Assembly: GCA_039621445.1 (NCBI GenBank)
Contig: CP154954.1
Location: forward strand, 38,897,816-38,961,815
Direction of reading: 5' to 3'
Source: Euglena gracilis
Lineage: Eukaryota
DNA: 64,000 bases
Shown here: one piece after another, positions 1-64,000 of the stretch
Layout of the letters: each line of letters opens with the position of its first letter
How positions within the stretch are numbered: position 1 is the first letter of the stretch
The notes under the pieces: generated by a model
What the model saw: the letters and a program-made list of their open reading frames with translations, nothing else
What the model was told of the DNA's origin: nothing
Databases searched by the model: none
Translations under genes and position numbers: made by a program

Positions 1-975
1 GCTCTTCTTCAGTGCCATGGCTCCTCCCCGCACCCCCAACAGAGCACCTCCATTTCAGCCTTTGGCCCCACTCCTGTATTCAGAGAATTGGTGCATTTCT
101 CACAGTGCATCTCTTAAGCGGTAAATTGGAGGGGGACGCATGAGACACACGGTGGTGCCGAACGATTTGCAGGGAACGGCAACGTTCTTCTTCGTTCGTG
201 GCAACCTTTCTTGTGGGCTTGCATTTGAGCACAAATGCCTTGTTGTGAAGCAGTTCAGGGGGGAGTTCATATGCTTCTTCCGAACATCTTGTTTGCCACA
301 CTCACTTGTTCCTTCAGCAATGGAATGCATGCTGTCGGCGGTTGAAAGCCTGCTGTGCACAGAAGATTCAAACTGGATCATTGATTTGAACGGTGTGCGC
401 CTCCACCACTGTGCGGGGAGAGAGTATGGAGGTCCTGCACCACATTGAAACATATCCAGGAGAGGGGGGGATTGGGCTCGACCAAGTTCAGCCCATTGAC
501 CTCCTGCCATCTCCCTTTGTCCTTGAACCAGGGTGGTCATTCTTCAGGCAGCCAGGAGACCAAGGAGGGGGGAGGGGGTCAGCCCTCCACCAAAAAGGGC
601 ATCCTCCTAGCAACGTTTTGCAGTGTGATTTTCCCTAAAGAGAGTTGGTTTTATCTCCGGAAAGAAAGTCACGGCTGATTTGGCTTCTTCCTCAGTCAGT
701 GGCACGGGAGTCCACCGTCTGGTCATGGCAACTGGAATTCTCCGCCGACTCCCAACCCAAAAAGGAATTTCAATTCCAGTTTCGATGCAGATTCGATCGC
801 TTGGTCGGCAGACACCCGGGGCCCAGCACCCCATTGCACAAGGCACCCCCCTCCCTGGGGTTGGCAAAAGGAGCAGCCTGGTCTACGCTTTCGGGGGCTG
901 CCCTCTCCTTGCCGGTGGTGCAAGACCACCCCCTGCGGTCCGAAGGTTTACGTGCCACACATTATGTACCTGCAG

Positions 976-3900
976 ACCTGGGCTTTGGCGTGAATGGAGC
1001 AGCACACCTGGGCGAGGTGCTGAGGGGGAACAGCACCGTGCAGAAGCTCCGCATCTGGAGTGTGCCAGTGAAACGACACGCGTGCTCTGATTCGCATCCT
1101 GGGCCATCTTTTCTTTGGGTCATCCACTTAAGGTCCTTTCAAGCAAAAACAAGGGGAACATCCGAAAATACCAACGTCAAGTTTAGGGAGTTTGAAATTG
1201 GTCACATAATGGCCACCCCACACCACCATCATCTGCAGTTTCAGTGATGCGCTGATGAACCTATGCATTTTTTCCGTGCAGGTGCAATTGACCCCCAAAA
1301 CAGTGGCACAGCAAGTTGGACCACTGGACCGAAAAAAAATACCCTCATACTGGCCAAAAAATGCTGGGTTGGGTAAATCCCCCCTAATAATAAACCCACC
1401 CGGTTTATTATTTGGACACCTGAAGTCGGGGTCCGGGGGGGGGGGGGTTATTATTTGGGGGGGTTTATTATTTGGGAAAAAAATTCGAGGTCAAAATTCG
1501 ACCAGAAACCCCCTACACAGGCTCCAATGGTCACTTTTTTGGCACTTTTGGGCTTTTTTTGAAAATTGGGTGCTTTTTTGGCATATTTTCTGCACCAATT
1601 TGATCTATTTTTGTGATTTTTTGCAACATTTCTGCTAATTTTTTACTCTTTTTTTCTTTGCCCTCACACCTGCCAGAGGGGGGGGGTTATTATTTGGGCG
1701 GCCGATTATTATTTGGGCGACCTCAAGGGGGGTTTATTATTTGGGGGGGGGGTTATTATTTGGGGGGGGTTACGTTTTCGAGAAGGCATGCGAGAGATCC
1801 GTTAAAAAAAGCGGTGCAAAACACCAGAGGGAGAAAAACCTGACCCTTTTCTCGTACCCCTCTGCTCGTTTCAGATAACGGCATCGGCCCTGAGGGGGCC
1901 CGGCACCTGGCAGAGGTGCTGAAGGTGAATGCCACCCTGCAGGAGATCTATCTGGACCGTGTGCCCTCCCCGCCTTTTGCTGTTCTTCCCCTTTCTGTTG
2001 CTCGCTTTGAACTTTTTTTTTTAAAAAAGACTACCGCATTTCCTCAGGGACCCAGTCGAGGCAAATGCTGTCAATTTCTTGAAACTCCATTTTGCATCCA
2101 ACCTCCCTCAACCAAACGGCTCATCTAGGTGTATCACGAAGCTCACCGCTTACAAAAACCATTTCTTTGTTTCTGACCGCATCAGCAAACTCCACACCGA
2201 TGAATTTTTCATGTAATTTTTGTCTGCCAAATCTGTGTCATTTCACCCACTTTCCCCTATTTCCACATCGCCAAAGATCACCAATTTGGCACGCCAGAAG
2301 CTCCAGGTTGCGGTCATTTCTCTCTCCACCCCAAGAAATGTGCTGTTCTCCAGTGCTTGAGACTGCATTGGGGCATTTAAAGTGCAGTTTTGGCAGAGAG
2401 GTTATCCAGTCGGTGCACACAAAGCAACCCACCCCCGGGGGCCTCACCTCAGGGTCTGCCCCGGGGGTCCAGACCCGGCCAGGAATCCCGCCCCTCCCTT
2501 CCCTCTGTCCTCCGCCCCCCCCTCCTTCAGGCAACGACATTGGCCCCGAGGGGGCCCGGCGCCTGGCGGCCGCCCTGGAGCGGAACGTCACACTGCGGGA
2601 GATCCACCTGTATGGTGCGCCGCCCGCCAACGCTCTCTGTTTCTGGGTGGGGCTGCCAGGGTTGCCGTTCAGGCAGATGCGGGCACTTTTTTTTTTGTTG
2701 AAAAAGTTGCTTTTTTAGGCCATCATGCATTTAAAGTTGCTCGTTTGGTCTGAATGACGACGCTGAGGTGTGGTTGGGGACAGTGATTCCCCAGTCACAT
2801 ACGACATGATGCAGCTTGTGCGATGAGATAATGGCTGTTTCCCCAGTATTGTTTGTTGGGGGAAAGAGCCGAGGCCGAAACTAACAGAAAATCAATTCGA
2901 ACCGTTCATGTCTTTTTTTGAAGGCATTAAAGACACACCGTCATGAAGGCGCACATCGACTTTGGCGGGAGTGTCTCAGCCCAGCACCCATTGGCTAACA
3001 GCCTTAAATGGGAAAATTTGTGGCCTGAAATTTTTTGCCATTATCCATCGAGTGTTAATGCCATTGTGTGGTCAAGGTTGGGTTTTGTTTTTGTATTTTT
3101 TGGGGGGGTCCCAAAATCGGCCCAAAATTTTTGGGGGGGGTACCCAAAAATCAAAAAATTGGGTCTCCATTGACGATGAGAGAAAACCATGGAAAACAAT
3201 GGTCGACCACATGAAAAACACTGGCCCTTCCCATGAGTTGTTCCGAAGGTCATCATTTACGGCGCTGGGTCCGGGAGGACAAAAACATCGTTTCGGGCAA
3301 AAAATTTCCGATTTTTCCCGACTTTTTTGGCCCAAAACTGGCCGAAAACGGCTAAGTCAAAACAGGCCAAAACTGTACAAATTGGTCAAAATTAGCCGAA
3401 AAATGGCGATGACTCGGGTCAGTCTCCGGACGTTTCCTTTGATTCCCCACCATTTTCGAGAAATTTCAGAAAAATTTGAGAAGCGTCGCCCAGCAAGCTT
3501 TAATTGACGAGCTGCTTTCGAGGAAAACCTGTTTTTGAGTCGAAAATGAGCGTTTTCCCACCCCCGGGCACCCGTTTTTGGCCTGAACCATGGAGTTTGG
3601 GTCAAAAAAAACGGGTCAAAAAAGGCGGAAAAAATCGAAAAATTTTATTTGTTCTTTCGATGTTTTTTTGGCCTGCTGGCCTGCCGGAAACCCTGTTTTT
3701 GAGCCGAAAACGAGCGTTTTTCGACCCCCCAGCGCCCCGTTTTTGCCCAAACTCATGGAGTGGTGGTTGCGAAATCCGTGGCCTTGACAATGTGGTCACA
3801 AGGGACACGGTTGACAACCCCCTCAACAATGGCTTTGTGGGACAACAAACATTTGTATATTTGCCCTTTCCATGAGGAGGGCAAGTCTGGCAAATCTATT

Positions 3901-6900
3901 GAACTCCTGTCCACAGCTTTGTAGAATCTCTTGAAAGAAGCCACAAAGAAAGGGCTGTGTTGATGAGAAAAAAAATTCAAACAAACCCCCAAAGTACAAA
4001 TTTTGGGGGGTTTTTGGGGGGGTACCCCAAAGGCAAATTTTAGGGGGACCCAAAACCCAAAACCCAACCTTGGTGTCACATATGGCACAAAGTGGGGCCC
4101 CCATACCTAGGGTATGGGGGGGTATGGGGGGGTATGGGGGGGTATGGGGGTATGGGAAGGGTTTGGAGATGTTGTTGATGAGGTTTATGGCCCCTGGAAC
4201 AGTTGCATACATCGCGCGATTTGACCACAAAGCGCGATTTGACCACAAAGCACGATTTGGCCACAAAAAAAGATCGGTAGACAAGGATGAGGTTATTTTT
4301 TTGCCGGGGGGGGGGGTCCAGGGGGTTTTCGACTTTTTTTGACCCTTTTTTGGACCCAACCACCATGGGATTCGGGTCAAAAACGGGCCGCCGTCAGGTC
4401 GAAAACCGCTCATTTTCGGCTCAAAAACACGTTTTCCGGGTCTGGGAGGCTGAAAAACATGGTTTCGGATCAAAAAAAATTTCGGCCTTTTTTCGACTTT
4501 TTTGACCCGTTCTTGACCCAAATACCATGCATGGGTTTCGGACCAAAAACTGGGCGCCGGGGGGCCGACAGACACTCAATTTCGGCTTGTCCAGGAGGCC
4601 AAAAAAACATTCTTCCGGGCAAAAAGAATTTTTGGGGTATGGGGGGGTATGGGGGTATGGGGTGTGGGGTATGGGGGTATGGGGGGTATGGGGTATGGGG
4701 GCCCCATTTTGTGCCATGACTCCTTGGTGTGGTGATTCAATTGTCCAAAATTGCAATTTCTGGTTGTAAGGTCTTTTGTTGTTTCAGGGGTCAACATGTT
4801 GGTAGGAAGCAACATTTGTGGGTTCTGAGTGCTTGATCCGTCAGTTCAGGACACAGAGAGAGGCAGAGGGTGGTGGATGCGGGCGGCATAATCCCGGGTT
4901 AGGGATAGAATTGGGGTTAGAATGGGCTTTGGTATTTTGCTGAAAATCTGGCTGGGGGGTCTTATTTCCGGGGGGGGGGGGGTTCTCATTTTTTGTTGGG
5001 GGGGCTTTGGCTGGGAGTTTATGGCACTCTCCCAAACCGTGGAAACCCACCTTCCCAGGTCCAGCCAGCCGCCCTTTGGGTGGCTGGGCGGTAACAGATT
5101 TTTGGCACTGACGGCTGCAAAAACGGCCCAAAAACAGGTCAAAATGGGAGAAAATGGGTCGAAAAGGGGCTGTTTAGGGCAATTTCGGGGTCAAATTCAA
5201 AATGGCATTTTTTTTTGCAGACTTGGCAGTTATTGAGAGCTTTTTTTTTCAATTTCGATTTTTTGGGTACCCGGTGTGATGGGTCAGGCCTAGTTCCAGC
5301 CCAGGACCGGTCAGCCAGCAGCCAGCCGCAGCCAGCCATTTTCCAGCCAGCCCAGATTTTCCAGCCGCCCCCCCCCCGGGTCTTTGGGCGGCCCCCTGGG
5401 CCGCTCTTCCCCCCCCCTGGGTCCTGGGCGGACCCCGGGGGGTCGTTTAAAAACGCCCTGGTTTCCGCGTATTTTGACCATATATGTTTAGGGTCAATTT
5501 GGGTCGGGAGATTGATGTCTGCAATTTCCTGCAGTCTTCTGCAGTTTTCTAGAGTTTTCCACAATTTTTGTGCATTTTTCCCCTTTTCCGACATTCCCCG
5601 AATCGTTCACAAGTGAACGCAAGTATTCTTTTCGCTAATTTTCTAGCAAATTTTCCAATTTGGGCGAATTTGCAGGTGTTTGGCTTCCTTGTTGTTGTTT
5701 TTTTATTTCGATTCCTGCAATGAAATGATTTCTATTTAGAAAGGTTCTCCTCCTGGCGCAGATTTTTCCCTCGGACACCTTTTGCCCTGTGTATTAGTGT
5801 GTATCGTTGGTACCAGGCTGTTTTGGGGCATTTTGGGCCATTATCCACCACTTGGGAGCATTTTCCATCATTGTCTGTCAGAAATCCTAAATAGCAAAAC
5901 TGGTTTCCAGCCACACATCCACCATTCCTGCCTACTGATTCATCTCATATTCCTGCATATTTTAGCCAAGTGTTTTTTCGGGCCCCCATTTTGCACATTC
6001 TTTATGCCATGTCACAGTCAGCCATTATTGGGCTTTTTTTTATTTGTTTTCGTATTTTGGCCATCTCGGGCCATTATCATCGAGTGGTGGGCGTCCTTCC
6101 TCTGACCCTATATATGCAAAAAAAATTGGTGCCTAATCGCTCCTCTTTGCACTGCACCATTGATTCAGGAGCCGAGAGGCGGGTGGGAAGACCCCTTCCC
6201 TTTCCCTCCCTGTGTTGCTGCCGCCCGCAGGCAATGGCATCGGCCCCGAAGGCGCCCAGCACCTGGCGGCCCTCCTGAAGGTCACCACCACGCTACAGGA
6301 GATCTACCTGGGGTGTATGCCGCCCGGGTAGGATGCAGGGGGGGATATGCAAGTTGCATAATTGCATTTTTTTGCATTATAAAATTTTTTGAAAAGTCGC
6401 TTTTTTTTGCTTTTTTTGCTTTTTTTTGCACATTTTGTCTTTCTGATTTTTTTCCAGGCATCTGCACAGGCAAAGCAGGCAAAATTGCTCCACTCCCAGA
6501 CTACTGGAAGTTGCACACTACACGTCTTGGACCTAATTCACATTCAGCAGTTGCAAAATGAAATATAAGTGAATGCAATTAGGTGAACCACCATGTGATG
6601 TTGCAGTTTGCACCCACATTTACCTTTGGTGTTGCATTTTTGGAACAGGTCAAAATTTTCCAAGCCCTCTCCGGGTGGAAAAGTGCACAGCCCTGGGGAG
6701 CTCCTAAAGGAGTTTACATGCATCTTGCATTTTTTTTGCATTTTTTGCATTCTTTGCACTTTTTTTTTTGCGTTCCATACTTTGAGGAGCTTTGTTGCAT
6801 ATTCCCCCCCCCCTGCGGAATGGGGGTAAATCTATGAAATTATTTTCTTCGCTTTTAAAAAAAAGTTTTTATTCTGTTCATGTTGTCAATAATAACAGTA

Positions 6901-7470
6901 CCACAAATAGAGTCTTGTCTCGGTGGGGCATTTTTCTTTGTAAGATGCTACTGTCTTGAAATTGTGGTGCTCATAATTGCTGGGCTGATATCCTGTTTAG
7001 GGCTTGGCATTTTTTCCTTTGAGTGATGCACTGGTTGGCACTGGTTCACACCTGCTGAAATCTGCTAAATTTATTGTGTGATTTACCTTGAGGTGAAAAG
7101 ATTTTTTAGAGTTTCCAAATTTTCAGGGTTTTCGGATCTTTCAAATTTTCTTTCCTGTGTTTTCGCCCTCCCCGAAAATGACCAATACCTGTTGGGTGCC
7201 GGATGCATTTTGAAACCCAAAATGACTGCCGCCCCCTCCAGGCTGTCGGTGGGTGGCTTCCAGACTCTTGGGTCCAGCGGATTGAGAGGCTTCCACTCAC
7301 CTCCCCCAGGCAACAACATCGGGCCTGGTGGAATAGAGGACCTGGCGGCAGCCCTGCGGCAGAATGCAACCGTGCAGGAGATCTCCTTGGAAGGTATGCG
7401 TTGAATATTGGGATGGGTGGAATGAATGACCTAATATACTCCGGCTGAACAACACCAGAAGGTTTTTACA

Positions 7471-7517
<47 letters not shown>

Positions 7518-10500
7518 GCAAATTTCCCCATTGACTTTGGGACACCCACACGTCAACAAGAATCTGAGTTCCTTTGTCCATTTTGTGCAAAGGAACCATT
7601 TTAAACCAACCAACGTCCTCGGATGCCAGTCTGTTTGGAGGGGAAGTTAATGCCTGAAAGTGTGGCATTGCCTGAATTCCTGTGGTGCTGGATCCCTCCC
7701 CATGGACGTTGCGGGGATTTTTGAGTAAGTTCCCCCTGCCCAATTGCGCAAAGGAACATGGTTCTTTGCACAATTGCACAAGTGGCTCGCAATTTACAAG
7801 TGGCAAAATGGTTGTTTTTTTTCAGACTCAACTGCCGAAGCCCAAATTTTGCACCCAATAGGTGAGTCTTTTGTCATATTCAATGTTTTTGTGATTCGAG
7901 TGCCCAGGTATTTGCAAAATCATCTGAATGGACCCTTTGGGCAATTGCAGGAACCTTCTGTTTGAGCAGTTGCCGGACGGCAATTTTTTTTTCAAAGGTC
8001 AACGTGCATGGCATCATGAAGGGCTCACCTGCCCCAAATTGTTCCAGCACCATCCCAAATTGATGAGGCAGTCGTCGGTGGGTTCCAAGACACATCTTAG
8101 GCGTATATGTCCGGTCAGCTGCGGGGACATCTGCTCTGCATATATTTTGCGGGTCTGGGTGCCACTTAACCCCCCCAAATACAATGTAAACCCTCCAAGT
8201 ACAACCTCCCCAAGTTTATAAACAAACCCCTACAGGGGTTTGAATTTTCGCTCAACACAAAGACAGGATTTTTAAATTGGGGGGGGTTAATTGGAATTTT
8301 CAAAAGATGGTATTTTTGCACAATCACATGAAGGAAACCTAGGCTGCCTATGAAAAAGAAGTTGATGCCTCCCTCAAAATCTGACCCCCTTCTTGGGAAT
8401 TTTTGACGACCAGAATTCCCTCTCAAACCTCTAAGAAAGGCACATTTTGATTTGCGTTGTATTTTTATGCCATCCATTCTGCCTCTTTTTGTCGTCTCTC
8501 CCACCTCCACGAAAGGCAAAAGTATTTTTTTGTAGGTCAGTTTCTGAAACCTTGAAAACTTGAAAAGTTGCACGGCTCCTCCAGGGAGGGCACTGAATCA
8601 CGGGGAAAATTGTTGATGAAAATATTTTTTTTTCAAAATTGCGATGCAGTAAGTTTTTCTACCAACGTGTACTAGAGCGAGGTCTGTGCCACATAAAAAT
8701 GCCCAAAGTGGCCCAAAATGGCGAAAAATGGTCTAAAAGGAAGGAAAGGCACCCAAGTAGTATGAAATGCCCAAATTGAGCGTAAAGTGTGCGGTCAAAT
8801 TATGCGGGAATGAGCAGAGATGCTGCCAAAAAAAAACTCCTACAAAACCCCCGGAATGTGCCTAAATCTGCACAAAATATGCAAAATATGTGTTTTTGGT
8901 CAAAAAAGAGAAATTTATTTTAAATTTGCAAAAAAAAATAGTTTGGAAAGATTGTGGTAGACACCTGGTGGACACCTGCTTTATCAGCTGTCTTTGATTT
9001 TCTGTCTTCTGTTTTTTTGTGAATTGCGGACAATTTTTTTTTTACAAATCTGCATTTTTGTGATTTGATCTGTGCCGGCAAAAATTTTGTGAATTAATGC
9101 ATTCTTTGATTTGCAGCAAGCAAGGAGTGGTCTAATGGGCCATTTTTGGGGCCACTTTGGGCCACTCTACGCCATATTTGGGTTCATTTTCTGCATTCTC
9201 CGTCACAAACTGGTTTTAACTAGCCCAAAACAAAATTGGTTTCCAACCAAACATTTTTTCCCATTTGACCATTTCCGCATATTTTTAGCCGATTCATTTT
9301 TCTGCTCATTTTCGGCCCTTCCGCGCAATTTTGGGCCCCATTTTATACATTTTTTTTGGCCACGGTCCGTTTTCGGTAAATTTGGCCATTTTGGGAACAG
9401 TAGACCGCTTTTTGGCTTTTTATGGTAATTTTTTCTCTCTGTAAAATGACTCTGCATGGTCAATAATGGTAAATAATTGCTGAGACGGCCCAAACTGGCT
9501 TGAAATGGCCCCAAAAATGACTCAAAACAGTCAACATTGTCAAAGTTGGCCAAAAATGGTTGACGACAGCCCTAAATGGAATCAAGTTGGTGCAAAATGG
9601 CATGAAATGAATTAAAGGGTGGGTGGCCAAAGATGTCCCAGTTTTGGAAAAATCATATATTATCCGCATATTCTTCCGTATATTAAGTGCATATTTTAGT
9701 GCATATTTAGGGGGGCCTTTTAGCGCATATTCCAAGCATATTGCTTGCTAATCACATTTTAAGTTCGGCACATTTTTTTTGTGAAATTTTCTTTTTGTAA
9801 AGCATTTCTTGGTGGCATTGTCTCAAATGGATTAAGAAAAGGTCACTGGATTTGGGAGCCCCAAAAGCGTGTGTACAAAATGCCCATCCCCCCATACCCC
9901 CAGGGTTTATTTCCATGGTATGCTATACATGGGACTGGGTGTTGCCTTTTCTCATATCTGGTCTGTGGTTGTTTCCCCAAAAAAGTTTTCTGCCACATGG
10001 CCACATTGCGGGAATGTCTCCTGCTGCGGCCGAATTCGCACTTAAGCTTTTTTCCTTTTGATGCGCGCATTTGCGCAAATTTACGATTTTTTTGTAACCC
10101 CTGGGACCCTGTACCCTGACACCCGGAACACGATTTAAGAGCTATGACACCCCTCCACTGGAGGGGATTGACTGCCAGTGGTCTGGTGTGCATGCTGCTT
10201 ACCGGGTGACGTTAATAGGACGGAGGGTGAGACTTGGGCTGTTGTACATTGAACGGGAGAGAGGCACACACCCCTTGTGACGACACTTGGAAATGGTGCT
10301 GACGTGCTGCCTGAACTGGCTTGAATACTACCGCCACCGGTAAGGACACACTGAGTCTCACTAGATAACAACACCACAGGCACACAGACTGCGTGAGGCA
10401 GTCATCACGCAATTGATGTGTGTTTGTGCGTGCAATTGCGCAAATAAAAACAATTGTGTTTGATGCGCGCATTTGCGCAAATAAAACGTCCACCGATGAT

Positions 10501-13500
10501 GGTAAAATGACGTGTTTATGGGCGCAAATGCGCGCACAAACAATTTTTTTTATGTGCGCATTTGCGCAAATGCGCACACCAACAAATGCGTTTGATGCGC
10601 GCATTTCCGCCCACCAAACACGTACGTTTTCCTTCCATGTTAAAAGACATCATAAGGACCACGAACTAGAAGGTTTAAAAACGTTATGGACGTGTGGGTG
10701 CGCGCAATTGCGCAAATAAACACACTTCTGTTGATGCGCGCATTTGCGCAAATGCGCGCATAAACACGTTAATAAACCGCTTCAAAATGATGTGTTTGTA
10801 GGGCCCTTAGAGCACATAAACAAAGTTTGTTTATTTGCGCAAATGCGCGCATCAAAACACATCAGTTGTGGGATACCATCTCCTGCTCCGTGACGGCTGG
10901 CGAACGCAACTCCTCACGCCAACCATTGATTTGCACCAAGAATACGTGGTGATGAAATTGGTGGTGAGAGGCAGTGTGGAGTGTTCACTGGAACACGGCA
11001 TGTGACTGGCCAAGATTTGCCTGCCTTGCGTGTGTACATGTGCACTGCTGTTCCCCGGCCCGAACGGCCTGTTGTTTTGGCGTCATGCGTTTGGCAATTA
11101 AATGTAATGAATTGATGACGTGCAAACGACCTGTGACTGTTGAACACCTTTTGTGCAACAAGACTGCGTTACAAGAAGTCAAAATTTGGCACCTGAAACA
11201 CCCGGGACGTGTCGGGCCGTAGTCCGTTTTATGGTTTTCTTTGCCATTTTTCCCTTGAAAATGTAAAAAACATCGGTTTTTGTGCACAATTTGGGGGGAG
11301 TGGGTCCCACCGCTTTGACACGACCAACCCAGTGGTGGTGGTTCACCACTTCCTTGTACCCAAAATAACGGGTGTTTGAGGGCCACCTCTCTCCAGCTGT
11401 TGGTTGCCATACACTGGCACCACGGCATCCCCCCAGTCTTACACCCCGGTGGCGGGGTATAACGTGGCCGCTGTGGTGGGTGTCGTTGCACCGGGGAGGT
11501 CGATGCCGGCCTGCTGGGTGCTGAAGCATCAGCAGCTGATGGGGCTGCAGCGGCGGAGCCGAAGCCGCAGGCCAGCCGCAGGGCGCTTGGGAAGCAAAAA
11601 TTGGTGCCGGTGGGCGTGCACCGTTACTGGGTGGCTGTGAACCCACCATCAAAAGATGCTATGTCTCCATCTTTTGTCGGGCCTGTCGATGGTCCAAAAA
11701 CGGCACCATAACCCCATATCCCGGAGGGGACGGTGTAGTCATTTGGGTTGAACCCACTCAGAAGCCACTAAGGGTGGCTGTAGGAGCGCCAAAGGAAGTC
11801 ACTTATTACTCCTCCATTGGTGGTTTACTTGCGCATTTGCGCGCATCACGTTGTTTTATGGACGCAAGTGCGCAAATAAAACAGATGTAAACTGAACCAT
11901 TTACATCTGTTTTATTTGCGCATTTGCGCCCACAAGCAACGTGATGCGCGCAAATGCGCAAGTAAACCACTTCCGCTGTCGGTGTTTGACGGCTGTGTTT
12001 CTGTCACACCGTTCTTCTTTGCGTTCATTTGCGCAAATGCGCGCATCAAACACAAAACATTTTTATGCGCGCATTTGCGCAGATGCGCGCATAAAAATGT
12101 TTTGTGTTTGATGCGCGCATCTGCGCCCATAAGCTTGCGCGTTGACAAACAGTGTGGCAAACCCACCAACTGGATGGCCCGTCAGTCCGTGCCGTCACGG
12201 CCTCTTTGTCACACCGTTTATCAGCAGCGTCAGTTCGTGGGTACCAAAGCCCAATCCTTGAAGGACATGTTTGTGTTTATTTGCGCAATTGCGCGCATCA
12301 ACATAAACATGTTGGTGCGCGCATTTGCGCGCATCAAACGTAATTTTGTCCTTCTAGCGTTGGGCTTCTTCTGCAGGGTTCTTTGCCACACCACTGGTTG
12401 TGTGGGTCCTGGGTATAAGCCGGGTGGGAGACACCCGTCCCCTTTATTCCCCTCATTCCCTGCGGACCCCGTTCCTTCCCCCTCTGCGCACCCCTTGCCC
12501 AACACCCCGTACTTACCTTCCTTCCCCTGCGTCCTTCCCGCCGGCTTGGTCACACCACACCCACACCCCCCGGACCTTCCTCCCTGCACTTCAACAAACA
12601 GCCCAAAAACACCACACCAAGGCGCCGCAAGCAACGCAGTCCGGCAAACACCCAGGATGCACACCGCCGGCAGCTCGGACACACCCGGGGACACAGTCGA
12701 AAGAAGCAATAGGGGCAGTAAAGGTCCCGTTCCTATGGTGCTTTTTTGCGTTTTTTTCAGGGTGGGCCGGCAGGGTCCCGTAGGTTTGGGCCCACAAAGT
12801 CCTTCCCGACACCCCCAAAAATCACTGTTTTTCGCCAAAGTCCCGGGGGTCTCCCAGCCAAAATCAGAATTTCGCTCGTTTTTTGCACTCTCTTGTCCAC
12901 GTGTTTTCAAACCCCCCTGACCTTCACAGCCGAAACAGAGCACAATCAAAAACATCGTAAATTTGCGCAAATGCGCGCATCAAACGAAAAAAGCTTAAGT
13001 GCGAATTAGGCCGCCTAAGGTCCTGTGACTCCACAATTCACGGTGCATTTCTCGTGGTCACAATTGCCTGCTTTTGTTCGCCTCTCCTCCCCTGCCCAAC
13101 ACACTCTTTCGCCTTTCGGTGGCGCGTGTCAGACAACGGCCTTGGTGTTGACGGAGCCCAACACCTGGCAGCTGCCCTGAAGGAGAATACCACGCTGCTG
13201 GAGATACAGCTTTCCAGTATGCCTTTCGAAATAGACACACACACACACACGTATATGCGCACCCTCGGTTTTCCTCGAGGCCATTTTGGCCGTCCCCATC
13301 CAACCCAGAGCAAGTTCTACATTTTCGATTTCTGGGTGTATGGGAGTATTTATGGGTGTTTCATCTGGGCAGGGGGGATGACGGGTCATTTAAGAGGGGC
13401 ACCGCCGCAGGTTGGACCCGGGGGGGGGGCGAATGGCTCTACCGTGGTTTTCTTTGAGACCTCCACCTCGGAAGGGCGGTCCATCCAGCCAGTGGGAGAA

Positions 13501-16500
13501 GTCCCAGAGAACGCCACATTTGGCCGTTTTGTGCCCCGTCCCCTCCAGTGAAGAGAATTTGCCCAGAGGGAGGATGCACCGCTCTATCATGAACCGGTCC
13601 ACCTGATGCTCAGCTGAAGAGATCCGCATTTTCCGGTGGCTATTTTGGTTTAAGTTTGGGGGAATGAGAAGAGTCAGGCTGGATCCTGGAGTTGTGTTCC
13701 CGGTTTCAAAAAGTTTGGGATGAACACGGACATGAATATTAGGCTGAATTTCATGCCAAATTTCCATCCAAATTCAGTGTTTCTTCAGGCCTGAACTTCT
13801 CTCAACACTACCCCTGCCCCTGACCCTGAGCATAGATTCACAAAACACCTGTGACCTCTCCCCCCCAGGAGGGGGCGGTGCCCCCCCTTCCCCGGGGGGG
13901 TGGGCACCATGGGTCAGGTTTTTGCCCATGTCCCGGCCGGAGACCAGGCCGGAAAAAATTTTCAGCGTTTTTTTCGGCCGGTTTTGGCTGGATTTTGGAT
14001 GGGTGGGTGGGTGGTTGACCCCCCGGGGGGGGGGGGTTGTGGGTGAGTGGGTTTTCAAAAAAGTGGGTGGGTTGCTTTGGGCCTGGGAAAAGTCAAACCC
14101 TTTGATTTTTCCAGTCAAACCCTTTGCTTTTTCAGAGGCGTTGCAAAATAGTGATGCCAAAGTATTTGACAGGGGGGAGCATGAAAACCAAGGGAAACAC
14201 GGGCCGACGTGCAAGCACTTATGAAATGACTGGGTGTGACCAGGCGCGACTGGCATAACTGGCTATTTTTCACCACTTTAGCCATTTTTTTTTGGCATTT
14301 TTGTCCCTTTTGGCCCGTTTTGGCCACTTTTAGCAACTGTGGGCCACTGACCATTTTTGCCCACGTTTGCCCACGTTTGTAAGGCTTTTTTTGGCCATTT
14401 TTTGGTCCACCAAATGGCAAAGAAGGTCGCTTTTTGCTGCTTTTGCTTGCTTTTGTACATTTTTAACATTTGTAATATATTTCTTGCAGGTTTTTGACAA
14501 TTTTTTAGCAACTTTTGGCCACCTTTGGACCATTTTTGGTCAGTTTTTGGCCATTTCCCCCCCTATTTTTGAAATCGAAATCAGCAACAAGTGGCCAAAA
14601 GAAGACAAAAGCAACAAAAGAGGCCAAAAGCAATTGAAAGCAGCAAAAAGTAGCCAAAAGCCATCAAAGGTAGCAACGAGTGGCCAAAAGCGTCAAAAGA
14701 AGCAAAAGGTAGCCAAAAGCAGTTGAAAGCAGCAAAAAAAGTGACCAAAAGTGGCCAAAAAGCAGTGGGCAATAGTGGACAAAAAAGACAGCCAAGACAG
14801 CCAAGATGGCCAAAAGCGGCCTCAAACTGGCCAAAAAGCAGCAGAAGCAGCCTACAGTGGGCAAAAGTGGCCAAAGGCGGCAAAAGTGAGCAAAGAAGGC
14901 CAAATTTGGCCAAAAGCGACCCAAAAGCAACCAAGAGATACAAAAAAGCAACAAAAAGCAACCAAAAGTGGCCAAAGACCACTAGTAGCAGCCAGAAGTG
15001 GGCAAACGTGCCAAAAAAAATCTTTTAAAGTTGGGGTGACCGGGATTTCTGTTGGCGTGACTGGGCGTGACTGGGTCTGACTGTGTCTGGGACCCTAGGT
15101 GACCACAGGTGCTTGCCGACGTGCAGGGGCCCAATTGTGTAGAGGGAAGGGGGGGGGGGCGTCTCCGCCGCCGGGTTGCATTCGGTCCCGACCGGGGGGA
15201 AGGAGCCGCCGCCTTTTCCCGCCTCGCCCCCCACTGCCCCGTGCCCGGCCGCAGCCAACAACTTCGGCCCCGAGGGGGCCCACCACCTGGCGGGGGCCCT
15301 GCGAGAGAACGCCACCCTGCAGGGCATCTGGTTGGCCTGTGTGTGCCCTGCCTTGCTGGGTGGGGGGCCCGTGAGCATCCCGAGCAGCCCCAGGGCGAGT
15401 GTGGTGGGCGGAGTGGCGGGGCGGAGGGACACACATGCCTTCGGTTCGGGGGGGGGGGGCGTCCCCCAAGAGTTGAGTCATTGGTGACAACTGTGGTTCA
15501 ATTCCGTGCCCGAGCGCTGCCGTTGCACGGCCCAGCCCAGCGGGGGGGGGGGTCCCTGCCCTGCCCTCTGCCTGCCGCCGCAGTCAACGCCATCGGGACC
15601 CAAGGGGCCCGGCACCTGGCGGCGGCCCTGGACGTGAACACCGCGCTGCAGGAGGTCTACCTGGGCGGTGTGCCCCGGCCAACGGATTGGGGGTTGGCTG
15701 CAGTGTGCGGCTGGCTCACCGCAGCCTCCATGACCTGGCACCTGGGTGGGCGTCGCTCTCCAGGCATTCGGGTGTTGAAACCAGGCTTCTCGTGAGGTTG
15801 GGATGGGCCAACCCCCCCCCCCCCCCGGGGTCCTGCACAGCGGGCCTGGAAGTTGGACCAGCCGAAAGTTTTTGTGCTAACGAAATTTTTCTCCAGCACA
15901 AATTTTTTCGTCCGAAATAGGTGGCCCCCCGGGGGGGTCCCACACCGACTTGGGTCTGTGGGTGGAGAACCCCCTCCCAATGGGGGGGGGGCAAAAAAGA
16001 AGTTTGGGGGCGTACTGTTGGTAACCGGTGGGGCGGTGGGGAGGGGGGGGGGAGGTCAGGTTTTCTGGTTGCAAGCACACCCGGCCAAAAAAGTGTTGGG
16101 GTCAGGCTTCTGCCTAAGGGTTCGTACAGTGGGGGAAACTACTCGTACAGCAAAGGGGTCATAACTACTTGTACACCCCCCAAGGAAAAATGTGAAGCAC
16201 GACGTAGCAAGCATCCACGTCGCATTATTGCCACAGTGTGCAGGCATTATGGGCCACTGAGCGTTCAGTAGCTGGTGGGGCCTCCACGGGCTGCGATAAG
16301 CGCCTGCATGCAGCTTGGCAGCGAGGCATACAAACTGTGCACATAGCTTGCAGGCACAGCTGCAAAGGCCTCTTGTAGAGCGCTCCACAATTGTTCCCGT
16401 CCAGTGAACACGGCTCCATCAAGATGCCTCAGAACCCAAGGCCACAGATGTTCGATCGGGTTCATGTCTGGAGGCATCGGCGGCCAGACTCCAGCGTTGT

Positions 16501-19153
16501 GACGCGCCACCCGCTGGCGATGCAACCACCAAGATGTGCTGGTTGCCCGATGCGCCGGCGCTCTTTCTTGCTAAAATGTCCAGCCACGACCCCTGCACAA
16601 TAGGGCGGAGTGGCAGCAGGTACTCAGGTGTCCCTGGGGCTGCACACCCTGGCTTGATGAAGGTCTTGGCGCAATGAAGGATGGTTCTGTACTCAACTGT
16701 GTTGACACCATCGAAGACAGATTGCGCCGTTGGACTTCATGTTGGCCCAGATCATCAGGGATTCCGGCTTCTGGACAGTCGGGACGGTGTACTTTGCGGT
16801 GTACCTCGACTCCCGAACGAGTTTCCAGCACCTGAAAACAGAAAAGAACCAATGCCAGACACAGTTACCGTCCAAACCATGGTGACAGAGCGATCTAGAC
16901 GAGCAAGGCTGAAGAAACATACCTCACTTGCCCCCCAGGCCTCACCCAGAAGTTCTTTTGGTCCGATTTCGACCAGTCGGACACCCGATGCTTCCTGGCG
17001 TACTCCAGCCTCTGGCGCTTGCTCGTCTGGGACAGCAGTGGCTTGCGCATGGCCGGAACACTGCGGAACCCCAGCCGACGCAACATCCGCTGCACGGGTG
17101 ACTTTGAAGGGCGCCCTGGTATCTGCAAATGCATACAGCAACACAGACAAGCCCTGGAAGGATTCGTGCACCTGTACCACAGCTCCAGGGGGTCGGGTGG
17201 TCAATGCTGCATGTCGGCGTGCAACTGCTCGGCCAGCCGGGTCGCCCCCCCAGAAAGGATGTTTGTTGGCGCGGCGGAACAGCGCGTTTTTGTACCTGAG
17301 CAGGCGTAAACACGTTGACTCACCCGTCAAAAAGGTGGGAAATCGCACCTCTGTGATGCCACAGGGAGACGCCCACCACCAGTCCATGCGGCGATTTGCC
17401 CTGAATCCCGAATCTGCTTGACAATGGGCTGCACGGTGCTGCGGCCGAGACGTTCGGCAGTGGCGATGGCCCCATAGCTGGAGCCACCACAAAAGGAAGC
17501 CCAAATCCAGGCCCGCTGAGCATCACGCTCAGGGCCGGTTCGCTTGGGTGGCATTGTGCAGAAATGCTCTGCGGACACGCAGGAGCACTTTTTTTGTTAC
17601 CATGCCACCAAATGGGACAGGCAACATGGCAACACGCACGTCGTACGGACCTCCGGTGGATCTTTCACATTTTTCCTTGGGGGGTGTACGAGTAGTTATG
17701 ACCCCTTTGCTGTACGAGTAGTTTTGACCCCTACTGTACACCCCCCCCCCCCGTAGGGGGCTGGACTGCAGCTGGTCCAGCCAGTGGAAATCCTTGTTGA
17801 CTTTCTCCTCCGCTTCTCCTCCGGGGGAGGGGTCTGCTAGCAAGGCTAGCTTGTGGGAAAATCCCCCCCAGTGACTGGCGCAAAGTGCGAAGTGCCGTAA
17901 TTGTTTTGACCCAAAACCTGCCAAAAATGACGCTTTTTTGGGATTTTTGGGATTTTTTTTGAGCAACTCAAACAAAAACAAGTCAAAAACTTTTTGCAAC
18001 GTGGCACGCAGAATATTTTCCTTCCTGGGGTAGGGGGCGGCAGCTACTGGCTCTTTTTCTATTGGCCAGCAAAATGACGAGTTTGTGGGCCCCGAGGACT
18101 TGTAAGCAAAAGCCTGGCTGGGGTCCTCAAAATGGCCATTTTCAAGGAGAATTTCGACTGGGTCAGAGCAGCTGGGACTCAAATCAACCCCCAACCTTGC
18201 TTTTTTTTTCGTATTTGGGGGGTTGCTAAAATGAATTTGACCCCCGAAGAATGAAATTTTGACGTTTTAGCAAGCAGTGCAGTACACCCTCAAAGGCTTG
18301 TCTTTTCTGCCTTTTTTTTGCGGCTGGAGGTGTCTAAACAAAAGCAGCCCAAGTTTTCCAAGGCTATTAGAATTTATTTGTCCCCCAAACCAATGTTAAG
18401 GCTTCATTTCAAGGCCCTTGGGTAGAGACAATTACCTTTTTTTTTAGTGTCTCCAAATTTCATTGCCACCAATTCAGTCGAAGTACCATTCAGCCATTAC
18501 CACAGCCTCTACCACACCAGTATTCTTTGTGCATTCCCTCGAATTCCTTGATGCGTGAATGTGTATGGTATTTTCTAGGGGCTTCATATTTGGGTGGGGT
18601 TTTTTGTATGGGTGTCAAAATCAAACCCCTTGAAGGGGTTTTGTTTTCTGGGGGGGGGGGGGCTTCATATTTGGGGGATTTGTTAAATTCAGATCCAGAG
18701 ACAAATCCAATTTCTTTACCAGAACCAGAACTCCAGGATTTCTTTAATAAATCCAGAGATTTGTTAAATAAATTGGTCACAGCCACCCTCATAGCAGAGG
18801 CATCAAGGCATCAAGGCATCAAAAAATTACTGAGCAAGCAGGAAAGTGTTCTTGCTGTTGAAAACCATATTATTTGAAAGACACCATTAGAAAAGCCTGT
18901 GTTTTTTTTAAAAAAAAACGTTCAAGATATTTCCCGAGAACAATGCGCAAATTTTTAAAAAGCAGTGGGAATTGGCTCATTTACAACCAACCCCATCGAC
19001 ATATATTCGACCACCCGATGTCCGAGCGACCACCCTGTCGGTGAAAGGAGTTTTGGGCACTTCCTACCCTTTCCCCAGACAACGGGATCGACCGACAACT
19101 GTTGGATTTGATCAAGGAACAGGTTCGGATGAATCGCAACCCAGGACTCCGAC
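976..19153 (+). CDS. Ribonuclease-inhibitor-like (NLRC3-type) leucine-rich repeat protein, partial, multi-exon; 5' end not identified (probably outside window), 3' end uncertain
   Basis: Eight exons of exactly 84 bp, each bounded by AG and GT(G/A)(T/C)G with phase-1 introns: 976-1059, 1875-1958, 2531-2614, 6231-6314, 7310-7393, 13133-13216, 15255-15338, 15584-15667. Each encodes one 28-aa repeat, e.g. NGIGPEGARHLAEVLKVNATLQEIYLD and NDIGPEGARRLAAALERNVTLREIHLY. A 75-bp phase-1 capping exon 19079-19153 follows (DNGIDRQLLDLIKEQVRMNRNPGLR). The joined frame has no stops. Confidence 0.92.
1380..1770. repeat. Dispersed repeat with ttattatttggggg motifs; second copy at ~22315-22690
   Basis: Same-orientation similar copies (ggtttattatttggaca..gaagtcggggtcc, ttttctgcaccaat, cacacctgcc.gagggggg). 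Confidence 0.8.
3280..4725. repeat. Repeat-derived region with duplicated blocks and (TATGGGGGG)n arrays
   Basis: Recurrent ttttgag.cgaaaa.gagcgtttt blocks; two tatgggggg arrays (~4100-4155, ~4634-4700) bounded by inverted ends (atggcacaaagtggggccccc / gggggccccattttgtgccat). Confidence 0.55.
10026..13014. mobile_element. ~3-kb non-autonomous TIR element rich in TTTGCGCAAA/ATGCGCGCAT palindromes
   Basis: About 65-bp imperfect TIRs (gcggccgaattcgcacttaagctttttt..gatgcgcgcatttgcgcaaatttacgat at 10026; reverse complement ending 13014). Many internal palindromic motifs and a ~150-bp hairpin at 11820-11970. No transposase recognised and no clear TSD. Confidence 0.7.
12455..12862. repeat. Dispersed ~400-bp repeat, inverted copy at ~46229-46640
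   Basis: Highly similar sequence on the opposite strand (e.g. caaggcgccgcaagcaacgcagtccggcaaacacccagga). The translations in ORFs 12230-12970(-) and 45992-46624(+) are nearly identical over this stretch. Confidence 0.85.
14255..15020. repeat. Degenerate foldback-like low-complexity repeat (TTTTGGCCA half facing TGGCCAAAA half)
   Basis: A T-rich tttggcca-type tract switches strand at ~14570 to an A-rich tggccaaaa-type tract. Confidence 0.6.
16127..17736 (-). mobile_element. Tc1/mariner (IS630-Tc1-mariner) DNA transposon, DD37E spacing, decayed
   Basis: TA at 16125-16126 and 17737-17738. TIRs of about 72 bp: cagtggggg-aaactactcgtacagcaaaggggtcataactac..ccccccaaggaaaaatgtgaa, with the reverse complement at ~17664-17736. 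Lies in an intron of the LRR gene. Confidence 0.93.
16265..17554 (-). pseudogene. Tc1-family transposase pseudogene with four short GT-AG introns
   Basis: Minus-strand segments: HTH-like MPPKRTG..GSSYGAIATAERLGRSTVQPIVKQ; RRLGFRSVPAMRKPLLSQTSKRQRLEYARKH; TVPTVQKPESLMIWA; F*QERAPAH; WPPMPPDMNPIEHLW..MQALIAARGGPTSY. Introns 17296-17348, 17123-17171, 16832-16922, 16593-16647. Frameshifts, an in-frame TAG and D-to-E at the second catalytic position indicate inactivity. Confidence 0.85.
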
Positions 19154-22100
19154 GTGTGTTTCCCCTGCCCCTGAGTGATTTTGGCCGTCGCCGAGGCTTT
19201 ATCGGCAGCTTGCACGTGGATGTCCTTGGCAACCATTTGCATTCCACCCCCCCCCCCCCAATGGACACATTGAAGGCTCTCTCCAGTGGACATCAAGGTG
19301 ACGCTTTGATATCCATGTGTGGACACCGAAAAAAGAATATTTTTTGTGAGGGGACACCGGAAGAATTTTTATGTGTTACACAAAAAAAATTGTGTTTCAT
19401 TTATGAACACCAAAGTTTTTTTTGTGGTTTTGTGGACACCAACAAGACCACAACAGTTCTTCTGTTGCAGCAAGAACTTGCTGCAACAAATTCTTGCAGC
19501 AAGAATTTGTTGCCGCAAATTCTTGCCGCAACAAGAATTTGCGGCAAATTCTTGTTGCCGCAAAACAACAAGAATTTTGCGGCTCCCAACTTTATGTGAA
19601 CCACAAAAAATGGACAACTGAGCCCTGATCGTCCCTGGGCAGCGGTCCACCCCTTGTTCACAACAAGAAGGGCAAGGTCTTGCATCAGAATTTTTGTCTT
19701 TGTCACAGAGGCAAAACAGGAGCGGTTGAAAGCGCAACAGCAGAGGTGTGTCAGCGACGTTTCCCCAAATCTAATGCTGGCGTTAAAGGTCATTTTTGCC
19801 TCGTGTTGACAACAGTCAAAACGTTCGTTCCCAACCAGAGGCTATACGGCTGTGATGGAGCCCTGACAATGCAATGCATTGTGCAGTTTATGGCTTGACC
19901 CAGCTTGCACGGCGGCATTGGCCCGGTGGTGCGGCTAGTCAAGCTAACCACCCCATTTTTCACCGAGAAAAAAGTGTCTGCTTATTTCGGAACTGATTGG
20001 TCTTTTCATGGGAAAGCTTCTGCTTGTTTCATTGTTCTCCGTTGGACGCTCATGAGGTGCTGTTCAGGTCCAGCAAGGGTCGGGAGGTCTTTTGTGTTCC
20101 TCAGGGTAGCCGGTTGACAGAAGCCGGCCCTGACAATGACAACTAACTCCCGCCTGTTGACCGGCCCCAACCCCTGACCTCCTTCCCCACACTGCAGTGT
20201 TCCCCTGCTGCTCGCAGCCTCAGCTGTTTGAACTTTTGGCATCGGACCAAACAAAATGACGACGTTATCGTCCCTTCTTTTCTCACACTGCCTGCCAGGC
20301 ACGTGCAAATCGCCAGCCGCCTCAAACAGGGGTTCCCCCGAATCCCCCCCAGGCAGTTCATGGGATAAGGGGGGGGGGTTCGACCACCCTGGGATCCCCC
20401 TGGAGTCAAAATGTTTTCTTCTCTGTTTGTGATGCTGAAAATCAAAACCCCCCAGCGCAAGGTAATGGGTGGGTTTCACTGGGATTGGGTGGGAGTAATG
20501 CAGGTCCTAAAGGTCGATCAATCATTGGCATTCTCCAGAACAGGCAGATCATTCAGGCACCAGCCAAAAGCCTGCCCAATGGCCCTGGGTCGGGAGGGGG
20601 ATCCACCTGTGTCCTCTCACTGCTGTTTCGTAATATGTTGATTTTTGAAGGGGGAATGAATGACATAAAAGCTTCAAAAAATGTAAAACTTAAGGGAGAA
20701 ACAAAAAACGAGCAATCCTCGCTATTATCCAAAATTTGTGCAATGAAAGAATGTTGAATGAAAACTTTGAAGGTGCAGGAAACTGCGCAGAAAAGTGAGA
20801 AATGAGCAAAATGTGGTGGCGTAACGCCGGGTGGCCATATTCACCGGATTTGGGTGTACTCCTCCCACTTGGAGAGGGGGTGGACCCAACATCTCACCAA
20901 TCACCTCGGAATCGAAGGGCGGACCGTGCATCACGGAGAGACCACCTCCCGACACGTTTGTGTTGGGTGGGGCAATGGGTGTTGGGTGCGGCGCTGATGA
21001 GGGTGGTTCAGCATTCACTGCTGATTGATTAATTTCTTGATTATTAAATATGAAAACAGAATCCAAATCAAGAATTTGTGGTTGTTGGTCATTGTAATAA
21101 ATTACTTGGTTGAAAACTTCTAATGGAGTGGAGTGAACCCCAGGTATAACCTGAGCACAACCGTGTTAAATGAATTCATCTTTGGAAATCGATTTGGAGA
21201 TAATGCGGGGTAATATTGGGTGAATTTCAAGACAACAAAAATGTAATCCAAAAGAAATCATTGGAATTGCGGGGGGTCGGTACGTCGTAGGTCAGTCAAG
21301 GCCTGCCCAACCTCCGGGCTGCAAAAAAATTCCAGGGTTTTCAGCCGATTCTGGTTTGGTTTTGGGTGGGTGGGAGGGTTGATTCCCGAGGTGGGGGGTC
21401 GTGCATGGGTGGTTTTTTTTCCGAAAAAATGGGCGGGTGGTTTGGACCCAGGAAAAAGTGCCCTGAGCACAGTATTCTACGTCGCCATTGTATGTCTATC
21501 ACGATTCCATGTCACCACCAAACCCCCCCCAATTTTTGGTTCACAAATTTTCATCAAGGACCATCAGTAGGATTTTACACAAAGTCTGCCCCAAAAGGTG
21601 GGGTCCGGTGGTATGTGTATATTTCATCGCCCCCCACCCGTCTCTTCTCAGCCGGGGAAAGCGATTTTAGATGGACGCCTCCCCCAGTGGCCAGAGTTCT
21701 TTACCCGCCGAAGGCCACCGGTGACTCCCTCCCCAACATGTGGTGACTGGCAGGTTGAATTTCAAGGCGTGGCCGACCCCATCCTCGGCACATGCCTCGG
21801 AAGGCAAACCCCCTGATTTGCCCCTGTGGGGCAGGGTATTAAGTGAGCGGTGGTTTTGCAGGGGGGGGGGTCAGGGGTCCCTGGCCACTCACCACACAAA
21901 CTGGGCCAGAAGCCAGAAGCGAATCAGTGCCAGCCATAAACAGACAAGAAGCCTTAGCGCAACTAAGGGGGGGAGGGGGGGTCCAGACCACCTCCCTCCC
22001 TCCTTGGACCGGGGGGGGGGGGTCCGGGACCACCCCTTTATTATTATATTTGGCTTTATATTTGGGGGGGGTACCACAGCACCAGCACAACACAGACACA

Positions 22101-24761
22101 CATTGTCAAACCATCAAAACATTATTTTTTCCTCTACCCATCCCGAATAACAGCGTTCATTTGCTGCACATATTTGGGTTTGGGTTGAATTTTATATGTG
22201 GGGTTGTAATATGTGGTTTGCTTTATGTCGAAAATTCGGCCGTTCAAAACGCCCCCGGGAACCCCCAAAATTCTTCAAGCGCAAAGCGCCGGATTAGAAG
22301 ATATATGGTGTAAACCCCCAAATAATAACCCCCTCGGTTTATTATTTGGACAATCGAAGTCGGGGTCCAGGGGGGGGGGTTATTATTTGGGGGGGGGTTA
22401 TTATTTGGGCAAAATTACCGAAGTCGAAAATCGATCCAAAAACCCCTCCACAGGCCCCAATAGTCGCTTTTTTGGCATTTTTGGAATTTTTTAAAAAATG
22501 GGTGCTTTTTTGACATATTTTCTGCACCAATCTTATCCATTTTTATTTTTTTTGCAACATTTCTGCTAATTTTTGACTCTTTTTTTTCCTTTGCCTTCAC
22601 ACCTGCCGGAGGGGGGGTTTATTATTTGGGCGGCTGCAGTCGGTCCTCAAGGGGGAGTTTATTATTTGGGGGGTTATTATTTGGGGGGGTTATATTGTTT
22701 TGTGTGTATGTTATTTTTTTTAAAAAAAAGAAAACCGCGTGAAAACGCAATTTTTGGGCCTTTTTCAAGGCCCAAAGTAATTTTCCGCGCAAAGCGCCAG
22801 AAATTTTTTTTGCACGGGGGGTGGTCCGACCCCCCCCCCCCCGGGGGATCCAGACCCCCCTCCCCGCTCACTTAATACCCTTGGGGGGGGGCAGTGGGCA
22901 CTCTGCCATGGCTCTCTGGCGCCGACTCGGAGACCCCTCCCCCCAGGTGATCAAAGTCATCCAACTCAAATCCATCCCAGGCGATCTCTAACGTTGAAAG
23001 AACCCGGAATGGAATTTTCGCAGCTGGAGATGGCCTTTCTGGGTGCCGACGTCGTTGGGACTGGTTGCTAAATGCGATTGGAGGATTGGACTGGATTGCC
23101 CTGGAGGAATTATCCCGGGTGGTGTCACATGTAGTTGCCTCAGGCATTGTTGAAGGTGCCACTGTCACTGCCACTGTCCAGTTGCCTTCTGGGCGGTGTG
23201 GGGGACCTGCCGTTTCCCCCGCAGGGAGCGACTGCAGGCGAGCACCGACCGGCTGGAGCGCCAGGCTGCGACCCTTGACCAGTGGCGCCCTTGGGTGGAC
23301 TGCCCGGGTTGGTCGGATGCGCAGGGGTCCGCGACTCCGCCCAACACTGCATCAACAGGACAAGCCAGTGCCTGAGCAGCTGCGGTGCTGGCAAGGGAAA
23401 AAGAAGGTTGATTGAAGGTTGATTAAGAGACCTTGGTCTGATCTGTCCCTGGGGTGGGCATGCAGGTTAGGGTTCCCGCTGGAAACACTCTGCCACTACG
23501 CGATGAACTTTTTGAAACTGTGGACTGCTGGCATGACCTCCATGGAGCACACCACCAACCGGGAAATACATAGGATAACTTGGTGGCGGGGGAAATTTCC
23601 AGTCGCCACAAGAGATCCAGAGTCAGCTCCTGAGTCTTTGGGAGGTATTCAGCCAACGGGATCATTTAAGGAGGAAACATGCTGGGAAACCATTGCAATC
23701 ATGTGTGTCTCCACCTCATGGTGCTGAGAAAGTCATTGGCCTCAAAAGAATTCACCCAGGTTGTCGAGTGAAATCCAGTTGGGTGACTCTCAGGCAGAGC
23801 CAAACTCGGTGCATCTGAACAATATTCAACCCACGTTGTCAAATATTTTGGGTATCTCTGCAGTTTTCGCTGCAGACAAAAGCCATTTTGGGGTTTGTTA
23901 TTCCCCCTTCAGGTCCAGACCATGTCACCGCTGAATGATGGTTCGACCAGGCTTGTGCTTAGTCGGGTGCCTACCCCACGGGGGGGGGGTGCTAGGGGCA
24001 GGCACCCCATAGCACCCGATCCACCCCCCCCTCGGGGGGGGGGGTAGGGTTTTGGGGGGTGCCTGCCCCTAGCAGGCACTCCCCTCCGACCCCGGCGCCA
24101 AAGGCGCCGGGGGCCCGGAAAAGGCCATTTTCAATGAAAAATTTCTAGGTCCCCCCCCCCCGGACCCCTACCCCCCCCGGGGGGTGTGCCTGCTAGGGCA
24201 GGCACCCTATAGCACCCCCCCCTCCCCCCCCCCGGTCGGTAAGTACAAGCATGGGTCCGACCCACCGGGTGACCACCAGTGGCTTTGGTGGGTTGTGGAT
24301 CCTCCGACTCAAAGTGGCCAACCCTGGGTTCCGGCAAACAAGTGGCCTCATCCAGACCACCGCCAAGGCCAGCCGCATTTTTTTTTGGGGATGGGGGGGG
24401 TCGCATGATAGCCAGGCCAACCCCCTCGGGCAGTTCACCCGTAAGCCGCTGCCCACAGGGATGCCCATCGGCTGGTGGCGGAGATGGAGAGCCTCGGGTG
24501 TGGTCGGCCATTGGTGCACCCATCCCTTTCGCTCGCCTTCGGGGGGGAGTGAACCCCCCACCCCCATCACGCCTTCCCCCGTTGCCTTCCAAGGACCCCG
24601 GCAAGCTGCACCAATTGCTTGCCCACAGGACGTTTTTTGGAGGGGATGAAATAAAGGCCTTGAAAAAAAGCCACTGGCAAACCTTCGCATACATATATAT
24701 GTATGTATATATATATGTATATATGTACACACACATATTTATGTATATATGTATATATATA

Positions 24762-24808
<47 letters not shown>

Positions 24809-26093
24809 TATATATATATATATATAACCTTCGTATATATTTGTATTTCGGAGGAGAAGGGGTGGCAAGCACATCATTGGTGGTTTTTTGAGGGTTCTTT
24901 TCTCTCAATTTTTGTTTGTGTTTTTTTCCCCAGCGACTTGGGTTACAGTTCAGCATTTCTGTGTCGGGTTTTCACATTGTTCCAGTGGTGACACCTGGGG
25001 AATGGTGCGAATTTGGTGTCTTTGACCCACCGAAACACGTCGCCGAGTTGTGAAACCCGATTGACCCCGCAAACTGATACATTCGCCATAACACACTGAA
25101 ACCCCGGTCATCACCTCCCCCCTTTCCTGTGTGACAACTGCCAGTGCCGGGTGGTGGGAGGTGGGGCGACAGGTGGGACGACACCCCTTTGCCTGCTTTC
25201 TGAAGCCCTGGCGCACGTTGTGGACGTTTTTGAAGTTGTTGCAAAAGGAGTGGAAAGTCACACGTCACGAATAAAGTCGGTAGTAACGGGCTGTTAGAGA
25301 ACTCCACTGGTGGTTGATAAGTGGGATACAGAGCACAGGAGGATTGTTACCAGTGTCCTGTTGGCCCAAATCTTTCAGGATAACATTTAAAAGTGCCGTT
25401 TATTTGATTTTATTTTGAGCTTTGTCTCACCTCCCCGAATCCCATGCAGCCAGCAACATCTCATCAACATCCCATGCAGCCGTTGAAAGGTTCCAAACAA
25501 ACATGCAGGGTGTCATGCACCATGAAAAGTCTTTGTTTCCATCTCCGCGTCCTGGGGCACCAGACCATATGCTGATTACATTGATTGGTTTTGGGAGTCA
25601 GGGTGTTGTCATTTTCATTAAAAATGTCGGTGTGCGCATTTTCAAATACAGGCAAAGGAAAATCCTTTAGTTCAAGTTATGCCTCCAAATAGCAATTTTG
25701 CGATTTTTGCTCGGAAAATTTTCGACCCAGAAAATTTTCACATTTTGGCCCCATTTTTTTTGTCATTTTTGGATCTTTTGCCCTAAAGTTGCCTATTTTT
25801 AGGACCAGCATGTTCCCAAAGTCTAATCAAAATAAAAATTTCCCTGGAGGAGATGAAAAATTTTCTGTCCTCTCCAGCAGAACATCCTGGGGAAGCTCCA
25901 GATTGAATTTACGTGCAAAACGTGTTTTTTTGTGTTTATTTGCGTTTATTTTGTGTTTTTTTTGTGTTTTTTTTTGTCATCTTTTTCGAGGGTCTGTTCT
26001 TTGGAGCCCCTCCCCGTTATACTAAGTGTCCTATTCATTCTTGCAGCTTCTGTTCTCCGTCTTCAAATCCCCCACCATCTCCATTTCCCACAG

Positions 26094-26561
26094 CGAAGAC
26101 ACCTCCCAGCGATTGCGCACACAACGCGAGGGCATGGAAAAGACGCTGGGCACCCTGCGGGAGACGGACCAGGAGGTGTGCGCAAACCATTATGCATTCA
26201 TTTGGTGGTCATTTGTTTCGAGTGGAACGAAGGCCCCCCAAGCGTGGACCGCAACAATGCTTCAAACGAACAAACAACCTCAGAAACACTCCCGGAATAA
26301 TTTTGACGTCCTCTGCCCGGTCATATGGAAGCCACCATCTGTCTAGGTAATAGCACCATGATATACGATAATTTGACACATTTCGCCTTCGTGCAAACTT
26401 GTGAATAAAAAATATTAAGAAAAACACTAAATAAAATACTACATTTACGAGATGAAATGGACAGTGCCCCCCAGGGGCTTCCATCTCTTCCAGCTTCGGT
26501 GTCATCGCAGGTGACCAGAGCGCAGAAGATCCTCGGAGCGTTGCGGCGATGGCCTTTTTGA
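26094..26561 (+). CDS. Divergent duplicate of the Vti1 SNARE-motif exons lacking a transmembrane anchor (possible 3' end of the LRR gene)
   Basis: Exon 26094-26175 (AG/GT, 82 bp) encodes EDTSQRLRTQREGMEKTLGTLRETDQE, 22/27 identical to and the same length as Vti1 exon 32703-32784. Exon 26511-26561 encodes VTRAQKILGALRRWPF-stop, aligning to MTRTRKILSMIQRR of Vti1 exon 6. Confidence 0.75.
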
Positions 26562-28119
26562 CACCTGTGCCGCCCACATCCCTTCTTTGCTTGATGGGAT
26601 ACTCCTTTGATCTTAACCCCCAAATCAAATCTGAGCCTTCTTTCCTTGGCGACGTCAGGGGTCGTAAATTCGGGGAGGGTTTTTCCTCTTTGTTGCCAGG
26701 CTCTATTTTTTTGAGGGGTCGATGCCTTTGGGAGGGATATCCAGCCAAGTGTCTCACTTCCCCCTCTTCATTGTGCTGCCCTTGACCCGTAATATTTTTC
26801 GACTCCGTGTTTGTACAGAACCCGTGTTTGCAAGTTGCACGGGTCCGCTGATGTGTTTCGCTGATGTATCCGCTGATGATGATTTGGTGGCCCCCCTTTG
26901 GGCCGACCACCAAACAGGATCCTATTTCCTGGGGGGTTGTAAGTGGGGGGGGGTTCAGAATTGCTGAAATGTCCAAAACAGCGGACGAAGTATCTTTCGC
27001 TTGTCGGCAAATAAAAAGGTGTGGGTTTTTGAACTTAGGCTGCTTCTTTTTTTTAAATTTGGCGGACCCCGTTGCACGTTGGGGGGGTTGACCCCCCAGA
27101 CATCCGGCGGCATTCCCGCGTTTCCGGGGGCGGCGATTTTCTGGTTGAATTTTTCTTGCAATGCCAAAGAAAAATTTTCCCTTGGTGCGGTGGGGTCGGG
27201 TCAACCACCTCCCCTCAGCAGGCCTTACAGCCCTGGGCGTACAGCCCTGGATTGGTTTGATGGGTCTGCAGCCAAAGCCCCCCCCCCCCTGGGTCAGGGT
27301 TGTCTTAAGCCGGAGGGACCCAACCCCAGGGGGCGGGTCCAGCCAGGCAGCAGCTCCCAGCCGGGCTGCGGACTGTGTCGCCCGGTGTAGCAGTTTCCCC
27401 CACTCCCGTGCATGTCCAAGTTGGGCACCCGGGATGGTCAGTTGACAGTGTGGCCGGATATTGACCAGCTAAACCCTACCGCAAAAGTGTCTCCCGTTCT
27501 GCCTGCCTGCCCACTGTTCCTGTGTCACTTTTTTTGTCACTGGCCGCAATTTCAATTTCCCCCTCTCTCTGCATTGCAGGAGAAGGGCAATCCACCTGCT
27601 GTTTCTCTCAGAGTTCTGACAGCAGAAAAGCATGTCCATCCCCATCTGCCCCTGTAGTAATTTTTTGGCTGCCTGCACACCTATCCCCATGTTGTGGGCA
27701 TTTTCGACCATCTGTTTCCTTCGACCAATTTTTTTCCAAAGCATCTCGAAGATGATGGGAGAATCTAAGGAAGCACCCAGAGACCCGAGGCAAAGCCCTT
27801 GGAACGCCAACGCCAACACCACTTTCCATCCAAAGAGGAACTTTGAGACGTTCCTCTCCTCATTTCGAATGCCACTGTATTACCAAATCCTGTTGCTGCC
27901 AGGATACAATATCACTACCTGGCCACAGGGGGACCGAAAAGAGACAGTCAAGGAGTGGTGGCTGGGCCTGCTCTGGGGTTTGAGGGTTCCATGGCCCGCT
28001 CCTGACAGGAGTGAGTATACCCTTTCGAACCGTGCTGCGGAGCTGGTCCGAACCGTGCATGTGACAGCCCCATTGTGAGACTGACCGATGCGCTCGAGCA
28101 CATTCCGCGGGGCATGCTG

Positions 28120-28144
28120 GTTTTTTCCCGCCCTCCCCCCGCAG
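28120..28144 (+). promoter_or_regulatory. Putative spliced-leader trans-splice acceptor of the Vti1 gene
   Basis: Pyrimidine tract ttttttcccgccctcccccc followed by GCAG, ending 8 nt before the ATG at 28153. Euglenozoan mRNAs are SL trans-spliced (established); use of this site is inferred. Confidence 0.55.
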
Positions 28145-28152
28145 CCCCCGCC

Positions 28153-31100
28153 ATGTCGGAGCTGTTCGAGACGTACGAGCGGGAGTTCTGCGACCTCTCC
28201 GGGGCGATCACATGCGACCTGAATGACCTGCAGACCGGCGCGGCCCGCAGCAAGGCCGGGGCACTGGAGGCGAAGTTCGCCACGCTGCAGGAGTCGCTGC
28301 GCAACATGGAGGTGGAGCTGGCCAGCCTGCCCGTCGCGAAGAAGGCCCGGGCAGGCCGCTGGGCTCTTCCCTGGTCGCTGGGTTGCGCGGTGCTTTTTTT
28401 TCCTTTCACCAGCAGCATCCCTTGGGCAGGCTGCATTGCCGATAAGGTCTCATATGGCACAAAGTGAACACACCCCAACTGCAGGGTGTGCTACTGTTGT
28501 GGAGGGGGTGGACGTGACTGGGGGTTTTGGGGAGTCGTTCAGAAGTCCAGTTGTCGGTTTGCAGTGGCTGCCAGTGAAAGAAATTGATCCCACCAACAGT
28601 AATTTCAGTGTGCGTATGTCTGGGGACGATGTCTGTCATTGGTTTCCCTTGGTGAACAGTTCTGCCCGACGCCCTGCAAGCAGCTCAGTGTACGTCTCCG
28701 CAATTTCCAGGCCAATGCCAACAACCTGAAGAAGGAATTTGAAAAAGCAAAAACAGCTGCAGGTGTGTCCATTATGTCGAACCCTGTCCCGTTCGTGGGG
28801 AGGGGGGCGGCGGCCCGGCAACCCCAGTAGCCGAAGAAATGCACAATCCATTGGAACTGCATATCAGACCCAAAAATACAACAGCAAATACAAAATTCAA
28901 CCAAAATCCAAACCCCCATGAAACTGTGAAGATGCTCCCCAAAATTGGTTGATTTCTGTGTTTATCTGAGTTTGTTTTAATTTTGCCCATCCTTAGTTTG
29001 CTTAAATTGGCATTTTGGAGACAATTTTTGCTCATTGCTCAAAATCCTTCTTTTTGGACTTATTTTGGACACTCCTGTGGGAAAGTTTTATTTCGGCCGA
29101 ATTCTTCATCAAAATCAAAAGTGGACCTCCAAAAATAAGATCCCCCTTGGGATTATCAGCAACCGACCCAAAAGGGAGACCCAGGATATTATTCTGTGGG
29201 GGTATTAAGGTTCCATTTAGACACTGGCATTAGGTTTTGTTGGTATTGGTTTTAGGGTTGTTGCTCATTTTACTTTTTTTTTCCAGCAGTGTTTAGTGGT
29301 GTCCACAGTCATTCAGCAGTGTAGGGGCCAAATTTGGGAGAATTTGCAAACAGGTGCAAAAAAAAAAAAACACTTGAATTTCCCACCTCCTCTTCTGAGC
29401 AATCTGTGGAATGGCCGGAATTCATTGCACCTTCAGTGCTCAAGTCCAGAAAAAAAATTGAACAAAAAATGCGGAAATTGCGGAAACATGAGTGATGGCA
29501 TAAAGTGGAGCCCCCACAGTACCCCACAGTACCCCACAGTACCCCACACACCCCCCACACCCCCCCCACCCCCCCACCCCCCCCCCCCCCACCACCCACC
29601 ACCCCACACCCCCCCCCACACAGCCCCCCACACCCCCCCCCACACTATCCCCCACACTCATGTTGACTGTGCGCAACTGTTCGGGTGTCATTTTTTTGAC
29701 TTACTCAGCCTTCGGCCTCGTCGCGCCGCGGCCTTCGGCCTCGTCGCACCGCGGCCTTCGGCCGCGGCCCGGGGGGGGGGGGGGGGGGCCCCCCCCGGAC
29801 CCCCCCCCCCAGAACCAAAATAACATCATCCCCTTGGGTGTGCAATGCAAGGGAAAGAAAATCCACTTCCCTCAGATTTGGCACCCCCCCCACACACCCC
29901 ACACTACCCCCCCCAAACACCCCCCACACCCCCCCACCCCCCCCCCCACACTACACCCCCCTCACACCCCCCCAAACCCCCCCACACCCCCCCACACACC
30001 CTCCCACCCCCCCCACACTACCCCCCCCACACCCCCCACACACCCCCCCACACACCCCCCCACACCCCCCCACACACCCTCCCACACTACCACCCCCCAC
30101 ACTACCCCCCCCACACACCCCCCACTCACCCCCCACTCCCCCCCCCCCACACCCCCACACACACCCCCCACACACACCCCCCACACACCCTCCCACACCC
30201 CCCACCCCCTCCCACAACCCCCCCACCCCCCCCCCCACCCCCCCCACACCCCCCCCCCCCACCCCCCCCACCCCCCCCCCCCCCCCACTACCCCCCCCCC
30301 CCCCCACAACCCCCCCCCCCCCCGAACCCCCCCCCCCCCCACCCCCCCACACACACCCCCACACCCCCCCCCCTCACACCCCCCCACCCCCCCCCCACCC
30401 CCCCCCCCCCCCACCCTACCCACACTCCCCCCCCCCCCCCCCACCCCCCCCCCCACACTCCCCCCCACACCCCCCCAACCCCCCCCTCCCCCCCCACCCC
30501 CCCCCCCCACCCCCCCACAACCCCCCCCCCAACCCCCCCAACCCCCCCACCCCCCCCCCCCCCCCCACGTACACCCCCCCACACCACCACCCACGCTCAT
30601 GTTGACCGCTCTCAACTTTTCGGGTGTCATTTTTTTTTATCAGCTCGGCCTGCGGCCTCGTCGGGCGGCGGGCTTCGGTCGCGGCCCAGGGGGAGGCGCC
30701 CCCCGGACCCCCACCAGAACCAAAATAACATCATCCCCTTGTGTGTGCAAGGCAAGGGAAAGAAAATCTCCACTTTCCTCAGATTTGGCACCCCCCCACA
30801 CAACCCCCCACACTACCCCCCCCCCCCCCCCCACCCCCCACACCCCCCACACCCCCCCCACACACCCCCCCCACCCACCCCCACCCCAACCCACACTCCC
30901 CCCCTCCCACACCCACCCCCACCCTCCCCCCCCCACACCCACCACCCCCCCACACCCCCCACTACCCCCCCCCACACATACCCCCACACCCCACCCCCAC
31001 ACACCCCACACACCCCCCCACACCCCCCCCAACCCCCACACACACACCCCCCAACCCCCACACACCCCACACCCCCCCCACACCCCCCCCCACACTACCC

Positions 31101-34100
31101 CCCACAACCCCCCCCACACTGCCCCCCCACACCCCCCCGCACTACCCCCCCACACCCCCCCACACTACCAACAATATTTGATTTCATTTTTAGCTCACAG
31201 AAGAAAGCTTCCAAGAAAAAAACCCCCGATGCGTCGTCACTGGGTTTGCACCCCCCACCTGCCACTAACCCAGGGGTATCTGGGACCCCCCCAAAGGTCA
31301 AATTTCCCTTCTGGCGCTCGGGCGGAATATTTTGGGGATTTTTGGCAGATTTTTCCCCAAAGTGCCCAAAATGGTTCTTTTGGCCGACTTTGAGGGGCAA
31401 AAAATTCGGCCTGGTGCTTTGTGCCCACCCGAATGTCGGCCACCTACCCAGACCGTTCCACTGTGCAGGAGGGGTCCCCCCCCCGCTGCTGGACCGGAGG
31501 AGGGGTCCGACCCCCCCCAACCTGCCCTTATATCAAACCCTGGGCTGGGACTGTCGGAATGCCTCCCTCCTGCACGAGCAGTCGGCGGAAGTGATCTTCC
31601 CAGTCAGGGATCGTGGCTTATGCCTGATGGTCACACCATTCGCAGCCTCCCCCCTCCCCCCCCACCAGCCACCCACCCCTTCTCGATGCTGGTGTTGCTG
31701 CAGGGCGGAAGGAGCTCGTCGGTGGCTCTGCAAACCGCTACATTTCGCCCCAGGACGAGGACCACAGGTGGCAGTCTCTGCCCCCCCATTGCCCCGTCAC
31801 ATGTGATTGGGACGTTGCAGATTGTGGGACCGGCTGGGCTGTGGGCTTGCCCGCTTACCCATGGAAGGTGCATATTTCCGAACATTTAAAAAAGACGACT
31901 TTTTGTTGCACTATGGACCTTCCACGTCGTTCTAAAAATGGAATCTGCCTTTTTGAGTTTGAGTTTGTTTCGTCAATTTGTCCTTTTTGCTGCATTTATT
32001 GAGGTCGATGCTGCGTTCACCCTCCCCCTCCCCCCTCTACAGAACATTGGAAACCTCGTGGCGGCCTGGGCATCCGTTCCCCGTGGTTGCAGGGAGCGGC
32101 TGCAGGCCAACACGGACCGCTTGTCCAAGCAGAACGAGACACTGAAGAACGCCCGCCGCCTAGTGGCGGAGATGGAGGACCTCGGGTGTGTGAGTTTGTG
32201 CGCGTGCACACGCATGCATGGGTGCATGGGAGTGGGTGTGGGTGTGGGTGTGGGTGTGGGTGTGGGCGTGGGTGTGGGTGTGGGTGTGGGTGTGGGTGTG
32301 TGTGGATGTGGGTGTGGGTGTGGGTGTGGGTGTGTGGGTGTGGGTGTGGGTGTGTGTCTGTCTGTCTGTTTGTCTGTGTAAGTACGTCGGAGAGCTCAAA
32401 ACCAGCGGCATCCTCCATCCCCATGGCTGATGGGGAATGCCCGAACCCCTATGGGTGGTGAGAGGTGGTCCGCCCCACCTTGCGTGGTGACATGGTGGGT
32501 CGACCCACCCCCTCTGCCTCCTCCCGGGGGAGGAGGCGTCTGACCGGAAAAGCATCGCCAGGCCAAAAGAGGGGATTAACGGCACCAAACAAACAGCCGC
32601 AATGCACACGGGGGGGGGTCTCCCCCAACCAGGCCTTCCCGCCCTGCCGTGCCCGTCCCCGCCGTGGGCGGCCCCTACCTGCCCCCCCCCCCCGGCCGCC
32701 AGGGAGGACACGTCCAGCCGCCTGCGGCAGCAGCGGGAGGGGATGGAGCGGACGCTGGGCACCGTGCGGGAGACCAACCAGGAGGTGTGGGGGGGAGGGT
32801 GCTTGCGGGCGGGGTGGGTTGGGTTGGGTTGGGTTTCCCTCGATGAGGTGTTCTGTCTTTTCCAGAATTATCAGTAGCGACCCTGACTGCAATCACAAAC
32901 CACCCACACAAATCACACAGACCCGTGCCCATGAGCTTCCTGGAAATGAAAAGCTGAACAACAACCAAAATTCTATCGAAATCTTCTATCGAAATTCTTC
33001 AACAGAAATGGTAGCACGGTATGTGCCCTGAGTTCAGTTCAATTCGCCCCCTCAAAACCCCCCCTTGCTTGAATGTTTTTGCAATCCCTTCATTGTAAGC
33101 TGGTTGATTCGAAACTCTCCTGGTGGGAGGGGTACGCGCGGAGGAGGGAGGCTGGGCTCAGGGTTTTTTTTTTAGCCTTGGACCCCAGGGGGGTAGGGTG
33201 GGTGGGTCCGGCCGAGCCCCCCACCCCCCCCCCTGGGGGGGTCCCCCCAGAGGGGGGTGGGATATACTTTTTGGCTCCCGAGTGCACCGAAATTTTTTGA
33301 AAAAAGGTGCTATTCTTAGCATTTTTTTGCGATTTTTTTAGCTTTTTCGGGGAAAGGTCCCCCGGGACCCCCCCCCTGCCCCCCCCAGGGGCGGGTGGAT
33401 GGGGGACCCCCCTCTCCCCCCAGTCTTAAAAAACCGCTGGCTGCCCTTGACAGGAATCCTATGGGTGGCGCGCCGACTCCCCCCCCCCCTCCATCTCCTT
33501 GGTGGGACGGGTTCGGGCCCTTTATTCAGGGGCGTCGGTTTTTGAGGCCATGACCTTCCCCGGGTGCTTTTGGAGCCAAAGGACTTTACCTTTGCGACGT
33601 TGCGGTGGGCTTGGAGGGGTCCGACTACCCCCCCCTTCCTCCCGGGTTTGGCTCTCTTCCAGGCGTACCTCAAAGTTTTGGGCTGCAGGATTGCACCGCC
33701 GGTGGATTGGGGCCCCTTTGCCAGGCCTCAGGAACCGGCGTCCCCGGGCAGCCTCGCAGACCCCGTCGTGCGCTGCCCGGCGGCGTATGACTGACCCCCC
33801 CCTGCGCCGCTGCAGATGACGCGGACGCGCAAGATCCTGTCCATGATCCAGCGGCGGTCGCTCATGAACAAGCTGATCATCATCGCCGTCATCCTGGTCC
33901 TCACGCTGACCGTCTTCCTCATCGTCTATTTTGGGCGGGCCGGCCCTCAAAACGTTTTGGCTGCAGGTCGAACCTGTGCTCCGGTGGCAATGATATGTTG
34001 GTCGAGCGGTATCCTGTCACCCAACAAGAGAAGTCGGGCTTGCTGGGACGACACTCATCACCACCACTCTTTCCTTCCACATGGGGCACTGGTTTTTTAC

Positions 34101-34716
34101 GTCCCCTCGGTGCCTTCTCCGCCGAAGGAAAATTTTTTTGGCTTCCTTTCTCGGGTGGAGGGTTTCAATCAACGCCTCCACCGAATTTTTTCCCATCAAC
34201 ACCTCCTTTCTGTGCAACCCTGTGCATCCTCCGATTTTTCAGTGCAAAACTGCCGCAGTTTTTGAAGAAATTAACTGACCCCCCCCCCACCCAGAGGAGA
34301 CCCAAGGGTAGTGGGTTGGGTCCGAGTCAAGCCCTTGCAAGGCCCATATTTTTTTGATACTTGGAGAGCACTGCCGCCGTGATGGAACCAGCCTTCGCTG
34401 CTCTCCTCTCGCAGCAGTTGCCATCCCATACCCTCCCTAATGGTCTTCACACCCCATTGACCAGTGTTTGGGTTCGGGGCTGCCCATCGGACGAACCTCA
34501 ATTCCCAGCGCTGGGGGCCCTTGCCCGGCGCAGCGGCGGGGGGGGGGGGGGGGCGGGGAGCAGCCCCGGCTCTCTCCGTTGCTCCGCCCGTTTGGCCGGC
34601 CCGGGGCCAAGTGGATCGCCCCCCTCTTCAACAACACCGTCACGCCGCCTCCTACCACCCCGCCGACGCCGTCGCCCTCCCCTTCCGTGGCGGACGGTGG
34701 CCAGGCGTCTTCTTGA
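28153..34716 (+). CDS. VTI1: Vti1-like Qb-SNARE (vesicle transport v-SNARE), 7 exons, 246 aa
   Basis: Exons 28153-28348, 28682-28762, 31704-31767, 32093-32185, 32703-32784, 33816-33932 and 34609-34716 join in frame. Habc N-terminus MSELFETYEREFCDLS..LRNMEVELASLP..KAQLSVRLRNFQANANNLKKEFEK; SNARE motif ..RERLQANTDRLSKQNETLKNARRLVAEMEDLGEDTSSRLRQQRE..RKILSMIQRRSLMNK; TM LIIIAVILVLTLTVFLIVYF; P/T/S-rich tail. Introns 2-5 are GT-AG; introns 1 and 6 are nonconventional. Confidence 0.9.
28349..28681 (+). other. Euglenid nonconventional intron (Vti1 intron 1)
   Basis: Boundaries C|GGGCAG...CTGCAAGC|A. +4..6 CAG pairs with -8..-6 CTG and the stem extends imperfectly (gcaggccgctgggc / gcccgacgccctgc). 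Removal gives in-frame KKAQLSVR. A weak GC-AG alternative a few nt away cannot be excluded. Confidence 0.75.
29520..31170. repeat. Poly-C/CA low-complexity array with a duplicated ~200-bp spacer (Vti1 intron 2)
   Basis: Three C-rich blocks separated by two similar spacers (~29656-29885 and ~30596-30792; both contain cagaaccaaaataacatcatcccctt..ctcagatttggcacc). Confidence 0.9.
32232..32355. repeat. (GTGGGT)n microsatellite in Vti1 intron 4
   Basis: Directly visible. Other simple repeats: (CA)n at ~7473-7512, ~35822-35950 and ~56460-56650; (TA)/(TG)n at ~24690-24825. Confidence 0.95.
33159..33439. mobile_element. hAT-like MITE (family also at 59637-59898 and partially at ~53990-54190)
   Basis: Termini CAGGGTTTTTTT..AAAAAACCGCTG; degenerate 8-bp flanks gctgggct/gctgccct; internal sequence shared with the other copies. 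Confidence 0.65.
33933..34608 (+). other. Euglenid nonconventional intron (Vti1 intron 6)
   Basis: Boundaries T|GGGCGGGCCGGCC...GGCCGGCCCGGGGCC|A. Perfect 10-bp stem between +4..+13 and -15..-6; removal gives VYF|KWIAPLF. Confidence 0.8.
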
Positions 34717-35847
34717 TGCGGAAGACCCCCGGGGGGGCGTCGGGCCTGGACCCCTCAGGGAAGCCCTCCGGTTTCGAGGTACGTGGTGGGGGATGGGTCC
34801 TGACCCCCAAATCAGGCCGTCTGAAAGGCATTTCCCAAAGAATTTTCTGTCGCTTTGAGCCGAAAGTTTCCATGGGTTTCGGCTTTTGCTCGGAAACCCA
34901 GGAAGGAGGGATGTAAGGGAACCCCGGAGGGGGGTGGTGGGCCTGGCCCCCCCCAACACAGAGGGGGGTTCATCCCTCATAAGGCTTAAAACTGAGGGGG
35001 AAAAGCATCTTTTTTGATTTCCCGGTGCGCAGCGGGGGGGGGAATTTTCACTGGTTTTGGAATCTGCCAAGGGGGGACGGGGGGGGGTCCCGACACAGCA
35101 TCCAGGGGCATCTGGGCTTTACCCCCTCGCAGGAGGGGGCCTCAAAAGAAGCCTGACGGGGGCATCGTCGCCCCGCCCGCCTCCAGCCCAGAGCCGCTGC
35201 CCACGCGCCGGGCTGCGGTCCTGCAGAGCCTCGGCGCCCGGTTCCGGCTGCGCGGGTAAGCCAGCGGGCTGGCTTGCCAGGGGCCCGGTTCCGTGTTCAG
35301 TCGCTGTGCCACGGTGGTTTCGGATGCGGGAGCTCTCATTGTCCCAGAAGCTTTCAGCGGCCGGACCTCCTCCATTTGGGGGGTCAGTTGAAATTAAGTG
35401 AAACTCAGCCCAACCAGGTTGGCTGAATTTTTTTGGCCACAAAGTGCACAATGTTTTTGAAAACAGAGGTTGGAAACGATGAAAAAAGGGTGCAAGCGGT
35501 TTGGAGGCTTTTCCATCAGAAAACCCATTTTGCCACAGAGTCATTAAAGACTTGCAGCTTGGAAAACGCGTTGGCTGGGAAGAAGGTTCTGGCAAGCCCA
35601 TAGAGACTGGCCGGCCGGCTGCTCAGACCTCCAAAGTGACTCCAAAACCATAGAACACACTCAAAATTAGTTTCAGTCTCTCTCTTTTCCCATTTGCTTC
35701 CAGAATGGTTCTGTATTTGACTTGTTTTTTTCCTGGGGGGGTTGGCTTTTATTGGAGGCAGAAGTTTTCCTTGGTGTGCCCACCCATTCAGACGCCAGCA
35801 AATGCACAGACACGCGCGACAAACACACACACACACACACACACACA

Positions 35848-35879
<32 letters not shown>

Positions 35880-36657
35880 CAGCACAGCACATACACAGCA
35901 CACACACTCACACGCTCGCGCGCGCACACATGCATACACATGCGCACACGGACTCATGCCCACACAACACTCGCAGGCACACCCACTTGCACCCCCCCCC
36001 CCCACACACGCAGAGCCGTCCTGGCCTTGCCACTCAGGTGCTCCTGCTTTTTGCCCACTTCTCTGTTTTTGTGTCCCTTCGAACCCCTCCCCCCTGACCC
36101 ATTGCTCCGCTTCCCTGACAATGTCGGTGCGGCGGGTGCTTATTTTCCAAGGTCCTCTTGCACAAAGCCCATGGCATGCCGATGCCAAAGGGGAGTCTTT
36201 GGAGGGATGGGATGGTGGCAGCGCTTCCCAGCCCCGTTCCTCCACCCCAGCAATTCCTTTCCAGTTTCATAAAAGGGGGAATGGGTAGTGCCAACACATG
36301 GACAGGCAACGCACTTTGGGTAAAACACCCTGTGATTTATATGGCAGTAGTCAACATTTGAGCCGTCACTAAGGAACAACCTCCGCCGTCCGGCATAGTT
36401 CACAAGCAATCGTACTACGAAAAAAATTGCAAACAATCGCATTTTCTGCATTATTTTGCATATTCATATTTTGCTTTTCCGTCTTCTGGGGGGACACTTG
36501 CACAGGCAAACTGCTCTTCAACCAGACAACTGGAGGTTGCATATTTCACATTTTTGGACCAATTTCACATTAACAACAGTTACAAAATGAAATATACCTT
36601 CTCCTTCCCATGTCTCAGCACCGGAAAGGATGGGTGAGGACCAGGGGGGTGAGGGTG

Positions 36658-37139
36658 CAGGGGGGGGGGGAAATGCGTTTCGCATTTTTTCGCATTTTTG
36701 CACATTTTTTGCGCATTTTTTCAATTTTTCCAAAAGTGCGCATTTTTTGCGCATTTTTTTCGCATTTTTTGCGCATTTTTTTCGTTTTTTTTTCAGCACA
36801 TTTTTTTTTGTTTTTTGGCACATTTTTTCGTGATTTTCAAAATTTTCGCATTTTTTTTGACCATTTTTGCAATTTTTTGCAAAAATTTGAAATTTTTGAC
36901 TTTTTTGAAACGTACATTTTCCTCATTATTCTACATAATTTCTTCAATTTTGGTGCTATTTTTGCATGTTTTTGGGTAATTTTTGCATTTTCGTGATTTT
37001 TGCGCATTTTTTCTCGGATTTTGCACATTTTTGCGCATTTTTTCCAAAAATGCGCATTTTTTGCGCTTTTTTTTTGCGCATTTTTGCGCATTTTTGCGCA
37101 TTTTTTCCGAGGCCGGGCGAGCGCATTCCCCCCCCCCTG
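36658..37139. mobile_element. MITE with CAG(G)n TIRs and internal (TTTTTGCGCA)-like repeats
   Basis: Termini CAG(G)nAAATGCG..CGCATT(C)nTG; exact 7-bp flanking repeat gagggtg. Related ends at ~46678 and ~48740 and a similar element at ~6336-6815. Confidence 0.7.
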
Positions 37140-38239
37140 GAGGGTGTTTTGACAACTGGGGAAAAACTGAATGTTAAAAAAAATCCAGTCCTTCGTGCCG
37201 AAAAGGGGTCCACTGTTGAAATTACAGGAATTTGTATGAAAAAGATCGCCGATATCTTCGGAAGTTGCGGAACTGTCGAATTTTTATGTCTCTTAAAAAC
37301 TCTTTTAAAAACACATGCAAAATGAGGCACCCCAGAGGATGACCTTCTAAAAACATGGGCAAGGACCGGGGGGAGTGCTCAAGGGTGGTAGAGCCCCCTG
37401 ATAAGTGCGCAGTGCCCTAAAGATGCGTGCCCTGATCAGTACGCACCCCCGAAGGGTGCGAAACTGCCTCCCTAAAAAGTGCCCCCAAAACCCCCCAAAA
37501 GTGCTCCCCCTCAAAAAAGAGAAACCGCCATCATATCCCGGTCGGAAAACACACACAATTATGCTGAAGGCCCACTAACTGTCCTCCCCAGACCAAATGC
37601 TTCCATCGTCCGAGCCCAAATTTGACACATAATCACTTTTTTTTTGGCTCATTGCTTAACATCACAAGAAGGGGGAAAAGCCTGAAAAAGAGCTGGGAAA
37701 ATTATATATTTTGTGCTTTACCCTAACAATTGCGCAGTGCCCTCATAAGTGCGCACCCCTTCGGGATCGGGAAATTGTACAGCCCCCGAGAGCTCCTGAA
37801 AGGAAATCAATTCAATTTACATTTTTCGTTTTTTTTTGCTTTTTTGTTGGCATTTTTTGCATTTTATTTCAAAAAATTTTGCTTTGAATGTTTGAGGGGA
37901 ATATTTCCCTCAGTGGAAAATCTTCCCTGAAGGAGGTGAGCTGGGAGCTCCTGAAGGATTTCATGTGTGCAACTTTTTTTGAGTTGTTTTTGCATTTATT
38001 GGTGTTTTTTGCGGCACGTTTTTCGAGCATCCCCTGATGGGAACAAGACAATCAACAGAGTAAGCTTGGTTTGTTTATGGCCCTCTTGAGCGATGTGTGG
38101 GGTGGGAGAGCATACCCACCTCCTCTGCGCGCCTGCATTGTTGCTGTGGAGTGGGCTGCATGCTTGCCAGCCTCTGCCCAGCCCCCGGGACCAAGCACCT
38201 GTGACACTGAATGGGTGTGGAACTTGACCGGGCGCAACT

Positions 38240-38435
38240 GCGCGTGATTGTGTGTGACTGTGTGTGATCGGACGTGACTGCACGCGATTGTGTGTGACTG
38301 CACGTGACCAGCGTGACTGCAAGTGATTGTGTGTGAATGCATGTGACCAGACGTGACTGCGCGTGATTGTGTGTCACTGCATGTGACCGGACGTGACTGC
38401 GCGTGATTGTGTGTGACTGCATGTGACCGGACGTG
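38240..38435. repeat. ~40-bp minisatellite, about 5 copies
   Basis: Unit gcgtgattgtgtgtgactgcatgtgaccggacgtgactgc repeated in tandem with variation. Confidence 0.85.
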
Positions 38436-39361
38436 GTTGGGTCTGGGCTCCTGGAGGCCACCGGTGTTTGCCCAGGACTGGCCCTCCCGCAGCCGGGGGA
38501 CACCCCGCCGGGGTCAGGAAGCCCTTGGCGCCCTGTGGGACCCCCTGGCTAGGCCGATGGCCTCCTTGCCCAACTGAGCGAGCCGTGTGGGTTCTCTGAG
38601 GAGTGGCGTCGTGGGGGGCAATGTTCTTGTTTACAAGTACATTATACGACCGCCGGTCAGATAGTTGGGAGCGGGGGGGGGGTCGTATGGTGGGACCCAG
38701 GTCCGACCTTTCGGAAGAAGTCGGGGTTTTGATTGGAGTAGGGTCAGGGATCCGGCCGGCGGGCCGTAGGGCACCCATTTTTGGGAAGTTAGGGAGAAGT
38801 TAGGCCGCATTCTGGACGAATTTGGGCCGAATTTAGGCCAAATTCAGGCAAATTTTCGGCGAAATTTTGGACGAAAATGCGTTTTCAAAAATCTTCCGAA
38901 ATGAGGACCTAACCTCTGGCCTAACTTACTCCCTAAATTTGGCTGATTCTTGGCACGCCAATCCTAACCCTAACCCTATTCCTAAAATTCAGCAGGAACC
39001 CTCCCTGAATCCGCCACCGGTTGCCGGGAAACCGCGCGTTTTCCCGGCGTCGTGGGACCGAAAAAAAAAAGTCAAAAAGTGGGATTTGGGTCCCATTATG
39101 CCCCCCCCCCCCCCGCTCCCAACTATCCGACCCGCGGGTCGTACAGTTGGGAGCTGCCATTTGGAGCTGGTGGAAGAACCGGAAGAATGACGTTTTTTGT
39201 GCCGCCACTGCGTACTTTTTTTTTGCTACTGACTGGTGATGTTTATTGCAAGTGCCACAAGTACTGCGGCACCAAAGAGAAAACCTGTTGTTTTTTCCAC
39301 ACTGCAGTGTGGCCACAAACTTTTTTGTGTCACCTCCACGATGGCAAAAATAAGTAAAAAT

Positions 39362-39635
39362 GGCAGCCCGAAACTACTGCCCCCCCCGGGGGCCAGTAGT
39401 TAATCCGGGGGGGGTCAAAATAGTTTTTTTGCGTTAATGATGGAATAGGGTTAGGTGCGCGACTTAGGGTTAGGGTTAGGCCTAACTTATAGACGGGTGT
39501 TCGGTGTACCAGTTAGGCCTAACCCTAACCCTAAATCGCGCACATAACCCCATTCCATCATTAACGCAAAAAAACTATTTGACCCCCGGATTAACTACTG
39601 GGCCCCCCGGGAGGGGCCAGTAGTTTCGGGCTGCC
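39362..39635. mobile_element. Palindromic MITE with TTAGGG arms, 8-bp TSD (Merlin-like)
   Basis: Near-complete hairpin GGCAGCCCGAAACTACT..AGTAGTTTCGGGCTGCC; exact TSD gtaaaaat at 39354-39361 and 39636-39643. Confidence 0.85.
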
Positions 39636-39831
39636 GTAAAAATTTACACATACCTTCCCACCCCCTTTGTCCCCGACACGGCTGGTCTATGACACACCGC
39701 CCAGATCAACCGCATTTTTCCCGCACCCAAAATGCCGTTTTCTTTGCACATGACATGGCGGTTTCCCGGCAACCGGTGGCAGATTCGGGGAGGGTTCCTG
39801 CTGAATTTTAGGAATAGGGTTAGGGTTAGGA

Positions 39832-40085
39832 GGCAGCTCCCAACTCTATGCCCCCCCAGGGGGGGCCATATAGTTGGGAGGATGGAGTAGGGTTAGGTGC
39901 GCGACTTAGGCTTAGGGTTAGGCCTAACTGGTACACCGAACACCCGTCTATAAGTTAGGTCTAACCCTAACCCTAAGTCGCGCACCTAACCCTACTCCAT
40001 CATTAACGCAAAAAAAGCTATTCTGACCCCCCCTCCCCATTATATGCCCCCCCCTGGGGGGGGGGCCCTATAGTGGGGAGCTGCC
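39832..40085. mobile_element. Palindromic MITE with TTAGGG arms, 8-bp TSD (Merlin-like), nested in a related element
   Basis: Termini GGCAGCTCCC..GGGAGCTGCC; exact TSD ggttagga at 39824-39831 and 40086-40093; carries the same central core as 39362-39635 in the opposite orientation. Confidence 0.85.
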
Positions 40086-41469
40086 GGTTAGGATTGGCGT
40101 GCCAAGAATCAGCCAAATTTAGGGAGTAAGTTAGGCCAGAGGTTAGGTCTCTATTTCGGAAGATTTTTGAAAACACATTTCGCCCGAAATTTGCCTGAAT
40201 TTGGCCTAAATTCGGCCCAAATTCGTCCAGAATGCGACCTAACTTCTCTCCGACCTTGTACCTTCCCCTCCCCTCCGGAAACCCTAAAAATGGTATCCCC
40301 TGCGGCGGTCCCTGGGTCCACCATACGCCCCCCCCCATCCCCCAATCAAAACCCGGACCCTGGGTATAGTGCCCCAATACGCCGCGACGCACCGCGCCCC
40401 GTGGCACCACCAAATGACCTTGCCGCCCGTGCCGGGTATTGCGTTTTCCTGCGGAACGTTAGGGTGTCTGTTGCAGCGGCCTCCCTCGCCGCTGGGCAGC
40501 CTCGGTGCATCGACCCCCGCGCCCCTTGGCTGGCTGCTGGCCCTGCTGCCTCTGCAGGCCTTGTCTGCTCTGGCTCTTTGCACCCGGGTTTGGCCATCCC
40601 AGCGGCACCGACCGTGTTCTGCGGCTGGGCGGCGTGGGAGGTTTCGATTTGTTTGGCCATGCCCGCCCTGCAGGGGAGGACAAGACAACGTGACTTTGTG
40701 CATGGGCCAAAGACGACGTGACAGATCACCCGCGTGACTTCTGGTTCTTATGTTGGCGCCGAGCCACCCGCCACTCCCTTTGCCACGGGCACAAACGAAG
40801 GAACCGGGTCCTTGCCCCACGTTCGGGTCTGACAAGTGGCCTCATGGGGAATGGGAATTGCGGATTTGCCCGCCCGTGCCGGATGAGGGTGGTTGGTTTC
40901 ACAAGCACCGCAGGCGACCTTCCGTGGTGGGGATTTGCGTGGCCAGCCCGTGCGGGAAGACAGCAACGTGATGTGTCTGTTGTGCATTCTGAGCCAATGT
41001 GACAACAGATTCCTTTTCCCCGGTCTGGTTGTCTGACTGCCCACCAGGTCGGCCGCCTGTACACTCTCTCCTCCCTTGCCACGTGGCACAAACGAAGTCG
41101 GAATGCCAGTCTCGTGGTTCGCCCTTCACCACGCCCAACATGTGCCTGTGTCTGACCCTTTCACCGCCCAGCAGTGGAATCATTACCCGCATTTCGTCTT
41201 AGTATGTGGCCGTTTCGTGGTGGTTGGTCGCTGCCCAAATGTCTGCGCTTTACCCTCCCCATGGGCACCGCAGTGCATCGATGTTGGGGGTCTACAAGAA
41301 GGGTTGGCATGTCATTGGAGAGACAGCACCCACCACCGCATGCCATATGGCTTGGAACAACTTCCAACTCAGATTTCTGTGGATCGTGGTGTAGATTTCC
41401 TTGCTGCCCCCCCCCCCCCCCCGCGCAACAAGATGGTGTGAAATGGCCCAACGACATCAAAGCAGACAC

Positions 41470-43088
41470 CAGGGGCAGGGAGATATTCCGGTCTAAACCG
41501 GAATTACCGGAATAAAAGTGCCAGCCAACGGCTTGAAAATTCTGCAACACTCCCTTGGGAAAATCCTGAAATTGCCTGGAAGCTGTCATTGCTTTTGTAC
41601 ATTTCGCCCCACTCACCTATCCTTTGGAAGATCTTGACTTCTTCATTGGTGGTCCACGGTCCACCCTCTTCATCCAATCCATCTGACATGAGGTTGACTG
41701 AGGAAAATCATGAAAATGCATTAAACTCCACCTCCATTGCCTTTGTGTCTTTTGCATTTGTGAAGGATCAGACAATATGTGATGTATTTTTTTGCGGGGT
41801 GGAAGTGCAGGTGAAAAGAATCAACTTTGGCACAAAACACGTGGCTTCTGCCAAACATAAAGGCGTGAAAGGGGGTGCCTTCGCAAATGCACTGATGTGC
41901 ACGGCACGTTCAGGTTTTTGTTCAATTTTAGTTTGGATTTTTTCCAGGTCTGCGTCTGATTTGCGAAAAGACCCAACGTTGACAAAATTGTTGAGCAAGC
42001 ATGTCCAGGCCATCAAGCAAGCTTGTAAGACAGCAGAAAAACAGAAAACGGTTGTTTGTTGTACGTGATGTTTGATGGGTGGCTGGACTCCATTGGCAAC
42101 GAGGTGTGCTCAAACACAGTTGCGCGAGGAGAAAAACGGTACGTGGTGGGTGTGTTTTCATGGAGTGCAAATGGGCCAGCCGTGAGATCGAGCACAAGCT
42201 ACTGGTGAAGTGGTTAATGACACTTTATTCAATTTAGGCCACCCCCCCCCAAAGGATCCGAATTTACCTCCCTAAAAAGTCGGCACCCCCCCCAAAGGAG
42301 AAATCACTGTCATCTCAGGTCAAAAAGGACACAACATTATCAGAATTGTCCTTCTCAGACCAAAATTTCTATTGTCCAAGCCCAAATACAACACATAATC
42401 ACTTGACGCATTGCTTGACATTGAAAGGAGGGAGAAAATTGAAAAAGAGTGGTGGAAAATTAAGCATTTTTGTGCTTTGTCCTGATAAGTGTGCAGTGCC
42501 CTGATAATTGCGCACCCCTTGGGGCCCAAAACGTCCTTAAAATGTGCGCACCCGTGCACTTTTTAGGGGAGGGGGGTTTTATTGGAATAGGGAAGTTGAT
42601 TTTCCCTTTGCTGCTGAGCGACCCCATGATTGCGCTGGGACATTGCGCAATGAGTGCGGCATTTATGAGGTTTTTTTTTAGTCCCGCACCTTGGAACAAG
42701 CAATTATCACTCGGCGGGACAATTTTTGGGAAGAAAGAAAAAAAGCGGTGCCAGGGACTTGCCTCAAGAGAAAACCCTGGGCGCGCCAATGTTTATCAGC
42801 TTATTTCTCCCGAAAAGGCAGGCATTTGCTGTGGTGTGCAGACCAGCACCACCAAGTGCAAAGTGACCACTTTGTGGGGCTGGGCAACCAAGGAATGCTT
42901 CCTTATTCCTGAAGCCCAGGTGAGCGCCTCGGCCCAATTGTACTTCAAAAAACCCAAAGTCCATTCAGGCAGAAATTCACCGGAATAAACCGGAATAAGT
43001 TCCGGAATAAACCGGAAAACCCCGGAATAAACCAGAATACAACCCCGGAATAATTTTTTTGGCCGACCGGAGTCTCTCCCTGCCCCTG
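41470..43088 (+). mobile_element. Decayed TIR DNA transposon (hAT/P-like) with 7-bp TSD
   Basis: TIR CAGGGGCAGGGAGA(tat)TCCGGTC / GACCGGAGTCTCTCCCTGCCCCTG; exact flanks cagacac; subterminal ccggaataa repeats at ~41498-41515 and ~42980-43051; coding-like remnant at ~41680-42230. Confidence 0.7.
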
Positions 43089-43388
43089 CAGACACTCGAC
43101 AGGTTTTTTTTTTGCACCATCCTTGGGTCCAGCTGGAGCGACCAAAAGCTGCGTTTCTGGAAAGGTCCCTGGGCCCACCAACTGGAATTAAACCGCAGAA
43201 CCTCTTCGAACGGAACCCCCTGGCATTTGGTTTAGCCCATGCCCTCAAGGAGTTGTGCCCCCCTCCCCACACCTGTTTGGCAACGATTGGCTCAAGGTCG
43301 ACAGGTCAGGTTTTACGCTGGTTCATGCATATTAATTTTCCCGAGAATTTTTGTACCTCAACTGAGACTTCCGGCCTACGAAAAGGAG

Positions 43389-43408
43389 TTTTTTTCTCTC
43401 CGCCGCAG
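43389..43408 (+). promoter_or_regulatory. Putative spliced-leader trans-splice acceptor of the carrier gene
   Basis: tttttttctctccgccgcAG ending 7 nt before the ATG at 43416. Confidence 0.55.
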
Positions 43409-43415
43409 CCAGCGG

Positions 43416-46400
43416 ATGGCTGCCTGGCCGCCAGCCCCGCCCCTGCCCCGCCCGGCGCACTCGCCCAGCCGTGCAGCCAGACGGCGCGGCATAGAACAGC
43501 AACCCGGTGCTCTGTGAGTCACTGAATGATGAGCCCCCCCCCCCCCAACAACACCAACACCCCTGTTTTTGTTCGTCATGTGACCGCCGCGGGCCGCTGC
43601 TGTGCACGGCTGGCCGCGGCGGTGCTGGGGGCCCTGTGGGCCGCCATCCTATGCCTGGTCGCCCTGCACGGCCAGGGGGGGGGCGCCGATGAATGCAGTG
43701 CCCCTTCTCCTTGCACTCCCCTCCCTCCCCTCCTCTCCGTTCACCTCTGCAAGTCCCACACAGGGCTGGGTGGGTGACCGTCCTCCGGGGACTTCAAAGC
43801 CTACACCATCCTCCAACGGACATCTGGGGTACTCGTGTCGATTTACCGCCCATGCCATACCACTCGTCTTGTCGCCATGGTTGATGCTTGACCATCAGGT
43901 CGTCGCTTAAGCCGAAGGGCACCATCCTCACCGGGGGGGTCCAGCCAGCGAAGCTGAAACTTTGGCCGAAAACTCCGGATTTTTTTTCCGCATTATTGGG
44001 CAGAATTGGAATTTTGTGCAGCTTTTGGGGCATTTTTGCAGTTTCGATTTTTTTGGCGCCCAGTTCCACCCCTCAGGCCCAGTTGCAGCCAGGAGACCCC
44101 TGAGTGGGGAGGGGGGTCAGGCAGCAACCTTTTTCCCGCCAGCCTAACTCTCACCCAGGCCTGACTCTCACCCAGAGGGGTTGCTCAGTGACACCCTCCC
44201 GTGATCTGCTCTTTTGCATTTCCCCCGGCGGAAATCTCTCCTTCCGCCATCCCTCGCCCTGCCGTCGCTGCCCCCGCCGCCCTCCCCCAGCCCACCACCC
44301 TCCTCCACGCCCGGGCTGTGGCCGCCGCCACCGCCGCCGGGGGCACTGGGGCGCCGCTGGGGGGCCGGGGCCCCCACCGGCCGCCGTCGCGGTCCCCGGC
44401 GATCGGGAGAGCTCTCCCCCGCCGGCCGCCGGGGACCGTCCCGCCCAGCATTGCTCCGCCGCTCTGCTCAGCTCGGGGACCAAAAATGAGGAACAACGGA
44501 CAATTGCTTTCTCCGTGTCGCGAATTGATTTTTTGTTTTGAACCCCATTTGGCACTCACACGTCAGCTGCAAAACGGCCCAAACAATGTATCTTGTCCTC
44601 GCTCCAACAGTGCTTGAACAACAATCAAAGTGAACCATGTCCCAGTGACGTTCCCCAATTAAAAAAATGGGAATTTCGGTTCCACACGAGGCCTCTTGAC
44701 AGAGTCCTCCTCCTCGGGACCACCTCGGGAGCAACAAAGTTTCCAGTATTTCCGAAGGAAGTTGTGCTGGAGAAAACTATCCCCCGTGGTCCCATGCATC
44801 TGTTTGTATCAATTTTAATTTTACACCTGGCCTGAGTTGCACCAGTTTTACCCTCCTTCATATAACCCCAACGTTCTCGGACGAACTTCCACAACAGGTC
44901 ATTTGTCAGCCATCCATTGGACCACACCTACCTCCCCCACCCCTCAGCTTGTTGACCCCGGGCTTTTTAGGGTCAATTTGGCTCCTCCAAATTCGTACCC
45001 CCACACTGCCGGGAGAACCTGCAACCCATTTTTCGAGGCTTTTGGCCATTCGCTGGGGCAACATTGTCCCAATGAAGCCCCCCCCCCCCCCGGGCGGTTG
45101 GGTCCGGAGTGGTCCGAGCCACTGCACCAGGGAACCACCTGAACTCGCTGTTGGCAGCGGAGGGCTTGCTTCGCCATTTGTTGCAGAGCGGCGGCCCCGC
45201 ACCTGCCACCGGCTACGCGGCAGTGGGCGTGCTGGGCAGGGATCCATGGCAGGGGATTGCTTAAGCCAGAGGGGACCCCATCCCCTGGGGGGGGGGTCCA
45301 GCCAGCCAGCAGCTCAAATCCAGCCAGCAGCCTAAATCGGGGCTGGGAGCCCCCCCCTCCAGGGAGTCGTGTGAAATAAGTTGGGTCCAGCCCGGCAAGA
45401 GGCCGGGCCAGCTGGTCGCAGGCTGGCCAGCCAACTGCATTTTTTTTTCTCGTCGCCCTCAATGTCTGGCACATACCATCCATCCATCAAAATCAAAATA
45501 TAGAGAAGGCAAAAATGTTTTTGACCAGCACAGCCCCCTCCAGCCCCGGACCCCCCCCCTAGCCCCCCCCCGGGGGGGTACAGCCAGCAGCTCGTTTCCA
45601 GCCAGCATCCTTTTTTCCCGCCGGAGGCTGGACCCCCTTAAGAAATCCTCTGATCCATGGGAAGCCCTTCCCCCTGGGGGAGAGGGGGAGGAAGTCAAGA
45701 GAATCTTAAGTTTAAAATGAGCCCCTTTTTTCATTTGTTTTTTTTAAATGAGAGATTTTCCAACGGTTTTGGGCTGGTGTCCAGCCTTTTGACCAAGGAA
45801 CCGAAAACCTAACAGTTTAAACACCCACTCCCACCTATAGCCCCCCCCATCTTATAGCCCCCTCTGGGGACCAACCACCAAACCAGGACCTATAACCCCC
45901 CCCTCCGGGGGCCGACCATCAAATCCTATAACCCCCGGGGTTATACGTGGAGGGGTGTTTATTTATTTAAGTTGCAAATTGGGGTTTCGAGATGGGTGGG
46001 TCCGGACCCCCCCCCCCCGGGGCTCCCATGTGTCCCTGGCGCTGGGGCTGGCTGCGCTACCAGCGCTGCTGGCGCTGCTGGCCCGCCTGCCCCGGCAGTC
46101 ACGGCGGCCGACCGCGCTGTGTGCCGTTCCCCTCCACGACGGGGACGGGTACGCCGACGCACCACGGCAGGGACCGTGGCTTCCTCTGTGAGAGGCGGAT
46201 TATCCCAGAACCAAAAACGTTGAACCCACTTTTGGCTGGGAGACCCCAGGGACTTTGGCGAAAAAATGGTGTTTTGGGGGTGTACCAAAATGGACTTTGT
46301 AAGTTGAAACCCCCGGGACCTTGCCGGCCCGAAGGGAAAAAAACGCAAAAAAGCACCTTAGGAACGGGACCTTTACTGCCCTTGTTGCTCCTTTCGGCTG

Positions 46401-49400
46401 TGTCACCAGGTGTGTCCGAGCTGCCGGCGGTGTGCGTCCTGGGTGTTTGCCGGACTGCGTTGCTTGCGGCGCCTTGGTGTGGTGTTTTTGGGCTGTTTGT
46501 TAAAGCGTGGGAAGGAGGTGCCGGGGGGTGTGGGTGTGGTGTGACCAAGCCGGAAGGAGGGACGCAGGGGAAGGAAAGTGAGTACGGGGTGTTGGGCAAG
46601 GGATGTGCAGAGGGGATGAAATAGGGTCCGTAGGGAATGAAGGGGATAACCCCCAGCAGCAGACCCATGCAGGGGTGCAGGGGGAGGGGAATGCGCTGCG
46701 CATTTTTCCGCATTTTTGCACATTTTTTGTGCATTTTTGTCAATTTTTCAAAAATGCGCATTTTTGCGCATTTTTTGCGCATTTTTTTTGCACATTCCCC
46801 CCCCATTTTTGCACATTTTCCATTTTTGCACATTTTTTGCGCATTTTTTGCCCAATTTTGCACATTTTGCGATTTTTGCACATTTTCCACCCAAATCACA
46901 TGCTCACCGAATTTTGCCCACGTTCAACTGACCCATTTCTGCCATTACCCGGAAGCTAGGTAAGACCATCATGGCCACCGCCATACCCGAACTCTGACAG
47001 GAGTGAAATTATAAGCTTTTACCGCCTCTCAGATGCACAAGGGTGCTACAGAAGCGGAAAAAACCCGCGTTCTGCAGCACAGCTTCACACAGAGGAATCC
47101 CCTCCGGAGGCGGAGAGGAGGAGGAAACGGTCCCAATGGCCGAGGATGAACCTCAGCCAGCGGAACCTCTGGCAACGGAAACCCGTAGCCCATCTGTTGT
47201 GATGCTGGACACTGTGGCAGAAACTGCGCAGCGCCCAGGATAGCCGGCAGGTGAAATGACACTCGTGCCACTTTCACCAACCTAAATGGGTACGACAGGC
47301 GTACTGACCCCTCCGCGGGAAAACCCGCCGGAGACGTTACCCCACACGCCTGAGGTATTGCGCCTCAAGTTCCCTGTTTCCGGGGAAACCCCATCGACAG
47401 AGGAGCCAGCGGAACGTCTATCAGGACGACATGGAAGCTCTATTCGAGCACATCCAGAGTACTCATGACCTCGCATTCGAGGCCATGCGACAGTTCCAAA
47501 ATGAACTTAGTCTTCCAATCCTGGTCGCCTCCTCTGTCGTGACTGTAACTAGACAGCTCTATGTAGAGCGAAATCATGATTTCCACCATGATGGAACTTT
47601 GTATGCCTATGAGGGCAATGTAATCCTCGGTCCGATACTGGACAATCTGCCGGGATTCTGGCACGTTTGGTTCTGGGCGGGATACATTGCGGAAGTAGAA
47701 AATCTACGTTCTGCAGTCCAGAAGCGAGTCACTGATATTCATGCAAACAAACGGAAATCGTTTTTGCAGACTTTAAAGTCACCTGTGTATAGTCCAGGTG
47801 ACCGCGTGTGGGTGCGGAATAGCCGTACTCGCATGTTGATTTCTGGGGTTTCGGAGAACGCGTAAAACCGCCTCCGACTGCCGAGAATGCCGGCAGCCAG
47901 CCGACCAGGAGATTCTGCTGCAAGAATACTGGCACAGGGCGTGGATTACCTACGTCTTGGAGGTTTATATCTATTTTCTGGAATACATGACCATGGACGT
48001 GGATATCCAAAGGAAGTGGTTACCCCGGGGATACACCGAGGAAGACGCCAGGCCCAATGACCCAGACCGACGCAGGATGAACCTGCGGCCGGACTGGCAG
48101 GCGGCCCAAATCGGCCTCCGGGAGCACCTCGACACCCAGTTCGGGAATATCCTGATCTGGGAGGAATTACAAGCCTTTTTCGCGGCAAACGAGGAAAAAC
48201 AGCCTCGTTATGCTTTGCCGTTGCCGGCCTTCCTAGAAGACACAGGCCTACCAGGGTTGGTTTTGCCTCACTCTCCCTATCGATTAGTTTTCGGACGGGA
48301 CCCTCCGGCAGTAGGGGATGTCCCTTCGGAGAGACCCGCGCGAACGAGTGTCAGTTGCGAGACCTGGTTACCCGCCTCAAGAGAAAACCCTTGGGTGAGG
48401 TGTGGATACTCATCCAATGACGATGAGGACACTAGGGGTTTCAGAGACCCCACATTGACACGTAACCAAGGCGGGAATCCCACTCCCCTGGTCACAAGTA
48501 AGGGGCACCATGGCTGACATTGTTGGTTATGGTGAACGGAGAGTGACGCCTTGGTCATGCATCTTTTGGCCAAAATGCCTTCATTTCAGCTCTTTTTGGT
48601 GACTTTGGCTTTATTTTGGGTTTATTGTTGGAAATTTTTCTAAGTCCTTTTTCCCTTAGAATGTCACAAACTCAGCGCATTTTTTCTGCGCATTTTTGCG
48701 CATTTTTTCCGAGGGCTGTCCAGTGCATCCCCCCCCCCTGCCCATGGGTGAGCAAATGAGGCAGAATGCCGCCAACCGTGGAACCCACTCATGACCCATG
48801 AACCCATGCCCATTTCTCGGACCCTTGTTCGGTCAACTCTGAAGGATTGAGGAAGTGGTCGGGGCAGTTGGTCGGCTCAGTTGCGGGGAAAACCCTCTTT
48901 CAACAAACAGCCTTCGCCCCAACGGCGGCCGGTGGCTGTTGCCCGTCGTCGCCTGCGAAGGACCCACGAGGGCGGCGGCGGGCATTGCTGGCGGCGGCGG
49001 CGGCGGCGGCGGGCAACCTGTGGCTTCCTGCCCGGGCGTTGGGGGGCCTCGGGATGGGTTGGGTTGGCCCATCCAAAAGGTGCTTGTTTTTTGGGGGGCG
49101 AGTCGGGGAGGCAAGTCCGCCGACCAATCCCCAGCATTTCCCACCGGAATTCCTCAACCCAGTGTGTGTCCCCGCAGTGTGTGCCCCCGGAGCATGTGCC
49201 AGGCCCCCTGCCCCCCCCCCCCCCTGGAGGTCTTTGAAGACGCCGGCTCCTAAGCGTTCCAGCCGCCCAGCATCGTGCGGGCCCCCCAACCCCCGCCGCC
49301 AGGCCCGCCGCTGCGCAGGGGCCCCCCGGCCCCGGCCCCGGCCCCTCCTCTGCCTCGGCCCGCCTGCCAGCGCTGGCCTACAGCGGGGACACCCCCGCCG

Positions 49401-52400
49401 GGAGCGCCCCTTCCCCTGCCCCGGAGGTCGCTGCCCCGCCCTCCGACCCCACCGCCGTCACCGCCGGCACCGAAGAGGGGCCGGTTGGGCTAACAGACGG
49501 ACTCATAAGCAATGCTTGCAACTGTTGGGGGATATCTTGTTGCTGGCCCATCTGGGTACCCCCCCCCCCGGAAACTGTCCTCTGCCCCCCCCCCCACTGG
49601 CCCGTCCTCATAGAGAGCTGTCTCCCACCCTTGCACCCGCTGCGCTGACCTGGCGCTTGAGGAATTTTTGAAAATTTTCCGATTTTCTATTTAAAAAAGA
49701 TGCGATTCCCACGGTAAAAAAAAATCCCACCATTCTCTTCAGGCTTCTCGTTACAAATTTCGTGAAAAAATGCTTTTCTGACCTTTTTGGCACTGGGGGT
49801 CGAAAATGTCAACTTTTTTTCCCTCTGACCCGGATCTGCCAGGGAAACTGTCCTCTGCCCTCCGTACCCGCTGATCTGTCTTTATAGGGAGGGACCTGTC
49901 TCCTACCTCTGTTCCCGCTGACTTGTCTGGAGACAGTTTCCCAGGGGGGGGGTATGGGGGAAACGACAGCGCAGCCAACGTTTTGACGAAATTCCTGATT
50001 GCTGGCTGGCCAAATAATCGCAATGCAATTCGCTGCAGAAAATCTGTTGTTCCATTTTTAAAAACGAACAGCTTTGCACTAACTCCATGTCTGCAGAGCA
50101 GTAACTTGAAGAAGTGAGGAGCCATGGTTTAGCAATGTCTTCCTAGTTGTTGTTTTTTTGAAGATTTATGTTGAACCCGAGTCAGAATGAGGTGTCAGCA
50201 GGACTGTACAGGAAGCCTGAAAACCCTATATTTTTGGCCGGTTTTGCTCCTTTAAAGCGAAAAATCCGTAACCGTTCGGGCGGTTGGAAATAAATACAAC
50301 TCGTTGAGGGGGGGGGGGAGGGGGGTCCCGGGATGGAAGAGGCTGCTGGCTGGCTGGACCCCCTGGGGGGGTCAAATCTTCCTAAGCTAGCTACGCCCTG
50401 GCCCCAACCCACCAGGATGGGGTTGGGGCCAGGGCGTAGCAGAGGAAGAAAAGGTCGGAAAAGGGCTGGCCAGGGCAAATTTGGGGTCAAAAAATTGATT
50501 TTTGCATGATTGGCATTTTTGGGGCATTTTTGAGATGTTGGACCCCAGGTCGGAGCCAACAACCTTTTTCCAGCCAGCCCAAATTTTCCAGCCTCTGAGC
50601 TGGACCCCCCCGGGGTTAAAAACTCTCTGGTTGGGGTTGTCCGAACCCCCCAGGCTTTCTCATACAACCCTGGAGTGTCAGGGTTGGCCTGCTTTCATTT
50701 TGGCATTCAATCTGAGTTTAATGTGACCGTGTCTGAGATTTTTTACAAGTAACGTCGAGGGAACAATTTTTTTTTATTTTCCCACTCCCCCAATATGAAG
50801 CCCCCTCCCCAAGTGTGCAGTTCAAGACCCTCGGGGATTTTACATTGGGGGGTTCGGGGTGGAAAAATCAAACTCCTGGGGCCAATTTCTTTCATGTTTC
50901 CAATGCATTTTCAAGTCATTTTTTCAAGTCCCACCGCTTTTCAATAAAATTTCAAGTAGGAACCTTTTTTTGGCGAACAAAAAAGTCCAAGTTGTTGCCA
51001 AAGTTGCCAAAGAATAAAATATAAAAATATGAAAAAATACAAGAGCTCAACCCCCCCCTGGTTGAAAATATCACAGCAACCCAAGGATGCACAGGTTCTG
51101 GCCCTTTTTATTATGTGTCATGAACGCCTGAATAGCACACCATTTGTGTGTGTTGCATAGTTTCATTTCAATGCGCACACATTTTGTGCTTGCCCATGGG
51201 AGCTCGCCCCAGTCCCTTTAACCCCCCCAAATTTGGCAACAGAATTTAAGCACCCCCCCCCCCCCCCGGGATCAGTGACAATTCCAAATTTCAGCAAGCT
51301 TGAGGTAAAAAGAAGGGGAAGTGAAGGAATATATGAAAGCGACGCAAGCTCACAATAATAGCCGAATTTTTGGGAAATTAATCAAACTTGTTGAGTCTGC
51401 ACTGTTGTTTTTGGGGGGAGACGCTGTTATGTTGTATGTATGTTGTTGTGTTTATTTTGTATGTTGTATACAGTTTGCATACTCTGAAAAAAAAGTGCCT
51501 CCTCCTCCCTTCATTTGAACAAGTTTGGTCTGAGTTTAAGCTACGCCTCGGCGTGGAGACTGAACCGCAAATTAGAGCAAACCCCAAAATTTAACCCCAA
51601 TGGGAGCGGATTGGCTGAAACCTGGATTTAAGGAACGGGTTGCTAAAGTTTGGGGGGGGTTGAGTGTTGGGGTTCGTGATGGAATCCGTGTCTTGGCCCG
51701 GGGACAGGACGGATGCCAAGCAACGCCGGTGCAAGTGTCCGGGAGTCGTTTGGCGTGTCGCGAAGCATCGCCGGGCCTCGCCCCCCCCACCGGGCCCCTC
51801 TCCGCAGCACGGGCCTCAACGCCCAGCTGCAGAGTGCGGCGAGGGGCATGGCCAGGGCTGTGCGGGACTGCCCGAAGCCCTACGGGGTGGGGGGTGGGGG
51901 TGGGGGGGACCCCATGGCTTGACATGAGGAGGGTGTGCGGGGTCGAGAAGGGGGGGTGTCCCCCCACCTCCCCCCTGCACCACAGGGGGAGGGGGGTCCA
52001 GACCACCCCCTCGTCTGCCAAGGAGGGTCCAGACTGACCCTGGGGGACCCAACCAACCCCCCCCCCCCAAAGTCAGAATTTTCCAGCGTGCTGGACTGGA
52101 AGGAGGGTCCCCCCCAATTAGGTCTTCTCGTATTTCTGGGGTGCCAATTTATATAATAAATTCCTCAGGCCCCTAATAATTTTAATAATTTTCCTTGGGG
52201 GTCCCCCCCTCCCAGGCGGGGGGGGGGGGTAGTTGACTGCTCACCCCCAGCCCACCCGGCCTTCCCGTGCGGCCCTGGGCATGGCGGGCGGCGCCACGGT
52301 GTCCATCGCGAAGAAGGTCATCCTCTTCCCGCTGGACACGATCCGCTGCCGGCTGGAGGTGGCCCGCACCCCCCGCGTCCTGACCATACCGTTGCTTTTG

Positions 52401-55400
52401 GTGTGTCCGACCCCCCCCCCTGCCCTGGAGGTGACTGACTGATTTTGGCTCCAGCCACCCCTGCCCCCCCCCCCCATCGTCGAAGGCGCAGGAAATTTTT
52501 GGGGGGGGGGCCTTGGCCAAAATCCATTGTTCCCAAGGGCCTGGGGGGGATGGGGGTCATTCACATTCTTCCAAAACCCGTCAATCACTTTTCACAATTT
52601 TTTTTTGGAAAACCAGTCGGTCGCCACCCCGGATCCCGGGGGCAGCCGCTCTGGGATTCCAGGGAAATTGACCAGACGTGAAGGAAATGGCTACAAAAGT
52701 TCTCGGCAGCTTCGATTTGAGCCATTTTGGCCCAAGTGGCCAGGGAGTGACCCCTCCCCCACTGTGGCGGGGAGGGGGGGGGTCGGTGAGCAGTGGCATG
52801 GTCCTGACCGACCCGGAGCTCTACCGCGACCTGTATGCCGGCATCGTGCCGGTTTGGGGCCTGCGCTGACACTCAGGCCCACTTCCCCACTCAGGGGTTT
52901 TCTGAAGCCAAACGGCCCCTCCTTCTTGGGGGTGGGGGTCCACATACCGTTGGGGCCAGCTTGGCAAAGACGAGCCGGGCCAATGACAAATGTTCCTCGC
53001 CGACTCGTCACACATGTGTTGCACTTTGTTCCCCTGCCCAACCGCCCCCCAAGCCAGTTGAGCGGGCCCCACCGCAACCTCCTCGCTGGCACCCCCGCGT
53101 CGTCAGTGTTCTTTGGTGCAAAGGGCCAGCCGCTTCCGGTGGAACTCCGGTCCCAAAAAGTTACCTACCTCAGTGTCTCTCCATAAATGTTTGTGCGATC
53201 GCAGGCCAGAGCAGGCATGCGAACCCGGCCGGCAATGGGAATACCCGAGGCTGCTGCGGGCACCCTGGTGAGTGACGTGTTGCGGTCCGACGTCGGGCTG
53301 GACAACAAGCAGCTGGTGACGGTCCTCGCGGTGGGAGGCGCCCTCATCCCGACGTGGCTGGTGAAAACCCCGTCGGAGGTGTTGAAGACCCGCCGCCAGG
53401 TGTCTGTCCTCTCTTTCTCTCTTCTGGCTGGGGTGGGGGGACTTAAGAAATGAACCGGCGCCCCTTTTTTGGATTCTTTCCCAACAATTCGGAGGGAGGT
53501 GTCACTTTTCAGTAACTTTGAGGATCCTCTTTTGGATTTTTGCCAATAATCGGCACAGGAATCCGCCGAAAAATCTCAAAAAAAAAATCGCAAAATCCTC
53601 ATCCACCTTGAGGTTTTGTAAATGCGTCAACCAAGAGGGTATTTTTAAAGAAAAACTGAATTCTAAAACAAAATCGAATTGGAAATTGTGTTGAAATTGA
53701 CAATCTTTGTGACATTGTGAATTTATTGTTCATTGTGAAAATTCTGTGTATTTGTACCTATTTTTGGATCTTCCTGCAGGAAGACCTTTCTCGAAACTTT
53801 AAGCAAAAAAAAATTCCACAGAACCCCCCCAGAAGATAGATCCTCTTTTAGGATCTTCAGCAACCCAGAGAAAAGGATCCGCCGTCTATTGGGGGCAGCA
53901 TAGTGTTCCCCTGTGAGGACGCTGCGAGCAGATCCACATTAGCTTTTTTTTTGGATATTGATGGCTTACTGGGCAGTTGTATTTCTCCTGCCGGCCGAGC
54001 CCCCCAGGTCCCCCCAGGGGGGGATATACTTTTCGGCGCTGAAGGCACCAAAATTTTTGAAAAAGGTGCCATTTTTAGCATTTTTCGCGATTTTTGGCCA
54101 TTTTTGGGGAAAATTGAGTGGGTCCCCCCCCCTGGGGGGCCCCAGGGGGTGGGTGGGTAGGGGGGACCCCCCGGACTTAAAAAAGAACCCTCCCCCACAC
54201 CCACCCACCCATGGCCAGATGGCAATGGCAGGGCCTGGCCCACTCCTCCCATCAGGCCGGCACAGCGGAGGACTCCGTGGCGGAGATCGGCCGTGTGGTC
54301 CGGGAGGGCGGCGTCGGCGCGCTGTACGTCGGGTACGGGGCGAACCTCCTCTACGCCTTCCCCGCCGACGTCGTCAAGTTCCTGGTCTATGGCCGGGCCC
54401 GTTGCTGTGGGAACCCCTCCAACCACGGTCGTGTGAAGGCTGCATAGAGCAGATTCAAAACCCCTGAGGGCCATTGTTCGGCAAAAAAAAAAGAAGTGAG
54501 AAATATGAGGGTCCACTTTCCAGACCAACGCTGGGAGGTAAATAATTTAAAGAAGGCAATTTTGAGGCTTAAGGCAGTGCTTGGTTTTGCCGGGAGAAAC
54601 ATTCCCAAAGGATTGCCTGGTGCACCGTTTGGGGCCCACCGCCGGGGTCCTCCGCTGCCCAGCCTGTCTTCCCTCCCCGTCACAAGCAGCCCGCCTGCCC
54701 TCGACACCATCAAAGCCTCCCTGCACCCGGGCATCCAACCGCGGCGCTGCCTCGTTTTCAATCCTTTTCGCAATTTAGGATCGCCCAGCGTGTGAGGGCA
54801 TAAGGAAACTCTTGGTGCGGTGGAACTGGTTTTTTTTGGCAATTATTACACACATCCAGAAGCAAAACTTACGGAGAAAATGTGAAGATCAAAGTCGCTT
54901 TATGCAATCGGGTAATTCAAACTTTGGGTGGGGATCAGATTTTATCCAAAACAGAGCCCAACAACTGGGGAAGTTGCCTGAAGGGAGATCCGGTTGGAGT
55001 GTTCATTGATCCATGAGGAATCTCTTCTTCGTCATTAGTCTTTGGGCAATTTCTATCTTATTTTGGTCACATTTATTCTTTTAAAAATATTTATATTCTG
55101 TTAAATATCTGCATGTTTTTTCTGTGTTTTATGTTTCTTATTACCTCATTATCTGACTGGCTGCTCCCAGCTACATGCCCCCCCCCCCCCCGGGAGGACC
55201 ATATAGTCGAATCAGGGGGGGGGTCGTATGGTGGGACCCAGGTCCGACCTTTCGGGGAAAGTCGGGGTTATGGATTGGGATAGGGTGGGGGTTACGACTG
55301 GTTTCCCGTTGGGCTCCCCCTTTTTCGAAAGTTGGGGAGAAGTTAGGCCGCATTGCGGACGGATTTTGGGGGAATTCAGGTCGGTTTCGGGCATTTCTGG

Positions 55401-56582
55401 GGCAAACAGGTGATTCAAAAATCTTCTTCCCAAAACGAAATCTTCTTCTTCTTCCCAAAGCAACTCCTAACTTCTGGCCTAATTTGGTCCCTACCCTGCC
55501 AATTTTCGGCGCGACGGTCCTACCCCCTAACCCTATCCCTAAAATTGAATGCCCACCCTCCCCGAATCCGGCACTGCGTGGTTCCCCGACGCCGCGGGAC
55601 CGAACGTCGAAAAGTCGGATTTGGCCCACCATACGACCCCTCCCCCCTGATCCACTATATGCCCCCCCCCCCAACAGATGGCAGCTCCCAACTTTATGGG
55701 AGCTGCCATCTTATTATTATCTTGCGGTATCTTACAGGTTGCCAACACAAAAAACATACCCCCCCTGACAGCACAAAAAACATACCCCCCCCATTTTTTT
55801 TTCAGTTTTTGTGGCAGCCATAACTTCGGCTGTGCACCATGTTGAGGTCTCGGACATACTCCATATTGTTGCCTGTGAAATACCCATCTAAAGATGTCTC
55901 TGTGCATTTTCCTCGATTCCCCCTCCACCCCGAGTTATGGGCCCCTCAAAAGTGCTCCGCACATGTACATTATTATATTATCTTACAAACGGGGTTGCTC
56001 CCTCCGGGCAGGTCTGCTGGTGCTCGGGCTGGAGGCCCATGCTCTCAGCGGAAAGCATGCGGAATATGGAACGGGACCTTTGGGTCCCCTCTGACAAGTT
56101 GGTTGGTGGGTCCCAGTGCGCGGCCCGCCAGAACCCCACCCGTTGAATGGCTTCGCACATGGACGACGCCTAAATCAGGTTGAACGATCCAACTCTCCAT
56201 CGGGAAATTGTGGAACCCGCCTTTGGGACAGAACCCTTCCGTTTGGGACAGAGAGAATTGTGCCCGTGTGTTGGAAGACGGTGGGGCAAACCCAACCCAG
56301 ATCCCGCCTGGGGTGACAGGGCAGTGCCGCGGGGGCCCCTCTCCCCGGTGGAGTCGGCTGTGTTCGGAGGCGTGGCGGGGATGACCGCGGCGCTCGTGAC
56401 CACCCCGCTGGACGTGATCCGGCCCAGGGCCCACCTCCGTGGCATTTTCTGCCCCCACAACACACGCGCACACACAACACACACAACACACACAACACAC
56501 ACAACACACACACACACAACACACACACAAACACACACACACACACAACACACAACACACACACGCGCGCATGCAACACACA

Positions 56583-56614
<32 letters not shown>

Positions 56615-58557
56615 TCACACACATCACACACGTCACACATCACACATCACGCACAGCGTGGCTAGGTTGGGGTCAGGGATTTTTTTTCAACTTTGGACCT
56701 GCAGCCGTTTTTTGGCCCTTTTTTCTTCTTTTTTTTTACCCCAAAATTGACCCCCCCCCAAAAAAAGAGAGCATCCGGATCCCGCTTCCCCTCAGAGGGG
56801 GGTGAGGGTGCCCCCTGGGTTGGTGGGTGGGCCCCTCCTCTGGTCTTTAAGAAATCTCTTGTTGGGGCTGTGGTGTTGTGGTCTGGGTTATCAGTGTCGG
56901 AACCATGCCATTGTTTAAGGTGCGTCCGACCTGACTGACCGGTTTTGTTTTGTGACTGACTGGTGGCCCGGACCCCCAATTGGGTGGGGTTGGCCAGAAA
57001 TCCGAAGTGGCTACCCGACGCTTAAGGACCTGGAAAAAAATGGGGGCTTTTTGGCCAATATCCATTTATTTTAGGCCATTTTTGACCCGATTGATGACCA
57101 CCCCACGACCACAATGGGGGGAGTGGGTGGCTGGTTTTTGAAAGTGACTGACTGGCCTTTTTTTTTGGATAGCAGAAAGCAACCCTCCTCCCCCCCCCCC
57201 CGGCCAAGGAGCAATGATTGGCTGCAGTCCGGTGGATCGACCCCATTTTTAATCCACACAAACATTCCAATCAGTATTCTGGTAGCCAAACCTGGACTTG
57301 CTGCATCCACGCCCGCGCTCCACTGGAATTGAGAAAAGCGCGGGATCAACGAGCCCATTTGGCTGCCTCGGCCGCAGCTGGCGGAACTTTCGTGGTTGGG
57401 CAAACACAGAAAGTAAAAACAATGGGGGACCAGCCATTTGTCCGAATGGTCACATCCCCCCCTGCATTTCCAACGCCCTTTTGGAGGAGTTTTTTTTTGT
57501 CCTTTTTGAGATGCGAAGCCGCCAACAACACCCGGCGGAAGCCCCCGGATGGCCCTGTTTGTCCATTTTCCTCCCTGTCCATTTCGTCTGGACTGCCAGT
57601 TCCACCCCCCAACCCCGGGCATCCCGCTCTCCCCCCCTCTCCCCCGGGCTGGGCAAGCAGCCGTCCCCCGTAGTGTGTGTCCCCGAGCCCGAGGGGGCCG
57701 GCCCTGCCGGGACCCGCCTGATGGCGGAGGCCGACCAGCGGCGGTACAGCTCCGCCCTGGACTGCGCCGTCAAGACGGTCCGCGAGGGCCAGGGCCGGCT
57801 GCAGGGCGTTGCGTGGGTGGTCGCCAGTCGACAACGTTTTCCAGGCAGCAGCTCCCAGGGCCGCTGATGCAAAGTTGGGGGCAGTCGCGCTGGGCTGAAA
57901 TGAAAAAAAAAATATACAAAGCGCAAAGCTAAGAATTTTGCGAGAGGATGGTCAAATGGCCAACAATTGAGCTTTTTTTGTTTTCACATTTGTATTTTTT
58001 GCCAAAAAAAATCCCAACCTGCTGGATTTGGTCTTTTTTTTGCATGTTTTTGGCAACCAGCCGGGTCCAGCTGCCAGCCAGCCGGAACCCCCCCCCCCCC
58101 GGATCCCAACTCCCCAGGGGTCGCAGGTCCAGTCTCCAGGCAGCACCTTGGCCCACCTGTCCCACGGGCCAACCGCCAAGCCAGGGGGCCCTGCGGGCCG
58201 ACGGGTGGCCAGTGCTGCTGTCCGGGGTGGGGCCCCGGCTGACGTCCAAGGTGCTTGCCAACGCCATCCAGTTCGCCAGCTTCGACTTCAGCCAGCGCCT
58301 GCTCGGCGCCCGCCGCCAGCGGGGGATGGGACGCGGGGCGGACAGGGGAGGGGGGTCTGCCAATCAGCAGCTGCATGGCAGCATTCTCCTTCACGTGCAG
58401 TGCAAAAAATGAACAGGCTGCTTTGCCGCCCCAGAGCATCGGCCATCGAACTTCGACCCATGAAGTTGCATTCCCTCCCTGGCGGGATTTGGGGGCGTTG
58501 TCGGAGACACCACCGGGATTCCTGGGGGCTGGCCCATCCCCCCCTGCCACCGACTAG
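43416..58557 (+). CDS. Plastid-targeted mitochondrial carrier family (SLC25) protein, resembling S-adenosylmethionine carriers; about 18 exons
   Basis: Exons 43416-43470, 43608-43669, 44267-44442, 45156-45233, 46044-46163, 48945-~49035, ~49295-49468, 51809-~51847, ~52266-~52367, ~52792-52851, 53076-53123, 53262-53399, 54256-54390, 54703-54736, 56337-~56421, ~57711-57786, 58200-58313, 58552-58557 (~ marks uncertain junctions). Three carrier signatures: PLDTIRCR, PSEVLKTR and PLDVIRTR. Matching second-half motifs: LYRDLYAGIVPNLL, REGGVGALYVGYGANLL and REDGWPVLLSGVGPRL. N-terminus has a signal helix, an Ala/Pro/Arg-rich transit region and a second hydrophobic helix followed by basic residues. 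Substrate is an inference. Confidence 0.88.
45234..46043 (+). other. Nonconventional intron with CAGGG..CCCTG termini and a 7/8 flanking direct repeat
   Basis: Boundaries T|GGGCAGGGATCCATGG...CCATGTGTCCCTGGCGCT|G. About 13-bp stem. The 8-mers flanking the CAG..CTG core are gtgctggg and gcgctggg. Removal gives in-frame VGVL|GLAALP. Confidence 0.8.
46950..48560 (+). mobile_element. Fragmented LTR-retrotransposon (Ty3/gypsy-like integrase C-terminal) remnants in a carrier-gene intron
   Basis: Translated motifs SPYRLVFGRDP and YSPGDRVWVRN, typical of the region after the retroviral integrase core. The pieces are out of canonical order and no LTRs, RT or RNase H were seen. Confidence 0.5.
55159..55707. 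mobile_element. Merlin-like MITE family member in a carrier-gene intron
   Basis: Termini GGCTGCTCCC..GGGAGCTGCC; 6/8 TSD; shares gtcgtatggtgggacccaggtccgacctttcgg with the copy at ~38682. Confidence 0.65.
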
Positions 58558-59265
58558 CCCCCGGCGGTCCACCGGCCCTCCCCCCCTGCCCCAGCCTCCT
58601 CCACTGGTGGCCCAGCACTCAGCCACCCCGGCAGGCCCATCCGCCACAGCCGTAAGTCCCGCGGCCGGCGTGGTCAGGCCGACGGCCCCCTTCACACGCC
58701 CATCGGACGCTGTGCCGGTCCTCCTCCACCGCACGACGCAGCCCGCGACACGCCCCAGAATCCCCTTTCCCTTCTGTCAGAGTCCTCCCTCGTTACAAGA
58801 TAATTTTGCATGTTTTGGTTCTTTGTTGTTGGACCCCCCCCCTGCGGCCAAGGACGAGGGCACCTTCCAAATTGTTAGGCATTTTAAGACAATTCAAGGC
58901 ATTTTCAGGCATCTTGAAGGCTTTTTATGGTTTTCAACACCTAATAAAGAAATATGCCTTGCCTCTCCCTCCCCCTGACACTCTGGGAGGGGAAGGAGTT
59001 TCAGACGGGTGGAGCCCACCGTCAGCCTGATCTTTCGGCCAAAAGAAAGTCCAATAGTGAGCATTTTTTTCGGTGAGCATTTTTTTCAGACAACACGGGT
59101 GTTGTTCCTCCCTGGTGCTTCCGGGTTGCAAAAAAAGGGGGCAGATGGGGGAATTCATACAGTTCCGGTTCCCCTTCCCTCAGGCCGCGCCGCCCTCCCC
59201 CGCCGCATATGTGACGCAGCCCGGCTGCCGCCCCGCCCCGCGCATGCCCCGCCGCCCGTGACCCG

Positions 59266-60012
59266 ATGTCGGCCGACCGCGGCCCTCCCCGGGGGCCCCC
59301 GCCACCCGGCGGCAAAGGGATGGGCATGGGGCGTGGTGAGCCCAGGGTGACGCCCGGGCCCACCCCTCCAGGCTGTCGTTGGGGGTGTGGGGTATGGGCG
59401 GTGGTGCCTGGGGCACATCCATGCACGCACATCTGCACACAAACGTCCACAAATGTTCAAGCAAACAACTGCAAGAAGACAAACCACAGAGTGGGCGTAT
59501 TTAAATACGCACACAAACTCTTCCTCTCGCACACAACACACACAACATGCACACACAAACACACAAACATTCAAACATGCACACATAAATGTTCCCTCTC
59601 CCTCACACAACAGACGCACACATCACATAAACAAACCAGGGTTTTTTTTTTTAGTCTTGAACCCCTGGGGGGAAGGGGTGGTAGGGGGGGTGGGTCCGGC
59701 CGAGCCCCCCCCCCCCGGGTCCCCCCAGGGGGGATTTACTTCTTGGCGCCGAAGGCACCGAAAATTTTTGAAAAGGTGCTATTTTTTAGCATTTCCGCAC
59801 TTTTTTGGCCATTTTCGGGGGAAATTAGGTGGGTCCCCCAGGACAAGGGGTGGGTGGGTTGGGGACCCCCCTCCCACCGGTCTTAAAAAAAATCCCTGAC
59901 ACAAACACTAAAACACACAGGAGAGTTCCCTCTCTCTCTTACGACGCACACACAACGCACACACCCACAATACACACACACAACGCACACACCCACAATA
60001 CACACACACACA

Positions 60013-60043
<31 letters not shown>

Positions 60044-61609
60044 CGCCAAAGGCGGGGCCCTGCCCTTGCCCGGGCCCCGCGGCCCGCCTTTCGGTCCCCC
60101 TGGGCTGCCCCCCGGCTCCCCTGCCTCGGGCCCCGGCCCTGGCCATGCATCCACTTCCCCCGGCGTGACCCCCTTGAAAGTCATTCGAATGAAACCCCAA
60201 TTTGTCGTGGACACATATTTCCATATATATGTATGTCTGTCTGTCTGTCTGTATGTATGTATGTATGTATGTATGTATGTATGTATGTATGTATGTATGT
60301 ATGTATGTATGTATGTATGTATGTATGTATGTATGTATGTATGTATGTATGTATGCCTGAATGTATGTATGTATGTATGTATGTACGTATGTATGTATGT
60401 ATGTATGTATGTATGTATGTATGTATGTATGTATGTATGTATGTATGTATGTATGTATGCATGTATGTATGTATGTATGCATGTATGTATGTATGTAGGT
60501 ATGTATGTATGTATGTATGTATGTATGTATGTATGTATGCATGTATGTATGTATGTATGTATGTATCTTGTATGTATGTGCATGTAGTATGTATGTATGT
60601 GTGTATGTATGTATGTATGTATGTATGTATGTATGTATGTATGTATGTATGTATGTATGTGTGTATGTATGTATGTATGTATGTAGGTGTATAAGTATGT
60701 ATGTATGTATGTACGTATTCCAGATGTATGTATGTATGTATGTATGTATGTATGTATGTATGTCTGTATGTATGTATGTATGTATGTATGTATGTATGTA
60801 TGTATGTATGTATGTATGTATGTATGTATGTATGTATGTATGTATGTATGTATGTATGTATGTAGGTATGTATGTATGTATGTATGTATGTATGTATGTA
60901 TGTATGTATGTATGTATGCATGTATGTATGTCTGTATGTATGTATGTATGTATGTCTGTATGTATGTATGTATGTATGTATGTATGTATGTATGTATGTA
61001 TGTATGTATGTATGTATGTATGTATGTATGTATGTATGTATGTATGTATGTATGTATGTATGTATGTATGTATGTATGTATGTATGTATGTATGTATGTA
61101 TGTATGTATGTATGTATGTATGTATGTATGTATGTATGTATGTATGTATGTATGTATGTATGTATGTATGTATGTATGTATGTATGTATGTATGTATGTA
61201 TGTATGTATGTATGTATGTATGTGTATGCATGCATGTATGTATGTATGTATGTATGTATGTATGTATGTATGTATGTCTGTCTGTATGTATGTATGTATG
61301 TCTGTATGTATGTATATGTATGTATGCATGTATGTATGTGTGTATGTATGTATGTATGTATGTATGTTGTCTGTCTGTATGTATGTATGTATGTCTGTCT
61401 GTCTGTATGTATGTATGTATGCATGTATGTTATGTATGTATGTATGTATGTAGTATGTATGTGTGTATGTATGTATGTATGTCTGTCTGTCTGTATGTAT
61501 GTATGTATGTTTTTTGTTTGTATGTATGTATTTTTGTATGTAATGTATGTATGTATGTATGTATGTATGTATGTATGTATGTATGTATGTATGTATGTAT
61601 GTATGTATG

Positions 61610-61640
<31 letters not shown>

Positions 61641-63233
61641 TGTATGTATGTATGTAATGTATGTATGTATGTATGTATGTATGTATGTATGTATGTATGT
61701 ATGTATGTATGTATGTATGTATGTATGTATGTATGTATGTATGCATGTATGTATGTATGTATGTATGTATGTATGTATGTATGCATGCATGTATGTATGT
61801 ATGTATGTATGTATGTATGTATGTATGTATGTATGTATGTATGTATGTATGTATGTATGCATGTCTGTATGTATGTATGTATGTATGTATGTATGTATGT
61901 ATGTATGTATGTATGTATGTATGCATGTATGTATGTATGTATGTATGTATGTATGTATGTCTGTATGTATGTATGTCTGTCTGTATGTCTGTCTGTATGT
62001 ATGTATGTATGTATGTATGTATGTATGTATGTATGTATGTATGTATGTATGTATGTATGTATGTATGTATGTATGTATGTATGTATGTATGTATGTATGT
62101 ATGTATGTATGTATGTATGTATGTATGTATGTATGTATGTATGTCTGTATGTATGTATGTATGTATGTATGTATGTATGTATGTATGTATGTATGTATGT
62201 ATGTATGTATGTATGTAGTATGTATGTATGTATGTATGTATGTATGTATGTATGTATGTATGTATGTATGCATGTATGTATGTATGTATGTATGTATGTA
62301 TGTATGTATGTATGTATGTATGTATGTATGTATGTATGTATGTATGTATGTATGTATGTATGTATGTATGTATGTATGTATGTATGTATGTATGTATGTA
62401 TGTATGTATGTATGTGTGTGTGTATGTATGTATGTCTGTCTGTCTGTATGTATGTATGTTGTCTGTCTGTCTGTATGTATGTATGTCTGTCTGTCTGTCT
62501 GTCTGTATGTATGTATGTATGTATGTATGTATGTATGTATGTATGTATGTATGTATGTATGTATGTATGTATGCATGTATGTATGTATGTATGTATGTAT
62601 GTGTATGTATGTATGTATGTATGTATGTATGTATGTATGTATGTATGTATGTATGTATGTATGTATGTATGTATGTATGTATGCATGTATGTATGTATGT
62701 ATGTATGTATGTATGTATGTATGTATGTATGTATGTATGTATGTATGCATGCATGCATGCATGTATGTATGTATGTATGTGTATGTATGTATGTATGTAT
62801 GTATGTATGTGTGTATGTATGTATGTATGCATGTATGTATGTATGTATGTATGTATGTATGTATGTATGTATGTATGTATGTATGTATGTATGTATGTAT
62901 GTATGTATGCATGTATGTATGTATGTATGTATGTATGTATGTATGTATGTATGTATGTATGTATGCATGTATGTATGTATGTATGTATGTATGTATGTAT
63001 GTATGTATGTATATGTGTGTAGGTATGTATGTATGTATGTATATATGTATGTATGTGTATGTATGTATGGTATGTATGTATGTATGCATGTGTATGTCTG
63101 TCTGTCTGTATGTATGTATGTATGTCTGTCTGTCCGTCTGTATGTATGTATGTATGTATGTATGTGTGTATGTATGTATGTATGTATGTCTGTCTGTCTG
63201 TATGTATGTATGTATGTTGTCTGTCTGTATGTA

Positions 63234-63264
<31 letters not shown>

Positions 63265-63927
63265 ATGTATGTATGTATGTATGTATGTATGTATGTATGT
63301 ATGTATGTATGTATGTATGTCTGTATGCATGTATGTATGTATGTATGTATGTATGTATGTATGTATGTATGTATGTATGTATGTATGTATGTATGTATGT
63401 ATGTATGTATGTATGTATGTATGTACATGTATGTATGTATGTATGTATGTATGTATGTATGTATGTATGTATGTATGTATGTATGCATGTATGTATGTAT
63501 GTATGTATGTATGTATGTATGTATGTATGTATGTATGTATGTATGTATGTATGTATGTATGTATGTATGCATGTATGTATGCATGTATGTATGTATGTAT
63601 GTATGTATGCATGTATGTATGTATGTATGTATGTATGTATGTATGTATGTATGTATGTATGTATGTATGTATGTATGTATGTATGTATGTATGTATGTAT
63701 GTATGTATGTATGTATGTATGTATGTATGTATGTATGTATGTATGTATGTATGTATGTATGTATACCTGTGTGTGTGTGTGTGTTTAGATCCACGACATC
63801 CCCCCCAGGGGTGTCGCTACGTGAATCCATGGCCCCGGCCCCGGCCCCGGCCTCCCCGGGCCCCTGCTGGGCAAGGGCGGGCCGGGCAAGGGGGCCCCCG
63901 GCAAGGGCGGCCCCCCCGGCAAGGGAG
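59266..63927 (+). CDS. 5' part of a Gly/Pro/Lys-rich protein of unknown function (probably continues beyond the window)
   Basis: Exon 59266-59335 (MSADRGPPRGPPPPGGKGMGMGR, donor GTGAG); exon 60052-60140 after AG (GGALPLPGPRGPPFGPPGLPPGSPASGPGP); nonconventional intron 60141-63836; exon from 63837 (GPGPGLPGPLLGKGGPGKGAPGKGGPPGKG). All join in frame. Acceptor-like ccccttccctcAG ends at 59183. Confidence 0.65.
59637..59898. mobile_element. hAT-like MITE
   Basis: Termini CAGGGTTTTTTTT..AAAAAAAATCCCTG; 8-bp TSD aaacaaac/acacaaac (7/8). Confidence 0.75.
60228..63766. repeat. ~3.5-kb (TATG)n microsatellite with TCTG/CATG variants
   Basis: Directly visible; source of the spurious HTYI/MYVC ORFs. 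Confidence 0.99.
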
Positions 63928-64000
63928 GTCCGGGACCACACCGTGGCTTGCAGTCCCCCTCCCCCCCTCAGTGTGTGTGTGTGGGTGGGTGGTCGGGTGG

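Follow-up and report, generated by a model that had tools for sequence, protein, structure and literature searches.

Tomosyn and amisyn are soluble proteins in which a C-terminal R-SNARE-like motif follows a WD40 or PH-like head, and they form non-fusogenic complexes. Vti1 proteins, in contrast, combine an N-terminal Habc domain (PF05008) with a Qb SNARE motif (PF12352) and a transmembrane anchor. Anchor-less SNAREs of another kind are the SynPM copies of Leishmania, which the accessible text of PMC5399786 presents as lineage-specific kinetoplastid SNARE paralogues. The SNARE described here resembles them in being a recent duplicate without a transmembrane domain, whereas the SynPM copies, as that text describes them, are Qa SNAREs, otherwise full length and unfused to other genes (PMC5399786). 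It lies in a 64,000-nt stretch of Euglena gracilis DNA (CP154954.1, GCA_039621445.1; hereafter the window, whose positions are the coordinates used throughout), between a leucine-rich repeat (LRR) gene and an intact VTI1.

The LRR gene, which may start upstream of position 976, consists of eight 28-residue units and a cap, with the consensus N-x-I-G..G-A..L-A..L:

976..1059, + strand: first LRR exon in the window, 84 nt, phase 1-1, 28-residue repeat of the RI type; AG acceptor, GTGTGC donor, open frame
1875..1958, + strand: LRR exon, 84 nt, phase 1-1, by repeat alignment; LRR_6 E 0.16, below the Pfam cut-off
2531..2614, + strand: LRR exon, 84 nt, phase 1-1, by repeat alignment
6231..6314, + strand: LRR exon, 84 nt, phase 1-1, by repeat alignment
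7310..7393, + strand: LRR exon, 84 nt, phase 1-1, by repeat alignment
13133..13216, + strand: LRR exon, 84 nt, phase 1-1, by repeat alignment
15255..15338, + strand: LRR exon, 84 nt, phase 1-1, by repeat alignment
15584..15667, + strand: LRR exon, 84 nt, phase 1-1, by repeat alignment
19079..19153, + strand: C-terminal cap exon of the LRR gene, 75 nt; one split-codon base before a GTGTGT donor

The repeat profile matches NOD2, LRRC34 and a ribonuclease-inhibitor-like protein (E from 8.3e-6 to 4e-3), RI-type proteins that likewise have 28-residue repeats; Pfam LRR_6 reached no better than E 0.16, in the single exon 1875-1958. Going by molecule names, none of the matched RI-type chains is described with a SNARE motif. 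The preliminary description of this stretch had noted that the gene lacks a stop after its cap exon, and the frame is indeed open past 19153, to 19599.

The VTI1 gene is organized as follows:

28153..34716, + strand: intact VTI1 parent gene, colinear with the orthologues P0003 and P0004 (PF05008 + PF12352)
28153-28348, 28682-28762, 31704-31767 and 32093-32185, + strand: VTI1 exons 1-4
32703-32784, 33816-33932 and 34609 to about 34716, + strand: VTI1 exons 5-7

Judged by sequence comparison, the SNARE copy is a partial tandem duplicate of this gene, with a span from intron 3 to mid-exon 6. By blastn, tblastn and a profile, four pieces align in colinear order with VTI1 exons 4-6; the profile was built from two foreign Vti1 orthologues to the exclusion of the window's VTI1. 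A putative nonconventional intron separates the first two:

23225..23276, + strand: E4a', duplicated first half of VTI1 exon 4
23277..24456, + strand: putative nonconventional intron splitting exon 4', 1180 bp; GAC-CAG ... CTG-CCCAC, then a purine
24457..24497, + strand: E4b', duplicated second half of VTI1 exon 4, SNARE layers -6 to -3
26094..26175, + strand: E5', duplicate of VTI1 exon 5 with the zero-layer glutamine, covering layers -2 to +4
26511..26561, + strand: E6', duplicate of the beginning of VTI1 exon 6, covering layers +5 to +8

The earlier proposal of two duplicated Vti1 exons was right for both pieces and incomplete, the two halves of exon 4 having been overlooked. E5' is a true copy of the VTI1 exon at 32703-32784 by all three methods (blastn 79% across 92 nt with E 1.5e-11; tblastn 81% across 27 aa with E 7.6e-12; i-Evalue 7.4e-8 with the profile from the two foreign orthologues only). 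Both halves of exon 4 were also detected, E4a' by tblastn (E 3.1e-4, match 23226-23288), profile (i-Evalue 9.8e-4) and blastn (87% over 31 nt) and E4b' by blastn (85% over 40 nt, E 2e-5) and tblastn (E 0.005, match 24457-24498). E6' alone is not significant (tblastn E 2.2, profile i-Evalue 15); its probable homology is credible only through position, phase and acceptor. The pieces contain no stop and no indel, and every conventional splice site is kept. In a matrix scoring of 466 GT and 371 AG sites, with a C-rich acceptor matrix, the acceptors of the copy rank 16 (that of E4a'), 36 and 45 of 371, and its donors 1 (that of E5') and 12 (that of E4b', where GG precedes GTGTGG) of 466. A processed pseudogene was rejected, parent intron positions 4 and 5 still being present in the copy with their phases. 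Three residues are common to the copy and the window's VTI1 only, when both outgroups are compared, which indicates a lineage-specific duplication. With the E5' exon as query, an exact scan of metagenome contigs gave 0 matches, and the E5' and LRR cap frames found none among proteins of 80-2000 / 91-2000 residues, in a collection lacking this organism's own proteins, where a VTI1 exon 1 control reached at best 83% identity.

Taken jointly, the four pieces make up a complete Qb SNARE motif, from layer -7 to layer +8. Compared with Vti1, the copy keeps the whole motif and all 16 heptad layers, 12/16 being identical and 4/16 conservative, and the zero layer is retained, as previously claimed, by the glutamine in E5'. 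Single-exon frames are too short for Pfam: none of 14 rose above the cut-off, genuine VTI1 exons included, and the true VTI1 exon 4 scored 13.9 bits against V-SNARE_C, whose cut-off is 27.1. Unlike Vti1, the copy is devoid of both a Habc domain and a transmembrane anchor, again in agreement with the preliminary description. A search of the whole window for a Habc remnant (profile positions 1-113) gave a best non-self i-Evalue of 12 or worse, and tblastn with VTI1 exons 1-3 returned only noise apart from these exons themselves. At the other end, E6' terminates at a TGA (26559-26561) 3 codons past layer +8. Homology to VTI1 stops at about 26553, 2-3 codons past that layer, and downstream of this position no anchor-coding remnant was found, the alignment score being reached by shuffles in 0.96 and 0.83 of runs and tblastn giving no match. 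That homology ends inside exon 6 suggests that the duplicated segment apparently never had an anchor.

The heptad register holds only if exon 4' is split at the borders of a nonconventional intron. In Euglena, such introns obey a code that consists of a 3-nt spacer followed by CAG at the 5' end, CTG followed by a 5-nt spacer at the 3' end, a purine as the first exon base, and pairing of the ends (PMC12501133). The ends of 23277-24456 match the published code exactly (GAC-CAG ... CTG-CCCAC|A), and they form a duplex of -27.8 kcal/mol, compared with -15.9 (sd 3.2) for shuffled sequences, a value reached by 0/300 of the shuffles; with 30-nt ends, z was -6.2 (0/200 shuffles). Removal at these borders restores gap-free colinearity with VTI1. 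The same rule also fixes the borders of VTI1 introns 1 and 6, which are nonconventional and whose borders are set independently by the orthologue proteins. A conventional GT-AG split from 23282 to 24458 would be in frame; it was rejected, as it adds one residue, puts layer -7 off register and uses a donor that ranks 95/466. With its full code and strong end pairing the putative 1180-bp intron is like the described euglenid nonconventional introns (PMC12501133). The parent exon 4 has no intron at the corresponding place, so that the intron was either gained in the copy or lost in VTI1; elsewhere in the window, blastn with the intron sequence gave 0 matches.

Partial duplicates are mostly born dead. 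This usual fate is what speaks for a dead-on-arrival fragment, never translated, whose likeness to VTI1 would be a remnant of neutral decay. The substitution counts argue against it: over 70 codons, the copy and VTI1 show 31.3 synonymous differences for 53.2 sites and 32.7 nonsynonymous differences for 156.8 sites, which gives an omega of 0.21, with dN biased downward since these 70 codons, a small sample, were picked by similarity. Had the copy evolved neutrally since it arose, so low a nonsynonymous count together with so high a synonymous one would have had a joint probability of ≤ 0.001 under JC (4000 runs x 9 branch lengths) and ≤ 0.004 with a kappa of 3 (3000 runs x 7 branch lengths), at all branch lengths tried. 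Similarity, moreover, ends a few bases from exon borders, and stops and indels are absent, so that a fragment dead from the outset is very improbable. The preliminary description had suggested purifying selection from 10 synonymous codon changes and 5 residue changes in E5', a count that is exact. The suggestion is upheld by the pairwise dN/dS and the improbability of neutrality, with the amendment that constraint on the copy is relaxed yet present: an ABC estimate of omega for the copy's branch was 0.41, with a range of 0.16-0.84 (572/30000 runs accepted).

That estimate, with its upper bound, also fits a mixture of constrained and neutral time. The copy could therefore be a recently dead relic, long translated as a paralogue or within a fusion, which has since lost protein expression and begins to decay. 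Several features are in keeping with such a fate. The copy evolves far faster than VTI1: of 21 residue changes, 17 are assigned to its branch and 0 to that of VTI1, these 17 being all the assignable ones. GC3 is lowered (0.77-0.85 for the copy, 0.92-1.00 for VTI1), and E6', the final piece, has diverged most, 7/13 of its compared codons changing the residue relative to the window's VTI1 in a region that is nearly invariant across the three Vti1 sequences compared. Habc and anchor are both absent, and anchor loss may have been the inactivating lesion. By contrast, none of the four pieces has a stop, an indel or a lost splice dinucleotide, while the nonconventional code is intact. After 0.2 neutral substitutions/site only 35% of simulated copies were stop-free, and equal neutral time would, by my own estimate, usually strike one of the ~16 signal bases. 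Changes in the heptad layers, furthermore, are conservative only. A relic is conceivable on balance, although I consider it unlikely.

The connection of the copy to the LRR gene would be made by one further exon:

19709..19745, + strand: E3', adaptor exon of 37 nt; takes 1 base from the cap and passes 2 bases (AG) on; no ATG

At the predicted junctions, the cap (19079-19153), 19709-19745 and 23225-23276 join in frame. The donor of E3' (19746) ranks 2/466, and its acceptor is weak (rank 87/371). The preliminary description had proposed four linker exons and had found a phase clash between 19745 and the next of them, at 21652. The clash is gone once the 23225 exon is the next partner: 19745, which ends in AG, fits the G at 23225, and this first base of E4a' completes the same AG|G as in the parent exon. 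This in-frame route from the cap is simpler than the one first proposed. Among the proposed linkers, only 19709-19745 was kept. The one at 21652-21720 is unneeded once 19745 joins 23225. Those at 25450-25511 and 25878-25912 are in frame arithmetically, as had been stated, but their donors are poor (ranks 390 and 394 of 466) and they would interrupt the homologous junction of exon 4' with exon 5'. The chance probability of an in-frame chain is roughly 0.15-0.2 by my own estimate. Between 19747 and 23224, nine AG sites outscore the 23225 acceptor, and splicing to some of these would truncate the LRR protein. Without use of the 19746 donor, the frame runs into a stop at 19807-19809, which implies that the LRR gene is not dependent on the SNARE exons. 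The ends of the putative 19746-23224 intron do not pair (z = -0.9), and conventional control introns are likewise unpaired.

A rival to this connection is a separate small gene, with its own spliced-leader mRNA and an unrecognised ATG exon, whose anchor-less and Habc-less Vti1-like product would have no relation to the LRR gene. Translation is implied by the selection signal, and the 23225 acceptor has a C-rich tract and a CAG, which outrons use also (PMC11170887). Euglena's abundant nonconventional introns could, in addition, conceal exons from a GT-AG scan (PMC12501133); a scan of GC3 for such hidden exons gave too many false positives for use. Start codons are the difficulty with this proposal. 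No ATG is present in 19709-19745 or 23225-23276, or upstream in their frames, and the copy itself offers no start codon ahead of layer -4: the first ATG that its exons contain lies out of frame and the first in-frame one would lose layers -7 to -5. Donor phase fits for only three ATG candidates, 20751-20794, which is short and AT-rich, 20975-20985, which amounts to just 3 codons, and 21405-21610, which is repeat-like. A gene of this sort is accordingly improbable.

The copied exons may instead be spliced onto the LRR transcript, giving an LRR-SNARE fusion, a possibility that I favor while granting it somewhat less than an even chance. The partial VTI1 duplicate would have come to lie downstream of the final LRR exon, and the predicted splice chain would run 19079-19153 -> 19709-19745 -> 23225-23276 -> 24457-24497 -> 26094-26175 -> 26511-26561, with every junction compatible in frame and the 1180-bp nonconventional intron excised between 23276 and 24457. 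Such a transcript would encode an LRR protein of the RI type, extended by a tail of ~87 residues that is made of a short helical linker and then the whole Vti1-type Qb SNARE motif, with neither Habc nor anchor. If translated, this predicted tail would place the protein beside tomosyn and amisyn, which also carry a large non-SNARE head and an anchor-less C-terminal SNARE motif, and by analogy it might likewise act by competition. Unlike theirs, its motif is of the Qb class (Q at layer 0) and its head an LRR domain, and there is no common descent.

The SNARE helix would presumably bind the partners of Vti1, namely endosomal Qa, Qc and R SNAREs, and the bound tail would either block fusion or carry an LRR ligand to such complexes. 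A decoy role is plausible by analogy, since anchor-less SNAREs are competitive inhibitors in fusion assays, as reported in the accessible text of PMC3940976. That the locus encodes a live fusion of this kind, an LRR head with a Qb helix that enters endosomal Qa/Qc/R bundles in an inhibitory or partner-delivering manner, is a tentative proposal. Titles and abstract openings of the literature surveyed contained no description of an LRR domain combined with a Vti1 SNARE.

Should the fusion prove false, the locus would be an ordinary, slowly decaying partial duplicate. The junctions are explicit and editing with Cas9 RNPs, as described in the accessible literature, is available in Euglena, which makes the case directly testable. 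If true, it would provide a clean case of a new gene arising through partial duplication and exon capture, and an example of a young exon that harbours a nonconventional intron and stays intact. The protein itself would represent a decoy or adaptor SNARE of the Q type that evolved naturally on an LRR scaffold.

The duplicated Vti1 exons downstream of the LRR gene are genuine, and the case for them is stronger than first stated. Their parent, VTI1, an intact Qb SNARE gene, was modelled with two foreign orthologue proteins, P0003 (83% identity to VTI1 exon 1; carries PF05008 and PF12352) and P0004 (74% identity).

28153-28348, 28682-28762, 31704-31767 and 32093-32185, + strand, VTI1 exons 1 to 4
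32703-32784, 33816-33932 and 34609 to about 34716, + strand, VTI1 exons 5 to 7
23225-23276, + strand, copy piece E4a'
24457-24497, + strand, copy piece E4b'
26094-26175, + strand, copy piece E5'
26511-26561, + strand, copy piece E6'

The preliminary description had limited the copy to 26094-26175 and 26511-26561; both exons stand, while the two-exon limit was wrong, the pieces at 23225 and 24457 being copied as well. Comparison of 19000-27600 with 27601-36000 by blastn gave three colinear matches, confined to exons (23221-23251 with 32089-32119, 24463-24502 with 32151-32190, and 26091-26180 with 32700-32789). Exon-wise tblastn matched 23226-23288 (E 3.1e-4), 24457-24498 (E 0.005), 26095-26175 (E 7.6e-12) and 26511-26549 (E 2.2, alone not significant). 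An HMM built from P0003 and P0004 only, scored on all 2322 stop-to-stop frames from both strands of the window, recovered all VTI1 exons, E5' (i-Evalue 7.4e-8) and E4a' (9.8e-4), with weak scores for E4b' (13) and E6' (15); its Habc part matched none of these frames besides VTI1 itself. Similarity stops a few bases from the exon borders, the introns being unalignable by blastn, and homology ends 2-3 codons past heptad layer +8 of the SNARE motif, 3' of which no anchor remnant is detectable by alignment. A TA/TG microsatellite (24700-24830) lies between E4b' and E5'. Within VTI1, intron 2 holds two C-rich CCCCACA-like low-complexity blocks of about 1 kb with a repeated unit between them (29500-31170; GC 0.67, GC skew -0.61), and intron 4 GT-rich (GGGTGT-like) repeats (32200-32370). 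At 35160-35258 lies an open frame that ends ...LGARFRLRG and is similar to the P0004 C-terminal tail; VTI1 may extend into one more 3' exon past 34716. The window ends in a long (TATG)n microsatellite (60230-64000; GC about 0.32, GC skew +0.55 to +0.60).

The sequence of the window has the character of euglenid nuclear DNA: donors of conventional introns are GTGTG and their acceptors a C-rich tract then CAG, as described for E. gracilis in an excerpt of PMC11170887, and three introns follow the nonconventional code as excerpted from PMC12501133. Two of these, VTI1 introns 1 (28349-28681) and 6 (33933-34608), lack GT-AG borders and provide a positive control of the rule within the window. Their borders, set independently by colinearity with the orthologue proteins, are GGG-CAG...CTG-CAAGC before an A and GGG-CGG...CCG-GGGCC before an A, that is, the canonical CAG-CTG and the published variant CGG-CCG motifs (PMC12501133, same excerpt). 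The third is the 1180 bp (23277-24456) that keep the halves of copied exon 4 apart: it starts GAC-CAG, ends CTG-CCCAC and is followed by a purine, the complete published code, and its borders restore exact VTI1 colinearity. Its 25-nt ends pair at -27.8 kcal/mol versus -15.9 (sd 3.2) for shuffles, none of 300 reaching that value, and its 30-nt ends at -42.8 versus -21.4 (z = -6.2; 0 of 200 shuffles). With 30-nt ends, VTI1 introns 1 and 6 give z = -1.8 and -2.1, and eight conventional introns from VTI1 and the LRR gene, taken as controls, -1.5 to +1.3. A GT-AG reading from 23282 to 24458 was rejected: it is in frame, but adds a residue, breaks the upstream heptad register and uses a donor ranking 95th of 466 GT sites. 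Since nonconventional introns are thought likely to descend from transposons (PMC11170887, background section), the insertion is no proof of function; it would mean only that the copy's reading frame is unbroken.

The selection test covers only 70 aligned codons, of which 26 are identical to VTI1, 23 synonymous and 21 residue-changing. By Nei-Gojobori, changes amount to 31.3 of 53.2 synonymous and 32.7 of 156.8 nonsynonymous sites, hence dS about 1.16, omega 0.21 and dN 0.24, the last biased downward by picking the pieces on similarity. When the copy was simulated as neutral from birth, with only synonymous substitutions in VTI1, the joint probability of nonsynonymous changes at or below and synonymous changes at or above those observed was at most 0.001 (JC) or 0.004 (kappa 3); a fragment dead on arrival is disfavoured and very improbable. 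An ABC estimate puts omega on the copy's branch at 0.41 (range 0.16-0.84). When P0003 and P0004 serve as outgroups, the 21 residue changes divide into 17 on the copy, none on VTI1 and 4 that are ambiguous, and the copy and VTI1 share three derived residues. Each of the 16 layers is retained, 12 of them identical and four conservatively changed (V to L at +3, M to V at +5, T to A at +6, I to L at +8), and the copy has no stops, no indels and intact splice dinucleotides throughout. Conservation is poor in E6', and GC3 is 0.77-0.85 in the copy versus 0.92-1.00 in VTI1. That the copy is a recently dead relic is a serious, if rather unlikely, alternative.

The LRR gene has eight exons of exactly 84 nt, one 28-residue repeat per exon, all phase 1-1, and a cap.

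976-1059, 1875-1958, 2531-2614 and 6231-6314, + strand, LRR exons, 84 nt each
7310-7393, 13133-13216, 15255-15338 and 15584-15667, + strand, LRR exons, 84 nt each
19079-19153, + strand, LRR cap exon, 75 nt, after the eighth 84-nt exon

A PDB search with its nine-unit profile hits the LRR part of NOD2, LRRC34 and a ribonuclease-inhibitor-like protein (best E 8.3e-6), so the gene is of RI type; Pfam gives single exons LRR_6 at E 0.16 and nothing else. One of its introns holds, on the minus strand (16265-17500), a transposase frame remnant which I take to be Tc1/mariner-like from a DMNPIEHLW-type motif. A single base of a split codon closes the cap exon ahead of GTGTGT; unspliced, the exon's frame is open to 19599, and short palindromic GCAAGAATTTGTTGC-like hairpin repeats cluster within that frame at 19440-19590, shortly past the exon.

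No ATG occurs in the adaptor exon (19709-19745), in 23225-23276 or in their upstream open frames; within the copied exons the earliest ATG is in the wrong frame, and the first in-frame one lies at layer -4. The few other candidates that have both an ATG and a donor in the right phase do not convince, and it is improbable that the SNARE copy forms a small gene of its own. In contrast to those candidates, the LRR gene fits the copy exons in phase. After the cap exon the phase is 1, the 37-nt adaptor turns this into phase 2 and ends AG, and 23225 starts with G, like the parental exon 3/4 junction; the two join in frame, and the phase mismatch once claimed beyond 19745 disappears. Among 466 donors, 19746 ranks second and that of E5' first. 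Against a fusion, the 19709 acceptor ranks only 87th of 371 AG sites, nine AG sites in 19747-23224 outscore the 23225 acceptor, and read-through at the 19746 donor meets a stop at 19807-19809. Splicing of the LRR gene to the SNARE copy is plausible, if unproven, and is put forward tentatively.

Literature searches, judged from titles and the beginnings of abstracts, turned up no protein combining LRR and Qb-SNARE. SNAREs without an anchor are used as competitive inhibitors (excerpt of PMC3940976), and Leishmania has anchor-less SNARE paralogues (excerpt of PMC5399786). By analogy to these, we infer that an LRR-Qb-SNARE protein might act as a decoy SNARE.

Follow-up and report, generated by a model that had tools for sequence, protein, structure and literature searches.

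Nonconventional introns at a Euglena gracilis locus may be CAG-terminated transposon insertions removed together with one copy of an 8-bp target-site duplication

Introduction

Could the fixed distances at which euglenid nonconventional introns are cut, three nucleotides before a terminal CAG and five after a terminal CTG, add up to one 8-bp target-site duplication (TSD) left by an inserting transposon? This question is raised by a 64,000-nucleotide stretch of Euglena gracilis DNA (hereafter, the window). The origin of these introns has been debated since the 1990s.

The published intron code is 5'-N3CDG-/-CH'GN5-6|R (Nomura et al., 2025, PMC12501133), and the same paper, in the parts covered here, gives the 3/5 spacing as experimentally established in Euglena by knock-in work. 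Earlier work has put forward a MITE origin and noted direct repeats at the junctions (Nomura et al., 2025, PMC12501133; Milanowski et al., 2014, 2016, as far as covered); the portions consulted also report eight-nucleotide direct repeats at a newly gained gapC intron of E. agilis (PMC4770533) and slidable junctions at 69.1% of the nonconventional introns of that species (PMC12501133). The origin nevertheless "remains unclear" in the relevant part of PMC12501133, and the correctness of the transposon theory is still questioned in the sections seen of papers from 2018 and 2025. While the MITE-origin idea is thus in print, the explicit 8-nt arithmetic was not found in the parts of this literature covered, in which N3 and N5 are not equated with an 8-bp TSD, no transposon superfamily is named and no intergenic or nested TSD-bearing copies are described.

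Results

Two introns of a carrier gene are bordered by perfect 8-nt repeats

The features discussed are collected in Table 1. The window contains a mitochondrial-carrier gene with Pfam matches to Mito_carr in three exons, and two of its introns, I1 and I2, interrupt the Mito_carr coding sequence. Its junctions were scored by homology to an ortholog-like protein (P0002), 56-80% identical over seven of the eight aligned segments (tblastn HSPs); the remaining segment, at 31%, is one long HSP running across an intron. The I1 element is enclosed by a perfect 8-bp duplication, GGCATGGC, at 51845-51852 and 52278-52285, which adjoins a terminal stem matching at 14/14 positions (G-U pairs allowed); the predicted intron matches N3-CAG..CTG-N5|G, with the acceptor G at 52283, and removal of 433 nt (425 + 8) brings back the reading frame and lets the product align to P0002 without gaps. 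The I2 element is enclosed by a perfect direct repeat of 8-9 nt, GTCCTGAC(C), at 52377-52384(5) and 52801-52808(9), adjoining a stem of 12/14 with the acceptor G at 52806, and removal of 424 nt (416 + 8) likewise restores the frame and the gapless alignment, giving the length of P0002 across the junction. Hence, as expected of introners, what would be removed at both sites is the element plus one repeat copy, with the predicted exon restored. The CAT/ATG ends of I2 fall outside the published CDG/CH'G code. By homology, an alternative stemless junction scores just 2 points lower at I1, and two non-slidable junctions score 4-5 points better at I2. The termini, stems and repeats, their place in conserved coding sequence and the restoration of the frame are direct observations; that splicing occurs at exactly these positions we infer. 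A preliminary description of this DNA had stated that most introns other than its three best cases match at only 1-4 of 8 flanking positions, which is wrong for the carrier gene, given the perfect repeats of I1 and I2.

Table 1. Elements, introns and flanking repeats in the 64-kb window (positions count from its first letter).
Feature	Positions	Strand	Description
Focal element	45237..46038	.	802 bp, CAGGG..CCCTG ends; as nonconventional intron, 45234-46043
Left 8-mer flank of focal element	45229..45236	.	gtgctggg
Right 8-mer flank of focal element	46039..46046	.	gcgctggg
Nested element	45250..45652	.	403 bp, CAG..CTG; ends CAGGGGATTGCTTAAG.. / ..CTTAAGAAATCCTCTG; inverted repeat 12/14, flanks 8/8
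I1 element	51853..52277	+	425 bp, CAGGG..CCCTG, in carrier coding sequence; predicted nonconventional intron 51850-52282 (433 nt)
I2 element	52385..52800	+	416 bp, CAT..ATG ends, in carrier coding sequence; predicted nonconventional intron 52382-52805 (424 nt)
I3	52852..53075	+	224 nt; stem TGGGGCC/GGCCCCA; 7 nt (3+4) outside stem
I4	53124..53261	+	138 nt; N3-CAG..CTG-N5|A exactly; stem 12/14; acceptor A at 53262
I5	53400..54255	+	conventional GT-AG intron with pyrimidine tract; holds 5'-truncated MITE copy 53991-54191
I7	56423..57711	+	1289 nt; CAGGGCC..GGCCCTG; 7 nt outside stem; junction slides over 3 positions
MITE	59637..59898	.	262 bp; CAGGG(T)11..(A)8TCCCTG; flanks aaacaaac/acacaaac 7/8, in ACA-rich DNA
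MITE, same family as 59637-59898	33159..33439	.	281 bp; ends CCGCTG; flanks gctgggct/gctgccct 6/8
MITE	39362..39635	.	274 bp; GGCAGC..GCTGCC termini; perfect 8-bp duplication GTAAAAAT
Sister of 39362-39635 MITE	39832-40085		duplication GGTTAGGA
1619-bp element	41470..43088	.	CAGGGG..CCCCTG; inverted repeat 14/14; perfect 7-nt flank repeat CAGACAC
Second 7-nt-repeat case	36658-37139		GAGGGTG
2014-bp element	16103..18116	.	CAGGC..GCCTG; inverted repeat 12/14; flanks gttggggt/gctggggt 7/8

The remaining introns of the gene show how far the spacing extends. The junction of I4 is the unique best by homology alone (score 71; runner-up 67), and since an intron placed in this way has exactly 3 + 5 nucleotides outside its stem, the equation of 3 + 5 with one 8-bp TSD holds here. 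Its 8-mers match at 2/8 positions only, and I4 is best explained as an old intron whose duplication is gone. The preliminary description had generalized the geometry of three nucleotides before CAG and five after CTG; this applies to the focal element, I1 and I4, but not to I2 (CAT/ATG), to I3 and I7 (7 nt) or to I8, which fits neither geometry, while I6 is ambiguous. Where it applies, CAG lies at +4 to +6 and CTG at -8 to -6, with a terminal stem and an acceptor purine, as in euglenid nonconventional introns generally. The arithmetic itself, 3 + 5 = one 8-bp TSD, is backed by the elements at 45250-45652 and 51853-52277 (8/8) and 52385-52800 (8-9 nt).

It might be argued that the carrier is a freshly broken pseudogene in which neither of the two perfect-repeat elements is spliced out. 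An insertion whose repeats are still perfect must be very recent, and a gene only just inactivated would look alike; therefore, the intact carrier exons prove nothing yet. In addition, no same-species protein was found for the carrier exon at 54220-54444 (714 candidates, none significant). We nevertheless consider this reading unlikely, since I1 carries the full experimentally defined splicing signature, since two independent disabling hits lie within 100 nt of each other and both have lengths at which taking out one repeat copy as well restores the frame, which is the prediction from splicing, and since the other exons are intact (of the eight scored, all but E3, at 0.69, have a GC3 of 0.93-1.0).

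Flank identity is in excess around CAG..CTG pairs

The statistical excess was observed across the window, in a set of 264 CAG..CTG pairs lying 60-6000 bp apart with a terminal inverted repeat of at least 11/14 (coordinates above 60100 excluded). Flanks matched at 7/8 or better in five pairs, against 0.24-0.31 expected, a count reached in 0/5000 permutations, and at 8/8 in two pairs, against 0.02 expected, which was reached in 4/5000. When the flanks were shifted outward by 8, 16 and 24 nt, 1, 1 and 0 pairs remained at 7/8 or better; by length, perfect flanks numbered 0 at k = 5, 6 and 9-12 and 2 at k = 7.

The focal element and the element nested within it

The CAGGG..CCCTG ends and 7/8 flanks of the focal element were read directly from the sequence, as described earlier. 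A match of at least 7/8 has a chance probability of 0.0013 for 8-mers drawn from the element's two 150-nt flanks, and the imperfect flanks are best explained by an insertion older than the perfect-repeat elements. The list of cases in the preliminary description overlooked a second element, which sits 13 nt inside the focal one and is surrounded by a perfect 8-bp duplication, ATCCATGG, at 45242-45249 and 45653-45660. Without this nested element and one repeat copy, the focal element measures 391 bp, and its inverted-repeat arms, which match at 13/20 positions as they stand, would match at about 17/20 (the latter by eye). With T, not a purine, as its would-be acceptor exon base, the nested element shows that elements of this kind also occur, complete with a perfect 8-bp duplication, at a site where selection for splicing is not expected. 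Its family has at least three further ends in the window, two of them 5' (27295 and 43896) and one 3' (50400), solo termini for which partner ends were not found within 8 kb.

No multi-copy family matching the focal ends was found inside the window, self-BLAST and a motif search detecting no second copy of the focal element or its ends within the 64 kb; the same searches returned no second copies of the I1 and I2 elements there. A separate repeat (46230-46649 and 12444-12863, 87% alike) was considered near the focal element, but CAGGGACC at 46168 does not form its boundary.

Is the focal element an intron at all? A substantial, though in our view less than even, chance is that it is a MITE-like insertion in noncoding or degenerate DNA, the open frame being an accident of GC-rich sequence. 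The flanking ORFs have no Pfam match; most proven exons have a GC3 of 0.93-1.0, but in these flanks it is 0.77-0.80 in the frame of the preliminary description and 0.90 in another phase; the flanks were not identified as exons by a scan for GC3 periodicity; and long open frames abound, the 64 kb containing 672 that reach 60 aa or more. On the other hand, the predicted intron has a terminal stem and conforms to N3-CAG..CTG-N5|G, the acceptor being a purine (G at 46044), its 810 nt are a multiple of three across which a single frame stays open, and the flanks, which precede the carrier gene on the same strand, would encode a hydrophobic stretch resembling a targeting presequence. The noncoding reading concerns the focal case only and does not conflict with the main explanation.

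Mobile families in the window

The two MITEs cited in the preliminary description, 59637-59898 and 33159-33439, do form a real family (about 70% alike, with a third, 5'-truncated copy at 53991-54191); they had been described as CAGGG..CCCTG MITEs with 8-bp TSDs, but their flanks are imperfect, matching at 7/8 and 6/8, and the latter element ends in CCGCTG rather than CCCTG. The 33159-33439 copy lies between putative exons of a V-SNARE-like gene (Pfam V-SNARE match at 28015-28464; apart from Mito_carr, the only other Pfam match was a sub-threshold, low-complexity one to PARP), whose three introns were left out of our counts, a GT-AG option existing at each. The GGCAGC MITEs represent a separate, GG-terminated family, also with 8-bp TSDs; these two elements were all that unconstrained scans for inverted repeats with flank repeats contributed. 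Otherwise the output of such scans was dominated by TA/TG microsatellites and by palindromic repeats (at 10-13 kb and 38.8-40.3 kb). Counting the terminal G as shared would lengthen the flank repeat of 41470-43088 to 8 nt. Within the window, the 59637 family has three copies, the GGCAGC family two and the family of the nested element four ends, whereas the focal, I1 and I2 elements are single. Elements of 262-425 bp have the terminal inverted repeats, TSD, small size and noncoding nature of MITEs. No Rfam family was detected in the window.

Among the longer introns previously described, 60141-63836 retains its 7/8 8-mers (GCCCTGGC/GCCCCGGC, in Gly-Pro repeat codons) but has CAT..ATG rather than CAG..CTG termini, and its body comprises about 889 copies of TATG; for 49469-51808, the 5/8 flanks were confirmed, with arms GAAGAGGGGCC/GGAGAGGGGCC.

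These families bear on two further explanations of the 8-nt repeats. Repair of a staggered double-strand break, by fill-in and capture of filler, was offered for the 8-nt repeat of the E. agilis gapC intron (PMC4770533, in the part covered), and the single-copy state of the I1, I2 and focal elements in the window would suit it. We think it improbable as a substitute for a transposase-made TSD, since filler is not expected to have CAG/CTG inverted repeats starting exactly at the repeat boundary, a repeat length of 8 recurs in four independent inverted-repeat elements (8-9 in I2), and the nested and 59637 elements belong to multi-copy families. Spread at the RNA level, in which excised circles with 3 + 5 spacers would reverse-splice into transcripts and be copied back to junction-like DNA sites, would draw on the release of nonconventional introns as full-length circles (PMC11282704, PMC12501133, in the portions covered). 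This we hold to be very improbable, as the repeats differ from element to element (ATCCATGG, GGCATGGC, GTCCTGAC), each being identical to the exon at its own site, as expected of a target duplication, and the nested copy lies outside exons and has an acceptor base that is not a purine.

Discussion

Our results suggest that these introns are probably insertions of CAG-terminated transposons, removed together with one TSD copy by nonconventional splicing. According to this model, small non-autonomous DNA transposons would insert in euglenid-type nuclear DNA, exons included, having CAG..CTG (loosely CA..TG) termini, terminal inverted repeats of 11-20 bp and an 8-bp (at times apparently 7-bp) TSD. 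In the transcript the inverted repeats would pair, and nonconventional splicing would cut three nucleotides ahead of CAG and five beyond CTG; since each 8-bp copy would thereby be split after its fifth position, the element and exactly one copy would be removed and the exon left scar-free. Young insertions with perfect repeats would be those at 51853-52277, 52385-52800 and the nested 45250-45652, while old ones would retain just the stem and the 3/5 spacing, as may be the case at 53124-53261. Arrival by transposition, and by means of which transposase, we infer; for I1, I2 and the focal element mobility is deduced from structure only, because the window holds no second copy of them.

Which class of transposon could be responsible? 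The preliminary description named hAT, and the 8-bp TSD and CAGGG ends that it invoked are indeed present; on the other side, no transposase was found and the TSDs are mostly off-pattern. hAT membership is thus unproven, and would follow from the 8-bp TSD and the CAGGG ends only. As described in the parts covered of PMC3014272, hAT MITEs have an 8-bp TSD, YARNG termini and short inverted repeats, which compares well with the 8-bp duplications, CAGGG termini and inverted repeats of about 11-20 bp seen here, and some Anolis hAT families start with CAGGGG, as does the nested element. The YARNG motif is found, as CAGGG, in the focal, nested, I1, I7 and 59637 elements and not in I2 (CATAC), I4 (CAGCC) or 16103 (CAGGC). 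Perfect 8-mers flank 45250-45652 and 51853-52277, yet two CAG elements have perfect 7-mers, and some elements in the window differ from hAT MITEs in their 7-nt repeats or their CAT or CAGC ends. In contrast to the hAT MITEs of the portions consulted (PMC3014272), no hAT transposase was seen here and the weakly palindromic NTNNNNAN-type TSD is not generally followed: in a very small sample, ATCCATGG, GGCATGGC and GTGCTGGG do not fit it and GTCCTGAC does. Pfam detected no transposase domain, including hAT dimerisation and BED, in 432 ORFs of the window, a scan that left out 60-104-aa ORFs in 15.5-43.7 kb and 56-60.1 kb.

The documented E. gracilis transposons with 8-bp TSDs are, in the part of PMC8101967 covered, Merlin elements with GG termini and TSDs of 8-9 bp. 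The TSD length found here is the same and the GGCAGC..GCTGCC MITEs have the Merlin-type terminal GG (comparison limited to that part); the intron-like elements, however, begin with CAG, and a GG start occurs only in 39362-39635 and 39832-40085. Were a GG-CAG element cut according to the 3/5 rule, a scar would be left.

Comparable arrangements are known elsewhere. Some introners derive from DNA transposons and obtain a splice site from the TSD (Huff, Zilberman and Roy 2016, as cited in the parts covered of PMC11170887, PMC7789003 and PMC11282704); since the element is removed with one TSD copy, a new exon insertion is tolerated at once, as we also propose here. In those sources, as far as covered, these introners are spliceosomal and use canonical sites, whereas in the present introns an RNA stem is the point from which the cut is measured, apparently by non-spliceosomal machinery. 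Another parallel is offered by the introner elements of Amoebophrya, which, in the sections of PMC7789003 covered, are non-canonical, have 8-20-nt inverted repeats forming a hairpin that joins the exons, and have direct repeats overlapping the exon/intron boundaries; these repeats, however, are a variable 3-5 nt, and the same sections show no fixed CAG/CTG and no 3/5 ruler.

A broader reading is possible, which we put forward tentatively and hold to be slightly short of an even chance: that the 3/5 ruler of nonconventional splicing is the 8-bp TSD of a living family of CAG-terminated transposons, that nonconventional introns are simply these transposons, that their gain is ongoing, and that the slidable share of junctions represents surviving TSDs. 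If the ruler is the TSD, each new exon insertion would therefore be removable at once and scar-free. Insertions of one element into another, such as 45250-45652 within 45237-46038, could be nuclear nonconventional twintrons.

Should the 3/5 cuts prove to be the two halves of an 8-bp TSD, the origin of the euglenid nonconventional introns would be settled as DNA transposition, and their many slidable junctions would be explained. Host and transposon would then have reached an arrangement in which insertions into genes are almost cost-free, and this, if true, would account for nonconventional introns outnumbering GT-AG introns.

Results

Flank identity of CAG..CTG elements

The analysis covered all 111,916 CAG..CTG pairs lying 60-6000 bp apart, with everything past 60100 (tandem array) excluded, and 264 of these showed at least 11/14 complementary terminal bases. 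Among the 264 pairs, the flanking 8-mers were identical in two and matched at 7/8 or more in five, compared with 0.02 and 0.24 expected from the low-inverted-repeat background. Random re-pairing of the flanks gave 0.31 pairs on average at ≥7/8 (0/5000 permutations reached five, and two perfect pairs were reached in 4/5000), and flanks displaced outwards by 8, 16 and 24 nt yielded 1, 1 and 0 pairs. No perfect flanks were found at k = 5, 6 or 9-12 among the high-inverted-repeat pairs, and the excess at k = 4 was due to long palindromes. Two pairs were perfect at k = 7, 36658-37139 and 41470-43088, the latter being readable as 8 too; perhaps some CAG-terminated elements in the window make 7-bp duplications. 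Given the excess of flank identity and this k spectrum, we conclude that CAG-terminated inverted-repeat elements with 8-bp duplications exist in the window. Short palindromic repeats based on TTTGCGCAAA / TGCGCGCA form a dense family at 10000-13000 that swamps unconstrained inverted-repeat scans.

Predicted introns of the carrier gene

A mitochondrial-carrier-family gene lies on the + strand, and three of its exons match Pfam Mito_carr. Every frame-compatible donor/acceptor pair was enumerated against P0002, a full-length relative of 343 aa that matches Mito_carr by itself and aligns to eight segments within 52272-58313 (56-80% identity in seven; 31% in one long alignment crossing an intron). 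Taking 433 nt (425 + 8) out at intron I1 joins left exon ..AARGM to right exon AGGATV...; the junction is slidable across 10 nucleotide positions, one of which is exactly N3-CAG..CTG-N5|G (N3 and N5 being the spacers outside CAG and CTG) with a stem of 14/14, and the alternative without a stem is 2 points lower by homology. At I2, removal of 424 nt (416 + 8) restores a length equal to that of P0002, and two non-slidable junctions outscore it by 4-5 points on homology. The placement of I6 is ambiguous, and I8 agrees with neither the 8-nt nor the 7-nt geometry.

Features of the carrier gene and of the surrounding sequence
Feature	Coordinates	Strand	Observation
I1 element	51853-52277	+	425 bp, ends CAGGGCTGTGCGGG / CCCGTGCGGCCCTG, flanked by perfect GGCATGGC
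I2 element	52385-52800	+	416 bp, CAT..ATG ends, stem 12/14, perfect GTCCTGAC(C) repeat
I3 and I7	52852-53075, 56423-57711	+	Good stems; just 7 nt outside the stem
I4	53124-53261	+	Sole best homology junction is exactly N3-CAG..CTG-N5|A; 8-mers 2/8
I5	53400-54255	+	Conventional GT-AG intron
V-SNARE (Vti1-like) gene	28135-28362, 32088-32159, 32689-32814, 33795-33929	+	Pfam V-SNARE match in first exon; GC3-rich frames resembling SNARE motif and C-terminal membrane anchor; apparent GT-AG options; MITE 33159-33439 within last intron
Leucine-rich-repeat-like frames	2530-2610, 6251-6313, 15242-15337, 15583-15678	+	Repeated, GC3-rich (..GPEGA..LA.AL..N.TL..I.L); correspond to 75-80% self-BLAST repeats; no Pfam match at E <= 0.001
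C-rich region	29511-31169		Very C-rich; GC skew -0.61 across 30-32 kb
Direct duplication	29511-30263 vs 30450-31169		77%
420-bp repeat	46230-46649 vs 12444-12863 (-)		87% identity, opposite orientations; 46230-46649 copy just downstream of focal region

The focal element and its nested insertion

The flank repeats noted in the preliminary description are real. Around the focal element 45237-46038 (gtgctggg|CAGGGATCCATGG...CCATGTGTCCCTG|gcgctggg) the 8-mers are indeed 7/8 identical, and the values given there for 60141-63836 (7/8) and 49469-51808 (5/8) also hold. The probability of a match of at least 7/8 between 8-mers drawn from the two 150-nt flanks of the focal element is P = 0.0013, so that its match is unlikely to be chance despite the GCTG-rich context, with the caveat that several introns had been looked at. 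The 60141-63836 intron has CAT..ATG termini and is sited in Gly-Pro repeat codons; ~889 tandem TATG copies (60224-63764, 94% matches) fill this putative 3.7-kb intron.

Cuts 3 nt 5' of CAG and 5 nt 3' of CTG would define a putative focal intron of 810 nt (45234-46043), across which one frame stays open. GC3 in the flanks is 0.77-0.80 vs 0.93-1.0 in most proven exons, and the Pfam scan gave no family match for them. The focal element may represent an intron within a presequence of low complexity, or no more than a MITE in non-coding DNA. An ORF at 43526-43777 (+) starts with Met-Met and has a hydrophobic, signal-peptide-like stretch and GC3 of at least 0.95, making it a possible first exon for the targeting presequence of the carrier gene.

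Thirteen nucleotides inside the focal element lies a 403-bp CAG..CTG element (45250-45652; ends CAGGGGATTGCTTAAG / CTTAAGAAATCCTCTG) with a perfect 8-bp duplication, ATCCATGG, on both sides; across 45242-45660 one such element thus interrupts the 5' arm of another, with 13 nt of that outer arm left undisturbed. Its 5' end is common to ends at 27295 and 43896, and a related 3' end occurs at 50400. Without it and one repeat copy the focal element measures 391 bp, and its arms then match, as judged by eye, at ~17/20 positions. The intervals 45242-45249, 51845-51852 and 52795-52803 may reflect target preference or coincidence.

Discussion

Knock-in genetics fixed the spacers at 3 nt on the donor side and 5 nt on the acceptor side, with one additional acceptor nucleotide tolerated and one fewer giving ~20% of transcript, and the splicing code was given as 5'-N3CDG-/-CH'GN5-6|R (PMC12501133). 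If an 8-bp duplication t1-t8 flanks a CAG..CTG element, such 3/5 cuts would split each copy between t5 and t6; the resulting intron would comprise t6-t8, the element and t1-t5, with a single complete t1-t8 left in the joined exon. Removal of the element plus one copy is thus predicted, matching the 433 and 424 nt lengths, and 3+4 introns would correspond to 7-bp duplications. The earlier proposal that 3 + 5 equals one 8-bp target-site duplication (TSD) is right for predicted splicing, and better backed than was known when it was made, by these lengths and the I4 junction among others. Young introns would be "slidable" because excision takes the element and one copy of the duplication; in E. 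agilis 69.1% of nonconventional introns are slidable (PMC12501133). Release as full-length circles has also been reported (PMC11282704, PMC12501133).

A MITE origin of these introns was put forward in 2014 (PMC3935182), and a 2024 review termed CAG/CTG "TIR" and noted TSD-like repeats at junctions (PMC11282704). An eight-nucleotide repeat at a new E. agilis intron was interpreted as double-strand-break repair (PMC4770533), and the 2025 genome paper states that the origin "remains unclear" (PMC12501133). In full-text searches covering the main texts of open papers, we found nothing equating N3+N5 with an 8-bp TSD and no link of hAT to nonconventional introns; "hAT" and "target site (duplication)" gave zero term matches in the main texts of PMC12501133, PMC3935182 and PMC4770533.

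What suggests hAT membership is the 8-bp TSD together with YARNG-type ends, which are hAT features (PMC3014272). Most of the duplications in this small sample depart from the target pattern typical of hAT elements, and no transposase was found among 432 ORFs scanned in the window. Merlin elements, documented in E. gracilis, have 8-bp TSDs and GG ends (PMC8101967), a pattern shared by two GG-ended MITEs with perfect 8-bp duplications, 39362-39635 and 39832-40085. These are 85-89% similar, with termini GGCAGC..GCTGCC and duplications GTAAAAAT and GGTTAGGA, in a palindromic-repeat nest at 38.8-40.3 kb. The two MITEs originally cited with 8-bp TSDs, 59637-59898 and 33159-33439, do form a family, with a third, truncated copy, but their flanks are imperfect (7/8 and 6/8) and one of the two ends in CCGCTG. 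The focal, I1 and I2 elements have no second copy within the window.

If both the nested element and the focal element were spliced, they would constitute a nuclear nonconventional "twintron"; however, the acceptor base of the inner one would be T, not a purine.
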